Assembly (NCBI GenBank): GCA_900551105.1
Contig: URUT01000001.1
Coordinates: forward strand, 857-64,856
Source: an uncultured Mycoplasmatota bacterium
GTDB lineage: Bacteria; Bacillota_I; Bacilli_A; RF39; UBA660
Length of the DNA stretch: 64,000 nucleotides
Direction of reading: 5' to 3'
Shown here: positions 1-64,000 of the stretch, piece after piece
Position numbering within the stretch: position 1 is the first letter of the stretch
How the letters are laid out: each line of letters begins with the position of its first letter
Position numbers and translations under genes: made by a program
Notes under the pieces: model-generated
What the model was told of the DNA's origin: nothing
The model's database searches: none
The model's input: only the letters and a program-made list of their open reading frames with translations

Positions 1-780
1 ACAAAAACGGATAAATTTGAAAATCATTTTTCTGACACCACAGATTCTTCATACGATAATGGCTTAGATAATTATCATTATACATGTTTTTCTACTAGTA
101 GAACCTGTTCTAGCGTTTCCTACATATATTCACTTTGGTATTCATCATCATTATATATTTTTTATTTAACGCTAGAAAATGGAAACACTATTGAAACTGC
201 TCTAAACGAAATGCTATTTGCAGACGATGTTAACTCAACTAATTCTGAGTTAAAAACAATAGTTGATAACTGGTATAAAACAAACATGACTTCTGCTACA
301 AATTATTTAGAAAATACAATCTTTTGTGCTAACCGTAATATTAATGATTATGGTGGATTTAATCCGAATGGTGGAAATCTAACATCTAATTTTCTGTTAA
401 ACTATACAACATTAACTTGTTCTAACAAGTTGGACCAATATACATTAAAAGTATCAGCTGGCGGAACAGCAAATTATGGAAACAATGCCTTAGACTATCC
501 AGTTGGCCTTTATAACGTTAAAGAAGCTCTGCTTTCATCAAATAATAATAAAGCAGGTTCCTTTTTAACTAGTAATAATTTATATTATTTAATAAATAAT
601 TTTGGAATAACATCATCAGGTTTTTTACAACCTGGCTTCGTTAACAAAAGGGGGGTAGCAATAAGCTATGTTACAGGCGAAAAAATGGGCATCAGGCCCG
701 TAGTATCTCTTCGTACAGATATCATTCTAACTGGCGGTACAGGGGAGGCTGACAATCCATATACTGTATCTCTTCCTTAA
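1..780 (+). CDS. 3' part of a secreted-protein family member, 5' end outside the window. Paralog of the 31039, 35193 and 36850 genes.
   Basis: Frame 1 is open from nt 1 with no stop before 778. The C-terminus ...GIRPVVSLRTDIILTGGTGEADNPYTVSLP matches the conserved tails ...GVRPTISIPSSTKVGGNGTADDPYIVQ and ...AIRPSITLDKNTASTGSGTSSDPYVVK of the downstream paralogs. The internal WY..N / C.N / GL...E motifs also align. Confidence 0.6.
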   Translation, partial: TKTDKFENHFSDTTDSSYDNGLDNYHYTCFSTSRTCSSVSYIYSLWYSSSLYIFYLTLENGNTIETALNEMLFADDVNSTNSELKTIVDNWYKTNMTSATNYLENTIFCANRNINDYGGFNPNGGNLTSNFLLNYTTLTCSNKLDQYTLKVSAGGTANYGNNALDYPVGLYNVKEALLSSNNNKAGSFLTSNNLYYLINNFGITSSGFLQPGFVNKRGVAISYVTGEKMGIRPVVSLRTDIILTGGTGEADNPYTVSLP

Positions 781-804
781 GTATCTAAAATAAAAATATC
801 GGAC

Positions 805-1167
805 TTAATTGCCCGATTTTTGTATACCTAAACTAGCACCTATTAAAGATGATAAACAAATAATAATATAATAAATTAGTGTATTAAACTGATAATGATT
901 ATGAAATAGTAAACTAAATACAAACATAAATAGTGAAAGAATAACACCTAATGCAAGACCATGTATAAATCCTCTTTTACTTACTGTCTTGCCCAGTTTA
1001 TAGCCACTATATAAAGCAATAACTCCAAAAAAGATAATTGTAATAAGCTTAGTAGAAAACACTCCAAATAAATTAAGAATTGCTAAAATTAATGGAAAAG
1101 CAAAAACAAATACTAAAGGAATAACTAATATTTTTAAATAATTTATAATTAAATTCAAAATAACCAC
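805..1167 (-). CDS. small integral membrane protein, hypothetical
   Basis: 120-aa ORF made almost entirely of hydrophobic helices. No recognisable catalytic motif. Confidence 0.4.
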   Translation of the reverse strand: MVILNLIINYLKILVIPLVFVFAFPLILAILNLFGVFSTKLITIIFFGVIALYSGYKLGKTVSKRGFIHGLALGVILSLFMFVFSLLFHNHYQFNTLIYYIIICLSSLIGASLGIQKSGN

Positions 1168-1188
1168 CTAGTAAAATCTATGTGGCTA

Positions 1189-1551
1189 TTATTTTTTTAT
1201 GCAAAGATTAGCAGCACTATTATAAGCTCTAAGTAAATTTGAAGCCCCAAGTTTAACCCCACCATAATATCTTACTACTAATAATAAATATCCATCTAAA
1301 CTATTTCGCTCTAAAATATTAAAGAAAGCAAGACCAATACCACCTGGTTCTTTATCATCACTTTTGCCACCTGTATTATTAACTTTATAAGCATAGGGAA
1401 CATGTCTATACCCCTTATTTTCATCTTTTACATAAGAAATAATACTAGCAACATCTTCTTTACTATCTATTTTAAAAAGCATACCAATAAACTTAGATTT
1501 CTTTTGAACAACTAAAGAATCACTAATTAAATTAAAATTCATAACAATCAC
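1189..1551 (-). CDS. yigZ: IMPACT / YigZ-family N-terminal domain protein (UPF0029), short form
   Basis: The motifs SKFIGMLF, YRHVPYAYKV, DDKEPGGIGLAFFNIL and LLLVVRYYGGVKLGASNLLRAY match the YigZ/IMPACT N-domain pattern (RHHC.AW, SDDGEP.GTAG, VVVRYYGGI.LG.GGL.RAY). The ORF is only 120 aa, so the usual C-terminal domain is absent. Confidence 0.6.
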   Translation of the reverse strand: MIVMNFNLISDSLVVQKKSKFIGMLFKIDSKEDVASIISYVKDENKGYRHVPYAYKVNNTGGKSDDKEPGGIGLAFFNILERNSLDGYLLLVVRYYGGVKLGASNLLRAYNSAANLCIKK

Positions 1552-1610
1552 AAAAAAATTATATCAAAATTTAAGTAATAATAAAACCTAAAATGTGTTA
1601 AAATAAAACT

Positions 1611-3374
1611 GTGATGTTTATGTTTAAAGAAGAAATTGCCCTTATTCCTAATAAGCCAGGCTCATATCAAATGTATGATAAAAATAATATAATAATCTAT
1701 GTTGGTAAAGCCAAAAACTTACATAAAAGAGTAAGTTCTTATTTTCGTGGAAAACATTCTGGTAAAACGGCCAAGATGATAAGTGACATAGCTTACTTTA
1801 AATATATTGTAACCTCTACGGAGCTAGAAGCATTTATTTTAGAAATAAATCTAATTAAAAAATATAGTCCAAAATATAACATTTTACTAAAAGATGACAA
1901 GAGTTACCCTTATATTGAATATACTAGAAAACCATTTCCTAGTCTAAAAGTAGTAAGATACTTGTCAGCTAAAAAACACAAAGATAAAGTTTTATTTGGC
2001 CCTTATGTAAATGCTTATGCAGCAAGAAGAATAACTAGCTTAATTAATAGATTATACCCATTAAAAAAATGTGAAGGTCTGCCAAAAGAAGTATGTCTTT
2101 ACTATCATATTCATGAATGCTTAGGATACTGCACCAAAAAAGTAGATGAAAACCAAATCCTTGATATGGAAAACGAAATTATTTCTTTCCTTAAAGGTAA
2201 CGAAGATATTATTAAAAATAAATTAAAAGAAAAAATAAATTACTATTCTGAAAATATGAACTATGAGATGGCTTTAGACTTAAAAAAAGAACTAGATTAT
2301 ATGACCGTAGTTTTAGAAAAACAAAAAGTAGAGCTAACTAATAAAGAAGATATGGACATTATCAACTATGTCTTTGAAAATGGTTTTATCTCTCTTGAAA
2401 TTCTATTTATCAGAGCTGGTAAACTAGTTGGTAACTATACTGAAATCAAACCAGTAACCGACGACTACTTAAACGAACTAGAATACTACATAGCGCTTTT
2501 CTATAATAAAAAAGAAGTCCCTAAAGAAATTCTTTTACCAGATGAAATAGATCCAAACATCTTAAAAGAAATTATCAATACTAAATTTATTAAAATAAGT
2601 AGGGGACCAAAACACAAACTTCTTAAAATGGCTAAAGAAAACGCTAGTATTAATTTAGAAAATAACTTCAAAAGAATTTTAAATGAAATAAATAGAAGTA
2701 CCGGTGCTAATGAAGAATTAGAAAAACTGTTAAATATTGGCATCAAAAGAATAGATGTATTTGACAACTCAAATCTTTTTGGTTCCTTTGCCGTATCAGG
2801 TATGGTTGTTTTTGTAGATGGTAAACCAAGTAAGAATAAGTATCGTAAATATAAAATTATGGTTGATAAAAACGATGATTATCACACTATGAAAGAAGTA
2901 ATCTATCGTAGATATTATCGGGCTCTACTTGAAAAAGATTTACCAGACTTAATTTTAGTAGATGGTGGCAAAAGTCAAATAGGAGCAACCAAAGAAGTAT
3001 TAGAAGAACTAAATTTAAATATCAAAGTCTGCGGATTAGTTAAAAATGATAAACACCGCACAAATGACTTACTTGATGGTGATACCTTAGAAATCTATCA
3101 AATAGATCACACAAGTAACTTATTTCACTATCTGACTAGAATGCAAGATGAAGTTCATAGATACACAATAAATTATCATCGTCAAATTAGATCTAAAGGA
3201 AATATCGCAAGTGTTTTAGATAACATTCCTGGAATTGGCGAAAAAAGAAGAAAAGAACTTATTAAAACTTATGGTAGCATCAAAAAAATTAAAGAAGCAA
3301 GTATCACTGACCTAGCAACAATTTTACCATTAGACGTCGCTGAAAAGCTTCATAACTACCTAAAAGAAATCTAA
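1611..3374 (+). CDS. uvrC: excinuclease ABC subunit C
   Basis: N-terminal GIY-YIG motif (PGSYQMYDK...IIYVGKAKNLHKRVSSYF), UvrC-length ORF of 587 aa, and a C-terminal HhH region (IPGIGEKRRKELIKTYGS). Confidence 0.9.
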   Translation: MMFMFKEEIALIPNKPGSYQMYDKNNIIIYVGKAKNLHKRVSSYFRGKHSGKTAKMISDIAYFKYIVTSTELEAFILEINLIKKYSPKYNILLKDDKSYPYIEYTRKPFPSLKVVRYLSAKKHKDKVLFGPYVNAYAARRITSLINRLYPLKKCEGLPKEVCLYYHIHECLGYCTKKVDENQILDMENEIISFLKGNEDIIKNKLKEKINYYSENMNYEMALDLKKELDYMTVVLEKQKVELTNKEDMDIINYVFENGFISLEILFIRAGKLVGNYTEIKPVTDDYLNELEYYIALFYNKKEVPKEILLPDEIDPNILKEIINTKFIKISRGPKHKLLKMAKENASINLENNFKRILNEINRSTGANEELEKLLNIGIKRIDVFDNSNLFGSFAVSGMVVFVDGKPSKNKYRKYKIMVDKNDDYHTMKEVIYRRYYRALLEKDLPDLILVDGGKSQIGATKEVLEELNLNIKVCGLVKNDKHRTNDLLDGDTLEIYQIDHTSNLFHYLTRMQDEVHRYTINYHRQIRSKGNIASVLDNIPGIGEKRRKELIKTYGSIKKIKEASITDLATILPLDVAEKLHNYLKEI

Positions 3375-3399
3375 CTTACTATAATAGTAAGTTTTTTTT
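3373..3399. terminator. bidirectional intrinsic terminator between uvrC (+) and an XRE gene (-)
   Basis: Palindrome ACTTACTAT A ATAGTAAGT followed by a T8 run on the + strand and an A-run on the - strand. Confidence 0.6.
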
Positions 3400-3421
3400 A
3401 TAAAAAAAATATAACTTATCG

Positions 3422-3724
3422 TTATACTTTATCATCTTCATCTAAAATTTCTATTCCGAGTTGCTTTAAATAATCACTTATATCTTCTTTAACAAACATC
3501 TCTAACGGAATATCTAAACACCTTGCAAAAGAGTAGAGAACAGCTAAGCTAAACGTTTGCGTAGTTTTTGCACTTTCAATATTACCAATTAAACCTCTAG
3601 AGAAGGTCGTCTTTTCAGCTAATTGTTCCTGAGTAATGCCACGATATTTTCTAAATAACTTAATTCTTTTAGAAACTAAATCATAAATATATTTAATATC
3701 TTCCTTGTTATTCATATTAAGCAC
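3422..3724 (-). CDS. XRE-family helix-turn-helix transcriptional regulator
   Basis: HTH_XRE signature LFRKYRGITQEQLAEKTTFSRGLIGNIESAK in a 100-aa ORF. Confidence 0.75.
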   Translation of the reverse strand: MLNMNNKEDIKYIYDLVSKRIKLFRKYRGITQEQLAEKTTFSRGLIGNIESAKTTQTFSLAVLYSFARCLDIPLEMFVKEDISDYLKQLGIEILDEDDKV

Positions 3725-3799
3725 TCCTCAATAATATTTTATCAAGAAGATGCCAAAGATTTTGTCAGTATATGGTGTGAAAAGAAAAAGAGTAGTTAC

Positions 3800-4030
3800 C
3801 TACTCAAAAAAGTTTTTAAAATCGACTTCTAAAGCTTCAGAAATTTTACCTACTGTTGCGATAGAAAAACTTTTATTCTTCTTTTTACTTTCAATTTCAC
3901 ATATATAATCAGTACTCAAATTCGCTTCATCAGCTAATTTTGCTTGTGTAAAATTCTTTTCTAATCTATATTTACGAATATTACCTCTTACTAAATTATA
4001 ATAATAACTATCAGATTTTCTTTCTACCAT
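3800..4030 (-). CDS. XRE-family helix-turn-helix transcriptional regulator
   Basis: HTH_XRE signature RLEKNFTQAKLADEANLSTDYICEIESKK in a 76-aa ORF. Confidence 0.7.
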   Translation of the reverse strand: MVERKSDSYYYNLVRGNIRKYRLEKNFTQAKLADEANLSTDYICEIESKKKNKSFSIATVGKISEALEVDFKNFFE

Positions 4031-4128
4031 AATTTACTCTCCTAACATTATTTTCTCAAAAAACTAAAAGAAAATGAACGGGCGTATAGTCCTAGTTTAT
4101 GATGAGTAAAATAGCAATAAATTATACA

Positions 4129-4821
4129 TTAAATCTTTTTATTCTTAATAAATTCCCTAAAAATCTTAGTAATAGCTCTTTTTTCTATTCTAGAAACATA
4201 ACTTCTAGATATTTTCATTTCTTTACTAATTTCTTTTTGAGTCATTTCTCTAGTATTATATAAGCCATATCTTTTAATTATTATTTCTTTTTCTCTTTTA
4301 GATAAAGTATCTAAATATTTAAGTAGCAAATCTATTTTATTTTGAGTATCAATCATATCAGCAATATCTTCATTATCACATTTTAAAACATCAATTAAAT
4401 TTATTTCATTACCATCTTTATCAAAACCAATTGAATCATTTAAACTTACATTATTTAAATGCTTCTTATTACTTCTATAATGCATTAAGATTTCATTTTC
4501 AATACATCTAGCAGCATAAGTTGTAAGTCTCGTATTTTTACTTGGTTTATACGAATCAATTCCTTTTACTAAGCCTATTGTACCAATGCTTATTAAATCA
4601 TCTTGTAAATATTCGTTGTTTTCATATTTTTTTACAATGTGCGCAACTAATCTTAAATTATGCTCAATAAGTTTATTTCTTGCATCTTTATCCCCAAGTA
4701 GCATCTTTCTAGTGGCTTCTTCTTCATCAGTTTTATTTAGTGGCTGAGGAAAAACATTAATTGAATAAGAACCTGTAAAAAACATTAGGCCTTTTAACAA
4801 ACTAATTAAATATAACATCAA
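4129..4821 (-). CDS. sigK: RNA polymerase sporulation sigma factor pro-sigma-K, intact (no skin-like interruption)
   Basis: Hydrophobic pro-sequence ending ...NVFPQPL, then KLIEHNLRLVAHIVKKY, DLISIGTIGLVKGIDSY and TYAARCIENEILMHYRS. These are near-identical to B. subtilis SigK (FPQPL; LIEHNLRLVAHIVKKF; ATYAARCIENEILMH). Confidence 0.85.
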   Translation of the reverse strand: MMLYLISLLKGLMFFTGSYSINVFPQPLNKTDEEEATRKMLLGDKDARNKLIEHNLRLVAHIVKKYENNEYLQDDLISIGTIGLVKGIDSYKPSKNTRLTTYAARCIENEILMHYRSNKKHLNNVSLNDSIGFDKDGNEINLIDVLKCDNEDIADMIDTQNKIDLLLKYLDTLSKREKEIIIKRYGLYNTREMTQKEISKEMKISRSYVSRIEKRAITKIFREFIKNKKI

Positions 4822-4885
4822 ATCACCTAATAAAATATATGAAAACTATTATAAAAACTAGACTGTAAACTTTAGTTATGATAAT

Positions 4886-5962
4886 ATGTTTATGGTGGTA
4901 AAAGTGAAAAAAATCGTTTTATTTTTAATAATGTTAAGTTTTCCAATCTTAGTAAGTGCCAATAATAACTATAAAGTAGTTAAGCATTATATTGATAGTG
5001 AAATAGAAATAAGTGGTAACCTAAGAGTAAAAGAACTTCTTATCGTAGATGGTGAAATTGATTATTTATTAAGAACTCTTAATTATAATTCTTTTGGTAG
5101 CAAATGGGATGGTAAAACTGTCAATCTAGAAAATGGTGAAATATATAATGCCTTAAATATTTATAACTTTGCTTGTAGTGCTTATAAATATAATAATGAA
5201 GAAATTAATATCAATGATTTAGGTAAAGATGTTACATATTTTAAAGAATTAGATCCTAAAAAAGTTAGCGATAAAACCTTTAATATAAAAACAAAAGATG
5301 GTGAAAATGATTACTATATTTATTACCAAAGTAGTGGGTTAACCGCGTTTTACTTAGAGTATGTTATTGGTAATGCAGTAGTATCTCATAATGATATAAA
5401 GGAGTTAAATTACACATTTAAAAATTTAAATTATGCACCTAAGACCACTCTTTTAAGAGTTCTAATCCCATATCCAACTAGTGATGAAAGTTATCATGCA
5501 TTTCTTCACGGCGCTAAAGGTGGTTATGAAGATATTGAAAAAGACGGTCAAAAATACGGAATAGTAGCAGTCTATGAAAACTTAAAAGGTAGCCCAAATA
5601 TAAGAATAACTATGCCACTAGATCAAGTTCCTATTGATATTAATACAAACAAATCAAACATTGATGCACTAGACAAAATAATAGAAATTGAAGATAAATT
5701 AAGTGCTAATAGTCAAAAGGGTAAAACAATCAATAAATATGCTAAATTAGTTCTAATATCATTAAGTATTTTATATGTTCTAGTAGGTATTTATATTTAC
5801 AAAAACAGTAATAAAGTATTACTACTAATCTACTCAGTTCTAGGTTTATTACTATGTTTATTTAATTATTTATTTAAAACAGAAATCTATTATATTTACT
5901 TAGTTATCCTTGCACCTATATTATTATTTATTATCAATAAAATTAAAGAAAGAAAAAATTAA
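4886..5962 (+). CDS. signal-peptide membrane protein, possibly DUF2207-like
   Basis: N-terminal signal (LFLIMLSFPILVSA), a beta-rich ectodomain and C-terminal TM helices. The N-terminal domain pattern loosely resembles the DUF2207 gene at 33387. Confidence 0.35.
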   Translation: MFMVVKVKKIVLFLIMLSFPILVSANNNYKVVKHYIDSEIEISGNLRVKELLIVDGEIDYLLRTLNYNSFGSKWDGKTVNLENGEIYNALNIYNFACSAYKYNNEEININDLGKDVTYFKELDPKKVSDKTFNIKTKDGENDYYIYYQSSGLTAFYLEYVIGNAVVSHNDIKELNYTFKNLNYAPKTTLLRVLIPYPTSDESYHAFLHGAKGGYEDIEKDGQKYGIVAVYENLKGSPNIRITMPLDQVPIDINTNKSNIDALDKIIEIEDKLSANSQKGKTINKYAKLVLISLSILYVLVGIYIYKNSNKVLLLIYSVLGLLLCLFNYLFKTEIYYIYLVILAPILLFIINKIKERKN

Positions 5963-5964
5963 TT

Positions 5965-6552
5965 ATGCAATATTTTGAAAATAACGAAAATTTAAAAAGT
6001 GAATTAAGAACACTTAACTATACTTATGAAAACAATCATTTTACCTTTTATAGTGATCTTGGCGTCTTTTCGAAAGATAAAATTGATTTGGGAAGCCGAC
6101 TTCTAGTAGAAACTTATTTTAAATACGGTAAAAAATCTATTAAAATTCTAGATGTCGGTTGTGGTTATGGTTTTATTGGCATAACCCTAAATAAAGTAAT
6201 GGATGCTAACGTAGATATGATAGACATTAACGATAGAGCAATGCACCTAGCCAAAATGAATCAAAAGGAAAATAAAGCGGTAGTTAATATCTTTAAAAGT
6301 AACATCTATGAAAATATTACTGAAAAATACGACTGCATAATAAGTAATCCACCAATTAGGGCAGGTAAAAGCGTTTATTTAACGATTATTAATGAAGCTC
6401 CCAAATACCTTAATCCTAGTGGTGAATTATGGTTTGTTATGCGTACCAATCATGGCGTAAAAACTGTAATTAAAAATTTAAAAGCAAAATATAGTGTAGA
6501 AATTCTAAAAAAAGATATGGGATACTACATAGTTAAAGTATTATGCGCATGA
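5965..6552 (+). CDS. class I SAM-dependent methyltransferase, RsmC/RlmG small-domain type
   Basis: SAM motif ILDVGCGYGFIGI and catalytic ISNPPIRAG (NPPY-like) in a 195-aa ORF. Confidence 0.65.
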   Translation: MQYFENNENLKSELRTLNYTYENNHFTFYSDLGVFSKDKIDLGSRLLVETYFKYGKKSIKILDVGCGYGFIGITLNKVMDANVDMIDINDRAMHLAKMNQKENKAVVNIFKSNIYENITEKYDCIISNPPIRAGKSVYLTIINEAPKYLNPSGELWFVMRTNHGVKTVIKNLKAKYSVEILKKDMGYYIVKVLCA

Positions 6553-6626
6553 AATATCATGCGTTTTTATTATCTTCATCTAGCACTTTTATTTTTCTCA
6601 TGATATACTTTAAATGGTGATTAAAG

Positions 6627-9485
6627 ATGGATGCAATAAGTATAAAAACTGATTATGAAGTACTAGCCAGTCTAATTAAAATACCAGACTTAATTTCCTA
6701 TGCTAAAAGTAAAAATCTTGATGCTTTAGGAATTATTGATAATAACTTATGTGCATCTGCTGAGTTTCTAAAAGTCTGCAACCAAAATAATATTAAACCC
6801 TTAATAGCGCTTGATATAGAAATAGATAATAAACATTTATATTTATATGCCAAAGAAGAAAAATCTTTAAAAAAACTCTTTAAAATAAATACTTATAAAT
6901 TAGATAATGAAATTACAAAAGAGTACTTAGTTCCAATGCTAAAAGACTTTTTAGTAGTTGTAACAGACATAGAACTTTATAAAGAACTAGAGACGCATAC
7001 AGATAAAATTTACTTTGGTTATGATAATGAAAATACCAAAAAAGTAGGGATAGACCAAAAAGCCAAAACTGTATTTTTTAATATTACCAAAACTCTTCAA
7101 AAAGAAGATACTAAATATCTTAAATATTTAACTTTAATAGAAGATGGTAAAAAACCAGAAATAAATCAAATGGATGCCAAAGAAAACTATTTAAAGCCAG
7201 GAAATAATTTAGAATTTACCAGTCAAATCAATATTACACTATCACAAAATCCTAATTTAATTCCTCACTATGATGAAAAAATCAAAGATAGCTACGAATA
7301 CTTAAAACAGTTAGCAGTTCTTGGCCTTAAAAAAAGGTTAAATGGGGTTGTCCCAAAAAACTATCAAGAAAGACTTTTATACGAACTTAAAGTTATTAAG
7401 GACATGAACTTTGTTGACTACTTCTTAATCGTTTATGACTACGTTAAATACGCAAGAAACAACGATATAATGGTCGGCCCGGGAAGAGGATCCGCAGCAG
7501 GCAGCTTAGTTACTTACTCACTTGGAATAACTATGATTGATCCCTTAAAATATAATTTACTATTTGAAAGATTTCTAAATAAAGAAAGAGTAACAATGCC
7601 CGATATTGATATTGACTTTGATGCTAAAGAGCGCTGGCGAGTAATTAACTATGTTAAAGAAAGATATGGCGATAACTGTGTTATGCCAATTATGACTTAT
7701 GGTACATTTGCATCTAAACAAGTTCTTTTATCCATTGCTAAAATTTGGGGAGTGGAAATAGATGCTTTGATGCCCTTAATAGATGCCAAAAAAACTTTAA
7801 AAGAAAATCTAACACCTGAGGTAATTAAAATCTTAAATTCTAATTTAGAAATTAAAAAAATCTACTACGAAGCTTTTAAATTTGAAGGATTAAAAAAACA
7901 TATTAGTACCCATGCCGCCGGCGTTGTTATCTGTAATACTGCACTTGATAATATTATTCCAATTATTAAAAGTGGAGATACTTACCTTACTGGCTATACA
8001 ATGAACTATTTAGAAGCCCTTGGCCTACTTAAAATGGACTTTTTAGCTATCAAAGACTTAACCACCATGAAAATGATTATAGATGATATAAACGAAAAGC
8101 TAGACTTAAATAAAATAGATTTAGAAGATGAAAGTGTCTTAAACGAATTTAAAAAAGTTAACACCACAGGTATATTTCAATTTGAAAGTGAAGGCATGAA
8201 AAGCTTCTTACAAAAATTAAAACCATCAAAATTTGATGATCTAGTAGTTGCTCTTGCTCTATATAGACCAGGACCCATGCAAAACATTGATACCTTTATT
8301 CGCCGTAAAGAAGGCAAGGAAAAAGTAGATTACATCACTCCTGAACTAGAAGATATTTTAAAAGAAACCTACGGAATTATTGTCTACCAAGAACAAATAA
8401 TGCAAATATTTACAACGCTAGCAGGTTACTCATACAGTGAAGCTGACATCATCAGAAGAGCCATATCCAAAAAGAAAGAAGAAGTCATTAAAGAAGAACA
8501 AATCAAATTTATAACTCGTGCTAAAAATAAAGTAAGTGAAGAAACTGCAAGTAAAATATATGACTTAATCATGAAATTTGCTAACTATGGCTTTAATAAA
8601 TCTCACTCAGTAGCTTATGCTTTCGTTGGTTATCAAATGATGTATCTAAAAGTAAAATACCCACTATATTTCTACAAAGACCTTCTAACTATTAATATTG
8701 GCTCGGCAACTAAAACCAAAGAATATATTGACGAAGCCAAAAGCCTAGGAATAAAAATAGTAAAGCCAGATATTAATTTAAGCACTAATGAATACATAAT
8801 CCATGAAGAAAGTATCTTAATGCCTTTTAACATTATTAAAAATGTGGGTGGTACTGCCAGTAATGATATCGTAAAAGAAAGGGAAAAAGGTCCATTCCAA
8901 GACTTCTATGACTTTGTAAGTCGCCTATACGGTAAGTCAGTAAACACTAAAACAATTACTAATCTAATTATGGCTGGTGTCTTTGATAACTTTAACGAAA
9001 CTAGAAACACGCTTATAAATTCCATGAAAAATGCTAGCATCTATGCCGAACTAATTAGTGGGTTAGATAGCTCACTAGTTTCAAAACCGGAACTAGAAAG
9101 AAAAGAAGAGTTTCCACTAAATGAACTTATGAAAGCTGAAATAGACCTTTATGGTTTTTATGTATCCAATCACCCAGCCAGTAAATTTAAAGGTATAAAA
9201 ATTAACGAAATACCTAACTACTTTGATAAAATGATTGAAATATATGGTCTTTTAGAAAGCATTAAAACTATCAAGACCAAGAAAAATGACACTATGGCCT
9301 TCTTAAAAATATCTGATGAAACTGGTTACTTTGACTGTATAATCTTTCCTAAAAAAATAGATTACATCAACCGCATCAAAGAAGGTGAGGTCCTAAAGTT
9401 TTATGGCCACGTAGAAAAAAGATACGATAAATACCAATTAATTATTAATAAAATAGATAAAATAAGAAATGAGGAACAAAAATGA
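6627..9485 (+). CDS. dnaE: DNA polymerase III alpha subunit
   Basis: N-terminal PHP domain, polymerase core motifs GPGRGSAAGSLVTYSLGIT and MPDIDIDF, an HhH region and an OB fold, in a 952-aa ORF. Confidence 0.9.
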   Translation: MDAISIKTDYEVLASLIKIPDLISYAKSKNLDALGIIDNNLCASAEFLKVCNQNNIKPLIALDIEIDNKHLYLYAKEEKSLKKLFKINTYKLDNEITKEYLVPMLKDFLVVVTDIELYKELETHTDKIYFGYDNENTKKVGIDQKAKTVFFNITKTLQKEDTKYLKYLTLIEDGKKPEINQMDAKENYLKPGNNLEFTSQINITLSQNPNLIPHYDEKIKDSYEYLKQLAVLGLKKRLNGVVPKNYQERLLYELKVIKDMNFVDYFLIVYDYVKYARNNDIMVGPGRGSAAGSLVTYSLGITMIDPLKYNLLFERFLNKERVTMPDIDIDFDAKERWRVINYVKERYGDNCVMPIMTYGTFASKQVLLSIAKIWGVEIDALMPLIDAKKTLKENLTPEVIKILNSNLEIKKIYYEAFKFEGLKKHISTHAAGVVICNTALDNIIPIIKSGDTYLTGYTMNYLEALGLLKMDFLAIKDLTTMKMIIDDINEKLDLNKIDLEDESVLNEFKKVNTTGIFQFESEGMKSFLQKLKPSKFDDLVVALALYRPGPMQNIDTFIRRKEGKEKVDYITPELEDILKETYGIIVYQEQIMQIFTTLAGYSYSEADIIRRAISKKKEEVIKEEQIKFITRAKNKVSEETASKIYDLIMKFANYGFNKSHSVAYAFVGYQMMYLKVKYPLYFYKDLLTINIGSATKTKEYIDEAKSLGIKIVKPDINLSTNEYIIHEESILMPFNIIKNVGGTASNDIVKEREKGPFQDFYDFVSRLYGKSVNTKTITNLIMAGVFDNFNETRNTLINSMKNASIYAELISGLDSSLVSKPELERKEEFPLNELMKAEIDLYGFYVSNHPASKFKGIKINEIPNYFDKMIEIYGLLESIKTIKTKKNDTMAFLKISDETGYFDCIIFPKKIDYINRIKEGEVLKFYGHVEKRYDKYQLIINKIDKIRNEEQK

Positions 9486-10684
9486 AAAACAATAAATTCT
9501 TAGCAAGTTTAAGTGCTCTAATCGGTGCTCTAATCTTCAGTATTCCCTGGATATTTATATATTATCTAGGATATATCGCATCAATATGTGCCTTTATTAT
9601 TGGCTATGGTGCTTACTTATTCTATAAAAAAGTTTGTGACATTGACTCAAAATCTAAATACATAATCGTAACAATATCAGTTATAGTTATCACATTTATT
9701 ACTTTTATAGTCATGCCATCCATAACCGCCTACCTAGAAGGCACCTCTTTTAACGCTCTATATGCAAATAATGCCTTTGTTACAGCTTTAGTAAAAGACT
9801 ATATCGTAAGTTTAATCTTTACAATTTTAGGTATCTCAACCTTGCTAAAAAAAATGAACGAAGAAGCTAAAACCGATAATACATTAACAGAAGAAGAAAA
9901 AATCAAAAAACTAAAATCAGTTTATGAAAAATATAATGCATTTGATAAAGAACATACAATCTCAGAAATTACAGTTTTAAAAGAACTAGACTTTGCTGAC
10001 AAACTACCATTTTTAACTAGAATGGAAAAGAAGGGAATAATTGTCTCACCATTTAAAAAGAGTTACTTTGATGAAGAAGCTCTAACCAATGAAGATAAAG
10101 CTAAAGCAAACTTTAAAAAGAATATCATGCCTGGGATTATTATAAGCATCGTTATCGTTTTAGCATCAGTTCTAGCAGGTATTTATCTAGCATATAACTC
10201 CACTGAAGTGCAGCCAAGAAATATTACTGAAAAGAAAGAAACAACAGTTACTTTTGAAAATGTAACTTTAAACTTAACTTCAAATTTTATTAAAACTGAA
10301 ACTGACAGTGAAACAGTATTTTATGAAAATCAGCTTAATGAAAAAGTTGGTGGCGTCATGATTGTCAAATTAAAATCAGATTATGATGGCGACTTGGAAG
10401 AATTTTATAAAAGTTATAGAAAAGAATTAATGAAAAATTACAACATTCTAGAAATAAAAGATGAAACCTACAACGGTGTAGACTACAAAATGTTTAAAAT
10501 GCAGTACCTAGATGATGAAAACGAAAAAGATATTTATTATGTAACCCAACTAGAAAATAATTTTTATTTAATTGGTATCTTTAGTAATTTTAACGATAAC
10601 GACTGGACCGAAGCTATTAATTTTTCAAGTAAACTTCTAGCAAGTACTAAAATAAATTTAGAAAATAAACAAGTTGATATGTAA
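9482..10684 (+). CDS. membrane protein, hypothetical
   Basis: Start overlaps the dnaE stop (ATGA). Four or more N-terminal TM helices, a second TM segment and a C-terminal soluble domain. No known motif. Confidence 0.4.
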   Translation: MKNNKFLASLSALIGALIFSIPWIFIYYLGYIASICAFIIGYGAYLFYKKVCDIDSKSKYIIVTISVIVITFITFIVMPSITAYLEGTSFNALYANNAFVTALVKDYIVSLIFTILGISTLLKKMNEEAKTDNTLTEEEKIKKLKSVYEKYNAFDKEHTISEITVLKELDFADKLPFLTRMEKKGIIVSPFKKSYFDEEALTNEDKAKANFKKNIMPGIIISIVIVLASVLAGIYLAYNSTEVQPRNITEKKETTVTFENVTLNLTSNFIKTETDSETVFYENQLNEKVGGVMIVKLKSDYDGDLEEFYKSYRKELMKNYNILEIKDETYNGVDYKMFKMQYLDDENEKDIYYVTQLENNFYLIGIFSNFNDNDWTEAINFSSKLLASTKINLENKQVDM

Positions 10685-10688
10685 CCCT

Positions 10689-10718
10689 AGAACCTTCGTG
10701 GGTTCTCTTTTATTTTTT
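10689..10718 (+). terminator. intrinsic terminator
   Basis: Stem AGAACC / GGTTCT with a 6-nt loop, then CTTTTATTTTTT. Confidence 0.6.
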
Positions 10719-10762
10719 AATTTAATATGATAAAATTATTACTGTAAAGGAAATGTGATAAC

Positions 10763-11353
10763 ATGAAAGAAACATTTTTATATAGACTTCTAAGACCAGT
10801 AGTAAGCCTCTACATGAAGCTTATTTATAAACCCCAAGTTATCTATGAAGAACCACTTGATTTTGAAGGCTCCTTTATTTTTGCTGGAACTCATACTAGT
10901 TTTAAAGATTGCCTTTTAATTGCCAGCCTTACAAATAAGCCTCTTAGATTTCTTGCTAAAAAAGAACTTTTAGACCCCCCATTTGGTATCTTCTTTAGAT
11001 TTGCTGGAATCATTCCTGTAAACCGTAAAATCAAAGATAAAACCGTCTTACCAGCAGCAAGCAAAGTCTTAAAAGAAAATTATGTCGTTGTAATATTTCC
11101 TGAAGGCACGATCAATAAAACCGATGATCTTATCATGCCATTTAAAAAAGGGGCAGCTAAGCTCGCAATAGATAATAACTGCAAGATAGTTCCTTTTGCT
11201 ATAAATGGTATTTATAAACGAAATCAAATAATAATTAAAATTGGTAAAAAATACTCACCTAAAACTGATGATGTAGAAAAAGAAACCAAAGTTTTAGAAA
11301 ATAAAGTAACAACCCTTTTAGAAAGCGTGATTAAAAATGAATTTTATAAATAG
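10763..11353 (+). CDS. plsC: 1-acyl-sn-glycerol-3-phosphate (lysophospholipid) acyltransferase
   Basis: Acyltransferase motifs FAGTHTSFKDC (HX4D-like block) and FPEGT in a 196-aa ORF. Confidence 0.7.
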   Translation: MKETFLYRLLRPVVSLYMKLIYKPQVIYEEPLDFEGSFIFAGTHTSFKDCLLIASLTNKPLRFLAKKELLDPPFGIFFRFAGIIPVNRKIKDKTVLPAASKVLKENYVVVIFPEGTINKTDDLIMPFKKGAAKLAIDNNCKIVPFAINGIYKRNQIIIKIGKKYSPKTDDVEKETKVLENKVTTLLESVIKNEFYK

Positions 11354-13094
11354 AATTTTAAATAATAAAGAACTAGAAAAACCATACTATGACTTATACG
11401 GTGAAACCTTAACTCACTTAGAATATCCTGATTTAATGATGCATGAAATGATCTACGAATCATCAAAAAAATATGCTCACAGTAATGCGATCTCCTATTA
11501 TGGAAAAAGTCTAACATACAAAAAATTCTACGAAAAAATAGAAACCTGTGCTAAAGCCCTAAAAGCAAACGGTGTAAAAGAAGGCGATAGAATAACCATC
11601 TGTATGCCAAATACTCCTGAAGCCGTCATCGCTTTCTATGCTATAAATATGGTTGGCGCCGTAGCAAGTATGATTCATCCGCTATCAAGTGAAAACGAAA
11701 TAGAATTCTATATGGACGCTGCAAACAGTAAGTTTATCTTTACCGTAAATGTCTTTGAAGAAAAAGTAATAACAGCTGCAAGAAGAGTAAACGCTAAAAA
11801 AATTATAATTGCAGATGTAACTGACAGTATGTTTATAGTAATCAAAAAAACCATTGAAGCATACAACTATGTTACAAAATTCTTTAAAGAAAAAGAAAAC
11901 AAAGAGTATCTTAATGATGACAATGTTATGACTTTTAAAAAATTCTTTGATACCGGTTATGGTTATGATGGAAAGTACAAAGTAACTGGTAAAAGTGATA
12001 AAGAGGCAGTTATCCTATATAGTGGTGGAACAACTGGTAAACCAAAGGGTGTAGTTTTATCTAATAAAAACTTTAATGCCGAAGGAATGCAGTGCTTTGC
12101 TATGACTGGTGCAAAAGCTGGCGAATCTGTTCTTACCATCATGCCAATATTTCATGGCTTTGGTCTAGGCGTAAGTGTCCATACAGAGCTTATCTCCGGA
12201 ATGAAATGTATTTTAATCCCAGCATTTAAAGTAAGTGAATTTGCAAGATTAATTAAACTATATCGTCCATCATTTTTAATTGGTGTACCAACAATGTATG
12301 AAGGCTTAATTAATAATGAAGACAAATCAAAATATTTAAAATGTGTAACAAACTGTATCTGTGGCGGTGATACCCTAAAAACTGACCTAAGAGAGCGAGT
12401 AAATGCATATCTTTTAGCTCATGGTTCCAATGCCCAAATAAGAGTAGGCTACGGTCTTACTGAAAGCACTGCTGCTGCAATTCTTACCCCAAAGCACTAT
12501 TATAAAGAAGGCGCTTTAGGCGTACCGTTTCCTGATGTTACTGTTAAAATAATTAAACCAGGAACCACCAAGGAACAAAGAAAGAAAAGAGAAGGTGAAA
12601 TATGCATAAGTGGGCCAACTGTCATGCTTGGTTATCTAAATGAAACTGAAGAAACTGCAAATACCCTAAAACTTCATCCTGATGGCAAAATCTACCTGCA
12701 CACCGGTGATATCGGCTACAAAGATGAAGAAGGACTAGTATTCTTTACATCAAGACTAAAAAGAATGATTGTAACTAGTGGTTATAATGTCTATCCTAGT
12801 TACTTAGAAAAAATCATTGACTCACACCCAGCAGTCTTAGCTTGCGTTGTCGTTGGAATACCACATCCATACAAAAAACAAGTTCCAGTAGCCTGCATCG
12901 TTTTAAGAGATAATTTTAAAGAATCAAAAGAACTAACCAATGACATTAAATACTACTGTGCCAAATCCATAGCAAAATATGCTATGCCATATAGATATCA
13001 CTACATAAAAAGCGTTCCTAAAACTTTAATTGGTAAAGTTAACTATAAAAAATTAGAAGAAGAATGCACTAAAAAATATAGTAAAGAGGCCTAA
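11337..13094 (+). CDS. long-chain fatty acid--CoA ligase (AMP-binding enzyme)
   Basis: AMP-binding signature YSGGTTGKPKGV, GYGLTES and the typical domain order, in a 585-aa ORF. Confidence 0.85.
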   Translation: MNFINRILNNKELEKPYYDLYGETLTHLEYPDLMMHEMIYESSKKYAHSNAISYYGKSLTYKKFYEKIETCAKALKANGVKEGDRITICMPNTPEAVIAFYAINMVGAVASMIHPLSSENEIEFYMDAANSKFIFTVNVFEEKVITAARRVNAKKIIIADVTDSMFIVIKKTIEAYNYVTKFFKEKENKEYLNDDNVMTFKKFFDTGYGYDGKYKVTGKSDKEAVILYSGGTTGKPKGVVLSNKNFNAEGMQCFAMTGAKAGESVLTIMPIFHGFGLGVSVHTELISGMKCILIPAFKVSEFARLIKLYRPSFLIGVPTMYEGLINNEDKSKYLKCVTNCICGGDTLKTDLRERVNAYLLAHGSNAQIRVGYGLTESTAAAILTPKHYYKEGALGVPFPDVTVKIIKPGTTKEQRKKREGEICISGPTVMLGYLNETEETANTLKLHPDGKIYLHTGDIGYKDEEGLVFFTSRLKRMIVTSGYNVYPSYLEKIIDSHPAVLACVVVGIPHPYKKQVPVACIVLRDNFKESKELTNDIKYYCAKSIAKYAMPYRYHYIKSVPKTLIGKVNYKKLEEECTKKYSKEA

Positions 13095-13095
13095 C

Positions 13096-13932
13096 ATGGA
13101 AAAAGAAAAAAATCAAGTAGGGTTTAAAATTTTTAAAAGCATTTTAGGAGTCATATTTACATGCTATTATAGACCAAAGTATCTTAATAAAGAAGTAATT
13201 CCTAAAGAAGGACCAATTATCGTTTGTGGCAATCACATTCATCTTTTTGACCAGTGCTTGCCAATCTTAGCAACCAAAAGAATGCTCCACTATATGGCTA
13301 AAAAAGAATATTTTGATGGACCATTTGCTTGGTTCTTTAAAGCCTCCGGTTGTATCAGTGTTGATCGTGAGCACCACGGAGGTACCTCTAAAGAAATTGC
13401 TGAAAAAGTTCTAAATAAAAAATGGGCTCTAGGAATTTATCCTGAAGGCACTAGAAACAGCCTAGCAAGTAAAGAAGAAAAATTAAAAGAAGCCTATGAA
13501 TATCTAAAAAAAGACATGAGCTTAGCTAAATTTAAAAAAATAATAAAAAAACAAATGACTCTACTAAGTCAGTATGAATTTTTAAAAACTCTTTATAATG
13601 ATAATGTTATAACTAAAGAAGAATTTAAAAAAGCGTTGCTAGACCTAGATAACTATCTAATTAAATTAGTTAAAGAAAACAAAATAAGCAAAGACACTTA
13701 CAAAGATACGCTACTACTACCAGTTAAATTCGGAACTGTATCACTTGCATCTAAAACAAACGCGACTATCGTTCCTTATGCCATAACTGGTAAATACCAA
13801 TTTCTAAATAACAAACTAACAATCAAATTTGGTAAACCATTTAAGGTAAGCAAAGAAGATAATTTAGAAGAAGTAAATGAAAAATTGCAAAATGAAATTA
13901 AAAACATAATTTTAGAAAGTAAAGATATATAA
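13096..13932 (+). CDS. PlsC-family acyltransferase with an inserted coiled-coil segment
   Basis: CGNHIHLFDQ (HX4D) and YPEGTRN motifs in a 278-aa ORF. The gene sits immediately after the acyl-CoA ligase. Confidence 0.65.
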   Translation: MEKEKNQVGFKIFKSILGVIFTCYYRPKYLNKEVIPKEGPIIVCGNHIHLFDQCLPILATKRMLHYMAKKEYFDGPFAWFFKASGCISVDREHHGGTSKEIAEKVLNKKWALGIYPEGTRNSLASKEEKLKEAYEYLKKDMSLAKFKKIIKKQMTLLSQYEFLKTLYNDNVITKEEFKKALLDLDNYLIKLVKENKISKDTYKDTLLLPVKFGTVSLASKTNATIVPYAITGKYQFLNNKLTIKFGKPFKVSKEDNLEEVNEKLQNEIKNIILESKDI

Positions 13933-13945
13933 GAAAGAAATTTTT

Positions 13946-14824
13946 ATGAAATCAAAAGTATTATTTACAAAAGAATTAACTCCAAGTGCTTTAGTTAAAA
14001 TTTATGAAACCCTAGGACACAAACTAAGCGGAAATGTTGCCGTTAAATTACACTCAGGAGAAGCCGGTAATCAAAACTACTTAAAGCCTGAGTTCGTAGA
14101 AGAACTAATAAACCATATAAATGGAACAGTTGCTGAATGCAACACAGCTTATGACGGTGAAAGAAATACCACTCTAAAACATCAAAAATTACTAGAAAAT
14201 CATGGTTGGAGTAAACATTTTAAAGTAGACTTACTAGATGAAAAAGAAGACCTAGAACTAGACGTTCCAAATGGCAAAAGAATCAAGAAAAACTATGTCG
14301 GCAAGAATATTGAAAACTACGACTCTATGCTTGTTTTATCACACTTTAAAGGACACCCAATGGGCGGTTACGGTGGCGCATTAAAACAATTATCAATCGG
14401 TGTTGCTTCATCAGCTGGTAAAGTTTATATTCACACAGCAGGAGCTACTAAAGACCCAAATAAACTATGGGAAAATCTTCCAAAACAAGACGAGTTTTTA
14501 GAATCTATGGCTGATGCTGCCTCATCAGTAGTAAACTACTTTAATAAAAATATTGTATACATCAATGTACTTTGCAACATGTCAGTAGACTGTGATTGCT
14601 GTGCAAAGGCAGAAGACCCATGCATTAAAGATATTGGTATTCTAGCAAGCCTAGACCCAGTAGCTATTGATGAAGCCTCAATCGATTTAGTAAAAGACAG
14701 TAATGACGAAGGCAAAGCCCACTTTTTAGAAAGAATAGAAAGTAAAAATGGTCACCATACGATAGATGAAGCACAAGAAAGAGGCATCGGTACTAAAGAA
14801 TATGAATTAATAAGTATAGACTAA
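13946..14824 (+). CDS. DUF362-like Cys-rich protein, uncharacterised
   Basis: C-terminal CNMSVDCDCCAKAEDPC cluster in a 292-aa ORF. The family name is from memory only. Confidence 0.35.
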   Translation: MKSKVLFTKELTPSALVKIYETLGHKLSGNVAVKLHSGEAGNQNYLKPEFVEELINHINGTVAECNTAYDGERNTTLKHQKLLENHGWSKHFKVDLLDEKEDLELDVPNGKRIKKNYVGKNIENYDSMLVLSHFKGHPMGGYGGALKQLSIGVASSAGKVYIHTAGATKDPNKLWENLPKQDEFLESMADAASSVVNYFNKNIVYINVLCNMSVDCDCCAKAEDPCIKDIGILASLDPVAIDEASIDLVKDSNDEGKAHFLERIESKNGHHTIDEAQERGIGTKEYELISID

Positions 14825-14871
14825 AATGTCTATATTTTTTTTGCAATTTTTTAAAATTTCCAATATTTAAT

Positions 14872-14900
14872 ATTGACAAAATTCTCTCTATCCTTTAGTA
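14872..14900 (+). promoter_or_regulatory. sigma-A-type promoter upstream of the sortase / adhesin operon
   Basis: TTGACA, a 17-nt spacer, then TAGTAT, about 100 nt upstream of the 15001 start. Confidence 0.4.
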
Positions 14901-15000
14901 TATAGACCTTGTAAACCGAAATTTTTAGTGTATTATTATGAATCATATAATTTTATACTAATTAGTTAAATCACTCATATATTATTTTAGGGGGTAAAAT

Positions 15001-15699
15001 ATGAAAAAGTGGTATTATTTTTTACTCAGTTTTTGCTTAATACTATTAATTAGCTCATCAGCAATGATACTAGTGCATAAAAATAATGAAGAAAAATTAA
15101 ATGTTATCGCACTAGAAGGAAAAATTGACGAAACTAAAGAAGAAAATTTAAAGGAAAAATATTATAACTTTAGACAAGAGTATCAAAATGATGACATAAT
15201 TGGCAGTATCAACATTCCTGGGACTGATATTAATACCTTGTTTGTTAAACCATCAAATAATTCTTATTATTTAACGCACACTTTAAAAAAAGAAAAAAGT
15301 CGAATTGGTGCTGTATTTATGGACTACCGAAATACATTTGATGACAAACAAATTAATATATATGGTCATAATTCAAATAAATATGACGTAGCATTTAAAA
15401 ATCTAAGATTATACTTAGACAATGAATTTACTGAAAAAAATAATTTAATATATATTGAAACTGAAGACGGTATTACAACATACGAAGTATTTTCTGTAAA
15501 AAGAACCAAAGAAAAAGAACACATGACATTAAAAACTAATGATTTTCTAGGCCACATTAATAAAATTAGAGAAAATGCTTTATATAATAAAAATATTAAC
15601 ATTACCGAATCTGATGATATTTTAATTCTTCAAACATGTTTGCTTGATGGAACAAGAGATTATCTTATTGTTAGTAGTAGGAAATTAACCAATCTTTAA
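15001..15699 (+). CDS. srtB: class B sortase
   Basis: N-terminal signal-anchor, catalytic His in IYGHNSN, TLxTC-like active-site Cys in ILILQTCLLDG, and a conserved Arg (TRDYLIVSSRK). The 232-aa size is typical of class B. Confidence 0.7.
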   Translation: MKKWYYFLLSFCLILLISSSAMILVHKNNEEKLNVIALEGKIDETKEENLKEKYYNFRQEYQNDDIIGSINIPGTDINTLFVKPSNNSYYLTHTLKKEKSRIGAVFMDYRNTFDDKQINIYGHNSNKYDVAFKNLRLYLDNEFTEKNNLIYIETEDGITTYEVFSVKRTKEKEHMTLKTNDFLGHINKIRENALYNKNINITESDDILILQTCLLDGTRDYLIVSSRKLTNL

Positions 15700-15735
15700 A
15701 AGATTGTTTAATATAGATTTAGGAGGGAAAAGGTT

Positions 15736-18700
15736 ATGAAAAAATTAAAAAATGTAGCACAGCTATTTCTTGCATTAGCTATTACTATAACATCTATATT
15801 TAGTAATGCTTTTGTTGTATTTGCTGATGCTAACCCAAACGCTGGTAAAGTTACTGCCACTAAAACTGCAGAACGTATTGGCGATGAAACTAGCAGAAGT
15901 GCTAAAGTTAAAATAACAGTAAGTGGTAATCCTTACACTATAACTACACAAAAAGATAGAGAAATCGTTTTAGTGTTAGATGCTTCTGGTAGTATGGATA
16001 ATGGAATAAGTGGCTCTAACAAAAATAGAATAGAAACACTAAAGGACGCTGCTGAAAATTTCATTGATAGTCTTTTAACAGAAGAAAATGCTGGAAAGAT
16101 TAAAATCGGTATAGTATGGTATTCTGATAAGGATAATACCAATAAAAGTGAAGTATGTGGTTTAAATGATAATGCTACAACTCTAAAAAATTGTGTTTCT
16201 GGTAAAACTGCTAAAGGTGGTACTAACGTTCAACTTGGAATCAGTATGGCCAAAGATTTATTTACAAAAGCAGATAATGAAAAAAGCTTAATCGTTTTAT
16301 CAGACGGTGTGCCAACATACTATAATGATAAAAATGGTATTGAACATGGCCATGGTAGTGTAGACACTCATGAAGATTTATATGCTTATGATTTTGTAGC
16401 AACAAAGAATTATCAAAATAATCTTGGACAAAATGTAGCCGATGGATATATTGATTACTACGATTATAAAAGCGAAGAAACATATAGATGTGAATACGTT
16501 GGTTATAGAAGAAATCACTGGGGAAAAATCACTTATGAAAGTGAAACTTGCCAAGATGGATTTTATATGAAACCTAGTGAAGCAGCAAAAAAAGAAACAG
16601 ACTCATTTAATGGCAAAATATACTCAATTGGTTTTGGTATAACTACAACAGATTGGAGAGGTAATACCGTTACTAATGAAGAAGCTCAAAATTTCTTAAA
16701 ATCAATTGTAAAAAATGGTGGAAGTTACTTTGATGCTAGTGACACGGCTAAATTAAATGAAGCCTTTGCAGCTGTATCAAAAGATATGGAAATTGTTGCT
16801 AAAAACTTAACTATTAGAGACGTTGTTCCAAGTACATTCACTGTAGATGAAAATGACTTAAAGCAAAGATATGGTAACAATGTAACAATTACAAAAGATG
16901 AAAACACTAAAGAAACTATTATAACTTATAAATTTGCTGAATTATCTTCTAAAAAATCAGAAGAATTAACATTCAATGTAACAGCAAATGAAGATTATTA
17001 TGGTAGTATGTACACTAATAATGGTGCTACTGTTACTGGAACTGCTGCTGATGGTAATAAGTTCTATGAAAATGTTGATGGTAAGATTAACGAAAACTTA
17101 ATCGACCCAGTTGCGCCTATTGCATCAAGAACTAAAGATGATAATTACGACACAGAAACTAACAAGGAATTAGTAGTAGATGCAAGTGATGGCATTACGT
17201 CAAATGATTATAATGGAAAACAAGAAGATGAAGCAAAAAGTGTTTTAGATGAAATCATTATAGTTAACAAAACAAAATATGGTTCATTAGAGCTTAATCA
17301 AGATGGATCACTTAAATATAATCCAAATACAAACTTCCGTGGTACTGATAATTTCAAATATTATATTAAAACTACTATCACAGATAAAAATGGTAATAAG
17401 ACTTACGCAAAGTCAGACGTTGCAACTGTAACTATTAATGTTAAAGGTGTTAAGGCGACTTATACTGTTAACTATTTAGAAAAAGGTACTAATACAAAAG
17501 TAGCTGATAGCAAAACAATTTCTAAGAACGCTAATAATGAAGACTTATATATTGGTGATAAGGTTACAGAATACGCTTTAACTTTAAATAATTATAATTT
17601 AGTAAGTAATAGTCAAGAATCTATTACTCTTGCTAAAGAAGGAAATGTAATCAATTTCTATTATGAACTTAAAGATTCTAAAATCATTGTTCATCATAAA
17701 GAAAAGGGTACTGGTAGAACATTAGCAGATGATGATACTTTCACAGGTAAAGTAACTGAAACAAAAGTAATTAATGCTAAAGATATTAAAGACTATGTTG
17801 TAGTTGGCAGTAAAACACAAGAGGCTGAATTTGATTTAACTACTAACGAATATACTTTCCACTATGAAAAAGCAGAAAGTGCTGGAGCAGTAGCTCATCA
17901 CTATATCATTGATAACAATGGTAAAAAAACTGATAGAAAACTATTTAATGATGATGAAGTAACAGGTAAAATTGGTACACCATTCTCATTTAGTCCTAAA
18001 ACAGAAGGCTTAGGCGATTATGAATTTGTTGAAAGTGAAGGCACAACAAGTGGAACTCTATCTAGCACAAGACAAGAAGCAGCCTTCTACTATCAATTAA
18101 AGATGACTGATGTTACTATAAGATATGTAACAATTAAAGATGGTAATGCAATAGATTTAATTAACCCAGTTAAAGACAGTGGTAGAATTAATGATAATTA
18201 TACTGCTAATGCTAAAGATGAAAATGATAATAAAGTATTTACTAACTATAATCTAGAAAGTGCTACAGAACAAACTATTAAATTAAAAAACAGTGATAAT
18301 ACAATTACATTTATCTACTCTCTAAAGGATGCTAAAATTATTGTTCACTATGTTGAAAAAGGAACTAATAAGACACTTGCACCAGATAAAGAGTTTAATG
18401 GTAAAGTAACTAATAAATATAATGTAAGTGCAATAAATATTCCTAAATATACAGCAGTAGATACAACTTCATATAACGGAGAATATACACTAGAAACTAA
18501 GGAATACACTTTCTATTATGAGAAAAAAGAAAGTGCTGGAGCTATAGCTCATCATTACATCATTGATAAAAATGGTAACAAAACTACTGATAAGTTATTT
18601 GAAGATGATACTATATCTGGTAAACTAGATGAAGAATATTCATTTAGTGCAAAGACTGATTTAGGTGCTTATGAATTTGTAGAAAGCACTGGCAAAGTAA

Positions 18701-19743
18701 GTGGTATTCTAACTGAAGAAGTACAAGAAGCAATCTTCTACTATAGATTACAAGACTCTAAGATTATCGTTCACTATGTTGAAAAAGGAACTGATAAAAC
18801 TCTAGCACCTGACAGTGAACTTAATGGTAAAGTAACTGAAGAATTTAATATTAACGCTATAGATATTCCTAAATATAAAGTAGTAGATAAAACATCATAT
18901 ACTGGAGAGTTTACAGTAGAACCTAAAGAATATACTTTCTACTATGAAAAATTAGATAGTGCTGGTGCCATAGCTCATCATTATATTATTGATGAAAATG
19001 GTAATAAAACTACAGATAAACTATTTAAAGACGATGTAGCAACTGGAAAATTAGATGATGAATTCTCATTTAGTGCTCACACTGATTTAGGCGACTATGA
19101 ATTTGTTGAAAGTGAAGGAACTATAAGTGGTATTCTAACTGATGAAGTTCAAGAAGCAAAATTCTATTATAGATTAAAATCTGCTAAAGTAATCGTTCAT
19201 CATTATGAAGAAGGAACTACTATTAAAGTAGCAGACGATGAAACTATTGATGGAAAAGTAAGCAAAGATTATACTACTAAAGAAGCTAAGGTTATTGGTT
19301 ATGTTTTAGTAGAAATTCCACAAAATGCTACTGGTAAATTTACTGAAGAAGTAACTGAAGTCAATTACTATTACAAAAAAGATATGGGTAAAGTAATTAC
19401 TAGATATGTTGATGAAGATGGCAAAATCCTATTAGATGAAACTACTACTAACGGTCAAGTTGGTACAGACTATCAAACAAGTCCTGCAACTATCACTGAT
19501 TATGAACTTAAAAATGTAATCGGAGAAGAAAAGGGTAAATATACTAAAGAAGATATTATTGTTACTTACGTATATGAATATGTAATGGGACAAGGTGGAG
19601 ATGATACATTTGTAACTCCTGAAGAACCTGAAATTCCATATACAGGAATTGATAGTGAAAATTATATTCTAGAATATAGCTTAATGGGAACAAGTATCTT
19701 AGGTATAGCTTTATTGCTAATTTTAAAGAAGAAATTTAACTAG
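15736..19743 (+). CDS. cell-wall-anchored adhesin with a VWA domain, MucBP-like repeats and a C-terminal sortase sorting signal
   Basis: Signal peptide, then VWA MIDAS motif VLVLDASGSMD. At least five MucBP-like modules follow (KIIVHHKEKGTGRTLADDD..., KIIVHYVEKGTNKTLAPDK..., KIIVHYVEKGTDKTLAPDS..., KVIVHHYEEGTTIKVADDE..., GKVITRYVDEDGKILLDE...), including three near-identical units of about 141 aa. The C-terminus reads EIPYTGIDSEN, then a hydrophobic stretch, then KKKFN. Confidence 0.75.
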   Translation: MKKLKNVAQLFLALAITITSIFSNAFVVFADANPNAGKVTATKTAERIGDETSRSAKVKITVSGNPYTITTQKDREIVLVLDASGSMDNGISGSNKNRIETLKDAAENFIDSLLTEENAGKIKIGIVWYSDKDNTNKSEVCGLNDNATTLKNCVSGKTAKGGTNVQLGISMAKDLFTKADNEKSLIVLSDGVPTYYNDKNGIEHGHGSVDTHEDLYAYDFVATKNYQNNLGQNVADGYIDYYDYKSEETYRCEYVGYRRNHWGKITYESETCQDGFYMKPSEAAKKETDSFNGKIYSIGFGITTTDWRGNTVTNEEAQNFLKSIVKNGGSYFDASDTAKLNEAFAAVSKDMEIVAKNLTIRDVVPSTFTVDENDLKQRYGNNVTITKDENTKETIITYKFAELSSKKSEELTFNVTANEDYYGSMYTNNGATVTGTAADGNKFYENVDGKINENLIDPVAPIASRTKDDNYDTETNKELVVDASDGITSNDYNGKQEDEAKSVLDEIIIVNKTKYGSLELNQDGSLKYNPNTNFRGTDNFKYYIKTTITDKNGNKTYAKSDVATVTINVKGVKATYTVNYLEKGTNTKVADSKTISKNANNEDLYIGDKVTEYALTLNNYNLVSNSQESITLAKEGNVINFYYELKDSKIIVHHKEKGTGRTLADDDTFTGKVTETKVINAKDIKDYVVVGSKTQEAEFDLTTNEYTFHYEKAESAGAVAHHYIIDNNGKKTDRKLFNDDEVTGKIGTPFSFSPKTEGLGDYEFVESEGTTSGTLSSTRQEAAFYYQLKMTDVTIRYVTIKDGNAIDLINPVKDSGRINDNYTANAKDENDNKVFTNYNLESATEQTIKLKNSDNTITFIYSLKDAKIIVHYVEKGTNKTLAPDKEFNGKVTNKYNVSAINIPKYTAVDTTSYNGEYTLETKEYTFYYEKKESAGAIAHHYIIDKNGNKTTDKLFEDDTISGKLDEEYSFSAKTDLGAYEFVESTGKVSGILTEEVQEAIFYYRLQDSKIIVHYVEKGTDKTLAPDSELNGKVTEEFNINAIDIPKYKVVDKTSYTGEFTVEPKEYTFYYEKLDSAGAIAHHYIIDENGNKTTDKLFKDDVATGKLDDEFSFSAHTDLGDYEFVESEGTISGILTDEVQEAKFYYRLKSAKVIVHHYEEGTTIKVADDETIDGKVSKDYTTKEAKVIGYVLVEIPQNATGKFTEEVTEVNYYYKKDMGKVITRYVDEDGKILLDETTTNGQVGTDYQTSPATITDYELKNVIGEEKGKYTKEDIIVTYVYEYVMGQGGDDTFVTPEEPEIPYTGIDSENYILEYSLMGTSILGIALLLILKKKFN

Positions 19744-19912
19744 TTTCTTCTTTTTATTTACAATAAAATAAATTTCATAAAACAATCACAAAAAAATCAC
19801 CAAATTTTCACATTTCAGATTTATCATTAAATCATGAAAGGAAGGTGATAAGGTAATAATAGAAAAAATATAAAACATATTAATACTATTTTACATTTCC
19901 AAAAATATATTA

Positions 19913-19936
19913 AAGGCTGACTACCCAGCCTTTTTC
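19913..19936 (+). terminator. intrinsic terminator
   Basis: Stem GGCTG / CAGCC with loop actacc, then TTTTT. Confidence 0.5.
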
Positions 19937-19939
19937 TAA

Positions 19940-19967
19940 TTGACAGAAATCAAATGTATGCTATAAT
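19940..19967 (+). promoter_or_regulatory. consensus sigma-A promoter for tRNA-Thr
   Basis: TTGACA, a 16-nt spacer, then TATAAT, ending 8 nt before the tRNA 5' end. Confidence 0.6.
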
Positions 19968-19975
19968 GTTAATAT

Positions 19976-20049
19976 GCTGATTTAGTTTAGTGGTAGAATA
20001 GAAGCATGGTAAGCTTCAGAGGACTGTTCAATTCAGTCATTCAGCACCA
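19976..20049 (+). tRNA. tRNA-Thr(GGU), atypical arms
   Basis: A 74-nt cloverleaf by hand folding. Acceptor GCTGATT / ATTCAGC has one U.U mismatch. The D-loop contains GG. The anticodon stem GAAGC / GCTTC encloses loop AU-GGU-AA. The variable loop is 4 nt. T-arm GACTG-TTCAATT-CAGTC, then discriminator A and an encoded CCA. The D-stem has two G.U pairs. Confidence 0.6.
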
Positions 20050-20059
20050 GATTGCTACC

Positions 20060-20101
20060 AAACTCGAACTTTTCAATTTTTTTGATTAGTTCGAGTTTTA
20101 A
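20060..20101 (+). terminator. intrinsic terminator after the tRNA
   Basis: Ten-bp stem AAACTCGAAC / GTTCGAGTTT with a T-rich loop, then TTT. Confidence 0.5.
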
Positions 20102-20168
20102 TATACTTTAATATGATAAAGTAACAATAGAAAAAAAGGAATCTTAAAACTATGGTCAGGGGGTCTTA

Positions 20169-21056
20169 ATGAAACAAGAAATAATAAAGTCAGAATTAGA
20201 TGTTAAAGGTAGTAAAATTAATGTAGTTAGAGTTGATGGATACGAATATATATCTCTAACCGATTTAGCAAGATATGCCGATGAGGATGATCCAAGATAT
20301 CCGATACAAAACTGGATGAGGAATAAAGATGTTATTTCTTATTTAGGCTTATGGGAAAGTATTAATAATGAAAACTTCAAAGGTGTCGAATTCGACACGT
20401 TTAAAAATGAAGCTGGTAGTAATAAATTTAAAATATCTCCCCAAAAGTGGATTAGGGAAACAAATGCAGTAGGAATGATTTCCAAATCAGGTAATAATGG
20501 TGGAACATATGCTAGAAGTGATATAGCATTTGAATTTGCAAGTTGGTTAAGTCCAGAGTTTAAATTATACTTAATTCAGGAATTTCAAAGATTAAAGAAA
20601 GATGAAGCATATCAAAACAAAATAGACTGGCATGCTAATAGAGTTTTAGCAAAAGTCAGTTATATAGTTCATACTGATGCTATCCAGAGTATTATTGTTC
20701 CTACTCTTACAGAGAAGCAAAAAAAATTCATTTATGCAGAAGAAGCAGATGTTCTAAATGTTGCATTGTTTGGCATAACTGCAAAAGAATGGAGAAATAA
20801 AAATCCAAAATTAGCTGAAAATGGCAATATAAGAGACTATACAGATTTACTACATCTAGTAATATTAAATAATCTAGAAAATATAAACGCAGAATTGATT
20901 AGAATGAATATAAAACAATCTGATAGACTTATTCAATTAAATGAATCAGCAAGAAATCAAATGGAAGCTTTAAGAAATAATAAGAATGTTAAGGAATTAG
21001 AAGTATTACAACAACAAGTAAATGAAGATAATAAATATTTAATTGAGAGTAAATAA
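20169..21056 (+). CDS. KilA-N domain protein (phage / mobile-element associated DNA-binding protein)
   Basis: N-terminal KilA-N pattern (VVRVDGYEYISLTDLARYA...W....V..YLGLWESINN...F...K...I.A.K..WIRETNAVG) with a C-terminal coiled coil, in a 295-aa ORF. Confidence 0.6.
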   Translation: MKQEIIKSELDVKGSKINVVRVDGYEYISLTDLARYADEDDPRYPIQNWMRNKDVISYLGLWESINNENFKGVEFDTFKNEAGSNKFKISPQKWIRETNAVGMISKSGNNGGTYARSDIAFEFASWLSPEFKLYLIQEFQRLKKDEAYQNKIDWHANRVLAKVSYIVHTDAIQSIIVPTLTEKQKKFIYAEEADVLNVALFGITAKEWRNKNPKLAENGNIRDYTDLLHLVILNNLENINAELIRMNIKQSDRLIQLNESARNQMEALRNNKNVKELEVLQQQVNEDNKYLIESK

Positions 21057-21075
21057 AATACAATAAATGAGTTTT

Positions 21076-21105
21076 GATAGTTCCATATTGTGGAACTATT
21101 TTTAT
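21076..21105 (+). terminator. intrinsic terminator
   Basis: Stem AGTTCCA / TGGAACT with loop tattg, then ATTTTTAT. Confidence 0.55.
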
Positions 21106-21309
21106 CTTATTAATGGTGAATTTTTGTTAGAATAATTACGACCCATATATAACTCTTTTGTGTAATTTTTCTAGACATGACATATTATACAATAGGTTAA
21201 TATTTCGAATATCCAAATTGAAATTTATATTTATTTCTGATTTCACAATAAAAATACACATAATATAAAACCAACTTGTAAAAAAGCTGCTTTTGTGTTA
21301 CTATGAATA

Positions 21310-21426
21310 TGTCAAGGAAACTTGCATAAAATAAAAAAAGGGAATACTTAACTTTGCCGAGTTGAGTACTTGCCCATATTTATGGTAAAGCACTTAATCT
21401 ATGCTAGATTGAGTGCTGTTTTTCTT
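21310..21426 (+). ncRNA. small RNA, repeat-family copy 1: putative antisense RNA / antitoxin of a type I TA-like module
   Basis: Extended -10 promoter (TGtTACTAT at 21296-21304). The conserved 5' segment GTCAAGGAAACTTGCATAAAATAAAAAAGG follows. It ends with a 13-bp terminator hairpin AGCACTTAATCTA-tgc-TAGATTGAGTGCT plus a T-run (21389-21426). The same architecture recurs at about 21790 and about 25296, with compensatory changes in the stem. Confidence 0.5.
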
Positions 21427-21436
21427 ATATAGTTTA

Positions 21437-21520
21437 CTACTTTACTAAAGTAAAAAGTAAGGCTATTAGTAAGAAGATAATAATGATTAAAGAAGAGATT
21501 AAAAAATCTTTCTTGTGCAT
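21437..21520 (-). CDS. 27-aa hydrophobic peptide MHKKDFLISSLIIIIFLLIALLFTLVK, candidate type I toxin
   Basis: Strong SD GGAGG sits 9 nt before the ATG. The ORF is convergent with the + strand sRNA and ends 10 nt from its terminator hairpin. The SD can pair with an upstream CCTCC (CCTCC-aactatataaggaa-GGAGG) to form a sequestering hairpin. A paralogous peptide is at 21911-21982. Confidence 0.45.
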   Translation of the reverse strand: MHKKDFLISSLIIIIFLLIALLFTLVK

Positions 21521-21789
21521 AACTATCAGCCTCCTTCCTTATATAGTTGGAGGCAAGCACTCAACAGTTAAATATTTCCCTGTAAAAATTGTACTATATA
21601 AATTTTTACATAACAAGCGAACAATAGAAAATTTTTGTAAAAAATATTAAAATTATGTTAGTTAATAGTGATTATACTAACTATTTCTTTTACCCTAGAA
21701 ATTGTTCTACTTCTTCCTTTAGGACACTAAATTGTTTAATAATATAAAACCAACTTGTAAAAAAAGCTGCTTTTGTGTTATTATGAATA

Positions 21790-21901
21790 TGTCAAGGAAA
21801 CTTGCATAAAATAAAAAAGGAACATTCAATATTGCACTGTTGAGTGTAGCCAAAAATATGGGTTCCACCTAAATCATTGCTGAGTTAGGTGGATTTCTTT
21901 T
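21790..21901 (+). ncRNA. small RNA, repeat-family copy 2
   Basis: Extended -10 (TGtTATTAT, 21776-21784), the same conserved 5' segment, and a terminator hairpin CCACCTAAATCA-ttgc-TGAGTTAGGTGG (21865-21892) plus a T-run. The stem differs from copy 1 but still pairs. Confidence 0.5.
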
Positions 21902-21910
21902 ATATTAAAG

Positions 21911-21982
21911 CTATAAATAACAATAATAATAAAAGAAGATAATAATTACTAAAGCTAAGACTAAAAAATCTTTCTTATTCAT
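21911..21982 (-). CDS. 23-aa hydrophobic peptide MNKKDFLVLALVIIIFFYYYCYL, candidate type I toxin
   Basis: SD GGGAGG lies 8 nt before the ATG. The ORF is convergent with sRNA copy 2. Its N-terminus M.KKDFL and RBS context are conserved with the copy-1 peptide. Confidence 0.45.
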   Translation of the reverse strand: MNKKDFLVLALVIIIFFYYYCYL

Positions 21983-22107
21983 CTTTATCGCCTCCCTTCT
22001 TATTGAAGTTCGGCTCCATCCAACTTATTAAACGTTCCTTACTTGCAATGACAACAAACAAGTGTTTGAAATGTAAGATTTTTTTTAAGATGATTAAGGG
22101 TGATAAA

Positions 22108-23340
22108 ATGACAAAATATATAACTTTAAAAAACACTAATTTTGAAATTCTAGTTCCTGCAACATTAAAAACTTATGGAGAAGAAGTATTAAAATATTCA
22201 TCAAAAAAGTTAAAAGAATATTTATTGTTTTTTAAAGAGAAACCTAAGGATATAAAAATAAAAGGCTCCTTTTTAACCAATTATAGTGACTTTATAAATA
22301 GAATAAAAGAAGTATCAGGACCAAACGTTCAACTACCACCAGATTGGGCAACTGGCTGCTTTTATGGTGGTGAAATTCAAATTTTACTTGACGAAAATAA
22401 ACCATACGAAAAATTTACTACTCTTGCTCACGAAACATTTCATATATTATTTTCTAAATTCATTTATGAAAAATACAATATAAGTAGAATAGTATGGCTT
22501 GATGAAGCTCTAGCTAGTAGCTTTGATGGTACCACCGAAAAATTAATTAAAGATAATACTTTTAAAGACATAGTAAATAAATTAATAAATAATGAAAAAC
22601 TTCCTAAATTAAACAATTTATCTTTTGCTAAAGGCAACATCGTAAGCGATGAGTATAACGGCTATGACTTATTTAAAGTAGTTGGTAGATACCTAATTGA
22701 AACCAAAAGTAATTTACTGTCATATATCAAAAACGAAGAACAAATTTTAAACGATGGAGAAACTTTATTAGATGAAAGCATTAACTACTTTAAATCAAAA
22801 TATAATTTAAGCAAAAATTATTATTGGCTTTACAAAACACCAAAAAGCTTAGATGATTTAATCATGAATAGTGATGGTACATCTTTAACAAGGCTCTGCT
22901 TTATTAACTCTAAAGATGAAAAGAAATGTAGCTTAAATGGTATCAAAGAATTTTTACCAATTTTTAAAGAAACCTCTGCTTGGTTAGATATTTATTTTAA
23001 GGGGCAAATTCCAAATTTTACACCAAAATACAAAATAGATAATTTAACTCTATTTAGACAGGAAGTAATTGATATTATGAATACTATTCCTTACGGAAAA
23101 ACGATAACCTATAATGCCATTGCTAAATCTATTGCTAAAAAAAGGAAAATATCAAAAATGTCAGGGCAAGCAGTAGGTGGAGCCGTAGGATGGAACCCAA
23201 TTTGTATCATCATCCCATGTCATAGAGTAGTAGGAGCAAATGGCAATTTAACTGGCTATGGTGGCGGCCTAAACAATAAAATAGAACTTTTAAAAATAGA
23301 AAAAAATAATATGCAAGATTTTCATCTTCCGAAGATTTAG
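22108..23340 (+). CDS. fusion protein: N-terminal HExxH (zinc-metallopeptidase-like) domain plus C-terminal methylated-DNA--protein-cysteine methyltransferase (Ogt/MGMT) domain
   Basis: The C-terminal 90 aa carry the MGMT DNA-binding and active-site signature (IPYGKTITYNAIAKSI...SGQAVGGAVGWNPICIIIPCHRVVGANG...GYGGGLNNKIELLKIE). The N-terminal region of about 320 aa contains TLAHETFHILF (HExxH) and has no MGMT N-domain. The start is chosen at ATG 22108 (RBS AAGGGTGA); the ORF is open from 22003. Confidence 0.65.
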   Translation: MTKYITLKNTNFEILVPATLKTYGEEVLKYSSKKLKEYLLFFKEKPKDIKIKGSFLTNYSDFINRIKEVSGPNVQLPPDWATGCFYGGEIQILLDENKPYEKFTTLAHETFHILFSKFIYEKYNISRIVWLDEALASSFDGTTEKLIKDNTFKDIVNKLINNEKLPKLNNLSFAKGNIVSDEYNGYDLFKVVGRYLIETKSNLLSYIKNEEQILNDGETLLDESINYFKSKYNLSKNYYWLYKTPKSLDDLIMNSDGTSLTRLCFINSKDEKKCSLNGIKEFLPIFKETSAWLDIYFKGQIPNFTPKYKIDNLTLFRQEVIDIMNTIPYGKTITYNAIAKSIAKKRKISKMSGQAVGGAVGWNPICIIIPCHRVVGANGNLTGYGGGLNNKIELLKIEKNNMQDFHLPKI

Positions 23341-23388
23341 ATAGTATAATTTTCCTTAAACTACAAAAAATAAAAAGGGAGGAAAATT

Positions 23389-23604
23389 ATGAATAAAGTA
23401 CCAAATATAATTAGTACAAAAGATTTAGATTATCTAAGTGACATGTTTAACTGGAACTACGGCGCATACAAATCTTGCATCAATATGCTTGAAGAAATCA
23501 CTGATCAAAAGCTATGTAATTTAGCTTCAAAATGTGCAAAATTATTTGCAACTAACATGGATAATGTTTTAAACATTCTAGAAAGTGGTGAAGCAAATGA
23601 ATAA
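23389..23604 (+). CDS. CotF-like (Coat_F domain) spore coat protein, small
   Basis: Coat_F pattern (DLDYLSDMF..E..AYKSC....EEITDQKL) in a 71-aa ORF. It is paired and overlapping with the next Coat_F gene, as is typical. Confidence 0.5.
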   Translation: MNKVPNIISTKDLDYLSDMFNWNYGAYKSCINMLEEITDQKLCNLASKCAKLFATNMDNVLNILESGEANE

Positions 23605-23920
23605 AAATATGGTTCAAAATAAAAAAACAACCACGCCAAAAGGTATTTGTTTAAACGATAAAGATTATATGAATAGTATCTTATCATCTCTTAAAGAAAT
23701 GAGTAAGAATTACACAGTAGCGCTAACTGAAGCTAGTAATGAAACTTTATTTAAATCAATAAAAAAAGATTTTGACAATATCATTAAAATGCAAAGAGAA
23801 GTTTATGAAGAAATGTTTACAAATGGCTGGTATGCTTTAGAAAAATCTGAAACCACAAAAATCAAAACTAAATATGATATGTTATGTACTGAACTAAGTG
23901 ATTTAGAAAGTGAGGAATAA
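23585..23920 (+). CDS. CotF-like (Coat_F domain) spore coat protein
   Basis: LNDKDYMNSILSSLKEMSKNYTVALTEASNETLFKSIKKDF......EEMFTNGWY matches the Coat_F consensus (lnD.D.l...L...K...a....Ea.n..lr.....f......e.f..M...GWY). Confidence 0.6.
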   Translation: MVKQMNKNMVQNKKTTTPKGICLNDKDYMNSILSSLKEMSKNYTVALTEASNETLFKSIKKDFDNIIKMQREVYEEMFTNGWYALEKSETTKIKTKYDMLCTELSDLESEE

Positions 23921-23969
23921 TCCTCATTTTTTCTTTTATTTTATCAAAAACATGATATAATACTTATAT

Positions 23970-24045
23970 GCTGAAATAGCTCAATCGGTAGAGCAACGCC
24001 CTCGTAACGCGTAGGTTGTAGGTTCAAGTCCTATTTTCAGCACCA
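23970..24045 (+). tRNA. tRNA-Thr(CGU)
   Basis: A 76-nt canonical cloverleaf. Acceptor GCTGAAA / TTTCAGC is perfect. D-arm GCTC-AATCGGTA-GAGC. Anticodon loop CU-CGU-AA. T-arm GTAGG-TTCAAGT-CCTAT. Discriminator A and CCA are encoded. Confidence 0.85.
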
Positions 24046-24223
24046 TTAAAATGCTCAAAACCCTTAAAGTAGGGCTTTTTTGTGACTTTTTTTCAAAAGG
24101 TAAGGTAATTTTCCATACTTTTCATCTATTTCGTGTCAATTTTTTATTTAAATATTTCTAGTATTTCAAACTAATCTATGTTACAATTTACTTAACAAAT
24201 AAATAGTATAATATGGAGGAAAA

Positions 24224-25258
24224 ATGAAAAAGAAAACTTTATATATCTTATTTAGTGCTTTAATGATTATTGCACTAACAGGGTGCGGAAAAACCATCAC
24301 AAAAGAAAATAATGTTAAAATTAAAGATGCCGAAACTAAATCAATCAAATTCACGGACTTTGATAACGGTTTAATTAAAATGAAAGTACCTGACGGCTGG
24401 AAAGTTGACGTTTTAGGTGATTATATTCATTACACAGTTAAAGCATATAACCCTCAGAAACCAATTTATCAATTTTATTTTAACTTAAAGGTTGAAGGAT
24501 TTAATAAGAGTGAAGAAGCAAAAAAATGGCAACAAAAATATTATCCTGACAGCATATTTGCTAAAGCATCAGTTATTGCTACTAAAGATACTGAAGGATA
24601 TTACAAAATTTTTAACGATATGGGGCCTCTAAACAACACCGAAAAGTTTACATTCCCAACTCTAACTGATTTTACAGTAATTGAAAATCTTGGCCAAGGC
24701 GTTTTCGGTGGTGACACTTTAAGAGCAACCTTTAAAGATGCAAATAACGAAGAAGGGGAAGGCATCTTTACAGCATACGTTTATGATGCTGGACCATATT
24801 ATGTAAACGAAAATATAATATCTGGTAAAAAAATAGACACTTACTATTTAAGTGTATATGATTCAATATTTATTACAGCTCCAAAAGACGAATTTATCAA
24901 TTGGGAAGAAACCCTAAATACAATTGCTGGTTCACTAGAATTTACTGACACCTTTTTAAATGGATTTAATAAAGAACAAGATGCTGTAATGAAAAATTTC
25001 CAAAGTATCAGAAATATCTGTAATCAAATATCTGATGGAATTATGGACTCTTGGGCAAAAAGAAGTGCAAGCTTTGATATTATGAGTCAAAAACAAAGTG
25101 ATGCAACTCTTGGCTATGAAAGAGTTTATGATACTGAAACAAATGAAACCTATAAAGCATATAACGGATTTACCGATGACTATGATGGCGAAAGATATAA
25201 ATCAGTAACTGATGAAATGTATACTAAAGGAATCAGTGGTTATATTGAAAAGGATTAG
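24224..25258 (+). CDS. lipoprotein, hypothetical
   Basis: Signal peptide with lipobox LTGC (MKKKTLYILFSALMIIALTGCGK) in a 344-aa ORF. Confidence 0.55.
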   Translation: MKKKTLYILFSALMIIALTGCGKTITKENNVKIKDAETKSIKFTDFDNGLIKMKVPDGWKVDVLGDYIHYTVKAYNPQKPIYQFYFNLKVEGFNKSEEAKKWQQKYYPDSIFAKASVIATKDTEGYYKIFNDMGPLNNTEKFTFPTLTDFTVIENLGQGVFGGDTLRATFKDANNEEGEGIFTAYVYDAGPYYVNENIISGKKIDTYYLSVYDSIFITAPKDEFINWEETLNTIAGSLEFTDTFLNGFNKEQDAVMKNFQSIRNICNQISDGIMDSWAKRSASFDIMSQKQSDATLGYERVYDTETNETYKAYNGFTDDYDGERYKSVTDEMYTKGISGYIEKD

Positions 25259-25295
25259 AACTTGAAAAGAGATCTTCTTTTTTGTATAATGTATT

Positions 25296-25407
25296 TGTCA
25301 AGGAAACTTGCATAAAATAAAAAAGGAACATCTAATTTTAGCAGGTTGGGGGTTGTCGATATGTTGGTTTCACCTAAATCATTGCTGAGTTAGGTGATTT
25401 TCTTTTT
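25296..25407 (+). ncRNA. small RNA / 5' leader, repeat-family copy 3, upstream of the DUF1848-like gene
   Basis: Extended -10 (TGtATAAT, 25282-25290), the conserved GTCAAGGAAACTTGCATAAAATAAAAAAGGAACAT segment, and a terminator hairpin TCACCTAAATCA-ttgc-TGAGTTAGGTGA (25370-25397) plus T-run. This copy has no opposite-strand peptide ORF, and the next gene starts at 25472. Confidence 0.5.
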
Positions 25408-25471
25408 ATACTAAAACTACGAATAGTAATAATACTAATAGGAAGATAATAATGATTAAGGAGCGAAATCT

Positions 25472-26359
25472 ATGATTTTATTTGCTAGCGGTCGAACAGA
25501 CATACCTGCCTTTTACTCAAACTGGTTTCTAAATAGGGTAGATGCGGGCTTTGTAGATGTAAGAAATCCTTTTAACCCAAATCTAATAAGTAGAATTAAC
25601 TTTAGCGATGTAGATTTAATCATGTTTTGTAGTAAAAATCCGATACCAATAATTGATAAATTAGACAAAATAAAACTACCGTTATTATTTCACGTAACAA
25701 TAACGCCATACGGCCGTGACATTGAACCAAATATTATAGATAAAACTGGGATTATTGAAGGCGTAAAAAAACTATCTTTAAAACTGGGCATTGATAATGT
25801 CGTATTAAGATATGATCCCATCTTTCTAAGTGAAAAATATAACGTAGAATACCACATCAAAGCTTTTAATAAACTTTGCACAAAGCTAAATGGTTATGTT
25901 AATAAAGTAATCATCTCTTTTATGGACGAATATAAAAATGTAAAAAATAACAAAAACATCCTAAAATATCGCATTATTACTAAAGATGACTACAAACAAA
26001 TAGGTCTAGCTTTTAGTAAAATAGCCAGCAAAAATAATATGACCGTCCAAACTTGCTTTGAAGACAAAGACTTAATTGAATACGGCTTTATTAAAGGCGA
26101 ATGTCTTTCTCATGAACTCGCTTATTATTTAACTGGCAAAAAATATAAAACCTCAAACGTAAGAAAAGAAAAAAAGTGTTCCTGCGTGCAGATGGTTGAT
26201 ATTGGTGATTATAATTCATGCATGCACTTATGTAAATATTGCTATGCTAATTATGATGAAAAAGCTGTAAGTACCAATTTTAAAAATCATGACGATAACT
26301 CATCTTTACTAATTGGACACATTAAAGATAATGACACAATCAAAATCAGAACCAAATAA
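25472..26359 (+). CDS. DUF1848-like Cys-rich protein, uncharacterised
   Basis: N-terminus MILFASGRTDIPAFYSNWFLNRV and a C-terminal Cys cluster (CSCVQMV...CMHLCKYCYANY) in a 295-aa ORF. The RBS AAGGAG lies 8 nt upstream. The family name is from memory only. Confidence 0.4.
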   Translation: MILFASGRTDIPAFYSNWFLNRVDAGFVDVRNPFNPNLISRINFSDVDLIMFCSKNPIPIIDKLDKIKLPLLFHVTITPYGRDIEPNIIDKTGIIEGVKKLSLKLGIDNVVLRYDPIFLSEKYNVEYHIKAFNKLCTKLNGYVNKVIISFMDEYKNVKNNKNILKYRIITKDDYKQIGLAFSKIASKNNMTVQTCFEDKDLIEYGFIKGECLSHELAYYLTGKKYKTSNVRKEKKCSCVQMVDIGDYNSCMHLCKYCYANYDEKAVSTNFKNHDDNSSLLIGHIKDNDTIKIRTK

Positions 26360-26385
26360 AAAGGCTTAAACACTTCTTAAGCCTT

Positions 26386-26967
26386 TTAAATTGCATCAAT
26401 ATTATCAGGAAGTAGTTTATCTAAATAACCAATAACCTCTTCTTTAGTATATTTATTTTCAGTAATCCAATCTATTCCGACGTTAATAATTGCTCCTAAA
26501 TAAAACTTGATTATAATATCAGCAGGTACGTTAGACTTTGTACTACCTAAATCTAAAACTCTTTTACGAATATCTTTATTAACAACATCAATAATAATAT
26601 CCATCATCACGCCATTACGGTTATTAACCATTATTGCACTATAAATATTTTTCTTATCCTCAATATGCGTTAAAACCAACTTTATAAGTTCCATATAATA
26701 CTCTTTGGTATTTAAAATATTCTTATTTGTATCTAAATAACTAGTCAAACTATCTTTAAATGTATCTAAAAAATCTACTAAAAACTCATACTTATCTTCA
26801 AAGTGCGCATAAAAAGTAGAGCGGTTAACCAAAGCCTTATTACAAATCTCTGAAACCTTTATTTCTTCAAAAGTTCTATCCTTCATTAAATCAACAAGTG
26901 CTAAATATAATGCATTCTTAGTTTTTACAATTCTTAAATCCTTTTTTTCTTCTTTCATAACAATCAC
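26386..26967 (-). CDS. TetR/AcrR-family transcriptional regulator
   Basis: N-terminal TetR HTH (RIVKTKNALYLALVDLMKDRTFEEIKVSEICNKALVNRSTFYAHFEDK). It is divergent from the MMPL gene. Confidence 0.8.
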   Translation of the reverse strand: MIVMKEEKKDLRIVKTKNALYLALVDLMKDRTFEEIKVSEICNKALVNRSTFYAHFEDKYEFLVDFLDTFKDSLTSYLDTNKNILNTKEYYMELIKLVLTHIEDKKNIYSAIMVNNRNGVMMDIIIDVVNKDIRKRVLDLGSTKSNVPADIIIKFYLGAIINVGIDWITENKYTKEEVIGYLDKLLPDNIDAI

Positions 26968-27123
26968 AAGTCAATTATAACGCAAATAAGCAATTTTTCG
27001 CAAGATAAAGTACTGACTGTTGTTTAATTAGCAATACATATTTAACAAACTGTTGGAAAACATACAAAAAGCATAATTTTTATGTGTTATTTTTATTAAG
27101 TTGATAATAAAATGATTAACGAG

Positions 27124-30100
27124 GTGAGAAAAATGGATAAACTATCCGAGTTTATAACCAAAAAGAGTAAATTAATATTAATTTTATCTTTAATTCTTTT
27201 AGGTTTTTCTTTTATTGGTATGAAGCTTACAAAAATCAACTACGATATTCTAGTATATCTTCCTGATGACATTGAAACCATTAAAGGTCAAAACATTTTA
27301 ACAGATGACTTTTCTATGGGGTCTTATTCCATCGCAGTCATTGAAAATGCTAGTCCAAAAGAAATTCTTAATATAGAAGAAAAGATCAAGAAAGTAGATG
27401 GCGTAAACGAAGTTGCATCTATCTATGATGTCTTTGGAACTAATATTCCGTTAGAAATACTTCCAGAAGATGTTCTAGAAAAAGTTCATAATGACAACAC
27501 AGACTTACTAATCGTAACTTTCAAAGATTCAACATCAAATGAAAACACTATAAGTGCTGTTGAAGAAATTAGAAACCTAACAAACGATAACTATAAGTTT
27601 GGTGGTATGAGTTCTATGGTATTAGATACTATGAATCTGTCTGAAAAAGAAATAGCTGTTTATGTAACAATTGCTGTAATTCTTTGTTTAATAGTCTTAG
27701 AGCTATCACTTGATTCATACTTAGTACCAGTCTTATTACTATTAAATATCGGTATGGCTATTGTCTATAACTTAGGAACAAACATCTTCCTAGGGGAAAT
27801 ATCTTATATAACCAAAGCTTTAGTAGCTGTCCTACAATTAGGTGTTACCACAGACTTCTCAATATTCTTATATCATGCTTATGAGAAAAATAAAAAAACT
27901 GATTCTAAAGAAATTGCCATGAAAAAAGCCATCAAAGAAACCATTGTTTCCGTAATTGGTTCATCAACCACAACCATCGCTGGCTTCCTTGTTTTATGTA
28001 CAATGAGCCTAACTCTAGGTAAAGATTTAGGAATTGTTATGGCCAAAGGTGTTGCTCTAGGCGTTATTACCGTACTAACTGTTTTCCCAGCACTTTTATT
28101 ATTCTTTGATAAACAAATAGCGAGAACTAGTCATAAAGTACTAACACCAAAATTTGATAAAATAAACAAACAAATAGTAAAACATCATAAACTAATCTTT
28201 ATTATATTTTTAATATTATTAGTTCCTGCATATCTTGCAAACTCTAAAGTAGAAGTTTACTACAAAATAGATAAAACCTTACCCGAAACCTTAGAAAGCA
28301 TCACTGCAAATACTATTTTAAAAGAAAAATACAATATTGTAAGTCCTGAAATGATTATTACAAGTAAAGACTTAAAAACTAATGATATTAAAAATATGGT
28401 TAGAGAAATTAAACAAATTGATGGCATCGATTTTGTACTTTCTAAAAGTGATTTTGATGACTTAGGAATAAGCTCTAACATGCTACCAAGTGAAATAAGC
28501 TCACTATTTGAAAGTGAAAATTATCAAATGTTCCTAGTAAACTCCACTTACGAAGTTGCAAGTGATGAGTTAAATGAACAAGTAGTAAAAGTTAATGACA
28601 TCGTAAAAAAATACGACAAAAATGGTATTGTAGCTGGTGAAGGTCCACTAATGAAAGACCTAATAAATATTAGTGATACAGACTTTAATAATGTTAATAC
28701 CTCATCAATTGTTTGTATCTTCGTAATACTATTTATTGTCCTAAAATCATTTAGTTTGCCATTCTTATTAATTCTAGCTATTGAATTTGCAATCTGCGCA
28801 AATATGGGAATATCTTACTTTAGCGGTAAGGTCTTACCATTTGTCGCACCAATCGTATTAGGAACAATTCAGCTAGGAGCAACTATTGACTATGCAATTT
28901 TAATGACTACAACTTATTTAGAAAAACGAAAAACTCAAAGAAAAGAAGATGCTGTTTTAGCTACGCTTAACCAGTGTGGATCATCAGTATTTGTAAGTGG
29001 TCTATGCTTCTTTGCAGCAACATTTGGCGTCGGCGTTTATTCTCAGCTAGAAATGGTTGGTTCTCTGTGTACATTAATAAGTAGAGGAGCCCTATTAAGT
29101 ATGCTTGTTGTAATAACTGTCTTACCATCAATTCTTCTTATCTTTGATAAAATTATACAAAAAACAAATATTGGAAAGGAAAAAATTATGAAAAATAAAA
29201 AATTAGCTTTATGCTCACTAATAGCATTATCAATCCCTCTAAACACCTTTGCACTTACCAAAAACGAAACTGTCTATAACAAACTATATCCAGATGGCAC
29301 CATCAAAACCTCTTTTGTAAATGAAGAGTTATTAAATACTTCTAATTTAAAAGAAATAAACGATGTTACATCACTAGAAGATATTATCAACTTAAGTGGT
29401 AATGAAACATTTACTAAAACAAACGATAAACTAACTTGGAATGCATCAGGCAACAATATTTTCTATCAAGGTAAAACAACAAAAAAAGAACCAATATCAT
29501 TTAAAGTAACTTATAAACTAGATGGTCAGGATATTTTACTAAAAGACTTACTTGGCAAAAGTGGTAAAGTAGAGATAAAAATAGAATACACTAATAACTC
29601 TAAAAAGAGTGTAAAAATAAATAATAATTATGAAACTATGTATACACCATTTGTTGTGCTTACTAGTATTTCTTTAAACAATGACTGTAAAAACATCAGT
29701 ATCACTAACGGAAAAATAATTAATAATGGAACGGGTAATGTAGCCTTTGCCATCGCTAGTCCAAATTTATCAGACAGCCTAAATATTAATAGTCTAAATA
29801 CTTTAAATAAAACCGTAATAACTTACGATACAACTAAATTTGAATTAGGAACTATTTATAGTGTGATTACCCCAAAGCTATTAAATAGTAGTGATTTATC
29901 AAAATTAAATAATATAACTGGTGTTAACAGTAAACTAGCCGAACTAACTGAAAATGTTAATAAAATAGAAAACGGTAGTACCGATTTAAAAGATGGAAGT
30001 ATCAAACTAAATACTAATGTTAAAAAGTTAAGCGATGCTCTAACAAGCTTAGATGAAAATGTAACGGCTTTAAAAAATGGTAGTGTAGACATAGATAATG

Positions 30101-30894
30101 GAGTAGGCCAAGTAATAGAAAACATTAATAACATCAAACTATTATTACCAGATAATACTAAAAGCATTACTAAAATGAATGACTTAATTGCTGCAAATAA
30201 TAACACTATCAATAATCTAAGTGCACTAAATAGTACTATTAAAGAAAAATACGATAGTGCCAATTTAAAAGAATTATCTTATGAACTAATCTTAGGAAAT
30301 GATTCTTTAGATAATAATACTAAAATAACCTTAATTAACTTAAAAAGCGAATATGAAAACCACTATGATAGTAATAATCAGTTAATCAGCCTATTAAAAT
30401 TAAACGTTTCTGCTCTAGAAAGTAACATTAAAGAATTAGAAAGCTTAAGTGCTAAAGTAACCCAAATGTTACCAAAGATGGAAGCAGGCATCAGTAAACT
30501 TAAAACTGGTACTACTAGTTTAAGCACTAATATGGCAAAACTAAATGTTGCAACTAACGAGTTAAATATCAAAGGAAAAACATTAGTAATTGGCACAACT
30601 AATTTAGAAGAAGGTTTAAAAACTTTAAACGAAGGAATAACAATGTTAAATAATGAAGCTATCAAACCTATCACTAACAAAATAACTAATGAATTAATTC
30701 CTATGACAACTAGAGTAAAAGAACTAACAAAACTAGGGGAAAATTACACATCATTTGCTGGCAGTAATGTAACCGGCGAAACTAAATTCATCTATGTAAT
30801 CGACGGTGAAAAAGTTAAGGAAGAAAAAAATTCCACAGAAGAAAAGACTGAAAAAGACAATCTTTGGACAAGAATCAAAAATTTATTCAAATAG
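27124..30894 (+). CDS. MMPL-family membrane transporter fused in frame to a YhgE/Pip-like extracellular coiled-coil domain
   Basis: Two MMPL/SSD-type TM bundles in the first 700 aa. An internal signal-peptide-like segment (MKNKKLALCSLIALSIPLNTFA, at about nt 29188) has its own RBS but no preceding stop codon. A roughly 560-aa ectodomain with heptad-repeat coiled coils follows (LNTNVKKLSDALTSLDENVTALKNGSVDIDNG...). Confidence 0.6.
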   Translation: MRKMDKLSEFITKKSKLILILSLILLGFSFIGMKLTKINYDILVYLPDDIETIKGQNILTDDFSMGSYSIAVIENASPKEILNIEEKIKKVDGVNEVASIYDVFGTNIPLEILPEDVLEKVHNDNTDLLIVTFKDSTSNENTISAVEEIRNLTNDNYKFGGMSSMVLDTMNLSEKEIAVYVTIAVILCLIVLELSLDSYLVPVLLLLNIGMAIVYNLGTNIFLGEISYITKALVAVLQLGVTTDFSIFLYHAYEKNKKTDSKEIAMKKAIKETIVSVIGSSTTTIAGFLVLCTMSLTLGKDLGIVMAKGVALGVITVLTVFPALLLFFDKQIARTSHKVLTPKFDKINKQIVKHHKLIFIIFLILLVPAYLANSKVEVYYKIDKTLPETLESITANTILKEKYNIVSPEMIITSKDLKTNDIKNMVREIKQIDGIDFVLSKSDFDDLGISSNMLPSEISSLFESENYQMFLVNSTYEVASDELNEQVVKVNDIVKKYDKNGIVAGEGPLMKDLINISDTDFNNVNTSSIVCIFVILFIVLKSFSLPFLLILAIEFAICANMGISYFSGKVLPFVAPIVLGTIQLGATIDYAILMTTTYLEKRKTQRKEDAVLATLNQCGSSVFVSGLCFFAATFGVGVYSQLEMVGSLCTLISRGALLSMLVVITVLPSILLIFDKIIQKTNIGKEKIMKNKKLALCSLIALSIPLNTFALTKNETVYNKLYPDGTIKTSFVNEELLNTSNLKEINDVTSLEDIINLSGNETFTKTNDKLTWNASGNNIFYQGKTTKKEPISFKVTYKLDGQDILLKDLLGKSGKVEIKIEYTNNSKKSVKINNNYETMYTPFVVLTSISLNNDCKNISITNGKIINNGTGNVAFAIASPNLSDSLNINSLNTLNKTVITYDTTKFELGTIYSVITPKLLNSSDLSKLNNITGVNSKLAELTENVNKIENGSTDLKDGSIKLNTNVKKLSDALTSLDENVTALKNGSVDIDNGVGQVIENINNIKLLLPDNTKSITKMNDLIAANNNTINNLSALNSTIKEKYDSANLKELSYELILGNDSLDNNTKITLINLKSEYENHYDSNNQLISLLKLNVSALESNIKELESLSAKVTQMLPKMEAGISKLKTGTTSLSTNMAKLNVATNELNIKGKTLVIGTTNLEEGLKTLNEGITMLNNEAIKPITNKITNELIPMTTRVKELTKLGENYTSFAGSNVTGETKFIYVIDGEKVKEEKNSTEEKTEKDNLWTRIKNLFK

Positions 30895-30921
30895 AAATGT
30901 GCTAAATAAGGCACATTTTTT
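30895..30921 (+). terminator. intrinsic terminator
   Basis: Stem AAATGTGC / GCACATTT with an 8-nt loop, then TTTT. Confidence 0.6.
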
Positions 30922-30950
30922 GAGTAAATTGTGGTAAAACGGAAAATTTT

Positions 30951-31015
30951 AGAGGTAACTTCTCACGCGAGTTTTCCACACTCCCAGTTGACACGGGGGG
31001 GGGTTGTTATATAAT
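30951..31015 (+). promoter_or_regulatory. promoter of paralog A with a poly-G spacer (candidate phase-variation switch), preceded by an inverted-repeat operator-like site
   Basis: Inverted repeat AGAGGT-A-ACTTCT (30951-30963). The -35 is TTGACA (30988-30993), the 16-nt spacer is c+G9+ttgtta with G9 at 30995-31003, and the -10 is TATAAT (31010-31015). The pseudogene copy at 36767-36826 keeps the palindrome (AGAAGT-A-ACTTCT) and TATAAT but has only G4 and a degraded -35. Confidence 0.55.
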
Positions 31016-31038
31016 AAAAGAAGAAAATAGGTGGTAAA

Positions 31039-32727
31039 GTGAAAAATAAAAGTGTATCACTCGTTCTTCTTTTGAGTGTATTCGTAGTTATAGCTGGTGT
31101 CATATTTTTAAAAAATTATGAAAGTGAAACTTTAGTAGAAGCTAAATGGAACGAAAAAGAAGACGCACTTTTGGCAATAACCATTGATGGCAAAGAATCT
31201 GATAGCTTTCCAACTAACTCTGGATATGTCGGTACAGTAACATGTAATAATGCTACAGGTACTACATCTTGGAATGGAAGTAAATGGGTATTTAATGTAA
31301 CTGGTATTACCAAAAATAAAACAAGATGTAATGTAGCATTTATTAAAAGCCAGGCTCTAAAACTTGCAATACTAGGAGAAAATAATGCTAACCTTAGCAC
31401 AACTATTACAGTTCCAGGAAGGGATGTAAACGCATATAAATTAGAAGACGCTGAAACGAAAACAAAAGAATTATCTACTAGTTATCAAAATTACTATTAT
31501 ACATATGGTACTGGCTGGCAAGCAAATGGTATAAATTTCACTCTTACTGGTACAGCTGTAACTAACAGCACTTATGCTACTTCTTACGAAACCCTAAAAG
31601 GTAAGTACACACTTTCATTTAGTGAAACAACATCGTCTTCACCAACCCCGGTAGACACTAGTGAAACAAATTGTATTAATTATATCATAGATACAACCCC
31701 AACCACTATAACATACAAAGAATTATGTTCAAATAAGAACCAAACTGAAGCAGTTCTTGCTAGTACCCAAGATGACTACGGAACATCTTATTACTACAGG
31801 GGAGCAATAACAAATAACTATGTTCAGTATGCAAATATGTGCTGGAGAATAGTAAGAATTACTGGCAATGATGCTGTTAAGCTGGTCTTACATAACTATA
31901 ATGGATTAACAGATTCAAACACTACTCCAACAAGTCAAACACCATGCAGTGTAGTAGGAGATGAACTAAGTTATGCCAGATTTGAAGGCGATACATTTAC
32001 TACATCTTTTAATAGTGACATGGATGATAACGCATTTGTCGGCTTAAAATATGGAACGAAATCCTCATCAAGTTACGCAGCAACTCATGCAAACACCAAC
32101 GCAAGCGCAATTCTTCAAGCTTTATGGAAATGGTACGATAATGTTTTATCTAAACAATCAGGATTTAATGAAAATAATCTAGTTGATACCATTGTTTGTA
32201 ACGATAAAAAAGTAATAACTAATACTACATTTAATCCATATGATATGGGCTTAGGAACCAGTTACGGCTACAAAAAAAATTCAAATTATTATGGTGCTAT
32301 GCCAAGATTTCTAAACAATGATGGATCATCTTATGGAACTGGTCCAAGCCTAGTATGCCAAACTGATAACAACGGTGGAAAACTATCAAAATTTACCTAC
32401 AGCGATACAACAAAAGGAAATGGTACTCTAGGCCGTAAAATCGGATTATTAACCGCAGACGAAATAACATTTGCAGGAGCACAATATGGTAGTGGAAAAG
32501 CACCGAGAGATTACTTAAATGAAAACGATAAGTACGGAATGTGGACATCAACTCCAGGATACGTAAATACCTATGGAACGCCTGCCAATATTATGGTGTG
32601 GGGAAACGGTGGCCTTGGTTCTACGCCAGTTGTTCAGCCGTGGGGCGTAAGACCAACAATATCTATACCATCATCAACTAAAGTAGGTGGAAATGGAACG
32701 GCTGATGACCCATATATTGTTCAGTAA
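31039..32727 (+). CDS. secreted / signal-anchored protein, paralog family member A
   Basis: GTG start after RBS AGGTGG. N-terminal signal-anchor MKNKSVSLVLLLSVFVVIAGVIFL and conserved N-terminal module TLVEAKWNEKEDALLAITIDGKESDSFPT...TCN..TG..SWNGSKW in a 562-aa ORF. The conserved C-terminal tail is GVRPTISIPSSTKVGGNGTADDPYIVQ. Confidence 0.7.
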   Translation: MKNKSVSLVLLLSVFVVIAGVIFLKNYESETLVEAKWNEKEDALLAITIDGKESDSFPTNSGYVGTVTCNNATGTTSWNGSKWVFNVTGITKNKTRCNVAFIKSQALKLAILGENNANLSTTITVPGRDVNAYKLEDAETKTKELSTSYQNYYYTYGTGWQANGINFTLTGTAVTNSTYATSYETLKGKYTLSFSETTSSSPTPVDTSETNCINYIIDTTPTTITYKELCSNKNQTEAVLASTQDDYGTSYYYRGAITNNYVQYANMCWRIVRITGNDAVKLVLHNYNGLTDSNTTPTSQTPCSVVGDELSYARFEGDTFTTSFNSDMDDNAFVGLKYGTKSSSSYAATHANTNASAILQALWKWYDNVLSKQSGFNENNLVDTIVCNDKKVITNTTFNPYDMGLGTSYGYKKNSNYYGAMPRFLNNDGSSYGTGPSLVCQTDNNGGKLSKFTYSDTTKGNGTLGRKIGLLTADEITFAGAQYGSGKAPRDYLNENDKYGMWTSTPGYVNTYGTPANIMVWGNGGLGSTPVVQPWGVRPTISIPSSTKVGGNGTADDPYIVQ

Positions 32728-32802
32728 ATAAAAAGATATTTATCATTAATCTGCTTGATTTGTCAAAAAAAATATAGTATCCTATTTATAGGAGGATAAA
32801 TT

Positions 32803-33351
32803 ATGTGGTGGATTATAATAATCGTTGTTTTAGTTTTAATTATATTATCTATTATTTCTACATACAATGAATTAGTAAGACTAAGAAATAAAGTAAAAGA
32901 TCAGTGGTCACAAATTGATGTACAACTTAAAAGAAGATGCGACCTTATCCCTAATTTAGTAGAAACTGTAAAAGGTTATGCTAAACATGAAAAAGGCACA
33001 TTAGAAGCTGTTATCAAAGCTAGAAATACATTCTTAACTGCTAAAAGTCCTGAAGATGAAATGAAAGCATCTAAAGAAATAACAACTGCACTAAACAAAT
33101 TATTTGCTTTAGCAGAAGCTTACCCAGACTTAAAAGCAAATGAAAATTTCACATCTTTACAAAATACTTTATCTGAAACTGAAGATAAAATTTCTTATGC
33201 AAGACAATTCTATAATGATAATGTAATGAACTACAAAAACAAAATAGAAATGTTTCCGTCTAACATAGTTGCTGGTATCTTTAATTTTAAACCAGAGCCA
33301 TTCTTTGAAGCAACTGAAGAGGAAAGAAAAAATGTTGAAGTAAAATTTTAG
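32803..33351 (+). CDS. lemA: LemA-family protein
   Basis: N-terminal TM, then LemA signature (NELVRLRNKVKDQWSQIDVQLKRRCDLIPNLVETVKGYAKHEKGTLEAV) in a 182-aa ORF. Confidence 0.8.
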   Translation: MWWIIIIVVLVLIILSIISTYNELVRLRNKVKDQWSQIDVQLKRRCDLIPNLVETVKGYAKHEKGTLEAVIKARNTFLTAKSPEDEMKASKEITTALNKLFALAEAYPDLKANENFTSLQNTLSETEDKISYARQFYNDNVMNYKNKIEMFPSNIVAGIFNFKPEPFFEATEEERKNVEVKF

Positions 33352-33386
33352 GCTTACAAGTTAAGCCTTTTTTGGTAGGAGAGAAT

Positions 33387-35084
33387 ATGAGGAAATGGTT
33401 TAGTTTAATAATAATTAGTTTATTTTTATTTATTCCAAGTGTTTGTGCTAATAGTATAAAAAACATAAACATGGATATTTATATTGATGATGAGGGAGAT
33501 GCTCACGTCAAAGAAGTTTGGCAAGTTCGTGCAACTAAAGGTACAGAAATATATAAAACATATAATAATATTGGAGAATCAACATTCACCGACTTTAAAG
33601 TCAGACTAAACGGAACTGAGTTTACTAACATTGGTTCTTGGAATGTAAATGGAAGCTTTGATGATAAGGCTTACAAAAATGGTATTCATTATATAAGTGA
33701 CGGTTTAGAACTATGCTATGGCATAAGCGAATATGGAAATAACATTTATGAATTTGAATATATTATTACCGATTTTGTAGTAAACCTAAATGATAGTCAA
33801 ATGGTTTACTGGACACTAGTTCCTAAAAATATGAGTGATACAATTGGTGATGTGTATATAAAAATTCATTCATCCTTTGCGTATAAGGACACTTTAGATA
33901 TTTGGGGTTATGGTAAATATGGAGCTCCAGCCTATGTATATGATGGCTATATAGAAATGTCTAGTGATAACTTAGATAATGATGAGTATATGACTGCTCT
34001 TATAAAATTTGAACCAAATACTTTTAATACTACCTATAAAATAGACAAAGATTTTTCATATTATTATGATTTGGCTGAAGATGGATCAGATGATTACAAA
34101 GAACCAACAACCCTTGAAAAATTTTTGACGGGGCTAATTAATCTTTCAATTATTGGTTTCATATTTTATCTAATAGCAGTTGCTATAAATCGTTCAACTA
34201 TTAAAAGTACAAGATACAATAAAAGTAAAAAGAAACTGCCAGCAGACATTCCATATTTTAGAGACATTCCTGGTAAAAAAGAATTGTTTAGAAATTACTA
34301 TATTTCAAATTTATATGGAATAATTTTACAAAAATCAGATTTTTTAGGTGCAGTTCTTCTTAAATGGATGAAAGAAGGCTCAGTAACCATTGAAAAAACC
34401 GAAAAGAAAGGGCTCTTTAAGAAAACAAATATTGTAACAGCTATGAAAATAGGAGATGTTGTCTGCAATAATTCTTTAGAAAAAGAATTATATGATATGA
34501 TTAAATCTGCTGCTAAAGATGATTATTTAGAAAGCGACGAATTTAAAAAATGGTCAAGAAACCATTATGATAAATTACTATCATGGTTTGATAAAACCTT
34601 AAATTATCAAGGCGATGCTCTTATTTTAGATGGTTCCATCGAAAGAAATGAAACACAAAAAATGCTATTTAAAAATGTAACATTTACGGAAAACGAAAGT
34701 GTATTAAATGAAGCTATTCAGTTAGCTGGCCTAAAGAAATACCTTATTGAGTTTTCTAATATGAAAGAAAAAGAAGCAATAGAGGTTCATCTATGGCAAG
34801 ATTATTTAATATACGCTCAAATGTTTGGAATAGCCAAAAGAGTAGCCGAACAATTTAAAAAGATGTATCCAGAAATCATTGAACAAACCAATTATAATTT
34901 TGATTTTGATACAGTAGTTTTTATTAATGATTTTTCTAGAAGTGCAGTTTCTAGTGCGAACGCTGCAAGAAGTGCTGCAATTGAAAGAGCAAGAAACTAC
35001 TCATCAGGTGGCGGCGGCTTCTCATCAGGCGGTGGCGGAGGAGGTTCCTTCGGTGGCGGCTCTGGTGGCGGTGGCTTTAGATAA
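33387..35084 (+). CDS. DUF2207-domain membrane protein with a C-terminal Gly-rich tail
   Basis: Signal peptide, N-terminal ectodomain, TM helix (LINLSIIGFIFYLIAVAI) and C-terminal GGGGFSSGGGGGGSFGGGSGGGGFR in a 565-aa ORF. It follows lemA, which is the usual pairing. Start placed at ATG 33387 (RBS AGGAGAG). Confidence 0.7.
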   Translation: MRKWFSLIIISLFLFIPSVCANSIKNINMDIYIDDEGDAHVKEVWQVRATKGTEIYKTYNNIGESTFTDFKVRLNGTEFTNIGSWNVNGSFDDKAYKNGIHYISDGLELCYGISEYGNNIYEFEYIITDFVVNLNDSQMVYWTLVPKNMSDTIGDVYIKIHSSFAYKDTLDIWGYGKYGAPAYVYDGYIEMSSDNLDNDEYMTALIKFEPNTFNTTYKIDKDFSYYYDLAEDGSDDYKEPTTLEKFLTGLINLSIIGFIFYLIAVAINRSTIKSTRYNKSKKKLPADIPYFRDIPGKKELFRNYYISNLYGIILQKSDFLGAVLLKWMKEGSVTIEKTEKKGLFKKTNIVTAMKIGDVVCNNSLEKELYDMIKSAAKDDYLESDEFKKWSRNHYDKLLSWFDKTLNYQGDALILDGSIERNETQKMLFKNVTFTENESVLNEAIQLAGLKKYLIEFSNMKEKEAIEVHLWQDYLIYAQMFGIAKRVAEQFKKMYPEIIEQTNYNFDFDTVVFINDFSRSAVSSANAARSAAIERARNYSSGGGGFSSGGGGGGSFGGGSGGGGFR

Positions 35085-35192
35085 CACCCACTAAAAATTA
35101 AAACCCCATTACAAAAAAATAATGGAGTTTTTATAATTTAGATTGTCTTGACTAATAACCTAAATTTGTTATAGAATATACATAGAAAATAG

Positions 35193-36644
35193 GTGATATC
35201 AGTGAATAACAAATATAAAGGATTAAGTATTATCTTAATATTGTTAGTATTAACATTTATCGGTTATAATGCCTTAAAACAAGAAGAATTAAAAGAAGCA
35301 ACTTGGGAAAAACCAGAAGAAATATTAGCAATCACAATAAATGGCGAAGAAGCCACATCTTTTCCAACCACGGCAGCATACGAAGCTAGTGTAACTTGTA
35401 CAAGTGGCACTGGTAGTGCTTCATGGAATGGAAGCAAGTGGACATTCAATGCAAGTTCAATTTCCAAAAACAAAGCAAAATGCAACATAGACTTTATTCC
35501 CAAAACTCTTAGATCTTATATTTTGGGTGACAATAACGCCAACGTTGGAACTGTAAAAACAACACCAGGAGCCTCAAATAACTCAACATCAGAAGCAGTT
35601 TTAGCATCAACTCAAGATGATTATGGAACAAGTTATTATTTTAGAGGAGTTGTAACTAAAAATTTTGTTGTGTACGCAAATATGTGCTGGCGTGTAGTAA
35701 GAATTACAGGCGACGGTTCAGTAAGATTAGTATTATATAATTATAATGGATTAACAAGTGATAATACGACACCATCTGCTAGTAATCCCTGCAGTGTTAC
35801 TGGTGATGAACTAGCCTTCATTCATGATAGCAGTGGGACCTCAATGGTTAGATTTGGAATATATGGAGATAATGCTGGCTTTGGTTTAATGTATGGTGAT
35901 GTTGGATGCTCTGATGGCACATCATATGATAAAACAAGTTGCTCAAATAATAGCGGTACGTGGACAACATCAACCTCGTATGCAAATGCTCATAGCAACA
36001 TTAGAAAAAGTACGGTTTTACAAAGTTTAGAAAGTTGGTACGATGATGTTTTGTCTAAACAGCCAGGCTTTAGTGAAAAACAACTAGCAGATACTATTTT
36101 ATGCAATGATAAAAGCGTTATAACAGACAGCTCATTTAATCCAGCAGGATGGACAACTTTTCCAAGTGATTATGGAATTGGAACAAATAACAATCATTAT
36201 GCAAGCATTAAAAGACTTGTAACATCAAGCTCCATGAAAGCTGGTGGCACCGGACCAAGCCTAATATGTCCTAATGATAACTTAGGCGGAAAATTATCTA
36301 AATTTACAGTAAGCGATACCGTCAACGGGAATGGTGCCTTAGATAAAAAAATTGGTCTCTTAACAGTTGATGAATCAGCATTTGCTGGAGGAATATATGG
36401 AGCTTATAATTCGTCTTACTATCTTTATCAAAATGCAAAAGAAGCATATTGGTTAGCTACTCCAGGAATATTTTTTAATCCTTCTAATAATCACTGGGTT
36501 GCATATAACTCTACTGCTAACGGACACTATTTATATGTTGTACTTAATGTCAATGTTTACGCAATCCGACCATCAATTACTCTGGATAAAAATACAGCAT
36601 CAACTGGTAGTGGAACATCATCAGATCCTTATGTTGTTAAATAA
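35193..36644 (+). CDS. secreted / signal-anchored protein, paralog family member B
   Basis: Same architecture as 31039 in a 483-aa ORF, with conserved blocks TWEKPEEILAITINGEEATSFPT, SWNGSKWTF and YGTSYYFRGVVT.NFV.YANMCWRVVRITGDG, and tail AIRPSITLDKNTASTGSGTSSDPYVVK. GTG start at 35193 or 35202. Confidence 0.7.
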   Translation: MISVNNKYKGLSIILILLVLTFIGYNALKQEELKEATWEKPEEILAITINGEEATSFPTTAAYEASVTCTSGTGSASWNGSKWTFNASSISKNKAKCNIDFIPKTLRSYILGDNNANVGTVKTTPGASNNSTSEAVLASTQDDYGTSYYFRGVVTKNFVVYANMCWRVVRITGDGSVRLVLYNYNGLTSDNTTPSASNPCSVTGDELAFIHDSSGTSMVRFGIYGDNAGFGLMYGDVGCSDGTSYDKTSCSNNSGTWTTSTSYANAHSNIRKSTVLQSLESWYDDVLSKQPGFSEKQLADTILCNDKSVITDSSFNPAGWTTFPSDYGIGTNNNHYASIKRLVTSSSMKAGGTGPSLICPNDNLGGKLSKFTVSDTVNGNGALDKKIGLLTVDESAFAGGIYGAYNSSYYLYQNAKEAYWLATPGIFFNPSNNHWVAYNSTANGHYLYVVLNVNVYAIRPSITLDKNTASTGSGTSSDPYVVK

Positions 36645-36671
36645 TATAATTATTAATTTTAATAGATTCAT

Positions 36672-36720
36672 TAAATCCTATAAAGTAGTACACAGAACCT
36701 TTCAGGTCTGCGTACTTTTT
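36672..36720 (+). terminator. intrinsic terminator after paralog B
   Basis: Imperfect stem GTAGTACACAGAACC / GGTCTGCGTACT followed by TTTTTATTTT. Confidence 0.45.
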
Positions 36721-36849
36721 ATTTTGCTTAAAGAAAAAAAGAACTTACGGCAAATGCAAAATTTCTAGAAGTAACTTCTCGGTAAGTTTTCACACTTTAG
36801 GTGGAAACGGGGAGTTGCTATATAATGAAAGAAGAAAATAGGTGGTAAA

Positions 36850-37455
36850 ATGAAAAATAAAAGCTTATCAATCATTCTTCTTTTGAGTGTGTTCGTAGTA
36901 ATAACTAGTGTTATTTTCTTAAAAAAATATATTAGTGAAACTTTAGTAGAAGCCAAATGGAACGAAAAAGAGGACGCCATGTTAGCAATTACAATAAATG
37001 GTGAAGAAGTAGATAGTTTTCCAACTACGGCAGGATATGTAGGTAAAGTTACTTGCACAAAGGGAACAGGAAGTGCTTCCTGGAACGGTACCAAGTGATT
37101 ATTTAGCGTAACAAGTATTACCAAAAATAAAACTAGATGTAATATAGATTTCAGCGTGCCAACACTAAGAGAGGCAATTTTAAATGCAAATGCTATATCA
37201 TCTCCTTCAACAACGCCAGGAACTAAAGCCTCAGCATCTACAGAAAGCATATTAGCAAGTGCTTCTGATGATTATGGAACGAACTATTATTTTAGAGGAG
37301 TAGTTACTAATAACTATGTAGAATATGCCAATATGTGCTTTCGAATCATAAGAATTACTGGAAACGGTGCAGTTAAATTAACATTATATAATTATAATGG
37401 ACTAACAGATAGTAATACAGTGCCAAGCAGCACTACACCTTGTAATGTAACTTAG
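36850..37455 (+). pseudogene. degenerate paralog family member C: in-frame TGA replaces a conserved Trp codon, and the reading frame ends early
   Basis: One reading frame runs 36850-37455. The conserved SKW (TGG) of copies A and B is TGA at 37096-37098 here (GTK*LFSVT). Beyond it the frame still encodes family blocks (YGTNYYFRGVVTNNYVEYANMCFRIIRITGNGAVKLTLYNYNGLTDSN), then stops at PCNVT, where A and B continue for more than 250 aa. Its promoter is degraded (see 30951 feature). Confidence 0.65.
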
Positions 37456-37536
37456 GAGCATTTAATCCTAAGTTTTTTAATTTATCCTTTTAATTATTAA
37501 GTAAAAATAGTATAATACCTAAAGGAAGTGGTGCAA

Positions 37537-39255
37537 ATGAATATCATATTAAAAATAGAAAATATTTTAAATGAAGCAGGATATGCTGGTGCTAAAATAA
37601 ATGTTAGTAATCGTCCAGACTTAGGCGACTATCAATTTAATGGAGCCTTTACTTTAGCTAAAGAACTTCACAAAAGCCCTATGGTAATCGCGGACGAAAT
37701 AGTTAGTAAACTAGAAAATAACCAAGCCTTTAAAAAAGTAACTAATGCCGGTGGGTTTGTTAATTTAACACTAAGTGATGAATTCTTAAGTGAATATTTA
37801 AATGAAATAATTGCTGACTTTAAAGTAAACACTTATCATGTTGATACTAATGAAACTATCTTTTTAGATTACGGTGGTGCCAACGTTGCTAAAGCTCTTC
37901 ATGTTGGTCACTTACGTAGTCCAAATATTGGTGAAGCCCTAAAAAGACTTTGTGAAGCAGTAGGATATAAAACCATTAGTGATGTACACTTTGGCGACTG
38001 GGGTAGACCAATGGGATTAATCATTTGTGAAATTTACCATCGCTATCCAAACTTAGACTTTTTTAATCCTGATTTAGAAAGTTACCCAAAAGAGTGTCCT
38101 GTTTCTTTAAATGACCTATATGAAATTTATCCACTAGCAAGCACTAAAGCAAAAGAAGATGAAACTTACTTAGAAGAAGCTCGCACCTTTACTAAGAAAC
38201 TTCAAGATAAAGAAAAAGGAATTTATGATTTATACGAAACATTTACTAAACTATCAATAGACGACATTAACGACATTTATAATCTTTTAAATGCAAAATT
38301 TGATTTATATGAAGGCGAAAAAGACGCGGATGATTATATTCCAGAACTTTTAGATTATTTAAAAAATGGTAACTTTACTGAAATAAGTAACGGTGCGACC
38401 ATTATTGATGTAAAAAAAGAAGATGACAATAAAGACATACCACCCGTTATTTTAATAAAAAGTAATGGAGGAGTGCTTTATGATACTACTGAACTTGCTA
38501 CACTATATTCAAGAGAAAAAAGATTTAAAGTAGATAAATATTTTTATTTAACTGATATTCGTCAAGAACTACACTTTGTTCAAGCCTTTAGAGCCGCGTA
38601 CAAAACTAAAATAGTCCCTTCAGACGTTTCTTTAGAGTGGTTTGGTTTTGGAACAATGAACGGCCCAGATGGCAAACCTTTTAAAACAAGAGACGGCGGC
38701 TTAATGAGCTTAAGAGAACTTATTTCCGTAGTTCAAAATGAAACTAGAAAAGTTATTAAAGACAATATTCAAGAAGAAGACAAAGATGCTCTAGCCCTTA
38801 AACTAGCAATTGCCGCTATTAAATACGCTGATTTATTACCAAATAGAACTAGTGACTACATTTTTGACCCTATAAAATTTAGTGATATTAATGGTAAAAC
38901 AGGTACATATCTTTTATATAGTACAGTAAGAATGAAATCTTTATTAGAAAAAGCTGGCAGCGTATCTTTTAACTACCATTATATAACAAGTGAGTTTGAA
39001 AGAAATATTATCCTAAATTTAATTAATTTAAGGAGCACTATGGAAAAATCTTGGACAAGTAGATCGCTTAATGAAATTTGTGAGTATTTATATCGTCTAA
39101 CAAGCTCATTTAACGCCTTTTATAGTAACCAAGAAATTCTTAGTGAACAAAATAAAGAATCTAAAGAAAGCTACTTAGCATTAACTAAACTAGTATATGA
39201 TACCAATAAATATTTATTAAACATCTTAGCAATAGATGTTCCTGATAAAATCTAA
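37537..39255 (+). CDS. argS: arginine--tRNA ligase
   Basis: ArgS N-terminal anticodon-binding-like domain, HIGH-class motif ANVAKALHVGHLRS and a C-terminal DALR domain, in a 572-aa ORF. Confidence 0.9.
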   Translation: MNIILKIENILNEAGYAGAKINVSNRPDLGDYQFNGAFTLAKELHKSPMVIADEIVSKLENNQAFKKVTNAGGFVNLTLSDEFLSEYLNEIIADFKVNTYHVDTNETIFLDYGGANVAKALHVGHLRSPNIGEALKRLCEAVGYKTISDVHFGDWGRPMGLIICEIYHRYPNLDFFNPDLESYPKECPVSLNDLYEIYPLASTKAKEDETYLEEARTFTKKLQDKEKGIYDLYETFTKLSIDDINDIYNLLNAKFDLYEGEKDADDYIPELLDYLKNGNFTEISNGATIIDVKKEDDNKDIPPVILIKSNGGVLYDTTELATLYSREKRFKVDKYFYLTDIRQELHFVQAFRAAYKTKIVPSDVSLEWFGFGTMNGPDGKPFKTRDGGLMSLRELISVVQNETRKVIKDNIQEEDKDALALKLAIAAIKYADLLPNRTSDYIFDPIKFSDINGKTGTYLLYSTVRMKSLLEKAGSVSFNYHYITSEFERNIILNLINLRSTMEKSWTSRSLNEICEYLYRLTSSFNAFYSNQEILSEQNKESKESYLALTKLVYDTNKYLLNILAIDVPDKI

Positions 39256-39327
39256 AAAAAAGACAAAGAAGATAAACTTTTTTGTCTCTACTCAAAAAAG
39301 GAAAGTGCCATAGCGGACTTTCTTTTT

Positions 39328-39525
39328 TTAGATATTGTTATTGTTGTTATTACCCCAAGACCATCCAGCGCCGATTATAATAACTAGTAAGATAAATAGA
39401 ACAATCCATAGTGCTGCTCCTAATCCGTATCCTTGAGTATTTCCAACATATCCTCCGTTATAACATGGGCTATAAGGTGCACCATAAGAACCATTATAAC
39501 CACCATTGTATCCGTAGTAATACAT
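39328..39525 (-). CDS. YjcZ-family small sporulation membrane protein (Gly/Tyr-rich)
   Basis: Sequence MYYYGYNGGYNGSYGAPYSPCYNGGYVGNTQGYGLGAALWIVLFILLVIIIGAGWSW has a Gly/Tyr-rich N-terminus and a single TM, like B. subtilis YjcZ-type tiny proteins. Confidence 0.55.
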   Translation of the reverse strand: MYYYGYNGGYNGSYGAPYSPCYNGGYVGNTQGYGLGAALWIVLFILLVIIIGAGWSWGNNNNNNI

Positions 39526-39658
39526 ATAAATACCTCCTTTGTATCTATTATAGTTTACTCAATTGGGTTAGAAGATGTTAATATTTTTTTCTAAAAAATG
39601 TAAATAAGGCTTTAATGTAAAACAAGTGTATGATATAATTTTTCATAGGGTGATAATT

Positions 39659-40207
39659 ATGTTTGGATACATAACAGGTATGGTTAAATATGTTACATCA
39701 AACCATATAATAATTGATAATAATGATATTGGCTATATTATTTATACGCCAAATCCATATACATACGAAATTGGAGGAAAGTATACAGTTTATACTTATC
39801 AAAATATAACAGAAACTGAAAACGCTCTTTATGGTTTTACTAGTATGGAAGAAAAAGAACTTTTTTTAAGATTAATTAGCGTTAAAGGCTTAGGACCAAA
39901 AACTGCACTTCCAATGTTTGCATCCGGTTCAGTAAGTGGTATTGTAGATGCAATTGACAGGGAAAATATTTTGTATTTAACTAAATTTCCTAAAGTTGGT
40001 GATAAACTGGCTCGTCAAATTATTTTAGATTTAAAAGGCAAACTAAGCGCTAGCGTAGCAAATACAAACTCAAATGATGAACTAGTTGAGGTTCTATTAA
40101 ATTTAGGATACAAGCAAGCAGATATAAAGAAAGTATTACCTAAAGTTGATATGACTCTAAGTATTGAAAATCAAATTAAGGAAGCATTAAAATTAATGTT
40201 GAGGTAG
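39659..40207 (+). CDS. ruvA: Holliday junction DNA helicase subunit RuvA
   Basis: MFGYITGMVKY...IIDNNDIGYIIYTP, then HhH region LISVKGLGPKTALPM and a C-terminal domain. RBS AGGGTGA precedes ATG 39659. Confidence 0.85.
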   Translation: MFGYITGMVKYVTSNHIIIDNNDIGYIIYTPNPYTYEIGGKYTVYTYQNITETENALYGFTSMEEKELFLRLISVKGLGPKTALPMFASGSVSGIVDAIDRENILYLTKFPKVGDKLARQIILDLKGKLSASVANTNSNDELVEVLLNLGYKQADIKKVLPKVDMTLSIENQIKEALKLMLR

Positions 40208-40210
40208 AAA

Positions 40211-40774
40211 ATGGTTATAGGAATAGATATTGATGAAACAATAACAAATACACACGAAGCTGCTGAAAAATATATTTTAAAGTATGCTCCAGAGTTAATT
40301 AATGAAGACTACTGTGAAATCAAAAGTGATAAGATGCAAAAGTTTTTAGATACACATATAACAGATATCCAAAGTAATTTAACTTTAAAAAAAGGCGTTA
40401 AAGAAGCTATTGATAGATTAGTAAGTCATGGCTGTAAGATAGTTATTATTACTGCAAGAGGGTACAATTTAGATTATGACTATCAAATGTTATCTGAAAA
40501 AGTACTTAAAGAAAATGATATTCATTATGATGAAATATATTATAAGCAGCATGATAAAGGAAGCATGGCCGCAAAAGCAAAAGTAGACTATTTTATAGAT
40601 GATAAAGAAAGAGTTTTAGATGAGGTAAGTTCCTTTAATATTAAAACTATTTATTACGTTCCTGATAAAAGCAAGGTAACATCTAAACATTTAGTATTTG
40701 ATGACTGGCAAGAAATTGCTGACTACATAATAAAGGCAGGTGAAGAAAGTGGAAGAAAGAGTAATCACAACTGA
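40211..40774 (+). CDS. HAD-superfamily 5'(3')-deoxyribonucleotidase-like protein (NT5C / YorS family)
   Basis: HAD motif [12 protein letters not shown], motif II IIITAR and motif [11 protein letters not shown] in a 187-aa ORF. It is inserted between ruvA and ruvB, and a paralog is at 61050. Confidence 0.55.
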
Positions 40775-41741
40775 AGAGTTACCAAGTGATAGTTTTGAAG
40801 AAACTCTAAGACCCCAAGTTTTAGATGAATATATAGGTCAAAATGAGGTCAAAGAAAATATCAGAGTTTTTGTAGAAGCTGCAAAGATGCGTGATGAAGC
40901 ATTAGACCATGTTTTACTTTATGGGTCTCCTGGCTTAGGAAAAACTACGTTAGCTCATATTATCGCAAACGAACTTGGTACAAATATTAAAACAACCACT
41001 GGGCCTTCTCTAGAAAAAAGCGGTGATTTAGCCGCGGTCCTATCAAATCTAGAACCAGGCGATGTTTTATTTATTGATGAAATCCATCGCATTCCCAAAT
41101 TCATAGAAGAAATTTTATATCCTGCTATGGAAGACTTTGAATTAGATATTGTAATTGGCTCAGAAGGATCAAGTAGAAGTATCAAAATTGATTTGCCTCC
41201 CTTTACCTTAGTAGGAGCTACAACAAGAGCTGGTGATATTTCCGCACCTTTGCGTGATCGTTTTGGTATTGTATCAAAACTTAATTATTATACAGACGAA
41301 GAGCTTCAAAAAATCATTAAAAGAACCAGCCGAGTTTTAAATATGAAGATTAATGATGAAGCCGCAAGTGAATTATCAAAACGTAGTCGTAAAACGCCAA
41401 GAATCGCTAACCGTCTATTTAAAAGAGTTAGAGACTTTGCCCAAGTTAAAGGCTTAGATGAAATAGATTTAGAAACAACGATGGAATCCCTTGACAGGCT
41501 AAAAGTAGATAAATATGGATTAGATCAAATTGATATAGAATATCTAGAAAGTTTGATTTATAAATTTAATGGTGGACCAGTAGGTGTAGAAACCATCGCT
41601 TCCTCAATTGGTGAAGAAGTATCAACTCTAGAAGATGTTGTAGAACCATATCTTATGCAAGAAGGCTTTTTAAAAAGAACCCCTAGAGGAAGAATGGCCA
41701 CTGATAAAAGCTATAACCATATAAAGGGAGGTATGTTATAA
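40749..41741 (+). CDS. ruvB: Holliday junction DNA helicase RuvB
   Basis: Walker [12 protein letters not shown], Walker B LFIDEIHR and sensor / arginine-finger motifs. Probable GTG start at 40749 after RBS AGGTGA; the frame is open from 40740. Confidence 0.9.
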
Positions 41742-42973
41742 TGGACAAAAAAATAGCTAAAGCTTTAAGAAACGAAGCACTAAGACAAGAAAATAATATA
41801 GAATTAATTGCCAGTGAAAACTATGTATCAAAAGATATTTTAAAATTACAAGGAAGCATCTTAACTAATAAATATGCTGAAGGATATCCTGGGAAAAAAT
41901 ACTATGGTGGCTGTGAAAATGTTGATGTCATTGAAAATCTCGCAATTGAATACGCAAAAAAATTATTTAAAGCCAAATATGCTAATGTTCAGCCACATTC
42001 TGGTGCTAATGCGAACTTAGCAGTTTATAAAGCTCTACTAAATGTTGGTGATAAAGTGCTGGGAATGGACCTATCAAACGGTGGACATTTAACCCACGGG
42101 CATCCAATGAATATTAGCGGTAAAGAATACGATATCGTAAGTTATACAGTAGACAAAACAACTGAATTAATTGATTATAATGAAGTAAGAAATATTGCTT
42201 TAAGAGAAAAACCAAAAATGATTATTGCCGGTGCCAGTGCATATTCAAGAATTATTGACTTTACCAAATTTAAAGAAATTGCTGATGAAGTAGGAGCATA
42301 CCTTTGGGTAGATATGGCTCATATTGCTGGCTTAGTAGCAGCCGGTCTTCATCCATCACCAGTAGGTGTAGCTGATATTGTTACTACGACAACACATAAA
42401 ACTTTAAGAGGCCCAAGAGGTGGTTTAATCCTAACTAACGATGAAGAAATTGCTAAAAAAATCGATAAAATAATTTTCCCTGGTTTACAAGGGGGACCGC
42501 TTATGCATGTTGTAGCTGCTAAAGCTCAGTGCTTTGCTGAAGCCATGGAGCCGGAATTTAAAGAATACATTCTTGATGTAACTAAAAATGCCAAAGCCCT
42601 AGCAAAAACTCTTCAAAACGAAGGAATAAAAGTAATATCAGGAGGTACTGACAATCATTTAATGCTAATAGATGTAAAAAGTGCATTTAACATAACTGGT
42701 AGTGAAGCTGAAAAAATCTTAGATAGTATCAATATAACGACTAACAAAAATACTATACCAAATGAAACTGAAAGTGCTTTAAAAGCATCAGGATTAAGAC
42801 TAGGAACTCCTGCCATGACCACAAGAGGTTTTAAAGAAGCAGAATTTATTAAAGTCGGTCAAATAATTAGTAGTGCTCTAAAAAATAGGGATGATGAAAA
42901 TATTTTACAAGAATTAAAAAAAGAAGTATTAGAACTAACTTCAAAGTATCCAATTTATAGAAAGGAAAAGTAG
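41741..42973 (+). CDS. glyA: serine hydroxymethyltransferase
   Basis: SHMT motifs ([11 protein letters not shown]-Lys region [14 protein letters not shown]) in a 410-aa ORF. Confidence 0.9.
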
Positions 42974-42974
42974 T

Positions 42975-43874
42975 ATGACTAAATGGGATAAAGAATATAT
43001 AAAATTATGTAAAAAAATCTTAAGTGAGGGAGTAGAAGTAGAAAATAGAACTGGTACAAACACTATTAAATTACCATCATATCACTTACATTTTGACCTG
43101 CAAGAAGAATTTCCAGTACTTACAACTAAACAACTATACTTTAAAAAAGCCATCCTTGAAATGTTATGGATCTACCAAGTTCAAAGTAACGATGTAAGAT
43201 GGCTTCAAGAAAGAGACATTCACATTTGGGATGAATGGGAAATTAGTGAAGAAGGTCTTTGGAAAGCAACGCAAAACGTTCCCGTAAATGGAAAATACGT
43301 AAAAAAAGAAATAGTTAAAGAATTTCCCAAAGAATATGCTCACACAATTGGTACAGCTTATGGCTATATAACAAATAAATTTCAAATGACACAAAATCTA
43401 ATTAAATCAATTAAAAATAGTCCTAACGATAGAAGAATGATTATGACTTTATGGCAAAATGATTATTTAGAAACAGCAGTCTTACCATCATGTGTATGGT
43501 CAAGTGAATGGGATGTAACAGATGGTAAACTAAATATATGGGTTCATCAAAGAAGTGCAGATGTTCCTCTAGGCTTACCATTTAATGTTACACAGTATGC
43601 CACTCTTTTAAGCTTAATAGCTCACTGCACTGGCCTAAAACCAGGTACTATTGACTGGAGTATAAAAGATGCTCATATCTATGTAAATCAAGTTGATGGC
43701 ATCAAAGAGCAAATCAAAAGAGCCGATGAAAATCCTGACATTAAAGCTCCAACTCTATGGATTAATCCAAAAGTAACCGACTTTTTCAAAATTGATAACA
43801 GTAAAGAATTAAAAGATATTAAAATAGAAGGTTATGAGCACATGGGACCAATTAAATTCCCTATAACTCAGTAA
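42975..43874 (+). CDS. thyA: thymidylate synthase (ThyA)
   Basis: ThyA motifs (RTGTNT, active-site region LPSCVWSSEWDV / LPPCH-like, HQRSADV) in a 299-aa ORF. Confidence 0.85.
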   Translation: MTKWDKEYIKLCKKILSEGVEVENRTGTNTIKLPSYHLHFDLQEEFPVLTTKQLYFKKAILEMLWIYQVQSNDVRWLQERDIHIWDEWEISEEGLWKATQNVPVNGKYVKKEIVKEFPKEYAHTIGTAYGYITNKFQMTQNLIKSIKNSPNDRRMIMTLWQNDYLETAVLPSCVWSSEWDVTDGKLNIWVHQRSADVPLGLPFNVTQYATLLSLIAHCTGLKPGTIDWSIKDAHIYVNQVDGIKEQIKRADENPDIKAPTLWINPKVTDFFKIDNSKELKDIKIEGYEHMGPIKFPITQ

Positions 43875-43881
43875 AAATATT

Positions 43882-44370
43882 ATGAATAATTTAAGTATGA
43901 TTGCTGCAATCGGCAAAAATAATGAACTAGGTTATGAAAACAAACTTCTTTGGCATCTAAAAGAAGATATGCAGTTTTTTAGAAAAACTACAACTGGTAA
44001 AACTATAATTATGGGTAGAAAAACTTTTGAAAGCCTGCCAGGACTGCTTCCTAAAAGAAAACATATTATTATAACTAGTAACCAAAACTATCAAAATAAT
44101 GACGTTATTATCATGCACAGCGTAGATGAAGTAATTAGTTATATTCAAAATACTCAGGAAGAATGCTTTATAATTGGTGGTGGTAAAGTTTATAAAGAGT
44201 TTTTACCATTTGCTCATACTCTTTATTTAACCGAAATAGAAGACTCTAAAAGGGCTGATACCTTCTTTCCCGTATTTTCAAAAGATGATTATCACAAAGA
44301 AATTTTAGGTTCATCAAGCGAAAATAATATTAATTATAGCTTTGCAAAATATACAAAGAAATCAAACTAG
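43882..44370 (+). CDS. folA: dihydrofolate reductase
   Basis: DHFR motifs (MIAAIGKNNELG, LLWHLKEDMQFFRKTT.GK.IIMGRKTFESL, FIIGGGKVY) in a 162-aa ORF, immediately after thyA. Confidence 0.85.
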   Translation: MNNLSMIAAIGKNNELGYENKLLWHLKEDMQFFRKTTTGKTIIMGRKTFESLPGLLPKRKHIIITSNQNYQNNDVIIMHSVDEVISYIQNTQEECFIIGGGKVYKEFLPFAHTLYLTEIEDSKRADTFFPVFSKDDYHKEILGSSSENNINYSFAKYTKKSN

Positions 44371-44422
44371 CATTTTTCCTCCTTTTGTGGTATGATACTA
44401 TATCACAAAGGGGGAAATTTTT

Positions 44423-44821
44423 ATGTGTAAAGAAGGACCGTATGAACTCTTAGTTCCAAAATTAGTTTGGATAGATAAATTATTAAGAACAAAAGGTAAT
44501 GTTGATATGCGTGTCAGATGGAATAGTCATAAGCAGCTTAAAACTATGCCTGGAAACATCATTCTAAAATTAACTTTTCATATAGACTATCTAACTCGTA
44601 GAGTAAATGATGAATACGAAAGAGCAAATAGAATTATCAGCATAATGTTTGCTTTTACAAGAATTTCACCAAAACTATATTTTGCAACCGATGAAGAACT
44701 TTACAATTTAGAAGAAGAACTAATCTATAAAAGAGTAGAAGACTATCCCGATGAAGCTGGAATAATTTCTATACTAGGAAAAATAAAAGAAGCATCTAAA
44801 GAGAGTAAAAACACCCTTTAG
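44423..44821 (+). CDS. hypothetical protein
   Basis: 132-aa ORF with no recognisable motif. Confidence 0.3.
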   Translation: MCKEGPYELLVPKLVWIDKLLRTKGNVDMRVRWNSHKQLKTMPGNIILKLTFHIDYLTRRVNDEYERANRIISIMFAFTRISPKLYFATDEELYNLEEELIYKRVEDYPDEAGIISILGKIKEASKESKNTL

Positions 44822-44882
44822 ATTTTTTCTTTGATTGACAAACAAACTGCTTTAATAGTATGATTTATAAGGAAGTGTTACA

Positions 44883-45908
44883 ATGAAAACAGAAGATTTT
44901 GATTATTATTTACCAAAAGAATTAATTGCTCAAACCCCACTAGCAAAAAGAGATGAAAGTCGTCTTTTAGTAATGGACAGAGTAACTGGAAAGTTATCTC
45001 ACGAATATTTTTATGATGTAATAAATTACTTAAATAAAGGTGATGCTTTAGTAATAAATGATACAAAAGTAATTCCTGCAAGAATCATTGGTATTAAAGA
45101 AGAAACTGATGCAGTAATTGAATTACTTCTTTTAAATCCTGAAGCAAAAGATATCTGGAAATGCCTAGCAAAACCCCAAAAAAGATTAAAACAAGACACT
45201 ATTATCAGCTTTGGTGAAGGTTTATTAAAAGCTAAGGTAAAAGCTATCAAAGAAGATGGTATAACCGAAGTAGAGTTAATTTATGATGGAATTTTAATGG
45301 AAATCTTAGAAAAATTAGGAACAATGCCACTACCACCATATATTCATGAAAAATTAGAAGATAAAGACATGTACCAAACTGTTTATGCAAGAGAATATGG
45401 CTCAGCAGCAGCTCCTACGGCTGGCTTACACTTTACCGAGAAACTTCTTAAACAAATAGAAGAAAAAGGTATAAAAATAGTACATATTACTCTTCATGTT
45501 GGCCTAGGGACCTTTAGACCAGTAAGTGTAGAAGATGTAACTAAACACGTCATGCATAAAGAACATTATATAATAACTAAAGAAGCCGCAAATACTCTAA
45601 ATGAAATTAAAGAAAATGGCGGCAAAATCTATGCAGTAGGCACAACCAGTGTCCGAACTCTAGAAACAAATTTAGAAAAACATTCAAAGTTTACCGCTGA
45701 GGTAGGAGATACTAGTATATTCATCTATCCAGGTTTTAAATTTAAAGCAATAGATGGACTAATTACTAACTTTCATCTACCAAAGAGTACCCTTGTAATG
45801 TTAGTATCAGCTTTTTCTAGTAAAGAAAATATTTTAAATGCCTATGAAGAAGCAGTAAAACAAAAATATCGTTTCTTTAGTTTTGGCGATGCCATGTTAA
45901 TCAAATAG
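44883..45908 (+). CDS. queA: S-adenosylmethionine:tRNA ribosyltransferase-isomerase
   Basis: QueA N-terminus [25 protein letters not shown] and the conserved core, in a 341-aa ORF. Confidence 0.9.
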
Positions 45909-45919
45909 TAAGGAAGTGA

Positions 45920-47327
<1,408 letters not shown>

Positions 47328-47403
47328 ACATCTTTTTTTCACACTTTACATATTCTAATATGTTAAAATATAGTTACCAAAAAAATAAAAAAGGACGTGA
47401 TAA

Positions 47404-49162
47404 ATTGTTAAAACTATTTAAAAACTTTAAAGCAAAAGAATATTTTGCAATGTTACTATGTGTAGCATTTGTTGTCTTAGAAGTTTGGCTAGACTTAAAA
47501 ATTCCCGATTATATGTCTAAAATAACCATGTTAGTACAAACTCCAGGCAGTGCCATGAAAGACATCTTAATAAATGGTGGTAAGATGCTTCTTTGCGCAG
47601 GTGGATCACTTTTAGGTGCCGTAGTAGTAGGCTATTTTGCTGCTTATATTTCAGCGTCATTTTCAAAAATTACTAGAGAAAAACTATTTAAAAAAGTTGA
47701 AGACTTTAGTTTAGATGAAATGAAAAAATTTAAAGCAAGTAGTCTTATTACTAGAACAACTAACGATATTACCAACGTAGAAATGTTTTTAGCAATTGGC
47801 TTACAAATGATTATTAAGGCACCAATAACTGCTGTTTGGGCAATACTTAAAATTCTAAATAAAGGCAAATGGTGGAGCTTAGCAACTGGCATAGGTGTCG
47901 TAGTACTTCTAATTATCATCGGAATTTTACTAATATTAGTATTCCCTAAATTTAAGAAAGTTCAAAAATTAATTGACGATATCAATGAACTAACTAGTGA
48001 ACAACTTAAAGGTATTAGAGTAATTAGAGCATTTAATGCTGAAAGTTATAGTGAAAGAAAATTTAATAGGGGTAACACAAATTTAACTAAACTTCAAATG
48101 TTTAACCAAAAAACAATGGGAATTCTAAACCCAGGAATATATTTAATAATGCATGGCGTATCATTATCAATTTATATAATTGGTGCTTATTTAATAAACT
48201 CAGCAAACATGCTAGATAAACTTACAATCTTCAGTAACATGGTAGTATTCTCAGCCTATGCAATGCAAGTAATATCATCATTTTTAATGCTAGCATTTAT
48301 CTTTATTTTCTATCCAAGAGCCGGTGTATCAGCAACTCGTATTAATGAAATACTAGAGGTAAATCCAACTATTAAAGACGGAAAAATTGATACACATAAT
48401 GATATTAAAGGAGTAGTAGAATTTAAAAATGTCAGCTTCAAATATCCTGACAGTGAAGAATATATTCTAGAAAATGTATCATTTAAAATAGATCAAGGAA
48501 AAACTATCGCATTTATCGGATCAACCGGTTCTGGCAAAAGTACTTTAATAAATTTAGTACCTAGATTCTATGATGCTACTAAAGGTGAAATTCTAATAGA
48601 TGGCATTAACGTTAAAGATTATTCTCTAAAAACTCTTCACGAGAAAATTGGCTATGTTCCTCAAAAAGCAATTATCTTTAACGACACGATTGAAAACAAC
48701 ATCAATTATGGCGATAGTGGTAAAAAAATCACTAAAGAAAATATTTTAAATGGTGCTAAAATTGCTGAAGCCGATGAATTTATTAGTAAAATGGAAAAAG
48801 GCTACAAATCTCATATAGCATCAGGTGGAACTAACGTTTCTGGTGGTCAAAAACAAAGAATATCTATTGCTAGAGCTCTAGCAAAAACTCCTGAAATTTT
48901 AATCTTTGACGACTCATTTAGTGCCTTAGACTATAAGACTGACTACAAACTAAGAAAAGGCCTTAAAGAAAAAATGCAAGGTATCACGACAATGATCGTA
49001 GCACAAAGAATTGGTACTATTAAAGATGCTGATTTAATTATTGTTCTAGATAATGGCAAATGCGTAGGCAAAGGAACTCATAAAGAACTACTAAAAAAAT
49101 GCAAGGTCTATAAAGAAATTGCTTACTCACAACTTTCAAAGGAGGAATTAGAAAATGCATAA
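47404..49162 (+). CDS. ABC transporter permease / ATP-binding protein (heterodimeric multidrug-exporter type, subunit 1)
   Basis: Six-TM ABC_membrane domain plus NBD (Walker A GSTGSGKST, signature SGGQKQR, Walker B ILIFDD). A TTG start at 47404 after RBS AAGGA is inferred; the ORF is open from 47318. Confidence 0.8.
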
Positions 49163-50939
49163 TAAACCTGTTATCAATGACACTAAAACAGACTTTGGAA
49201 AAGAAATTAATAGACTATCAAAAGAATTAAACAAATACAAAGTTACAATTATTCTTTCTTTGATTTTTTCTACTATTAGTAGCATCCTAGCAATAATTAG
49301 TCCTAAAAAACTAGAAGAACTTACTAACACCATAATTAAAGGACTTACTGGAACTATTGACTTAGAAAAAATCACTCATATCATGACTGTTTTAATAATT
49401 ATTTATGTTGTAAGTGCGGTCTTTGACTTCTTTGAAAAATATTTAATGGTAGATGCTTGTTTAAAATTTGCTAAAGAACTTCGTAGTAAAATATCAAATA
49501 AAATAAATAAACTACCACTTAGATTTTTTGACAATCACGCAAGTGGAGACATTTTATCTGTTGTAACCAACGATGTAGATACCGTAAGTAGCAACCTAAA
49601 TAACAGTTTAGGCTTACTAGTTGGTTCTATCACACTATTAATTGGTTGTTTATTTATGATGTTTAAAACCAATTGGATTATGGCTCTAACCGCTATTTTC
49701 TCATCACTAATAGGTTTAGTATTCTTGGCAATTATTTTAAAAAAGAGTCAAAAATACTTTACAAAGCGTCAAGAAGAATTAGGTAAATTAAACGGACACA
49801 TAGAAGAAATCTATTCATCACAAACCCTAGTAAAAGCTTACAACGGGGAACAAGATGCTCTAGATAAATTTAATAAATTAAATGACAAAGTTTATACCTG
49901 TAACTTTAAAAGTCAATTTCTTGGTGGTTTAATGCCATCAATTATGGGATTTATCGGTAACTTTGGTTATGTATCAGTTTGCATCGTTGGTGCACTTCTT
50001 ACCATGAATAACAAGATCGAATTCGGAGTAATTGTTGCATTCTTTATGTACGTAAGACTATTTTCTAACCCATTATCACAAATAGCCCAAAGTTTAAATG
50101 GTCTTCAGTCCGTAGCTGCTGCCTCAAAAAGAGTATTTAATTTCTTAGATGAAAAAGAAATGACTAATGAAAGCGATAAAACTAAAAAGTTAGATCCAAA
50201 AGTTGTTAAAGGAAACATCACTTTTGAGCACGTTAAATTTGGCTACGACAAAAACAAAACTATCATCAAAGACTTTAATGCCACAGTAAAGCCAGGTGAA
50301 AAAATCGCTATTGTTGGTCCAACAGGTGCTGGTAAAACAACTATCGTTAACTTATTAATGAAATTCTACGAAATAACTGATGGTAAAATTACGATAGATG
50401 GGGTTAATATAAATGACCTAAAAAGAGAAAACATTCATGATTTATTTATCATGATTCTACAAGACACCTGGCTATTTAATGGTACTATTAGAGATAATAT
50501 TAAATATAATAATCGAGGAATAACCGATGAAGAAATTTGGAACGCATTAAAAATAGTAGGAACTGACCACTTTGTCAAAAGTTTACCTAATGGACTAGAT
50601 TATGAAATAACCGAAAGTGAAAGCATATCAGCAGGTCAAAGACAGCTTCTAACAATTGCTAGAGGTATGATTAAAAACGCACCATTCTTAATTTTAGATG
50701 AAGCAACCAGTAATGTTGATACTAGAACTGAAGAACTAGTTCAAAAAGCCATGGATAAACTTACTAAAGGAAGAACTTCATTCATCATTGCTCATCGCTT
50801 ATCAACCATTAAAAACGCTGATTTAATTCTAGTAATGAAAGATGGTAACATCATTGAGCAAGGAACTCATCAACAACTACTCAAACAAAATGGTTTCTAT
50901 GCCGAATTATATAACTCACAGTTTAGGGAAACTAAATAG
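49155..50939 (+). CDS. ABC transporter permease / ATP-binding protein (subunit 2)
   Basis: TM domain plus NBD (GPTGAGKTT, LSAGQRQ, LILDEATS) in a 594-aa ORF. Its start overlaps the stop of subunit 1. Confidence 0.85.
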   Translation: MHNKPVINDTKTDFGKEINRLSKELNKYKVTIILSLIFSTISSILAIISPKKLEELTNTIIKGLTGTIDLEKITHIMTVLIIIYVVSAVFDFFEKYLMVDACLKFAKELRSKISNKINKLPLRFFDNHASGDILSVVTNDVDTVSSNLNNSLGLLVGSITLLIGCLFMMFKTNWIMALTAIFSSLIGLVFLAIILKKSQKYFTKRQEELGKLNGHIEEIYSSQTLVKAYNGEQDALDKFNKLNDKVYTCNFKSQFLGGLMPSIMGFIGNFGYVSVCIVGALLTMNNKIEFGVIVAFFMYVRLFSNPLSQIAQSLNGLQSVAAASKRVFNFLDEKEMTNESDKTKKLDPKVVKGNITFEHVKFGYDKNKTIIKDFNATVKPGEKIAIVGPTGAGKTTIVNLLMKFYEITDGKITIDGVNINDLKRENIHDLFIMILQDTWLFNGTIRDNIKYNNRGITDEEIWNALKIVGTDHFVKSLPNGLDYEITESESISAGQRQLLTIARGMIKNAPFLILDEATSNVDTRTEELVQKAMDKLTKGRTSFIIAHRLSTIKNADLILVMKDGNIIEQGTHQQLLKQNGFYAELYNSQFRETK

Positions 50940-51025
50940 ACCACATGGTCTATTTTTATTTACAATAATAAAATTTTGTTGTATAATACTGTTCCTAAAA
51001 GCGAATTAAAAAGGAAAGTGATATC

Positions 51026-51514
51026 ATGTCAAAGAAAAACTCCAAACTTGCAAACCTAGAAGAAGAATTTAATGTAGAAACCTTGCAATTTATAAGTGAT
51101 GAAGATTTTTACAGTTTAATATTAAGATTTACTATCGCAAGAGACATATTTGCTGAAGAAAAAAAAGCTTATGCAGTTAAAAAGAAAAGATTTTCTATAA
51201 AATCTAGAGTCAGTGATGAAACTCTTGAATTAGAAAGATTTTTTAATAAAATAAAAATACTAATAGATGAAGAAAAGCAAAGAAGAAAAACTATAAAAAA
51301 CAAAAAAGCAGCACAGGCACCTATCGTTGAACTATATTTTAAAATGTTAAATGGTGACTTTTCTGAAGATATTAAAGATGAATATAAATCAGGTTTATTT
51401 AACCTAATTGAAAGTGATTATCACCTAGGTTGTTCTTCCTTTGAAGAAGCTTATGAGACTTTTAAAAATTTAATAAAAAATAATTTAAAGACAACATTAA
51501 AGGAGACTATCTAA
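51026..51514 (+). CDS. hypothetical protein, first gene of a three-gene operon
   Basis: 162-aa charged alpha-helical ORF. Its stop overlaps the next start. Confidence 0.35.
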   Translation: MSKKNSKLANLEEEFNVETLQFISDEDFYSLILRFTIARDIFAEEKKAYAVKKKRFSIKSRVSDETLELERFFNKIKILIDEEKQRRKTIKNKKAAQAPIVELYFKMLNGDFSEDIKDEYKSGLFNLIESDYHLGCSSFEEAYETFKNLIKNNLKTTLKETI

Positions 51515-52140
51515 TGGCAAAGATAATACCTGAAGAAGCCTACAAAGTATACTTAGCTTATCTAGATGACATAACTAATAGTTTAGATCTTATAACCGAA
51601 AATCTATATAGTAGAAGAACCCAAAACTTTAATGAATTATTACAAATACGTGAAAAACTTTTAGAAATATTAAATGGTTTATGTGAATTAGCAGACGTAA
51701 TGGAGTACTATCAAATAGAACTTGAAAAGCTAACCAAACTTAGTAACGTAGCAAACAAACTTTTAGGCAAAGCTTCTGAAAAATTAGCTTTAAAAGAAAA
51801 AGAAGGCGGAAGCAGGCTAAAACGCATTAGTAAAACTGGTATTGCAAAATTAAACATCGTAGAAAACCGTTTAAATGTTACCTATGAAAGAATCAAAAAA
51901 GCTAAAGGCCTAGAAAATATGTACTTAGAAGATCAAGAGGATGATCGTTTCCGCGAAGCAGTCGATATTGTTGGTCAAATTGTAAACGGACAAGACGTTC
52001 AAGTAGATGAAAATATAGCAGACATAGTTATCCTTCTTCTAGCAGAATCAGATGCAGAAAAAACTATGCCATTAAATGAATTACTTGCAATAAAAAAACA
52101 AAAATATCAAAAAGAAAATAAAAATTTAGGGGGGATTTAA
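51514..52140 (+). CDS. hypothetical protein, second gene of a three-gene operon
   Basis: 208-aa alpha-helical ORF with no motif. It is translationally coupled (ATGG overlap upstream, 2-nt gap downstream). Confidence 0.35.
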   Translation: MAKIIPEEAYKVYLAYLDDITNSLDLITENLYSRRTQNFNELLQIREKLLEILNGLCELADVMEYYQIELEKLTKLSNVANKLLGKASEKLALKEKEGGSRLKRISKTGIAKLNIVENRLNVTYERIKKAKGLENMYLEDQEDDRFREAVDIVGQIVNGQDVQVDENIADIVILLLAESDAEKTMPLNELLAIKKQKYQKENKNLGGI

Positions 52141-52141
52141 T

Positions 52142-52909
52142 ATGGAAAAACAAAAAGAAAATACTAAAAAAACCAATTTGGAACTCGCACAAAAAAATTT
52201 GACTGAGGCTTCTACAATATTAGATGAAATTCAAAATGCTTTATATCTTGATAAAGATAGAGATGCTAGCGATCCATATGCTTTATATAACGAAGCTACT
52301 AGATGTGCAGTTTTAATTGACGAAAGCAGAAAATATATCGCAAGTATTGCAACACAAAAATTGAAAATATCTAATATTACCGATATAATTAACTTAATAG
52401 GTGCTATTCTCACACTTATTACAGTTATTATCTTCGGCTCACCAGTAATTGTGCCAACCTTAGTAGCTTATGTACTAATGAAAATAACTATTAGTAAAGT
52501 AAAAAGTACTCAGCTATCTGATGCAGATGAACTTCAAAGTGTAATGGATTGTGTAAATGCCTTATCATCTAGAGCAGCTAATTATTTAGAAACGATTAAT
52601 CTTCGTGCTCAAAAAAATGCGAAAGAAGACTTAAAAATTCCCACAGGATTTACTAAACAGTTTGAACAAGCTATTGAAATAATTAACTATTATCTTCCAA
52701 ATGGAAAGTTACCTGATAACTACCAAAGTTTTGATGATATTCCACTAGATGTTAAAGTAATGCTAACAACACTTCTTTCAGGCACTGAAAAAAATAATAA
52801 CGTTAAAATGCTATTAGATGAATCTCATCAAAAATATATGAAAGCAAACAGTGCAACTACAAAAGTATTACAAAAAGAAAATGCTTCAAATAAAAAATCA
52901 ATCACCTAA
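52142..52909 (+). CDS. hypothetical membrane-anchored protein, third gene of a three-gene operon
   Basis: 255-aa ORF with a single central TM (IINLIGAILTLITVIIFGSPVIVPTLVAYVLM) flanked by helical regions. Confidence 0.35.
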   Translation: MEKQKENTKKTNLELAQKNLTEASTILDEIQNALYLDKDRDASDPYALYNEATRCAVLIDESRKYIASIATQKLKISNITDIINLIGAILTLITVIIFGSPVIVPTLVAYVLMKITISKVKSTQLSDADELQSVMDCVNALSSRAANYLETINLRAQKNAKEDLKIPTGFTKQFEQAIEIINYYLPNGKLPDNYQSFDDIPLDVKVMLTTLLSGTEKNNNVKMLLDESHQKYMKANSATTKVLQKENASNKKSIT

Positions 52910-52971
52910 GATTGATTTTTTTGTATAAAAATAAAATATATTCTCATAATAATAGCAGAAAAGAGGAAAAA

Positions 52972-53508
52972 ATGAAAAGAAAGAGACTAATAATTGTACT
53001 GTTGTTATTAATTGGTTTAACTGGTTGTGCTTTTGGAAGCTCACCAAAAAGTAGAGTAGAAAACTTACTAAACAAATACCAAATGAATGCAAGTGACGTT
53101 AAAAGTGAACTAGATGACTTTTTAAATACCTTAAGTATTGACACTGACTTCAAAGAAGATTATCGCAAAGTCTATGAAAAACAATATAGTGATTTAAAAT
53201 ACAAAATTAAAGATGAAACAATCGATGGTGACAAAGCAACAGTTAAAGCTGAAATAGAAGTGTATGATTATTACAAAGCCGAAAATGATGCAAGCAGTTA
53301 TATAGCTGCTAATCCAAATGAATTTAATGAAGATGGCGTTTATAGTGTGAAAAAAGGTTTAGAATACAAAATCAAACAGTACACTAATAGTAACGATAGA
53401 GTAACTTACACAATTGACTTTACTCTTACAAAAAATAATAATAAATGGACAATTGACCCGTTAACAGATGATGAACTGGCCAAATTACACGGAACTTATG
53501 CTCACTAA
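52972..53508 (+). CDS. lipoprotein, hypothetical
   Basis: MKRKRLIIVLLLLIGLTGCAFG lipobox after RBS AGAGGAAAAAATG, in a 178-aa ORF. Confidence 0.5.
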   Translation: MKRKRLIIVLLLLIGLTGCAFGSSPKSRVENLLNKYQMNASDVKSELDDFLNTLSIDTDFKEDYRKVYEKQYSDLKYKIKDETIDGDKATVKAEIEVYDYYKAENDASSYIAANPNEFNEDGVYSVKKGLEYKIKQYTNSNDRVTYTIDFTLTKNNNKWTIDPLTDDELAKLHGTYAH

Positions 53509-53556
53509 GTTCTTTTTTTTAAGCACAAACTATGATATTATTTTATTGGTGATTTT

Positions 53557-53982
53557 ATGCAAGATTTATTTAATGAATTATTTGATTTTAATGATTATAG
53601 ATATTTTTATCATATTACAGGCCACGGAGTAGGTGAAAGTATAATAGAAAATGGTCTACTTATGGCTGAAAAAGAATACTATACAACAATGGTTGAAATT
53701 ACACCTGACATGATAACAGACCCTGAAAAGTTTTTAACTGATGAAAAAGGTTTTGGTGCAATGGAAAGAGATGAAATGGTCTTAATTAGAGTACCTAAAA
53801 GTATGGGTTATGACTTTATAACCCCACTAAGTAAAGGATCTACCGATATTTTTGAAGATGACAAATATGCATCATTTGTTCCAAGTGACTTCATTTTAGG
53901 TTACTTTGATTTAGATACACTAGACTTTACCCCAAACAACTATACAATAGAAGAAATTGAAGACTACCACTACGAGGTATAA
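53557..53982 (+). CDS. hypothetical protein
   Basis: 141-aa acidic ORF with no motif. Confidence 0.3.
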   Translation: MQDLFNELFDFNDYRYFYHITGHGVGESIIENGLLMAEKEYYTTMVEITPDMITDPEKFLTDEKGFGAMERDEMVLIRVPKSMGYDFITPLSKGSTDIFEDDKYASFVPSDFILGYFDLDTLDFTPNNYTIEEIEDYHYEV

Positions 53983-53983
53983 T

Positions 53984-54808
53984 ATGGAAAAATATAAAGA
54001 AATAGAGCGCTCAATAATTAAAAAATATCGCAAAGAAATTTGGGCAAAATTCGTAAAAGCAGTAAAAGAATATGAACTAATAAAACCAAATGATAACATC
54101 ATGGTTTGCATAAGCGGTGGTAAAGATTCCTTTTTACTAGCAAAATGTATAGAAGAACTAAACAAACATGGAGACATTCAATTTAAAGCAAAATGTGTTT
54201 GTATGAACCCCGGTTACAGTGAAGAAAATATTAATAAAATCAAAGAAAATGCTCAAAAACTAAACATAGATTTAGAGATATTTTCAAGTGATATTTTCAA
54301 AGTTATAGATAGTGGCATCTTTAAAAGTCCATGTTACTTCTGTGCTAGAATGCGCCGTGGGCATCTTTATAATAAAGCTAAAGAATTAGGATGTAATAAA
54401 ATTGCTCTAGGACACCACTTTGATGATGTCATTGAAACTACGCTTTTATCAATGTTTTATGGCTCTGAAATCAAAACAATGATGCCAAAACTAAAAAGTG
54501 ATAACTACGAGGGCCTAGAACTCATAAGACCTCTATACTTAATTAAAGAAAGCGACATCATCTCTTGGAAAACTTATAATGAACTTGTATTCTTAAACTG
54601 TGCTTGTTCCTTTACGACCAAAGATGCCCAAGAAAAAATAAGCAAACGAAGAGAAATGAAAGAACTAATTAAGAACTTAAGAAAAGTTAATAAAGACATC
54701 GACTATAACATTTTTAAATCTTTAGATAACGTCAATTTAAACTGCGTGCTAGGAACAACAACTAATGGAATTCATAAAAGTTTTTTAGAAGACTACGAAA
54801 ATAAATAA
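53984..54808 (+). CDS. ttcA: PP-loop ATPase, tRNA 2-thiocytidine synthetase TtcA-like
   Basis: PP-loop SGGKDS in MVCISGGKDSFLLAK, CxxC pair (CYFCARMRRG), GHHFDD and a second Cys cluster (CACS). Start at ATG 53984 after RBS GAGGT. Confidence 0.65.
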   Translation: MEKYKEIERSIIKKYRKEIWAKFVKAVKEYELIKPNDNIMVCISGGKDSFLLAKCIEELNKHGDIQFKAKCVCMNPGYSEENINKIKENAQKLNIDLEIFSSDIFKVIDSGIFKSPCYFCARMRRGHLYNKAKELGCNKIALGHHFDDVIETTLLSMFYGSEIKTMMPKLKSDNYEGLELIRPLYLIKESDIISWKTYNELVFLNCACSFTTKDAQEKISKRREMKELIKNLRKVNKDIDYNIFKSLDNVNLNCVLGTTTNGIHKSFLEDYENK

Positions 54809-54850
54809 CAAGTAGTCTTTTTTATGCTATCTTTGAATACTTTTTATTAG

Positions 54851-55261
54851 GTGATAAAGTTGAAAAAAATAATTATATTGCTCTTAATATTAATAATTCC
54901 AGTAACAGTAAAAGCTGAAGAGTTAGACATTACTGCTAAGTCTAGTATACTAATAGAAGCTTCAACCGGTGAAATATTAAGTGAAAAAAATAGCGATGAA
55001 AAGCTTGCTCCTGCATCTATGACTAAAATCATGACAATGCTTCTAATTATGGAAAGCCTTGAAAAAAATGAATATAGTCTAGAAGATAAAGTAAATATCA
55101 GTACTAATGCCGCAAGCATGGGAGGAAGTCAAGTCTTTCTAGAGGCAGGTTCTGAACTAAAAGTAAAAGAACTACTAAAAGCAATTGCTATCGCATCCGC
55201 TAATGATGTAGTAGTGACAAAAAAGCAGTCGCAAGTTATAGGCGAAGAAATAATAATATAA
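54851..55261 (+). pseudogene. dacA: D-alanyl-D-alanine carboxypeptidase (PBP5/DacA-like) gene truncated after about 136 codons
   Basis: Signal peptide, SxxK active site (PASMTKIMT) and alignment to B. subtilis DacA through ...AIAIASAND. The frame then stops after GEEIII, although full-length DacA homologues run about 380-440 aa. The downstream DNA encodes an unrelated Rep-like gene. Confidence 0.55.
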
Positions 55262-55311
55262 CTACTTTAAAACCTTATATTTTAGAGTATTATTATAAAT
55301 TGTATATATAA

Positions 55312-55338
55312 TTAAAAAGCCGATTAGGCTTTTTTTTG
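55312..55338 (+). terminator. intrinsic terminator
   Basis: AAAAGCCGATTAGGCTTTTTTTT, with stem AGCC / GGCT. Confidence 0.5.
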
Positions 55339-55350
55339 GAGGTGAATTCA

Positions 55351-56109
55351 ATGTCAATTTTTAAGATAGAAAAAAATAAAAATTATACAGTTATGAGTAA
55401 TCATCACTTAAGAGATAAAAATTTAAGTTATAAGGCTAAGGGATTGTTGTCATTTATGTTATCATTGCCAGAAGATTGGGACTACTCAATGAATGGGTTA
55501 GAATCAATAAGCAAAGAAAGCATAAAAGCAATTAGGAATATACTTCAAGAATTAGAAGAAAATAAGTATTTGATAAGAACAAGAATGCAAGATAATGAAG
55601 GGAAATTTTATTATGATTATTCAATTTACGAAATACCATTTGATATAAACCCGTATTACCAAAAAGGGCATACGGTAAAAGGGCGTACCGAAAAGGACAT
55701 ACAAATAAATACTAATAAACAAAATACTAAAAAACAAATAGATAAAGATGATAAAACCAAAATATCATCTTTTTTTGTGCCAGAAGAACATAATATTTTA
55801 ACCTTAGAATTAATTGATAAGGGTTTTATAAAAAAAGAAGATATACAAATTTTTTATTATGATAATCTATTTGAACAGTTAATACAAGATGGCAACTCTT
55901 ATAAAGATTTAGTTAAAATAATTCATTATATAATTCCGAGAGTTTTAAAAAGAAATTTTAAAGATGAAGATGGTAATGAAATAGAAAATAAGTTTGGATA
56001 TTTTAAAAATGCAATTATTAGCAATATAAATAAACTTAATACGGATATAGAAGATTTATGGGGAGAAGAAGAACTAGAAGATATATATAGTTCCAATATG
56101 GAAAGATAA
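55351..56109 (+). CDS. plasmid / ICE-type replication initiator-like protein (RepA_N / DnaD-like winged-helix N-domain)
   Basis: YTVMSNHHLRDKNLSYKAKGLLSFMLSLPEDWDYSMNGLESISKESIKAIRNILQELEENKYLIRTR matches the conserved N-terminus of Firmicute plasmid/phage Rep proteins (Y..v.N.l.rd..LS.kAKGl.afm.SlP.dW.f...gL.......k.ai...i.eLe..gYl.R). RBS GGAGG lies 8 nt before the ATG. Confidence 0.6.
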   Translation: MSIFKIEKNKNYTVMSNHHLRDKNLSYKAKGLLSFMLSLPEDWDYSMNGLESISKESIKAIRNILQELEENKYLIRTRMQDNEGKFYYDYSIYEIPFDINPYYQKGHTVKGRTEKDIQINTNKQNTKKQIDKDDKTKISSFFVPEEHNILTLELIDKGFIKKEDIQIFYYDNLFEQLIQDGNSYKDLVKIIHYIIPRVLKRNFKDEDGNEIENKFGYFKNAIISNINKLNTDIEDLWGEEELEDIYSSNMER

Positions 56110-56296
56110 GCATAAAAAAATCGTCTCTAAACTAGCAGACGATCTACTTCTCAGTTGAAAAATACTACATTACTGCATCAACTGAATCAAATTCACACGA
56201 TACTACATATGCTATTTGATAAATCAATAATAACACAAAAATTGCCTTAATGCAACAAAAAAATCCAAAATACTCCACTTTTTTTGTCAAAATCTA

Positions 56297-56324
56297 TTGA
56301 CTTTTCTTTTTAAAACTATATAAT
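56297..56324 (+). promoter_or_regulatory. strong sigma-A promoter of the island operon
   Basis: TTGACT, 16 nt, TATAAT. The greA-like start at 56384 follows after RBS AAAGGGGGAA. Confidence 0.55.
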
Positions 56325-56383
56325 AAATAATCGGTAAGACCAAATATCTATTTAATAATAATCTTTGAAAGGGGGAATAATAA

Positions 56384-56932
56384 ATGAAAAATAATGAAGA
56401 AAAGTTATATTTAGATAATGATGGCTATCAGAGATTACTTGAAGAAATAGATTTATTAAAGGCAAAACTTGCAAAAAATGGAAAAGAAAAAGGAGAAGCC
56501 TATTCTGGTGCAGTAGGTGACGGATGGCACGATAATTTTGCTTTTGATGAAGCCAATATGCAAGAAAGAATGATTTTAGGTCAACTTAAAGAATGTTACC
56601 AAAAATTAGAAAGAGCAGTAATTGTAGAAAGACACGATGATGAAACATTAGTTGATGTCAACGATATTGTTACAGTAGATATGATTTTCGGACCTGATGA
56701 TAGTGAAGAATTAGAATTTAAATTAGTTGGCTCTGTAGGATCACACACTTCTGATAATAGTGGTATTCAAGAAGTTTCAATTAATAGTCCATTGGGTAAG
56801 TCAGTTTACCATAAAAAAGTCGGAGAATCAGCAAGTTATAAAGTTGAGAGTAGAATCTTTAACATAGAAATTTTATCAAAGGTTTCTGAAAAAGATTTAG
56901 AAAGTGGAATTCAAAGAAAAAAAACTAGATAA
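56384..56932 (+). CDS. GreA/GreB-family (Rnk-like) transcription factor
   Basis: N-terminal coiled coil (GYQRLLEEIDLLKAKLAK) and C-terminal FKBP-like Gre domain (VSINSPLGKSVYHKKVGESASYKVESRIFNIEIL matches iS..SPlG.allGkkvGd......p.g...y.I..i), in a 182-aa ORF. Confidence 0.65.
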   Translation: MKNNEEKLYLDNDGYQRLLEEIDLLKAKLAKNGKEKGEAYSGAVGDGWHDNFAFDEANMQERMILGQLKECYQKLERAVIVERHDDETLVDVNDIVTVDMIFGPDDSEELEFKLVGSVGSHTSDNSGIQEVSINSPLGKSVYHKKVGESASYKVESRIFNIEILSKVSEKDLESGIQRKKTR

Positions 56933-56948
56933 TATAAGGAGGGCAATT

Positions 56949-57074
56949 ATGAACAAATTTATTGTAAAATTAAAAGAAAAACAAAAATATAAAGAATTAA
57001 AAACTAGTGTTTGTTCATCAAAAAATGAATTATTTTGTTGTCCCCTAAAAAAATATTTAAAGAGTATCAATTAG
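56949..57074 (+). CDS. 41-aa Lys-rich, Cys-containing peptide MNKFIVKLKEKQKYKELKTSVCSSKNELFCCPLKKYLKSIN: candidate precursor or leader peptide
   Basis: Near-perfect RBS AAGGAGGG lies 5 nt before the ATG. Its last codons form the 5' arm of a terminator hairpin, and the ORF sits between greA-like and the biosynthetic operon. Cys are at positions 22, 31 and 32 (tandem TGT TGT). Confidence 0.45.
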   Translation: MNKFIVKLKEKQKYKELKTSVCSSKNELFCCPLKKYLKSIN

Positions 57075-57107
57075 TTAACAATTTTAGCTTTTGATACTCT
57101 TTTTTTC
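57059..57107 (+). terminator. intrinsic terminator / attenuator between the peptide ORF and the downstream operon
   Basis: Twelve-bp stem AAAGAGTATCAA / TTGATACTCTTT with a 20-nt loop, then TTTTTC. The 5' arm contains the peptide stop codon. Confidence 0.6.
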
Positions 57108-57124
57108 AAATGTAAGGGTTTAAG

Positions 57125-58837
57125 GTGATGAAAATGAAAGAAGAAAAATTTCCAATTATAAAGGCTGGATACATATTTAATAAATTTAATGCTAAAGTAA
57201 ATATTCCAGTAATATTAAATAAACAAGAAGTTGAAATTAAATATCCGTGTAGGCTAGATGCAATGGCTATAAATCCAGCGGCAGTTTGTTATAATGATAG
57301 TATGGTTTTTACTCCTGGTGAAGTAGTAATATCGCTAAAAAAATTTATAAAGGTTAAAATTACTGTAAAAAGTGAAAGTGGAGGACAATTGAATATCTCC
57401 AAACGAACAAAAAGAAAAGTTTTAGTAAAGCATTCTTACTTATTAATGTGTAATGCTTTAAATATCTCTCCTTCTTTGGATATTGATGTTGATGATGATG
57501 ATATACCAAAACATTGTGGTTTTGGATCAAGCAGTTCTACAATATCTGCTGTTGCTTCTGCTATTAATGAACTATATTCGTGTCCAATTAATGATAAAGA
57601 TTTAATTATATATTTAGCATCTAATCACGGAGAAGAAATCTCTGACAATGATGAAGAAAATTTAAAAGTAGTTCAATGTATTGGTGGTGGTGCTACTAAT
57701 GGGTTAACTGAAGAAGGCATTATAATTATTGCAGGTAAATCAACTGCTATTGCTAAAATGAAATATGAATCAGAAGTGTTAATAGGTTTTCCAAATGACT
57801 TTGTTCAAAAAGATGCTAAAGTATTAATGGAACTAGAAGAAAAAAATTTATGGAAGTTTAAAAAGACTGGCGAAGAATATGCTGAAAAAATAGCATACGA
57901 TTTACTACATAAAGCATTACCAGATATGGCTAATGGTAATATAAAAGAATTAGCTGATGTTGTATTTGATTATAGATTTAATATGGGAAGTAATGAAAAT
58001 TGTTCATTTGTTTATGACGGGTTAATGAATATTAGTGATAAAATAAGAAAACTCTATGAAAATAATGACTGTGAATTTTTAGCATTGTCTTCTGTTGGTC
58101 CTGCATTCTTTGTATTAGTAAAGAATGAAAATCAAAAAAAGAAATGTAAAGAATTTATGGAAAAATTAGATTTAAAAGTAATTGAATCATCTGTTTGTAA
58201 TACCAAATATATAGTTTCTAAATTTTCTAATGCACAATGTTTTTGGGAAAAAGAAAATGTTGGAGAGTCATTTAGAACACGAAAGCCATCAAAATATATT
58301 ACGGATCAAATTGATGCTTTAAATGTATCAGATAAAAAGTGTATCGATATAGGATGTGGTGGTGGAAGATATTCCAAATATTTACATCAAATGAAAGCAA
58401 ATGTATTAGCAATTGATAAATATCAAGAGATGTTTGATCATAATTCAAATATAAACTTTGTTCAATGTAAAATGGATAATATTCCTGTGGTTGAAAATTC
58501 ATATTATTTAGCATTATCTATTGGAGTAATACATAATGCCATAACAATTGAAGAATATAAAAATTCATTAAAAGAAATTTATAGAATTCTTAATAAAGAT
58601 GGATATGCGATATTATCGACATTTACAAATGATGTTATTACTAGTGATTTGATAAAAACAGGGGAAAATACTTATTTAATTAAAGATAGACCACCAATGG
58701 TATTATTGAGTAAAGAACAAATACAAGATTATGTGTCTGAGGTTGGATTTACAATAATTAAAATAGTTGATGAACATATAACTGATGTTGGAAGTGGAGA
58801 AAGAAATGTTTATACAGTCCTTATTAAAAAACAGTAA
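57125..58837 (+). CDS. two-domain enzyme: N-terminal GHMP-kinase-fold domain plus C-terminal class I SAM-dependent methyltransferase
   Basis: GHMP ATP-binding motif PKHCGFGSSSSTISAVASAI at about aa 128. C-terminal MTase motif I CIDIGCGGGRYSKYL, post-I acidic residue (LAIDKY) and motif II region. 570-aa ORF. Confidence 0.6.
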   Translation: MMKMKEEKFPIIKAGYIFNKFNAKVNIPVILNKQEVEIKYPCRLDAMAINPAAVCYNDSMVFTPGEVVISLKKFIKVKITVKSESGGQLNISKRTKRKVLVKHSYLLMCNALNISPSLDIDVDDDDIPKHCGFGSSSSTISAVASAINELYSCPINDKDLIIYLASNHGEEISDNDEENLKVVQCIGGGATNGLTEEGIIIIAGKSTAIAKMKYESEVLIGFPNDFVQKDAKVLMELEEKNLWKFKKTGEEYAEKIAYDLLHKALPDMANGNIKELADVVFDYRFNMGSNENCSFVYDGLMNISDKIRKLYENNDCEFLALSSVGPAFFVLVKNENQKKKCKEFMEKLDLKVIESSVCNTKYIVSKFSNAQCFWEKENVGESFRTRKPSKYITDQIDALNVSDKKCIDIGCGGGRYSKYLHQMKANVLAIDKYQEMFDHNSNINFVQCKMDNIPVVENSYYLALSIGVIHNAITIEEYKNSLKEIYRILNKDGYAILSTFTNDVITSDLIKTGENTYLIKDRPPMVLLSKEQIQDYVSEVGFTIIKIVDEHITDVGSGERNVYTVLIKKQ

Positions 58838-59891
58838 TTATGTTGTTTCTAAAAGAAACTTTCTATCAGATTATTCAAGAATTGAATCTAAAAAAATAGA
58901 TATGACATTGTCTGGAAAATTTTTATCTAGTTATGGTAAATTAAAAATAAATCCAAAGGAATTTGACAAATATCCATCACACGATGAGATTAATAAGTTA
59001 GAGCAAGAAATTAAAAATCACGAAAATATACAACAAGAAATAATTTTAGGTGCAGGAGCAAATGGCATTTTACAAAATATCATAAAACTGTTTTTTGTTA
59101 AAAGAGGAAATTTGGTTACACCATTTTATACATTTAATCAAGTTGAGTTTGGAGTTACATCTTTTAATGGTAAAACATATAGAGTTTTTACTGATAATTA
59201 TAAAATTAATTTTAATAAAATGAAAAAAGCTATTAATAGAAAAACGAGAATGGTTTATATTTGTAATCCTAACAATCCAACTGGTCTATATGAAAATTGT
59301 GAAAATATTATAAATTTTGCCAAAAGTATAAATGTTCCTGTTGTCGTTGATGAGTCTGGAATAGAATTTACAAATAAAAAAAGTTTATTGAGTTATAAAA
59401 ATATTCCTAAAAATTTATTAATTGTAAGATCATTTTCTAAAGCCTATGGTATTGCAAATTTTAGACTTGGTTATCTTGTGTGTAACCCCGAATTTAAGCA
59501 AAGTTATCTTGAAAATATAACGACAAACGAATTTTCTGGGTTGTCTTGTATAGTTGCGAACGAGTTGTTGAAAAATGGAAAAGAAAATATAACGAATAAT
59601 ATTAAATCTATAACCAAAGAGAAAAAAGTAATAATTAAAAAACTTGATAAAATAGGAATTAAATGTATTTTAAGTGATTCAAACACTATAATGACAGACA
59701 GCGTTTTTAAAAACGAATTTTTAAAACTACTTGAACAAAATAATATATCAGTTGTTCCAGTATATGATGAAAATAATAAATTGCATATAAGAATTGCAAT
59801 TCAAGATGAAATTACAAATAAAAAGTTTGTAGATATTTTAGTAAAAATAATGAACGAATATCAAGTATTAGAAGATGGAGGTAAAAAATGA
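58785..59891 (+). CDS. PLP-dependent class I/II aminotransferase-fold enzyme (HisC / CobD-like)
   Basis: ICNPNNPTG motif and PLP-lysine motif RSFSKAYGIANFRLGY. The ORF overlaps the upstream stop, and the true start may be at a downstream ATG (58806 or 58902). Confidence 0.65.
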   Translation: MLEVEKEMFIQSLLKNSNYVVSKRNFLSDYSRIESKKIDMTLSGKFLSSYGKLKINPKEFDKYPSHDEINKLEQEIKNHENIQQEIILGAGANGILQNIIKLFFVKRGNLVTPFYTFNQVEFGVTSFNGKTYRVFTDNYKINFNKMKKAINRKTRMVYICNPNNPTGLYENCENIINFAKSINVPVVVDESGIEFTNKKSLLSYKNIPKNLLIVRSFSKAYGIANFRLGYLVCNPEFKQSYLENITTNEFSGLSCIVANELLKNGKENITNNIKSITKEKKVIIKKLDKIGIKCILSDSNTIMTDSVFKNEFLKLLEQNNISVVPVYDENNKLHIRIAIQDEITNKKFVDILVKIMNEYQVLEDGGKK

Positions 59892-61057
59892 AAATATCGT
59901 TAGCAACAAATTTTGATAATAAATTAATTGATCAAATTAAAGATTATCCTGTGTATGAAGTTTATGGAAAAATGAAACACGATTATATTGGTGGAGGAAG
60001 ACCAGATAACACTTTGTCCAATATAGATAAAGAATTATTTGAATCTCACATTAAAAAGGTAAGAGAAGCAGGTATTAGATTTAATTATTTACTGAATGGT
60101 AGTTGTTTATCCAATAATGAGCAAGATCCAGCGTGGCAATCTGAATTCAAAAGGTTTTTAGAATATTTAAAAGATATAGGCGTTAATGCTTTGACAATAA
60201 CTAATCCGTACATTTTAATGTTTGTAAAAAAATATTTTAAAGAAGATTTTAAAGTTAGGGTTTCCACATTTGCTTGTATTGACTCTTACACAAAAGCAAA
60301 ATACTGGGAAGATCTTGGTGCAGATTACTTATGTGTAGATTTTGTAAAAGTAAATAGAGATTTTAAGACACTAAAATATATGGTTGATAATTTAAAAACA
60401 GCTAAAATAGAGATTTTAGTAACAAATAGTTGTTTAAAAAATTGCCCTATGATATATACACATACAACTGGCTTATCTCACGCTTCGAATAAAGATAAAA
60501 ATAGTAATTCTTATGAAGATTGGAGTTTGTTTTATTGTCAAAAAAAAGAATTAGAAAATATTGAAGAATATATTAGATCACCGTGGGTTAGACCTGAGGA
60601 TATTAAATTTTACGAAAATATTGGTATAGAACATTTTAAAATTACTGAAAGAGGTTTTCCAACTGAGGAATTGGTGAAAAGAGTGAAAGCCTATACTGAT
60701 AGAAAATATGAAGGTAATTTGTTAGATTTAATACAAGGACACGGCGTAGTAGCAAAAGATGATTTGAAATTACAAAGGCAAAGTGTTAATAGTAGAAAAG
60801 AAATATATGAAGAAATTAGACGAGTTAGAGGATTAGGAAGACAAAGAGAATGTGAGAGACATATATATATTGATAATAAAAAACTTGATAATTTTATAAC
60901 ATTCTTTATAGATAATAAGTGTACAGGCAATTGTAACTCGTGTGGATATTGTAATATGATTGCTAAAAATGTAATTACTAAAAACAAAGAAGTATGTGAT
61001 TATTTATTGGAATTATATAACAAATATGATGAAGTAAAGATGGATGTAAATGAGTAA
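59888..61057 (+). CDS. U32-family (peptidase U32 / RlhA-TrhP-like) protein with a C-terminal Cys cluster
   Basis: The TIM-barrel segment order matches the U32 topology (GVNALTITNPYIL; RVSTFACIDSYTKAKYWEDLGADY...VNRDFK; KIEILVTNSCLKNC, similar to vElevFvHGalC..yS). C-terminal CTGNCNSCGYC. Assignment by pattern only. Confidence 0.45.
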   Translation: MKISLATNFDNKLIDQIKDYPVYEVYGKMKHDYIGGGRPDNTLSNIDKELFESHIKKVREAGIRFNYLLNGSCLSNNEQDPAWQSEFKRFLEYLKDIGVNALTITNPYILMFVKKYFKEDFKVRVSTFACIDSYTKAKYWEDLGADYLCVDFVKVNRDFKTLKYMVDNLKTAKIEILVTNSCLKNCPMIYTHTTGLSHASNKDKNSNSYEDWSLFYCQKKELENIEEYIRSPWVRPEDIKFYENIGIEHFKITERGFPTEELVKRVKAYTDRKYEGNLLDLIQGHGVVAKDDLKLQRQSVNSRKEIYEEIRRVRGLGRQRECERHIYIDNKKLDNFITFFIDNKCTGNCNSCGYCNMIAKNVITKNKEVCDYLLELYNKYDEVKMDVNE

Positions 61058-61637
61058 GATTGGGATTGATATAGCGGATACTATTATAGATGTTTGGCCT
61101 TCTTTAATAAAAAAAGCAAAACAATTCAACCTAGAACATTCAAATAATAAACCAAGTGAGGAAAAACATTTATATTTGCCAGAAGATATATATGGCTGGT
61201 CTAAAGAGGAAAAGGAAGAATTTTGGGAGTGTTATGGACAAGAAATAACATTTTCATCACCAGTAAAAAAGGGAGTAGTTGATACTTTACAATATTTTAA
61301 AGAATTGGGATATTTAATATATTTTATTACTGCAAAGACAGAAGATACATATGCTGATTTGGAAAAGAAAATTATAGAATTGTTAGTGAAAAATAATTTG
61401 CCTTATGACAAAATATTTATGCAAGTTAGTAATAAAGGAAAATTTTGTTTTGAAAATGGAATTGAATATTTAATAGATGATTCTTTTGATAATTGTTCAA
61501 AAGCTAATCAGTATGGAATAAAGAGTCTATTGATGACTAACGAATACAATATTGACAGAGTACTATACGACAATATGTATAGAATCAATGAATTTTCGGA
61601 AGCAAAAAAATATATTAAAAAAAATAGGAGGTTTTAG
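61050..61637 (+). CDS. HAD-superfamily NT5C-like nucleotidase (paralog of 40211)
   Basis: KIGIDIADTIIDV (degenerate DxDxT), YFITAKT and YLIDDSFDN. Overall colinear with the 40211 protein. 195-aa ORF. Confidence 0.5.
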   Translation: MSKIGIDIADTIIDVWPSLIKKAKQFNLEHSNNKPSEEKHLYLPEDIYGWSKEEKEEFWECYGQEITFSSPVKKGVVDTLQYFKELGYLIYFITAKTEDTYADLEKKIIELLVKNNLPYDKIFMQVSNKGKFCFENGIEYLIDDSFDNCSKANQYGIKSLLMTNEYNIDRVLYDNMYRINEFSEAKKYIKKNRRF

Positions 61638-62239
61638 TGAAAAAAGTATTGTTTTTGGTTGGACCACACGCAAGTGGAAAAACATACTCATCAAGAGAGT
61701 ATATTGCAAAAAATAAAAATATTGGAATGATTGATACTGGACCAATTATGAGAAGAATACATAAAGAAATGGATCCAGATACTTCAATGGGAGATTGGGT
61801 AAAAAAATTAGAAGTTCAGTATGGAAAGGATATTACTTCTCAATTGATTTCAAATGAAATAGGTAAAATAATGTCTAATGATGAGTGCGATAAATTTATC
61901 TTAATTGGATTTAGAACATTAGAAGGAATAGCATTTACTATTCAACATTTGAATATAGAAGATTTTAGTATTTTATATGTAGATGCAACGCAAGAATTAT
62001 TATATAAAAATTATTTAGCAAGAGAGAAGAAAAATATTTCATTTGAAGATTTTAAAAACTATTTACAAAATGAGTTAAATAGTGGGCTTACAAAATTAAG
62101 GGAAATGGCATTAGATGGTGATATGGTTGATTATTATTATCGTTTCAGTAATAATGATAGTTTTGAAGAAAAAATAGATAGCCATTTAACTAATTGTGAG
62201 ATAAAAAAATTAAGAAAGGAGCCTAAAAATGGAAAATAA
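61637..62239 (+). CDS. P-loop NTPase, predicted nucleoside / nucleotide kinase
   Basis: Walker A VLFLVGPHASGKTY at the extreme N-terminus in a 200-aa ORF. The size and layout are typical of small (d)NMP or nucleoside kinases. Confidence 0.5.
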   Translation: MKKVLFLVGPHASGKTYSSREYIAKNKNIGMIDTGPIMRRIHKEMDPDTSMGDWVKKLEVQYGKDITSQLISNEIGKIMSNDECDKFILIGFRTLEGIAFTIQHLNIEDFSILYVDATQELLYKNYLAREKKNISFEDFKNYLQNELNSGLTKLREMALDGDMVDYYYRFSNNDSFEEKIDSHLTNCEIKKLRKEPKNGK

Positions 62240-62822
62240 TTATATTTGGCCTATTGAACCACAATATAAAGTCTTGGAACACGACAGATATGGTTTAAGG
62301 CCAGTGCATATGATACTTGGAAAACCTAGATTTCATTCTGGATTTGATATTACTGCACAAACTCTTACCCCAGTAAAAGCATCAATTGAAGGAATTGTTG
62401 TATCAGCAGGTTTAGACGAAAAGATTATATCTGGAAGTGCAAAATGGAATGAAAGATATGGCAACAAGGTTGAAATATTGGATAGAAATGGTAGAAGACT
62501 AGTCTATGCACATTTAAGAGAAGTTTTAGTTCAACTTGGTCAGCAAATAGAACAAAGCCAAATAATTGGTTTAAGTGGTTGCTCTGGTGGTTCAAGAATA
62601 CCTCATTTACATTTTGAAGTAAGAAAATTTGATACTAGTCATTCTGGAGAAGAAAATACTATTAATCCATTGGAGATATTACCATACTATGATTTGGAAA
62701 ATTTAGCAAAACACTTTGATGAAGAACCCTATGCAGAAGTATGGGAAAAATTTCTAGAAAATCCGTGGGGAATGACTGATAACGATATTCCTTATGCAAA
62801 TTGCAGAAAATTAATAAGATAA
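62229..62822 (+). CDS. M23-family (LytM-type) metallopeptidase domain protein, no signal peptide
   Basis: HxxxD (HSGFDI), central YGNKVEILDRNGRRLVYAHL and C-terminal HLHFEV motifs in a 197-aa ORF. Confidence 0.65.
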   Translation: MENNYIWPIEPQYKVLEHDRYGLRPVHMILGKPRFHSGFDITAQTLTPVKASIEGIVVSAGLDEKIISGSAKWNERYGNKVEILDRNGRRLVYAHLREVLVQLGQQIEQSQIIGLSGCSGGSRIPHLHFEVRKFDTSHSGEENTINPLEILPYYDLENLAKHFDEEPYAEVWEKFLENPWGMTDNDIPYANCRKLIR

Positions 62823-62860
62823 TAAAAATATATGGTATAATAGAGTTGGAGGATGATAAA

Positions 62861-63439
62861 ATGGAAAAACCAATATATTTAACTGGTAATAAGGGGAAAT
62901 TTGAGGAGGCACAACATATTTTTAAAGATATGTATGGATTTGATATCGAGATTAAAAATCCTGATTTTGAAATCATTGAAATACAAGCAAAAAGTTGCAA
63001 AGAAGTAGTTGCATTTAGTGTAAAATATGCTTGTGAAAAATTAGGCAGACCTTGTATTAAATCAGATTCTGGTTTATATATAGATGCTTTAGGAGGCCTA
63101 CCTGGTCCTTATAATGCATATTTTGACAAGCAAATTGGTGTTGATAAGTTCTTGGAATTATTCAAAAACGAAACTAATAGAAAGGCAAGATTAGAAGATT
63201 GTTTTGCTTATTGTGAGCCAGGACAAGAACCTGTTATATTTACTGGTGGTGGAACTGGTACAATAGCAACAGAAGCAAGAGGTAATTTGGGAAGATGGCA
63301 CGATAAGTTTTATATTCCAGATGGGGAAACAGAAACATTAAGCGAATTAAGAGAAAAAGATAGAGATTATGAAGCAAAATTTTGGGGTACTGCTAAATAT
63401 GATTTTGCTGAATGGTTTAAAAACAATAAAATGCAATAA
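62861..63439 (+). CDS. non-canonical purine NTP pyrophosphatase (Ham1 / RdgB / ITPase family)
   Basis: IYLTGNKGKFEE (similar to ATGN.GK..E), KSDSGLYIDALGGLPGPYNAYF (similar to DDSGL.vdAL.G.PGvySaR) and CFAYCEPG. Start at ATG 62861 after RBS GGAGG. Confidence 0.7.
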   Translation: MEKPIYLTGNKGKFEEAQHIFKDMYGFDIEIKNPDFEIIEIQAKSCKEVVAFSVKYACEKLGRPCIKSDSGLYIDALGGLPGPYNAYFDKQIGVDKFLELFKNETNRKARLEDCFAYCEPGQEPVIFTGGGTGTIATEARGNLGRWHDKFYIPDGETETLSELREKDRDYEAKFWGTAKYDFAEWFKNNKMQ

Positions 63440-63460
63440 AAAATTTTGATAGGGGGTCAA

Positions 63461-64000
63461 ATGATGAAAAAGGTTACAATCATTGCGGGACCGTGTGCAG
63501 TTGAATCTGAGGAACAAATAGTTAGGATTGCCATAAAACTAAAACAAATTGGTGTTGATTATTTAAGAGGCGGTGCATTTAAACCACGAACTAACCCAGA
63601 CAGTTTTCAAGGATTGGGAGATTTGGGAATAGAATATCTTTTAAAAGCTAAAGAAATAACTGGCTTACCAATTGTTACCGAATTAATGACAATAGAACAG
63701 GTAAGAAAATATGCAGATAAAATTGATATTATACAAATTGGTAGTAGAAATATGTATAATTATGAATTATTAAAAGAATTAAGCCATTATTCAAAACCTG
63801 TATTATTAAAAAGAGGTTTAAGTGCCACATATAGTGAATGGATTAATGCTGCAAAATATATAAATAATGAAGACAAGGTTATTTTATGTGAAAGGGGAAT
63901 AAGAAGTTTTGACACAACAACAAGAAATGTCCTAGATATTCAAGCAGTTCCGTATATTAAAAATAACACAAAGCATAAAATTTTTGTTGATCCTAGTCAC
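63461..64000 (+). CDS. aroF: 3-deoxy-7-phosphoheptulonate (DAHP) synthase, type I-beta catalytic barrel only (3' end beyond window)
   Basis: IIAGPCAVESEEQ, LRGGAFKPRTNPDSFQGLG, QIGSRNMYNYELLKEL, VLLKRG, VILCERGIRSFDTTTRNVLDIQAVP and IFVDPSH. These match Thermotoga / Bacillus-type DAHP synthase better than KDO8P synthase. RBS GGGGG precedes ATG 63461, and there is no N-terminal regulatory domain. Confidence 0.75.
   Translation, partial: MMKKVTIIAGPCAVESEEQIVRIAIKLKQIGVDYLRGGAFKPRTNPDSFQGLGDLGIEYLLKAKEITGLPIVTELMTIEQVRKYADKIDIIQIGSRNMYNYELLKELSHYSKPVLLKRGLSATYSEWINAAKYINNEDKVILCERGIRSFDTTTRNVLDIQAVPYIKNNTKHKIFVDPSH

Follow-up and report, generated by a model that had tools for sequence, protein, structure and literature searches.

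Sequence analysis suggests a small family of membrane-anchored, lectin-like surface proteins in an uncultured gut bacterium

Introduction

In Neisseria meningitidis, porA and opc are subject to phase variation through homopolymers in the promoter spacer. The surface-protein gene porA has a poly-G run of polymorphic length (9-11 residues) separating its -35 element from its -10 element, and expression of PorA is full with 11 G, 2-fold lower with 10 G and 13-fold lower with 9 G (PMC3639595). The Vlp proteins of Mycoplasma hyorhinis and the Vmm proteins of M. mycoides form multigene surface families whose genes are switched independently. According to PMC10502178, which cites Citti and Wise 1995 and Persson et al. 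2002, their external regions diverge but follow a conserved 5' region made up of a repeat-bearing promoter and a signal sequence. The promoter repeat is a homopolymer or a dinucleotide, being poly-A in vlp of M. hyorhinis.

DUF6273 domains, reported to have a C-type-lectin-like fold, occur in phage 'tentaclins' and in Mtd-like targets of diversity-generating retroelements (DGRs). That DGRs target these domains is documented, and the variable region then sits at the domain's C-terminal end (PMC10743442; bioRxiv 10.1101/2024.10.15.618418). Thomasclavelia ramosa, a gut Firmicute, also displays a long DUF6273 region of ~290 aa on its surface, as the N-terminal part of the IgA protease ThomasA; this region had no measurable role in catalysis (PMC12402451).

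Here we analyzed a stretch of 64,000 nucleotides from an uncultured Mycoplasmatota bacterium (the window), in which a preliminary description had reported an amplified family of surface proteins. Our results suggest that this gut bacterium is host to a small family of membrane-anchored, lectin-like surface proteins, and we compared its genes with the systems above.

Results

Three intact genes and one pseudogene

The family is represented in the window by the following loci.

1-780, plus strand: gene A, its C-terminal 259 codons and stop, a distant family member recognized from its translation
31039-32727, plus strand: gene B, 562 aa, characterized by an AlphaFold2 model, conserved columns, Foldseek and the DUF6273 hits of its relatives
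35193-36644, plus strand: gene C, 483 aa, a short form without the insert at residues 105-232 of B, identified by tblastn to B
36850-37455, plus strand: pseudogene D, the first ~200 codons only, interrupted by a nonsense TGA at 37096-37098 and lacking the 3' ~280 codons through deletion

The paralogous relationship was confirmed. B and C are both intact and 47-51% identical to each other; in tblastn, C matched B with 47% identity over 362 aa (E 5e-89), and the N-terminal 122 aa matched besides. The sequence motifs quoted in the preliminary description were found in B, C and D and are nearly invariant in 43 family members. The four copies that it counted resolve into three intact genes (A, B and C) and one pseudogene (D), with A belonging to a different subfamily. 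A gave no tblastn match to B, C or D at E 1e-3, and pairwise BLASTP aligned only its last 113-140 aa with B and C, at 26-29% identity (E 2e-5 and 3e-4). The upstream part of A was read from L004, which is identical to the window at 777/777 nt, and from the full-length orthologues P0281 and P0282; full-length A comprises 496-498 aa in related contigs. The N-terminal features that had been ascribed to A thus lie outside the window, although both the signal anchor and the N-terminal module are present in the related contigs, and the central block is there too, but as a divergent version. Compared with B, the core of A is 32% identical and the N-terminal module, complete only in the related contigs, 76% identical.

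Searches for relatives returned 3,817 representatives of 50%-identity clusters at E<=1e-3, 266 of them at <=1e-30, and their names were only those of hypothetical proteins from Tenericutes/Mycoplasmatota, Bacilli or unclassified bacterial MAGs. The family's genes are scattered among housekeeping genes, and the host has cell-wall genes (sortase, PBP5). It uses genetic code table 11: among the 48 plus-strand ORFs listed with 100 aa or more, 4 end in TGA, and TGG encodes Trp at 117/117 positions in these ORFs.

Because this code is in use, the TGA inside D is a real stop. It arose by TGG>TGA replacement of the conserved Trp of WNGSKW, which bears out the earlier view that one copy is decayed, and the ~280 C-terminal codons are missing, since homology stops near 37464. 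A second strain, L003, has the same nonsense codon and truncation, plus deletions of 2 bp and 1 bp in the in-frame region; these shared lesions and extra indels argue for neutral decay. In GCA_030524925.1, a MAG of a sister species, the orthologue P0008 is intact (457 aa) and occupies the same position, with ArgS following immediately downstream; D is 87% identical to the first 201 aa of P0008. Judged from these lesions, D is a dead paralogue, not a donor cassette.

Predicted fold of the ectodomain

In the AlphaFold2 model of B (mean pLDDT 78.5), a signal anchor (1-27) is followed by a beta-sandwich N-module (44-104), an insert domain (105-232), an enlarged DUF6273-like core (233-545) and a connector tail (546-562). 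The proposed signal anchor was borne out by a K-rich N-terminus and an 18-residue hydrophobic stretch, modeled as a helix at 4-27.

By profile homology and modeled structure, the ectodomain conserved in the family is a DUF6273 domain in an enlarged and divergent form. No Pfam match was obtained for B, for C or for A (as 259-aa or as 432-aa form), all of which stayed under the gathering score of DUF6273 (PF19789; 23.5 bits), and B had none even at E<=1. Homology to proteins that pass this threshold was nevertheless found: P0039, with 47% identity to B along its entire length, scored 26.4 bits for DUF6273, above the 23.5 cut-off. DUF6273 matches at E<=1 were obtained for 10 of 43 aligned relatives. 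The giant relative P0121 aligned to B with a phmmer E of 3e-158, its units corresponding to residues 458-562 of B, and matched DUF6273 at E 6e-37 in 9 stretches. The C-terminal ~100 aa of family members align to DUF6273 profile positions ~60-171. The B model was also structurally similar to predicted DUF6273 proteins: in Foldseek searches of BFVD (viral models), the best four matches had E-values of 3.3e-5 to 1.0e-3, with ranks 2-4 named DUF6273, a name carried by 7 among the 50 matches listed (probability up to 1.0, target TM-score up to 0.56). Matches to solved C-type lectin domains were not significant, with E of at least 1.1 and probability of at most 0.14.

The G.G....PY tail, previously likened to a lead-in to beta-helix domains, is not of that kind here; it acts as the connector at the close of every DUF6273-like unit. 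One relative of 4,905 aa contains it 11 times, ~277 aa apart, and 202 of the 280 relatives first retrieved (B searches and B cluster) end with it.

A variable patch near the C-terminus of B and C

Differences between strains were concentrated in two corresponding stretches.

32494-32643, plus strand: hypervariable patch of B, residues 486-535, consisting of loops plus a beta-hairpin immediately ahead of the GVRPTISI strand
36444-36560, plus strand: stretch of C matching the B patch, residues 418-456, as seen in the comparison of the window with L003

Between the window and L003, codon differences in the B patch were 16 nonsynonymous versus 4 synonymous, and dN/dS was 0.71 in the patch, a value below 1, versus 0.21 in residues 2-477. 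Column entropy across 18 B alleles peaks in the patch, the composition of which (50-52% GC, 22-24% A) departs from the window means of 29.6% GC and 40% A. C and its orthologue in L003 share 99.2% identity within the limits of the L003 gene call; across all 483 codons there were five synonymous and four nonsynonymous differences and no others. All four nonsynonymous differences fall inside the 418-456 stretch (418, 419, 438 and 456). The synonymous ones are spread over the gene, and codon 407, shortly before the stretch, holds one of the five.

Only 4 patch DNA haplotypes were found in 23 loci, the two common ones each being identical over 10-11 independent samples, and identical B patches occur on backbones differing at 5-16 residues. 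P0270 and P0002 differ at 8 backbone positions versus 12 in the patch. Replacements between strains form a few discrete allelic types. This pattern may reflect diversifying or balancing selection on a binding face or epitope.

A poly-G tract in the promoter of B

The regions upstream of B, C and D contain the following elements.

30988-31015, plus strand: promoter of B as read from the sequence, -35 TTGACA (30988-30993), 16-nt spacer, -10 TATAAT (31010-31015)
30995-31003, plus strand: poly-G tract (G9) in the spacer of the B promoter, a candidate slipped-strand contingency repeat
35148-35177, plus strand: candidate promoter of C from its sequence, TTGACT-18-TAGAAT, without a repeat tract
36801-36826, plus strand: decayed promoter of D, recognized by alignment to the sequences that precede B, A and the orthologue of D

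The B promoter is the only 12/12 match to the sigma-70 consensus within 30850-37600, and it is kept in all B alleles examined. Its G9 is the only run of at least 9 A/T or at least 7 G/C in the 64-kb window of 29% GC; at the window composition, such a run is calculated to occur ~0.003 times by chance in 64 kb.

The simple repeat between -35 and -10 was polymorphic in length among otherwise near-identical sequences. As read from assembly consensus sequences of short-read metagenomes, not from reads, the tract over 16 loci was G9 in nine, G10 in six and G11 in one, giving spacers of 16, 17 and 18 nt, respectively. An interrupted allele, G3(TG)5, was seen in four further loci; it is a real haplotype, because it recurs in four samples with the same 17-nt spacer and a linked SNP. 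L012 and L014 had 0 mismatches in 3,078 flanking nt, yet carried G11 and G9, and L022 and L025, likewise with 0 mismatches in 3,078 nt, carried G10 and G9, although each of these pairs mixes two assembly pipelines and could stem from the same reads. L011 and L013, from one pipeline, differ at 3 of 3,079 nt and had G9 and G10. As a control, a non-coding A8 tract at 32765, 1.8 kb off, was invariant in 18/18 loci.

B alleles with protein identities as low as 89% keep the tract at G9-G11. The same cassette also precedes A orthologues, with G8 and G12, and the intact D orthologue, with G6; the promoter of the latter in L031 reads TTGACA-CGA-G6-TTGTTA-TATAAT. The D promoter itself retains a -35 remnant (GTGGAA), an interrupted G run (GGGGAG, 36809-36814; GGGGGG in L003) and the -10 TATAAT (36821-36826). 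Promoter spacers of 16-18 nt can all be functional, and the effect of the tract on B expression may therefore be graded or small.

Alternative explanations

The length differences could be sequencing or assembly artefacts, the tract being a fixed promoter element or functionless. Short reads are error-prone at G homopolymers, five contigs (L016-L019 and L034) end at the tract or just past it, both zero-mismatch pairs cross pipelines, and the G12 upstream of an A orthologue (L036) rests on 2.6x coverage. However, lengths also varied within pipelines (G9, G10 and G11 among scaffold assemblies; G9 and G10 among k141 assemblies), and neither the constant A8 control, the rarity of such a run by chance, the real G3(TG)5 haplotype, nor the upkeep of the tract in divergent B alleles and paralogous promoters fits an artefact well, so that we regard this explanation as unlikely. 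Improbable, in our view, is that the family consists of extracellular enzymes, e.g. a polymer hydrolase, rather than binding proteins. Invariant polar residues do lie outside the patch (E237, D245, D246, R254, N260, N352, D383, K390, R423, K451, D474 and E475, with H350 at ~90%). Yet B, C and A had no family match in Pfam, NCBIfam or PDB sequences, in agreement with the earlier remark that a catalytic motif is absent; PDB folds gave no enzyme-family match either, significant similarities were only to DUF6273 proteins, and giant relatives carry the unit in tandem 11 or more times, an arrangement typical of repeats in adhesin-like proteins but not of catalytic domains.

Two mechanisms of programmed variation were also weighed. 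If the B patch were a DGR variable region, a reverse transcriptase and template repeat would be expected elsewhere in the genome. The patch occupies the C-terminal hairpin and loops where the variable regions of DUF6273 DGR targets lie (PMC10743442), is A-poor and GC-rich, and has many variable codons of the form NNY that change at positions 1 and 2. On the other hand, the window has no second copy of the patch, and no reverse transcriptase was detected in it by Pfam scans of selected ORFs (leaving out short ORFs, several minus-strand ORFs and a few others) and precomputed Pfam annotation of syntenic genes in related contigs, nor within 10 kb on each side of relatives in other genomes (7 kb of flank for P0008). 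The constancy of the common patch haplotypes across independent samples and their occurrence on different backbones count against this mechanism, as do 34 patch adenines that never vary. Among the latter are 8 of 17 four-fold-degenerate third positions, at which mutagenesis directed at adenine would escape selection. The B and C patches are unrelated in sequence, so each would need its own template. In contrast to DGR targets, then, neither a reverse transcriptase with a template repeat (scanned window ORFs) nor adenine-specific hypervariation on identical backbones was found in the sequences examined, and we consider a DGR very unlikely. Silent-cassette systems are exemplified by Borrelia vls, Neisseria pilS and Mycoplasma genitalium MgPar, and the preliminary description, in likening a family with one silent copy to antigenic or receptor variation systems, implied a mechanism of this type, in which an expressed locus would receive sequence from D or other copies through recombination. 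Several paralogues do lie within 37 kb, one not expressed as a full protein, B alleles vary between strains, and the P0270/P0002 comparison fits recombination between population alleles. But DNA identity among B, C and D is only 66-79%, and a search for recombination tracts between copies gave no exact match above 22 nt among the three, the longest being 22 nt for B-D and 19 nt for C-D. D ends before the patch, lacking the C-terminal half, and so cannot supply it; its orthologue is intact at the same locus in the sister species, and inspection of 30700-37600 revealed neither a recombinase gene nor inverted repeats flanking the genes. A silent copy feeding the expressed one, which we hold to be extremely improbable, thus finds no support.

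Discussion

We consider it fairly probable that A, B and C are lectin-like, membrane-anchored surface proteins, that B is phase-variable through its promoter G tract, and that D is dead. A locally amplified, diverging family of membrane-anchored extracellular proteins without a recognizable catalytic family, as first described, is supported. The idea of surface variation stands in part: the poly-G tract in the B promoter and the clustered replacements in the ectodomain favor it, but not by way of a silent copy. In this model, A, B and C would be type-II membrane-anchored proteins whose enlarged, divergent DUF6273 head is borne by the signal anchor and a beta-sandwich stalk that is small and conserved. 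To our knowledge, no ligand is known for any DUF6273 domain; the head might bind, for example, a host or dietary glycan, mucus, another microbe or a phage. A common 5' cassette (TTGACA-C-Gn-TTGTTA-TATAAT promoter, ribosome-binding site, signal anchor and N-module) appears to be joined to divergent heads. By analogy with porA and vlp, slipped-strand mispairing at the G tract could turn B transcription up or down.

The B tract resembles that of porA in position, base and length, but the host belongs to another phylum (a low-GC, Gram-positive-type gut bacterium) and the protein is unrelated. The layout of a conserved 5' region on divergent external regions recalls Vlp and Vmm, and NCBI calls the source MAGs of the present family Tenericutes/Mycoplasmatota. 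Unlike in Vlp, the repeat is poly-G, a signal anchor replaces the lipoprotein, the external part is predicted to be a folded lectin-like domain rather than tandem repeats, and the genes are dispersed among housekeeping genes in a host with cell-wall genes. The B model resembles viral DUF6273 models, but A, B and C fall under Pfam detection, with a domain of ~310 aa versus a 172-position profile, and the family differs from phage and DGR proteins in being chromosomal, membrane-anchored and equipped with its own N-terminal beta-sandwich. ThomasA, in which DUF6273 is fused to an M64 peptidase and sortase-anchored, differs in that the present family has no peptidase. A mutable repeat in a promoter is a known bacterial route to surface variation, of which this family would be a new case.

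The family comprises three intact genes and one pseudogene

The preliminary description proposed a family of four paralogous genes, A to D, with one decayed copy, and our results support this, with a correction for A given below. Three members are listed here; the fourth, A (1-780), is partial.

B, 31039-32727, plus strand: 562 aa, GTG start
C, 35193-36644, plus strand: 483 aa
D, 36850-37455, plus strand: gene fragment

B and C are clear paralogues (E 5e-89; 51% identity over a 324-residue core), C being without the 128-residue insert present at B residues 105-232. In D, the Trp of the WNGSKW motif is replaced by TGA (37096-37098), and similarity ends near 37464, adjoining a terminator-like hairpin and the ArgS promoter. 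An alternative genetic code that rescues D by reading TGA as Trp was rejected, because the code is the standard bacterial one, with TGA terminating 4 of 48 listed plus-strand ORFs (at least 100 aa) and TGG serving as all 117 Trp codons; D is truncated anyway. Gene A was not recovered by tblastn with the other members and aligns with them over its last 113-140 residues only (26-29% identity). We examined L004, a related contig that matches the window across all 777 nt of A, and two full-length A orthologues of 496-498 aa (P0281 and P0282), which showed that full-length A has the same signal anchor and an N-terminal module 76% identical to that of B, with a central block that is recognisable but divergent and a core only 32% identical to B. 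A belongs to a separate subfamily. The paralogy and the full-length A evidence together establish that the family is real, with three intact genes and one pseudogene.

The preliminary description also implied a mechanism in which the decayed member is a silent copy feeding an expressed one. In L003, a syntenic contig from a Hadza gut metagenome, D has the identical nonsense codon and truncation, and additionally 2-bp and 1-bp deletions within the reading frame and a 1-bp deletion upstream of the start. A sister-species MAG (GCA_030524925.1), which has at least seven members of the family, carries an intact D orthologue (P0008, 457 aa, 87% identical) immediately 5' of ArgS. Furthermore, the longest exact match among B, C and D is 22 nt, and the variable half of the protein is missing from D. 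D is therefore a pseudogene and not a cassette. Gene conversion between paralogues was rejected, as identity tracts were absent and third-position identity in the N-terminal module was unremarkable (19/28).

The proteins carry a divergent DUF6273-like core, predicted to be lectin-like

No match to A, B or C was found in Pfam or NCBIfam, a profile search against PDB sequences gave no match at E<=1, and in PHROGs only C matched, weakly, an unannotated phrog. Relatives are abundant: more than 2,670 90%-identity clusters were matched among the scored candidates, and 3,817 50%-identity representatives matched at E<=1e-3, 266 of them at <=1e-30. The broadly conserved portion is B ~233-562, and N-terminal architecture differs among relatives, of which giant ones repeat the unit many times (P0121; 4,905 aa, 22 matched stretches). 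Each unit ends in the G.GT..DPY.V tail, which serves as a connector, occurs 11 times in P0121 with a ~277-aa period and terminates 202 of the first 280 relatives retrieved by B searches and from the B cluster.

The Pfam family DUF6273 was matched by 10 of 43 aligned relatives, with P0039 above the gathering threshold and P0121 matching at E 6e-37 over profile positions ~66-171, equivalent to B 458-545. In an AlphaFold2 model of B (mean pLDDT 78.5), a helix (4-27) is followed by a six-strand beta-sandwich (44-104), a beta-rich insert and the core. Foldseek searches with this model retrieved viral DUF6273 proteins (E 3e-5 to 1e-3) and, from the PDB, only C-type lectin domains, at non-significant scores. 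We therefore place the proteins in DUF6273, as predicted lectin-like proteins of the cell surface.

The beta-sandwich corresponds to an N-terminal module of ~60 residues (window 31168-31350 in B, with equivalents in A, C and D) of the form …VTC..G.G…WNGSKW.FNVT.ITKNKTRCNV.F. It matched no known family, and its conservation between paralogues is far above that of the head (76% vs 32% for A and B). The module may mediate docking to a shared partner or the envelope.

The B promoter contains a poly-G tract of variable length

The only long homopolymer of the 64-kb window is a G9 tract (30995-31003), which sits within the spacer of the region's only perfect sigma-70 consensus, TTGACA-16-TATAAT. This promoter is flanked by a terminator after the upstream MMPL gene and, downstream, by an AGGTGG ribosome-binding site and the GTG start of B. 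Among 25 loci with B alleles, the tract was G9 in nine, G10 in six, G11 in one and G3(TG)5 in four; the five further contigs stop at the tract or just past it. Two pairs, L012/L014 and L022/L025, have no mismatches over 3,078 flanking nt, yet differ in tract length, and L011 and L013, from different samples processed by one pipeline, differ at 3 of 3,079 nt and have G9 and G10, respectively. As a control, the non-coding A8 at 32765 was invariant in 18 of 18 loci. Homopolymer errors and repetition of the cassette described below could account for the breaks in contigs and for part of the tract-length readings.

In four samples (L027-L030), the B spacer reads C-GGG-(TG)5-TTA vs C-G9/10-TGTGTTA, is still 17 nt and has a linked upstream SNP (window equivalent 30994-31009). 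With its homopolymer broken up, G3(TG)5 may represent a "locked" allele of the promoter. An invertible promoter was rejected, as convincing inverted repeats flanking the promoters were absent.

The promoter and 5'UTR of B form a cassette that also lies upstream of A orthologues (G8 in L035; G12 in L036, which has low coverage) and of the intact D orthologue (G6); a degenerate remnant of it is retained by D of the window. The C promoter is different and has no repeat. No repeat tract was found upstream of P0016 (L008) or P0060 (L009 and L010), the two more distant relatives, from other genomes, with readable upstream regions; L002 was excluded from this reading because the locus starts inside the gene.

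In L015 (1-700), an IS element (rve-family transposase and HTH_Tnp_1 gene) takes the place of MMPL directly 5' of the B promoter, the sequence departing just 5' of the -35 box, and in L032 (1-400) the upstream gene is likewise not MMPL. Thus, the B cassette has a variable upstream junction. Many metagenome contigs (L016-L020, L034, L001, L004, L005 and L031) stop inside the shared 5' cassette of A, B or D or no more than ~150 nt from it. These breaks are likely caused by the near-identical ~45-nt promoter/5'UTR repeat, the G tract or both, so that MAGs are likely to under-count family members or to contain them in truncated form.

Amino acid variation is concentrated in a patch of B

B is the most diverged protein of its neighbourhood between the window and L003 (92.7% identity vs 95.6-99.7% for ten neighbours; dN 0.042), and residues 486-535, referred to as the patch, hold 16 of its 41 replacements. 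The dN/dS ratio is 0.71 in the patch, 0.21 in residues 2-477 and 0.05 in the N-terminal module. In C, all four nonsynonymous differences fall within the corresponding stretch (418-456), and five synonymous differences are spread along the gene, one of them, at codon 407, lying just upstream of that stretch. Across 18 B alleles, the patch has 6 of the 14 columns with at least four residue types and the highest mean column entropy; these six columns map to loops and a hairpin tip in the B model.

The patch lies where the variable regions of diversity-generating retroelements (DGRs) are located in DUF6273 proteins. Because of this position, the DUF6273 link, NNY codon changes and the A-poor composition of the patch, we tested whether a DGR diversifies it. 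No second copy (template repeat) of the patch was found in the sequence available. No reverse transcriptase was detected among the scanned or synteny-annotated window ORFs, a set that leaves out short, several minus-strand and a few other ORFs, or near relatives in other genomes. Furthermore, only four patch DNA haplotypes were observed in 23 loci, the two common ones each being identical across 10-11 samples; 34 adenines of the patch are invariant, 8 of the 17 four-fold-degenerate third positions being among these. A DGR was therefore rejected as the present-day mechanism. Identical patches also occur on backbones that differ at 5-16 residues. Altogether, these results fit a few allelic types kept by selection and shuffled by recombination, and do not fit ongoing hypermutation.

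Genomic setting

The window has a GC content of 29%, and its genes are nearly all on the plus strand, the majority being housekeeping genes (UvrC, DnaE, ArgS, RuvAB, SHMT, ThyA, Tgt and others). It also carries a sortase, a 1,335-aa VWA/Big_9/MucBP protein and a PBP5-type carboxypeptidase. Contigs with identical genes originate from human gut metagenomes and MAGs; the B lineage is on record from ENA, NCBI and Logan sources only, not JGI. NCBI source names of relatives are "Tenericutes bacterium", "Mycoplasmatota bacterium", "Bacilli bacterium" or just "bacterium". The order MMPL, B, LemA, DUF2207, C, D, ArgS is also present in L003. No conserved operon partners were found, relatives being placed among unrelated housekeeping genes, and LemA and DUF2207 are a separate common gene pair.

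The sortase gene and the gene for the 1,335-aa protein (VWA_2, Big_9 and MucBP domains) occupy 15001-19743; three internal repeats (~300 nt plus ~90 nt) lie within the latter (17669-19176). The 1,335-aa protein is a second adhesin-like surface protein, unrelated to the A-D family, and with the sortase it shows that this is a cell-walled organism, although related MAGs are labelled "Tenericutes/Mycoplasmatota". The GC peak of the window (34951-35084; up to 61%) codes for the Gly-rich C-terminal tail of the DUF2207 protein, SSGGGGFSSGGGGGGSFGGGSGGGGFR, and thus reflects amino acid composition and not foreign DNA.

Two tRNA-Thr genes (GGT, 19976-20049; CGT, 23970-24045) flank a ~4-kb segment with a KilA-N protein (20169-21056), mini-ORF repeats and a 445-aa protein (22003-23340) whose C-terminus is an O6-methylguanine-DNA methyltransferase domain; the segment (19976-24045) may be a small integrated island. 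An intergenic element of ~130-270 nt occurs in three copies (21292-21560, 21772-22010 and 25278-25462), all of which share a conserved hairpin, CACCTAAATCATTGCTGAGTTAGGTG. The first two encode a small hydrophobic peptide with AAGGAGG upstream, and the third has a similar mini-ORF remnant.

Mini-ORF copy 1, 21437-21520, minus strand: MHKKDFLISSLIIIIFLLIALLFTLVK
Mini-ORF copy 2, 21911-21982, minus strand: MNKKDFLVLALVIIIFFYYYCYL

Rfam gave no match at the three copies, which look like type I toxin-antitoxin loci.

Discussion

Phase variation by simple repeats is best characterised in pathogens, including Neisseria, Haemophilus, Campylobacter and Mycoplasma. The B promoter resembles that of meningococcal porA in having poly-G in its spacer. 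In porA, 11G, 10G and 9G tracts give graded expression (PMC3639595), and by analogy tract length would affect B expression. The layout is also like that of the vlp genes of Mycoplasma hyorhinis, in which every promoter contains a homopolymer and the 5' end is conserved (PMC10502178). A lectin-like DUF6273 protein and a promoter-spacer homopolymer switch are both known kinds; their combination in an uncultured gut lineage is a further instance of these. The earlier suggestion of a variable surface family is retained in part, but the mechanism differs: variation appears to arise from a promoter under repeat control and from allelic diversity of the binding face, and not from recombination with silent cassettes.

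We tentatively consider, as a possible though rather doubtful model, a contingency system of the Vlp type operating in gut relatives of the mollicutes that have cell walls. One 5' cassette (poly-G promoter, signal anchor and Ig-like stalk) would be carried by several dispersed genes, which would switch or be tuned independently and display different lectin-like DUF6273 heads in combination, and the binding face would diversify through ordinary mutation plus selection at the position hypermutated by retroelements in phage homologues. If true, this would be a retroelement-free path to the same outcome, serving for escape from IgA or phage or for a change of glycan target.

Here, the signature of phase variation is read directly from gut metagenomes in public databases, in a commensal lineage that is uncultured (Tenericutes/Mycoplasmatota at NCBI). 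An anonymous family, with no annotation and more than 3,800 clusters, gains DUF6273 as a structural home, a predicted surface location, a candidate variable binding face and a candidate regulatory switch. Finally, the site mutated by DGRs in phage DUF6273 proteins is a natural hot spot also in chromosomal homologues in which no DGR was found, and this shared hot spot is useful in the search for DUF6273 ligands.

Follow-up and report, generated by a model that had tools for sequence, protein, structure and literature searches.

A candidate type I toxin-antitoxin family pairing small RNA and membrane peptide genes in uncultured gut Bacilli

[quoted passage not shown] In Fst/RNAII and SprA1, toxin and antisense RNA are encoded convergently, with the antisense RNA positioned on the 3′ side of the toxin mRNA and clear of the open reading frame (ORF), while in the TxpA/RatA group it reaches into the 3′ part of the ORF (PMC8594479). 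In TxpA/RatA-type systems the resulting duplex is degraded by RNase III (PMC3531473, PMC3834814). Full-length hok mRNA is locked by a 5′-3′ fold-back element, according to the account of Franch et al. (1997) given in PMC8594479, and metastable structures have been described for aapA1 (PMC6733600). The modules described here, found in a 64-kb stretch of DNA (the window), probably represent a previously undescribed type I toxin-antitoxin family in which a small RNA (sRNA) and a toxin mRNA would act as proposed below. Like Fst/RNAII (par of pAD1) and SprA1/SprA1as, the module is convergent with an sRNA that spares the ORF in five of six subtypes, has a toxin Shine-Dalgarno sequence (SD) sequestered by upstream sequence, carries a repeated element common to the toxin 5′ region and the sRNA, and encodes a peptide of ∼30 amino acids with one transmembrane helix. 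With TxpA/RatA, BsrG/SR4, BsrE/SR5 and YonT/SR6 of Bacillus subtilis it shares a chromosomal location, convergent genes, a long predicted 3′ overlap and the predicted placement of each RNA's terminator inside the other gene. The sequence-only reading had likened the layout to txpA/RatA; the predicted 3′ overlap agrees with this, but the spared ORF in five of the six subtypes brings the module nearer to Fst/RNAII and SprA1. A 5′-3′ lock of the mRNA with the SD closed, also predicted, is shared with hok/Sok of plasmid R1 and AapA1/IsoA1 of Helicobacter pylori.

Three copies of a + strand RNA gene of ∼110 nt were identified in the window, at positions 21311 to 21424, 21791 to 21903 and 25297 to 25405. 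Units 1 and 2 are direct repeats with a period of ∼480 nt, each with its own predicted + strand promoter, as the tandem arrangement had first been read. The conserved 5′ segment was borne out by the 30-mer GTCAAGGAAACTTGCATAAAATAAAAAAGG, which occurs at 21311 (with one mismatch), 21791 and 25297 and is expected nowhere in shuffled sequence. A covariance-model search of the whole window with filters off returned exactly three copies (108, 103 and 93 bits); the count of three made from the letters therefore holds for the sRNA, while the third copy is accompanied by no more than a 3′ ORF remnant.

In unit 1, the predicted sRNA promoter (21276 to 21304, + strand) comprises a −35 box TTGTAA (21276 to 21281), a 17-nt spacer and an extended −10 box TG-T-TACTAT (21296 to 21304). 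The sRNA, a candidate antitoxin (21311 to 21424, + strand; 107.9 bits), has a fold energy of −35.6 kcal/mol (z = −5.6), and its + strand elements are the P1 hairpin with a GAAA loop (21309 to 21327), an A-rich linker (21328 to 21339), the helix P2 (21340 to 21375) and the 13-bp terminator T (21389 to 21417), which is followed by a T run, the U tract reaching 21424. P2 and T covary. On the − strand, the candidate toxin ORF (21437 to 21520, subtype A) is intact and encodes the 27-amino-acid peptide MHKKDFLISSLIIIIFLLIALLFTLVK; a relative, L026, encodes a peptide identical to MHKKDFLISSLIIIIFLLIALLFTLVK. The ORF had been placed 10 nt from the terminator hairpin, a distance that needs correction, since the ORFs end 17 to 19 nt from the stem, the U tract stopping ∼10 nt short of them. 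Upstream of the ORF, the SD GGAGG (21530 to 21534) and an anti-SD CCUCC (21549 to 21553) form a stem-loop on the − strand that is paired in both the minimum-free-energy fold and the centroid, in agreement with the pairing suggested earlier. The predicted toxin mRNA 5′ end (21552 to 21580, − strand) consists of segments X, GGGAAAUAUUUAAC, and X′, GUUGAGUGCUUGCC, and a promoter scan placed the toxin promoter at 21588 to 21616 (− strand; −35 TTGTTA at 21611 to 21616, −10 TACAAT at 21588 to 21593). With both transcript ends inferred, the predicted full-length toxin mRNA would span 21330 to 21580 on the − strand (∼250 nt).

Unit 2 has a sRNA promoter identified by the promoter scan (21755 to 21784, + strand; TTGTAA, 18-nt spacer, TG-extended TATTAT) and a sRNA at 21791 to 21903 (+ strand; 103.4 bits) with P2 at 21819 to 21851, T at 21864 to 21893 as a 13-nt inverted repeat, and a U tract to 21903. 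The arms of T thus differ between units 1 and 2 (21389 to 21417 and 21864 to 21893) yet stay complementary, exactly as had been noted. Its − strand ORF (21911 to 21982) follows a strong SD, GGGAGG, at 21991 to 21996, and the 5′ X-X′ segment lies at 22008 to 22038 (− strand). The opposite-strand ORFs with strong SDs (GGAGG and GGGAGG) are therefore present as claimed, but the 23-amino-acid peptide of unit 2, MNKKDFLVLALVIIIFFYYYCYL, is a frameshift product: alignment with the close relative L026 revealed a 1-nt deletion relative to its 27-amino-acid version, MNKKDFLVLALVIIIFLLLLLLFIALI. The −10 box of the unit 2 toxin promoter (CATTGC) also looks degenerate. Unit 3 is an orphan sRNA copy (25297 to 25405, + strand; 93.3 bits) with a predicted promoter, TGTATAAT, at 25283 to 25290. 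Only the C-terminal part of its ORF, LIIIIFLLVLLLLFVVL*, is left (25406 to 25459, − strand); the 5′ part is missing at the junction with a + strand DUF1848 gene, and the same truncation was found in L100, from the contig of a relative. Only unit 1 looks functional in the window.

Scanning with an exact 20-mer from P1 identified the module on at least 120 contigs, among the matches listed, of metagenome-assembled genomes of different uncultured gut Bacilli/"Tenericutes". The family, which comparative sequence evidence supports strongly, spans over 100 genomes of uncultured gut Bacilli and is abundant in samples from rabbits, mice, chickens and humans. Genomes carry few copies each, with two to four units on several single contigs, and the copies have diverged into six subtypes (A to F) in which RNA arms and peptide change in step. 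The TaTGtTAtTATGAATAT box seen at unit 1 was also present upstream of 134 homologous units. At the whole-window level, Rfam at the gathering threshold returned two tRNAs only, and a cmscan of 21200 to 22100 with E values up to 10 gave chance matches only, the best being Arrc14, whose 23 bits fall far below its gathering score of 99. No peptide match above noise was obtained in NCBIfam or Pfam, which upholds the earlier statement that the peptides resemble no named family. Exact 21-mer scans of viral contigs and blastn searches in distant mode of plasmid and phage collections yielded no match, and full-text literature searches for the peptide and RNA strings yielded none either. Eight peptides looked up exactly in a collection of 15 billion proteins were all absent, so gene callers miss them completely. 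In the literature on type I toxin-antitoxin systems and in small-protein catalogues, nothing describing the module family was found. Judged by Rfam, Pfam, NCBIfam, the plasmid and phage collections and the literature searched, this looks like an undescribed type I toxin-antitoxin family.

An antisense ATG ORF with a strong SD was found in the same place in 96 of 119 units, and 91 ORFs, subtype F included, were intact under strict patterns. The peptides have 24 to 30 amino acids, a Lys-rich N-terminus and one predicted transmembrane helix with an 18- to 20-residue run rich in Leu, Ile, Val and Phe; most subtypes carry K or KK at the C-terminus. Codon position 2 varies 1.6 to 5 times less than positions 1 and 3, a bias that fits a selected hydrophobic peptide. 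In subtypes A to E, ∼10 nt separate the end of the sRNA U tract from the stop codon, and in subtype F the sRNA overlaps the ORF by a few codons. With a length below ∼60 amino acids, a predicted transmembrane helix and charged or polar termini, the peptides agree in size and charge pattern with the type I toxin criteria of PMC2887945. The sequence-only reading had named the lack of the opposite-strand ORF and of covariation at homologous loci as grounds for its refutation; the ORF was intact in 91 of 119 units, most of the others having recognizable disabled remnants, and the sRNA helices covary, so that the type I reading passed all the computational refutation tests named for it.

Decay of the module is one-sided. 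For approximately 24% of the sRNAs the opposing ORF is disabled, having lost its start codon, acquired a nonsense codon or a frameshift, or undergone a 5′ deletion, and toxin-like ORFs lacking the antisense sRNA numbered 0 of 103, a figure biased because the loci were gathered via the sRNA motif, which also inflates the conservation of P1. Going by this pattern and the peptide features, the peptides may be toxic. A small non-toxic membrane protein with an ordinary membrane role, its expression tuned by a cis-encoded antisense RNA, would be accommodated equally well by the coding signature and the sRNA, and such a role would suit modules placed amid ordinary chromosomal genes that have no match in plasmid and phage collections. 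This explanation is nevertheless unlikely, as it accounts poorly for tandem or multiple paralogues of distinct specificity on single contigs, for the one-sided decay, for three layers of translational and stability control, and for a size and charge pattern typical of type I toxins.

The candidate antitoxin RNAs of the family, ∼105 to 120 nt long, share a near-invariant P1 with its GAAA loop, the A-rich linker, a variable P2 and a variable terminator T. In helices P2 and T, 97.4% of cells were paired compared with 25 to 37% in slid controls, and double changes occurred at 12 pairs. Compensatory cells numbered 304 versus 67 in shuffles, and none of 500 shuffles reached 304. A compensatory change was also seen in P1 (C3G/G14C), in a copy not picked by the 20-mer. 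Many G-U pairs assign the structure to the + strand. These features point to a separate antisense RNA gene with its own predicted promoter and terminator, convergent to the ORF. Could the + strand element instead be a cis-acting attenuator or leader, with P2 as 1:2, T as 3:4 and an alternative 2:3 pairing, regulating read-through into downstream + strand genes or across the peptide gene? Units 2 and 3 of the window do lie upstream of + strand genes, and the 3′ arm of P2 resembles the 3′ arm of T in every subtype, so an 8- to 10-bp 2:3 pairing is always possible. However, the predicted stability of P2 and T together far exceeds that of the 2:3 alternative, upstream genes were unrelated across the loci in a survey that covered the upstream side, the conserved partner was always the antisense ORF, and no Rfam cis-regulatory family matched, all of which makes an attenuator very improbable. 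The position of units 2 and 3 ahead of + strand genes had also suggested a riboswitch or leader, which was rejected on the grounds that the antisense ORF is the sole conserved partner while upstream genes vary.

Under the type I reading, the ends and folding of the toxin mRNA become central. A TATAAT-like box lies 6 to 9 nt upstream of X in homologous units, in keeping with the predicted toxin promoter. X-X′ is a same-sense copy of both arms of the sRNA helix P2 with the loop absent, and since the toxin mRNA 5′ end copies the P2 arms, it is predicted to pair with its own 3′ end. For the latter, 9 to 11 of the 12 nt that follow the P2 complement are T residues in all 91 modules; in unit 1, the predicted toxin terminator consists of the P2 reverse complement with U7AUU after it. 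The toxin mRNA terminator may thus be formed by the P2 complement together with the complement of the A-rich linker, and termination there would give the two RNAs a 3′ overlap of ∼90 to 100 nt. On the − strand the mean for P2 is −7.7 kcal/mol, compared with −11.8 kcal/mol on the + strand; this weaker helix could make termination inefficient. The antisense of unit 1 weakly fits the sRNA covariance model (27 bits). That T might serve both genes as a bidirectional terminator, in the manner of par, was rejected, since the complement of T has no U tract on the − strand and the P2 complement, the predicted toxin terminator, has one.

The predicted unit 1 toxin mRNA folds with −77.7 kcal/mol (z = −7.4), its 5′ end pairing with its 3′ end. 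In folds of 81 of 91 modules, at least 15 of the first 25 nt were paired with the last 60 nt, and ∼8 to 10 of the 12 nt of the SD region were paired. The 5′ untranslated region (UTR) pairs with the cognate P2 complement at −32 to −37 kcal/mol compared with −12 to −20 kcal/mol for non-cognate combinations, the cognate being better in 90 of 91 cases. Among sequences pre-selected for a 5′-3′ paired fold, the helix was 87.4% paired versus 36 to 47% in slid controls. In the same pre-selected set, compensatory cells numbered 255 versus 90 in shuffles, with 0 of 500 shuffles reaching 255; this covariation equals the similarity between X-X′ and the sRNA P2 and so cannot by itself separate a cis fold-back from a trans exchange of arms. 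Complementarity between sRNA and toxin mRNA follows from the predicted 3′ overlap, which rests on predicted transcript ends, and from matches of the sRNA to the toxin 5′ UTR; the latter were −16 to −23 kcal/mol for cognate and −11 to −18 kcal/mol for non-cognate pairs and lay upstream of the SD. The predicted unpaired probability of the SD was 0.22 in the free mRNA and 0.30 with the overlap blocked. Closure of the SD by sRNA binding, as SR4 does on bsrG, was therefore not supported, and neither was translational repression by the sRNA, because blocking the overlap leaves SD accessibility no lower.

From these predictions a mechanism can be proposed. A strong promoter with an extended −10 box would produce the sRNA of ∼105 to 120 nt from the + strand, and a convergent mRNA of ∼225 to 250 nt from the − strand would encode the 24- to 30-amino-acid membrane peptide. 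The toxin mRNA would read through the complement of T and end at the P2 complement, with the complement of the A-rich linker supplying the U tract, so that its last 90 to 100 nt would be fully complementary to the sRNA. Its first ∼28 nt (X and X′) would pair with its own 3′ end and stack on the anti-SD/SD helix, a clamp that could keep the message stable and poorly translated. Binding of the sRNA to the 3′ overlap, probably starting by contact of the complementary T loops, would displace the mRNA 5′ end and create a long duplex. RNase III could then attack the duplex, and a 5′ exonuclease the freed 5′ end, such that the toxin mRNA would be destroyed before the peptide builds up; this mode of decay is proposed by analogy with RatA and SR4. 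Upon loss of the sRNA, the peptide would enter the membrane and stop growth. The six subtype-specific X/X′/T sequences may prevent cross-talk between paralogous modules in one genome.

Set against the known systems, the module also differs from each. [quoted passage not shown] The repeats of par are direct and give complementary RNAs, whereas those of the module are inverted in the DNA, so both of its RNAs carry same-sense copies. In Fst/RNAII the repeats provide complementarity over the translation start, while pairing in the module is modest and upstream of the SD; the shared bidirectional terminator of par also contrasts with the separate one predicted here for the toxin mRNA. Toxins of the TxpA/RatA group have 30 to 59 amino acids and are unrelated to the module peptides, which gave no TxpA or BsrG profile match. 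Overlap with the 3′ end of the ORF, the rule in that group, was found in subtype F only, and the module mRNA, by contrast, is predicted to pair its 5′ end with its extreme 3′ end; RNase III decay of the sRNA-mRNA duplex is likely to be the mode in the module too. The likeness to hok/Sok, which lies in the covarying 5′-3′ fold-back helix, is a functional analogy only. The hok/Sok and AapA1/IsoA1 systems are Gram-negative and have antisense RNAs that target the 5′ region or the ORF, whereas the module antisense RNA is predicted to target the same 3′ segment with which the mRNA 5′ end pairs. The module has no mok-like leader ORF or upstream overlapping ORF, its sRNA lies at the 3′ end, and its peptides are unrelated, with no Hok profile match.

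The module family, having no detectable similarity to known type I systems, comes from uncultured gut Bacilli in which such systems had not been looked at, and appears to mix a Gram-positive-style 3′ overlap with a hok-like 5′-3′ clamp, features so far reported from separate lineages. Six specificity subtypes that covary on a single conserved scaffold give it a natural repertoire of RNA regulators, probably orthogonal to one another. This repertoire is relevant to how antitoxin specificity evolves and to ongoing work that builds RNA devices from type I systems (PMC12721322). The X/X′ motif is present three times per module, in the toxin 5′ end, T and P2. A more speculative joint reading, possible but doubtful, is that the sRNA mimics the toxin mRNA 5′ end in a three-way switch, combined with orthogonal cassettes and homing to tRNA flanks. 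The mRNA would protect itself by the 5′-3′ clamp, the sRNA would neutralize it through strand displacement at the 3′ end, and the unclamped message would be open to 5′ and double-strand-specific nucleases. P1 and the A-rich domain would serve all modules as a shared chassis, perhaps by binding a protein or conferring stability, on which six naturally orthogonal specificity cassettes evolved. Modules might home to tRNA operons on their 3′ flank, with the promoter hairpin there doubling as the tRNA terminator.

No conserved upstream protein gene, as a three-component system would have, was found, the genes upstream being unrelated across loci. A selfish repeat (a miniature inverted-repeat element or similar) spreading at tRNA 3′ flanks, with hairpins that are DNA-level inverted repeats and an incidental ORF, would explain why P2 and toxin X-X′ form an imperfect inverted repeat ∼230 bp apart and why units recur behind tRNA genes, but it can hardly be entertained given G-U pairs that mark the helices as strand-specific RNA structures, an ORF with codon-position bias and conserved SD and start, few copies per genome that have diverged into subtypes, a conserved promoter and P1 outside the inverted repeat, and neither a target-site duplication nor a transposase. 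The linkage to tRNA genes itself emerged from the survey of upstream genes: tRNA genes of differing identity precede 42 of 135 units by ∼80 nt, the units being located behind a conserved trailer.

Two convergent conserved genes make up the module, one for an sRNA with covarying helices and one coding for a peptide; the analysis also supports sequestration of the Shine-Dalgarno (SD) sequence and cognate-specific complementarity. The candidate type I toxin-antitoxin family proposed in the sequence-only reading is well supported by sequence comparison as real and apparently undescribed. In the AT-rich window, two direct repeat units lie ~480 nt apart within 21260-22040. Each unit, and a third copy, starts with a conserved 30-mer (GTCAAGGAAACTTGCATAAAATAAAAAAGG; 21311, 21791, and 25297) for which the chance expectation is none, preceded by a TG-extended −10 box and followed ~80 nt 3′ by a G+C-containing hairpin and a T run (21389-21417, 21864-21893, and ~25367-25396). 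Short ORFs with GGAGG-type SDs were identified on the − strand, MHKKDFLISSLIIIIFLLIALLFTLVK in unit 1 (21437-21520) and MNKKDFLVLALVIIIFFYYYCYL in unit 2 (21911-21982). The earlier description of tandem units with a conserved 5′ segment, extended −10 box, terminator, and opposite-strand ORFs with a strong SD was therefore correct apart from small details. Unit 1 has every part in place: the sRNA, its promoter, the SD/anti-SD pair, and an uninterrupted 27-codon ORF that matches exactly the one in a close relative of the window (contig JAUNFS010000010.1, found as two pieces, L026 and L100). In unit 2, the sRNA is intact, but compared with L026 the ORF has lost 1 nt (ATCTTCCTTTT to ATCTTCTTTT), a frameshift that changes the peptide end from ...IIIFLLLLLLFIALI to ...IIIFFYYYCYL, and the −10 box of the putative toxin promoter looks degenerate. 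Unit 3 retains the sRNA and only the last 17 ORF codons, the remainder having been lost at the start of a + strand DUF1848 gene; the same truncation was found in L100.

An exact-match search with a 20-mer of the conserved segment gave at least 120 stretches in a one-genome-per-species collection. Among the matches listed, all were genomes assembled from metagenomes, labelled uncultured Bacilli, Tenericutes, Mollicutes, Erysipelotrichaceae or similar, with rabbit, mouse, chicken, goat, and human gut sources. No module match was found in viral contigs, plasmids, or phages. The window and the loci among the matches listed contained 135 units with the exact 20-mer. The covariance-model search proposed earlier as a check added 13 units with diverged 5′ ends and, with filters off, confirmed exactly three copies in the window.

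An ATG ORF of 15 to 60 codons with a strong SD, ending just past the terminator, was present in 96 of the 119 units with enough flanking sequence among the matches listed, and the opposite-strand ORF is thus kept at homologous loci. Six peptide subtypes were distinguished, changing in step with the arm sequences of the sRNA variable hairpin (P2) and terminator (T): MxKKDFLIxSLIIIIxLLIxLLF... (A), MKKKDLLISFLILIIILLIVSLMILCIKK (B), MKTKTFIIKVLKLIAIILFLLIIMIVVIKK (C), MTKREFSQFIIILLLFLVVIILLLK (D), MKKRTFIIKVLRYIAIILLLLTLLVIAIKI (E), and MRKSEKTLMNIIILLIIVILVILIKIVPTV (F). Within subtypes, variation at codon position 2 was 1.6 to 5 times below that at positions 1 and 3, and synonymous codon changes exceeded nonsynonymous ones in subtypes B and D. 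This pattern is that of a peptide selected to stay hydrophobic, and the − strand ORF is a real coding gene. As the sequence-only reading had suggested, the peptides lack similarity to named families: no Pfam or NCBIfam model matched, the best scores being transmembrane-segment noise. None of eight peptides looked up in a 15-billion-protein collection was present; at this length they escape standard gene callers.

Among the matches listed, ~24% of sRNAs across the family were paired with an ORF that had lost its start codon or its 5′ part or was disabled by a nonsense codon or a frameshift, and an antisense sRNA lay opposite 103 of 103 toxin-like ORFs in the loci (99 with a recognisable 5′ hairpin, P1, and 4 with a variant 5′ end), an asymmetry to be read with locus sampling biased towards sRNAs. 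Its direction is what a toxic gene would predict. That the ORF encodes a non-toxic membrane peptide under antisense regulation is considered unlikely.

An alignment of 106 distinct sRNA sequences gave a consensus fold of three helices: P1, a GAAA-loop hairpin at the extreme 5′ end; P2, separated from it by an A-rich linker; and T. Over the whole structure, standard pairs filled 97.4% of cells, compared with 25 to 37% when the partner was slid 1 to 3 columns; 304 cells were changed on both sides versus 67 in shuffles (0 of 500 reached this value), and 12 pairs had a double change versus 9.5 in shuffles. The helices therefore covary, in line with the functional structured RNA with compensatory changes described earlier. 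P1 is invariant in this alignment because the search motif sits inside it; one copy found by the model rather than the motif carried a compensatory C3G/G14C change in P1, and others found by the model retained a stem-loop there. G-U pairs, equivalent to A-C mismatches on the other strand, were frequent, which places the selected structure on the + strand. No Rfam family matched at gathering thresholds or at E values up to 10. Because the P2 3′ arm is able to pair with the T 5′ arm, the + strand element could on paper be an attenuator, but the conserved partner is the antisense ORF, and the genes surveyed upstream of the modules are unrelated across loci. A mobile repeat is contradicted by the strand-specific G-U pairs and the coding signature of the ORF.

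For the putative toxin gene, a TATAAT-like box, often TG-extended, lies on the − strand 6 to 9 nt upstream of X-X′, which repeats both arms of the cognate P2 in the same sense but omits the loop (GGGAAAUAUUUAAC-U-GUUGAGUGCUUGCC in unit 1). Directly after it come an anti-SD (CCUCC, CUCC, or CCCUUUC) and the SD. Past the ORF, the − strand crosses the T complement, which lacks a U tract, then the P2 complement and at once the linker complement (9 to 11 T in 12 nt in 91 of 91 modules among the matches listed). The last two have the form of an intrinsic terminator for the toxin mRNA, and the linker would be strongly conserved because its complement supplies the predicted U tract. The unit 1 antisense matches the sRNA model weakly (27 bits). 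With these predicted ends, the mRNA would be ~225 to 250 nt, its last 90 to 100 nt fully complementary to the sRNA, and X-X′, being a copy of P2, would be able to pair with the 3′ end of the same mRNA.

The predicted unit 1 mRNA (21580 to 21330) folded at −77.7 kcal/mol (z = −7.4), with its first 26 nt paired with the 3′ end and CCUCC with GGAGG, the SD sequestration that had been proposed for this unit. Among the matches listed, the predicted fold joined 15 or more of the first 25 nt to the final 60 nt in 81 of 91 modules, with ~8 to 10 of the 12 nt of the SD region paired. Duplexes between the 5′ UTR and the P2 complement reached −32 to −37 kcal/mol for cognate versus −12 to −20 kcal/mol for other-subtype partners, the cognate being better in 90 of 91 of these modules. 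Across 59 aligned end-to-end constructs, pre-selected for a paired fold, the long-range 5′-3′ helix was 87.4% paired (36 to 47% in slid controls), with 255 compensatory cells versus 90 in shuffles (0 of 500 reached it). This covariation is formally the X-X′/P2 similarity and is thus also compatible with trans pairing to the sRNA hairpin arms, which was weaker than with the cis partner. By partition function, the SD unpaired probability was 0.22 versus 0.30 with the overlap occupied, giving no sign that occupancy closes the SD further; mRNA decay is therefore favored over direct translational block.

In the proposed mechanism, the toxin mRNA would end inside the sRNA gene, and a 5′-3′ clamp stacked on the anti-SD helix could leave it stable but poorly translated. 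The sRNA would pair with the 3′ 90 to 100 nt, and the duplex and displaced 5′ end could lead to decay, by analogy with RatA/txpA and SR4/bsrG, in which the duplex is cleaved by RNase III (PMC3531473, PMC3834814). With the sRNA absent, the peptide would damage the membrane. A structurally interesting feature is that the putative antitoxin is a copy of the predicted toxin mRNA 5′ end.

Convergent genes with an antisense RNA not overlapping the ORF are common to this module, Fst/RNAII, and SprA1. However, the module falls outside those two families: the APxxxG motif that marks their toxins (PMC8309996) was absent from the peptides, which gave no profile match, and no Rfam RNAII match was found; repeats are inverted here and direct there, and their shared bidirectional terminator is absent. 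Of the txpA/RatA-like layout suggested earlier, the long 3′ overlap predicted here stands and is shared with TxpA/RatA and BsrG/SR4, but the toxins differ and the ORF is not overlapped as there in five of six subtypes. The predicted clamp is analogous to those of hok and aapA1 (PMC8594479, PMC6733600), which are Gram-negative systems whose antisense RNAs sit elsewhere. The generic features used by Fozo et al. for new families, a short transmembrane ORF, polar ends, tandem duplication, and intergenic DNA (PMC2887945), are all found in the family. The kind of system is already known, and the family itself appears to be new.

P1 and the linker (21311-21340, 21791-21820, and 25297-25326) are almost invariant across >100 species, whereas the remaining parts of the module have diverged into subtypes. 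The predicted U-tract role would account for the linker but not for the conservation of P1 in sequence as well as in pairing, which may reflect protein binding or a stability signal. In some sRNAs, a second tandem copy of the T 5′ arm lies between P2 and T (in the coordinates of each matched stretch, L017:4227-4354, L028:2552-2681, L037:7745-7872, L055:5299-5425, and L111:3101-3230), which may be an alternative pairing partner or a slippage product.

Among the matches listed, 42 of 135 units start 76 to 92 nt (mostly 79 to 83) 3′ of a tRNA gene on the same strand, the identity of which varies (Leu, Thr, Arg, Met, Ala, or Lys). The spacer is conserved (window 19976-20135, L029:1221-1374, and L109:3768-3930), comprising GATTGATAGGAAA, a small CTCGA...TCGAG hairpin, TAACAATAGAAA, and a promoter hairpin. 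The latter, with an A tract on one side and a T tract on the other, encloses the sRNA promoter and bears the −35 hexamer in its loop (window 21270-21295 and 21749-21775); it precedes 91 of 134 homologous units among the matches listed, its stem covaries between loci, and 17 units have a plain TTGACA without it. It looks like a bidirectional terminator, e.g., of an upstream tRNA operon, fused to the promoter. The conserved trailer also follows tRNA-Thr(GGT) in the window, but there a KilA-N gene (20169-21056) separates it from unit 1, as if inserted into a pre-existing tRNA-module arrangement. Directly upstream of this tRNA, a 1,335-aa predicted surface protein is encoded (15736-19743, + strand), in which several long internal repeats lie between a signal peptide and a C-terminal hydrophobic anchor. 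A 410-aa protein (22108-23340, + strand) combines, in an unusual fusion, an HExxH-like motif (TLAHETFHILF) in its N-terminal half with a C-terminal 6-O-methylguanine-DNA methyltransferase DNA-binding domain. Two small adjacent genes follow (23389-23920, + strand), the second with a spore-coat F domain, which points to spore formation in the uncultured host.

What the first reader, a model, noticed from the sequence alone, without database searches (positions are those of the whole stretch)
25280..26359. A third copy of the sRNA element acts as a terminator-containing 5' leader of a Cys-rich DUF1848-like gene
The same promoter, conserved 5' segment and terminator recur at 25285-25407 but without an opposite-strand peptide, and the next start codon (25472, RBS AAGGAG) is only 65 nt past the terminator. 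So expression of the DUF1848-like gene from this promoter needs read-through, as in an attenuator or riboswitch. The same RNA family therefore appears to be used as an antisense RNA at 21.3 and 21.8 kb and as a cis-leader here and possibly for the MGMT fusion. The repeated ATGATTAA(G/A)GA segment after the terminator (mini-ORFs MIKEEIKKSFLCI at copy 1 and MIKERNL at copy 3; mutated in copy 2) hints at a translated leader.
Basis: partly seen in the sequence, partly recalled or inferred. Interest (0 to 1): 0.6.

Follow-up and report, generated by a model that had tools for sequence, protein, structure and literature searches.

The report
Orphaned antitoxin RNA beside DUF1848 gene
The "leader" in front of the DUF1848 gene is the surviving small-RNA half of a toxin-antitoxin module whose toxin gene was cut off by a ~110-bp deletion, so it is a decayed selfish module rather than a purpose-built riboswitch or attenuator.

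Summary
A third copy of the sRNA gene lies at 25262-25408, with promoter, conserved 5' segment and terminator, and the DUF1848 start codon is 65 nt further on.

The interpretation mostly fails. The RNA belongs to a large family: at least 134 copies in uncultured gut Bacilli genomes. In about 80-85% of loci it sits convergent to a 20-32 aa hydrophobic ORF, the layout of a type I toxin-antitoxin module.

Copy 3 still carries the last 18 codons and the stop of such a toxin on the minus strand (25406-25462). The supposed leader peptide motif ATGATTAAGGA is the antisense of the toxin's Leu-Ile-Ile-Ile codons.

Close relatives with the same synteny (L157, L163-L168) keep the complete toxin gene and a ~90-nt spacer between the sRNA and DUF1848. 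The window carries a ~110-bp deletion that joins the toxin remnant to the DUF1848 ribosome-binding site.

No other DUF1848 locus has the element. I found no antiterminator, conserved leader ORF or Rfam match.

DUF1848 has lost its native upstream DNA yet stays under purifying selection. It is probably transcribed by passive leak through the sRNA terminator or from a weak promoter-like site in the remnant. Sequence alone cannot decide between these.

The parts
25257..25275 (.). Degenerate hairpin directly after the stop codon of the upstream 344-aa gene. The sRNA -35 element lies in its loop. It is a perfect stem (AGAACT...AGTTCT) in the relatives L106, L157 and L158.
   Evidence: Alignment; folds (window -3.9 kcal/mol with a shifted stem, relatives -6.2 and -6.4). 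The family-wide hairpin-plus-promoter module is shown.
25262..25290 (+). Promoter of sRNA copy 3: TTGAAA, 17 nt, TATAAT.
   Evidence: 11 of 12 consensus matches. It aligns with the promoters of copies 1 and 2 and is retained in all deletion-haplotype relatives.
25297..25408 (+). sRNA copy 3, an orphan type I antitoxin RNA. It has a 5' GNRA hairpin (25299-25310), an A-rich linker, stem-loop 2 (about 25325-25357, weakened by an A.G mismatch in this genome), a terminator stem (25370-25397) and a U-tract (25398-25407).
   Evidence: Covariance model hit of 89.5 bits, E 7.5e-20. Folds. Family covariation.
25406..25462 (-). 3' remnant of the toxin ORF: 18 codons (SLIIIIFLLVLLLFVVLV) plus the stop codon. 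It has no start codon, RBS or promoter.
   Evidence: Translation. Homologous to the intact toxin MSKKDFLVLSLIIIIFVLVLLLFVVLA at the same locus in L157.
25405..25433 (+). Weak promoter-like site, TTTATA-17-AATAAT, inside the U-tract and toxin remnant. It is a possible independent DUF1848 promoter.
   Evidence: 9 of 12 matches. Such sites are no more frequent in this region than in shuffled sequence (27 found against 34 expected). The same site occurs in the intact haplotype.
25458..25463 (+). DUF1848 ribosome-binding site AAGGAG, lying on the deletion junction (GATTAA|GGAG).
25472..26359 (+). DUF1848 gene (295 aa). It is intact and under purifying selection.
   Evidence: Pfam PF08902, E 1.6e-88. 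dN/dS is 0.11-0.13 between deletion haplotypes.
21276..21426 (+). Copy 1: promoter (TTGTAA, 17 nt, TACTAT) and sRNA (21311-21426).
   Evidence: 109.5 bits.
21437..21520 (-). Copy 1 toxin ORF MHKKDFLISSLIIIIFLLIALLFTLVK with RBS GGAGG. Its promoter-like site is TTGTTA-17-TACAAT at 21616-21588.
21755..21901 (+). Copy 2: promoter and sRNA (21791-21901).
   Evidence: 101.7 bits.
21911..21982 (-). Copy 2 toxin ORF MNKKDFLVLALVIIIFFYYYCYL. Its C-terminus is frameshifted by a 1-nt deletion relative to the sister genome.

Best explanation
Copy 3 is the antitoxin-sRNA half of a chromosomal type I toxin-antitoxin module. In the intact module, a ~110-nt sRNA is transcribed toward a tiny membrane-peptide gene on the other strand. 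The sRNA has a 5' hairpin, an A-rich linker, stem-loop 2 and a terminator. By analogy it silences the toxin mRNA by antisense pairing with its 3' region; this step is inferred.

In the window's lineage a ~110-bp deletion removed four things: the first 9 toxin codons, the toxin RBS, the toxin 5'UTR and promoter, and the DNA that used to lie upstream of DUF1848. This shown deletion joined the toxin's 3' remnant to the DUF1848 ribosome-binding site.

The sRNA gene survived with a near-consensus promoter and an unweakened terminator. It is therefore an orphan antitoxin. It may still pair in trans with transcripts of the paralogous copy 2, with which it shares exact runs of 35 and 26 nt (inferred).

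DUF1848 sits behind this terminator by accident of the deletion. Its transcription must now come from upstream. I favour unregulated leak-through of the sRNA terminator, about 55%, over the weak promoter-like site at 25405-25433, about 35%. This is not a riboswitch, a regulated attenuator or a translated leader.
For: Family identity:
- The covariance model scores copy 3 at 89.5 bits.
- In an alifold consensus of 101 distinct family sRNAs, stem-loop 2 (6 bp) and the terminator (11 bp) show many compensatory pair types.

Link to a toxin:
- 97 of 121 evaluable family loci passed a strict filter for a convergent, RBS-preceded hydrophobic ORF. A few of these are probably not true toxins, while about 6 more real ones failed only the RBS filter. 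At least five peptide subfamilies are represented.
- 60 of 89 loci have a promoter-like site ending 60-79 nt upstream of the toxin ATG.

Origin of copy 3:
- The toxin-frame remnant is visible.
- Contigs L157 and L163-L168 have the same flanking genes (344-aa gene, DUF1848, TetR, MMPL). L157's DUF1848 is 96.4% identical in nucleotides to the window's (L163 and L166: dS 0.08-0.09). They carry the intact toxin with RBS GGGAGG plus a ~90-nt spacer.
- The window, L158-L162 and L106 share the same deletion junction.

Not a conserved leader:
- None of 33 other DUF1848 loci has the element.
- About 13 other toxin-less orphans in the family have varied downstream contexts.
- No Rfam hit.
- The + strand mini-ORF is not conserved.

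The gene is still used: dN/dS is 0.11-0.13 among deletion haplotypes separated by dS 0.18-0.31.

Precedent: an expressed orphan type I antitoxin, OrzPmg, is documented in E. coli (PMC11264685).
Against: - No expression data exist for any of these RNAs. Toxicity of the peptides and antisense control are inferred from architecture only.
- The 100 nt spanning the terminator and remnant (25366-25465) are invariant among four distinct deletion haplotypes, while stem-loop 2 and the RBS-ATG spacer vary. This hints at a constraint my model does not fully explain. It could be a promoter, or a leader function.
- The deletion did remove DUF1848's former upstream DNA, so a functional dependence on the sRNA promoter is plausible.
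- In this genome the copy-2 toxin is frameshifted, which weakens the trans-antitoxin rationale for keeping copy 3.
Confidence: 0.8

Rival explanations
1. Copy 3 acts as a regulated cis-leader for DUF1848, as a transcription attenuator or riboswitch, possibly with a translated leader peptide. Conditional read-through of its terminator would control the gene.
For: - The geometry fits: a strong promoter, a structured RNA, a terminator, then 65 nt to the RBS and ATG.
- DUF1848 lost its own upstream region in the deletion yet remains under purifying selection.
- The terminator-plus-remnant block is invariant among deletion haplotypes.
- Equilibrium folding of nascent copy-3 RNA favours a rearranged structure over the local terminator hairpin. 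The probability of the local hairpin is 0.06 in the window's copy 3, against a family median of 0.96.
Against: - The arrangement arose by deletion within a toxin-antitoxin module and is confined to one lineage.
- The rearranged structure is an extended hairpin whose 3' arm still abuts the U-tract, so it is itself terminator-like and not an antiterminator.
- The terminator is identical to that of the toxin-linked copy 2 and of many family members, so it has not been tuned.
- No Rfam family matches at E up to 5.
- The mini-ORF is the antisense of toxin codons and is not conserved.
Confidence: 0.07
2. The origin is as in the best explanation, but the sRNA and DUF1848 are independent transcription units. 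DUF1848 would be driven by a weak sigma-A-type promoter inside the toxin remnant (TTTATA-17-AATAAT, 25405-25433). Read-through would be irrelevant.
For: - The promoter-like site was found.
- It lies inside the 100-nt block that is invariant among deletion haplotypes.
- The terminator looks efficient: -11.1 kcal/mol with 9 U in the next 10 nt.
Against: - It matches only 9 of 12 consensus positions and has no TG extension.
- Promoter-like hits in this AT-rich region are no more frequent than in shuffled sequence, 27 against 34 expected.
- The same hexamers occur in the intact haplotype and in copy 2 as a by-product of the U-tract and Ile/Leu codons (sequence).
- Promoters that are clearly used in this family look much stronger, for example TTGTCA-17-TGTTATTAT.
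Confidence: 0.35
3. Copy 3 is a dead relic. Having lost its toxin, the sRNA gene is no longer useful and is simply decaying, with no role in trans or in cis.
For: - The cognate toxin is gone.
- In this genome stem-loop 2 has an A.G mismatch and a G.U pair that relatives lack.
- The copy-2 toxin is also damaged.
- About 10% of family loci are toxin-less orphans at various stages of decay.
Against: - The promoter (11 of 12), the 5' hairpin and the terminator are intact in four distinct deletion haplotypes whose neighbouring gene has diverged by dS up to 0.31.
- The covariance model score is still 89.5 bits, higher than the 77-78 bits of the sRNA in the toxin-intact haplotype.
Confidence: 0.15
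4. The element is a generic intergenic repeat of the REP or MITE type, with no RNA function.
For: It occurs at more than 130 sites in more than 100 metagenome-assembled genomes, sometimes 2-4 times in tandem.
Against: - Each copy carries an oriented promoter and terminator.
- Base pairs covary.
- The copies are tied to a convergent peptide gene in about 80-85% of loci.
- The toxin 5'UTR shares a stem-loop 2 arm in 88 of 91 loci.
- None was found on viral contigs or plasmids.
Confidence: 0.01

Closest known systems
Bacillus subtilis convergent, 3'-overlapping type I toxin-antitoxin systems (txpA/RatA, bsrG/SR4, bsrE/SR5, yonT/SR6)
   Same: Both have a small hydrophobic toxin ORF with its own promoter. 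Both have an antisense sRNA of about 100 nt, transcribed convergently from a sigma-A-type (often extended -10) promoter and meeting the toxin gene at its 3' end. In B. subtilis the sRNA binds the toxin mRNA 3' region, recruits RNase III and, for SR4, also occludes the RBS (PMC5848175).
   Different: There is no sequence or Rfam similarity. The toxins here are shorter (23-32 aa) and match no Pfam or NCBIfam model. The sRNA 5' domain is near-invariant across at least five toxin subfamilies. For copy 3 the toxin is truncated. None of the RNA-RNA steps has been tested here.
Orphan type I antitoxin OrzPmg of E. coli MG1655 (orz-only loci)
   Same: The antitoxin sRNA gene is retained and conserved, while the cognate toxin ORF is deleted and leaves only a short fragment of the toxin gene. 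In E. coli the orphan is expressed (PMC11264685).
   Different: zor/orz is a divergent, trans-pairing system of Proteobacteria. There the fragment left is toxin 5'UTR; here it is the toxin 3' coding end. Here the deletion also placed a same-strand gene 65 nt behind the sRNA terminator. Expression has not been tested here.
par (fst RNA I / RNA II) of Enterococcus faecalis
   Same: Both have convergent toxin mRNA and antitoxin RNA converging on a terminator region, with additional short repeated segments in the 5' regions of both RNAs. Here the toxin 5'UTR carries a copy of one stem-loop 2 arm in 88 of 91 loci. The chromosomal par_EF0409 also sits between two metabolic operons with no proven regulatory link to them.
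   Different: The peptides have no Fst-like sequence and there is no Rfam match. The repeats here are inverted at the DNA level (same sense in both RNAs). My comparison with the direct repeats of par rests on my own knowledge of that system.
Terminator-based cis leaders (riboswitches, T-boxes, peptide attenuators)
   Same: The linear order is the same: promoter, structured RNA, intrinsic terminator, then the gene.
   Different: There is no conserved linkage to the downstream gene, no antiterminator that frees the U-tract, no conserved leader ORF and no known aptamer. The arrangement was created by a recent deletion.

Membership tests
Type I toxin-antitoxin module (convergent type) | A small (under 60 aa) hydrophobic ORF with an RBS, encoded opposite or convergent to the sRNA | tested here: not met
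   This row is for copy 3 itself. Only 18 C-terminal codons and the stop remain, with no start codon, RBS or promoter. The feature is met for copy 1, for copy 2 (frameshifted) and for about 80-85% of evaluable family loci. It is also met at the orthologous locus in L157 and L163-L168. Copy 3 is therefore a decayed member.
Type I toxin-antitoxin module (convergent type) | An sRNA gene with its own promoter and intrinsic terminator, oriented toward the toxin gene | tested here: met
   Promoter matching 11 of 12 consensus positions. Terminator hairpin of -11.1 kcal/mol with a U-tract. The toxin stop codon (25406-25408) overlaps the end of the U-tract.
Type I toxin-antitoxin module (convergent type) | Antisense complementarity between the sRNA and the toxin mRNA | tested here: inconclusive
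   This depends on where the toxin mRNA ends. The sRNA terminator has no good U-tract on the minus strand. About half of the loci (66 of 132) have a bidirectional hairpin upstream of the sRNA promoter that could end the toxin mRNA after it has crossed the whole sRNA gene. No 3'-end data are available.
Type I toxin-antitoxin module (convergent type) | The peptide is toxic and the sRNA neutralises it | not testable with these tools
   Requires expression experiments.
This sRNA family (covariance model R1) | Consensus sequence and structure: 5' CAAG-GAAA-CUUG hairpin, A-rich linker, stem-loop 2 and terminator | tested here: met
   89.5 bits, E 7.5e-20, with a model built without any sequence from the window or its sister genome. 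Covariation is shown.
Riboswitch or transcription-attenuator leader | Conserved association of the RNA with the regulated gene across relatives | tested here: not met
   None of 33 other DUF1848 loci examined (at most 81% aa identity) has the element. Among close relatives, one haplotype has a full toxin gene in between. Other orphans in the family have unrelated downstream contexts.
Riboswitch or transcription-attenuator leader | A mutually exclusive antiterminator that prevents a helix forming at the U-tract | tested here: not met
   The alternative fold pairs the stem-loop 2 arms with the terminator arms into one extended hairpin. Its 3' arm still ends at the U-tract.
Riboswitch or transcription-attenuator leader | A match to a described leader or aptamer family | tested here: not met
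   Rfam 15 gave only tRNAs at gathering thresholds and nothing relevant at E up to 5.
Riboswitch or transcription-attenuator leader | A conserved leader peptide ORF (for peptide-dependent attenuation) | tested here: not met
   ATGATTAA is present in 8 of 41 subfamily loci, and 10 of 41 have no + strand ATG. ORF lengths range from 2 to more than 50 aa.
Orphan type I antitoxin (the OrzPmg-like situation) | An intact antitoxin gene, with the cognate toxin ORF deleted and a fragment left behind | tested here: met
Orphan type I antitoxin (the OrzPmg-like situation) | The orphan sRNA is expressed | not testable with these tools
   No transcript data are available.
REP/MITE-type generic repeat | No oriented gene features, no conserved RNA structure and no gene linkage | tested here: not met
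   The copies have a promoter and terminator, show covariation and are linked to toxin genes.

The most novel reading that the evidence does not exclude
After the deletion, the orphan antitoxin gene may have been exapted as the expression cassette of DUF1848. Its strong promoter and leaky terminator would set the level of DUF1848 mRNA. Read-through could be modulated in trans, for example by antisense toxin-mRNA 3'UTRs from paralogous modules pairing with the nascent sRNA. That would make it a toxin-antitoxin-derived attenuator coupling a putative Fe-S enzyme gene to the state of the toxin-antitoxin system.
Probability: 0.07. Interest if true: 0.7.

Novelty: new member of a known kind. Interest (0 to 1): 0.33.

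Why it matters
For the claim under test, the result is mainly a correction. What looked like a shared sRNA-and-riboswitch family is a toxin-antitoxin module caught decaying, and the natural 'before' allele (toxin intact) still exists in close relatives.

Three things remain useful:
- The family appears absent from Rfam, Pfam and NCBIfam. It has more than 130 copies in uncultured gut Bacilli, with at least five toxin subfamilies sharing one near-invariant sRNA 5' domain.
- The locus is a clean natural polymorphism, toxin-intact against toxin-deleted. It could show what happens to an antitoxin and to a neighbouring gene when the toxin is lost.
- It is another example of an orphan type I antitoxin. 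The first confirmed case was reported only in 2024.

Tried and rejected
- Rfam at gathering thresholds and at E up to 5 gave only tRNAs and one spurious hit on a tRNA.
- The phage collection, plasmid collection and viral contigs gave no match to the module.
- Pfam and NCBIfam gave nothing meaningful for six toxin peptides. A PDB sequence search for DUF1848 found nothing.
- Antiterminator hypothesis. Equilibrium folding at first looked supportive: the local terminator probability is 0.06 in the window's copy 3, 0.00 in L158 and 0.18-0.2 in L106, against a family median of 0.96. Inspection showed the competing structure is an extended hairpin that still abuts the U-tract, so I rejected it as evidence for read-through.
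- Conservation of the remnant as proof of function. The 100-nt invariant block is suggestive. However, the sRNA region and DUF1848 have discordant genealogies (recombination), and only four distinct haplotypes are available, so significance is marginal.
- The promoter scan cannot separate a real DUF1848 promoter from AT-rich background: 27 hits against 34 expected in shuffles. It did not even detect the toxin promoter in L163.
- I considered that the conserved 5' segment hides a minus-strand promoter, since its complement contains TTGACA. No -10 element lies at a usable spacing; I checked this by reading the sequence only.
Full report
**Observation**

The window has 29.6% G+C. It holds exactly three copies of one element. 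A three-way alignment shows a shared promoter, an invariant 5' segment (TGTCAAGGAAACTTGCATAAAATAAAAAA), a variable middle part and a terminator.

Pattern searches have a chance expectation of 0.00. An nhmmer profile of the promoter and 5' segment, built from other genomes, hits only 21269-21339, 21748-21820 and 25256-25326. A covariance model built from 44 family members, none from this window or its sister genome, scores 109.5, 101.7 and 89.5 bits at 21311-21425, 21791-21901 and 25297-25406. The next hit scores 16.9 bits.

For copy 3:
- The promoter is TTGAAA-17-TATAAT at 25262-25290.
- The terminator stem lies at 25370-25397 (-11.1 kcal/mol) and is followed by UUUUCUUUUU.
- The DUF1848 gene (PF08902, E 1.6e-88) starts at 25472 behind AAGGAG.

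**What the element is**

Opposite copies 1 and 2 lie tiny ORFs preceded by an RBS: MHKKDFLISSLIIIIFLLIALLFTLVK (21437-21520) and MNKKDFLVLALVIIIFFYYYCYL (21911-21982).

I scanned one genome per species for the 20-mer CAAGGAAACTTGCATAAAAT. Nearly all come from uncultured gut Bacilli, 'Tenericutes' or Erysipelotrichaceae genomes assembled from metagenomes.

Of 121 evaluable instances, 97 passed a strict filter for a convergent 20-32 aa hydrophobic ORF with an RBS. A few of these are probably not true toxins, and about six more real ones failed only the RBS filter. True toxin ORFs end 82-128 nt after the start of the element. They fall into at least five peptide subfamilies.

In 60 of 89 loci a TTGnnn-17-TATAAT-like site ends 60-79 nt upstream of the peptide ATG. 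Across 101 distinct sRNAs the 5' hairpin is invariant. Stem-loop 2 and the terminator show multiple compensatory pair types, for example UA/CG/UG and AU/GC.

This is the anatomy of a convergent type I toxin-antitoxin module, as in B. subtilis yonT/SR6 or bsrG/SR4 (PMC5848175). It is not a member of any curated family. Rfam, Pfam and NCBIfam gave nothing, and no copies were found on phage, plasmid or viral-contig collections. Toxicity and antisense control are inferred, not shown.

**What copy 3 is**

On the minus strand, the toxin reading frame is still open from 25462 down to a stop at 25406-25408. It reads SLIIIIFLLVLLLFVVLV*. There is no start codon, RBS or promoter, and the DUF1848 gene begins where the toxin's N-terminal half should be.

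The decisive evidence came from close relatives, found through the DUF1848 protein. Contigs L157 and L163-L168 have the same gene order: the 344-aa gene, DUF1848, TetR and MMPL. L157's DUF1848 is 96.4% identical in nucleotides to the window's, and L163 and L166 lie at dS 0.08-0.09 from it. Between the sRNA and DUF1848 they contain:
- a complete toxin gene, MSKKDFLVLSLIII(I/N)F(V/L)LVLLLFVVL(A/V), with RBS GGGAGG;
- a further ~90 nt before the DUF1848 RBS (AAAGGAGGG).

The window, L159-L162 (identical protein), L158 and the sister genome L106 all lack the same ~110 bp. The junction reads GATTAA|GGAG.

Copy 3 is therefore a toxin-antitoxin module that lost the toxin's 5' end, its RBS, its 5'UTR and promoter, and the native DNA upstream of DUF1848.

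(a) The repeated ATGATTAA(G/A)GA motif is the reverse complement of the toxin codons TCT/TCC-TTA-ATC-ATT-ATT (Ser-Leu-Ile-Ile-Ile). On the + strand it occurs in only 8 of 41 loci of this toxin subfamily. Ten of 41 have no + strand ATG, and + strand ORF lengths vary from 2 to more than 50 aa. A translated leader is refuted.

(b) The MGMT fusion starts at 22108 (410 aa as called in L159). It is separated from the copy-2 terminator by the convergent toxin gene. A promoter-like site lies at 22066-22094. It is not led by the sRNA.

(c) The attenuator or riboswitch reading fails on several counts.
- The 36 metagenomic DUF1848 loci (at most 81% aa identity) include 33 with readable upstream sequence, and none has the element.
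- The group at about 80% identity is translationally coupled to an upstream gene. From the translated sequence it looked YbaK-like to me; I did not test this.
- Others have their own promoters.
- About 13 other toxin-less orphans in the family have varied downstream contexts, often with genes on the opposite strand.
- The copy-3 terminator is identical to that of copy 2 and of many toxin-linked members.

I also tested for an antiterminator. Equilibrium folding of the nascent RNA prefers a rearranged structure in which the stem-loop 2 arms pair with the terminator arms. The local-hairpin probability is 0.06 in the window's copy 3, 0.00 in L158 and 0.18-0.2 in L106, against a family median of 0.96. 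That structure is one long hairpin whose 3' arm still ends at the U-tract, so it would also terminate. It does not support regulated read-through.

**What remains of the idea**

DUF1848 lost its former upstream region but is intact. It evolves under purifying selection among deletion haplotypes (dN/dS 0.11-0.13 at dS 0.18-0.31), so it must still be transcribed. There are three possible sources:
- the sRNA promoter, by leak through the terminator;
- read-through from the 344-aa gene, whose terminator hairpin is damaged in this genome;
- the weak TTTATA-17-AATAAT site at 25405-25433, which also exists in the intact haplotype.

The 100 nt covering the terminator and remnant are invariant among four distinct deletion haplotypes, whereas stem-loop 2 and the RBS-ATG spacer vary. 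This is suggestive of constraint. It is weakened by clear recombination. In the DUF1848 tree the toxin-intact haplotypes are closer to the window (dS 0.08-0.11) than the other deletion haplotypes are (0.18 and 0.31). Yet in the sRNA region the deletion haplotypes cluster at 96-98% identity with each other, against 88-90% to the intact haplotype L157.

I favour passive leak-through (about 55%) over a promoter in the remnant (about 35%). Only transcript mapping can decide.

**Why the sRNA is kept**

Its promoter, 5' hairpin and terminator are intact in all deletion haplotypes. It scores higher against the family model than the sRNA of the toxin-intact haplotype, 89.5 against 77-78 bits. It shares exact runs of 35 nt and 26 nt with the copy-2 sRNA, so it could pair with any minus-strand transcript crossing copy 2.

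Against a trans-antitoxin role in this particular genome, the copy-2 toxin is frameshifted, and stem-loop 2 of copy 3 has acquired a mismatch.

Orphan type I antitoxins are known. OrzPmg is expressed in E. coli MG1655, and orz-only loci occur in about 30% of E. coli genomes (PMC11264685).

**Verdict**

The thing itself is an orphaned antitoxin sRNA of an apparently uncatalogued type I toxin-antitoxin family. A deletion placed it next to DUF1848. It is a new member of a known kind, of modest interest. The most novel reading still open is that the orphan has been exapted as the gene's expression cassette.

Noticed in passing
window 21911-21982 (minus strand): The copy-2 toxin ORF has a 1-nt deletion relative to the sister genome L027 (GAAG against GGAAG). 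Its C-terminus is frameshifted: ...IIIFFYYYCYL* (23 aa) against ...IIIFLLLLLLFIALI* (27 aa). Only copy 1 keeps a canonical toxin in this genome.
   Followed up: yes
window 21361-21374 with 21552-21565, and 21817-21831 with 22026-22040; family loci L001-L120: The toxin 5'UTR carries a same-sense copy of one arm of the sRNA's stem-loop 2, seen as inverted repeats flanking the toxin ORF. It is significant against shuffles in 88 of 91 intact loci. This suggests either long-range 5'-3' pairing within the toxin mRNA or a second sRNA contact near the RBS. The copy-1 5'UTR also has an anti-SD hairpin (GCCUCC...GGAGGC).
   Followed up: partly
window 21273-21289 and 25257-25275; family loci: In 66 of 132 instances the sRNA -35 hexamer sits in the loop of a hairpin flanked by an A-tract and a T-tract, for example AAAACGACTTgtcaaaAAGTCGTTTT. 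The stems covary. It looks like a bidirectional terminator fused to the promoter. The same hairpin-plus-TGTTATGAT module directly drives DUF1848 in L138 and L141.
   Followed up: partly
window 25325-25397; L106, L158, L162: In this locus lineage the stem-loop 2 arms (CAUCUAA and UUGGGUG) are near copies of the terminator arms (CACCUAA and UUAGGUG). Two hairpins can therefore rearrange into one extended hairpin of about equal energy. Weaker arm similarity is visible in every sRNA subfamily.
   Followed up: partly
L157, L163-L168 compared with window, L158-L162 and L106: The toxin-intact and toxin-deleted haplotypes of the same locus coexist in human-gut samples. Their genealogy is discordant with the adjacent DUF1848 gene, which indicates recombination. 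The intact haplotype has a broken sRNA 5' hairpin (CAAGGAAACTCA). In L163-L168 it also has an Asn inside the toxin's hydrophobic core (IIINF).
   Followed up: partly
window 22108-23340 (+): The 'MGMT fusion' has an unannotated ~235-aa N-terminal domain with an HExxH motif (HETFH at 22429-22443). This is joined to an O6-alkylguanine transferase domain that has the PCHR active site (from 23215). It may be a metalloprotease-alkyltransferase fusion.
   Followed up: no
window 19976-24045: Two tRNA-Thr genes bracket a block holding a KilA-N domain gene, both intact-looking toxin-antitoxin modules, the MGMT fusion and a CoatF-domain gene. Identity to the sister genome is uneven: 96.6% across the toxin-antitoxin modules but 86-91% upstream. 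It may be the remnant of an integrated element.
   Followed up: no
L118, L078, L071, L099, L089, L088: Modules of this toxin-antitoxin family often occur as tandem arrays of 2-4 copies, sometimes mixing toxin subfamilies on one contig.
   Followed up: no
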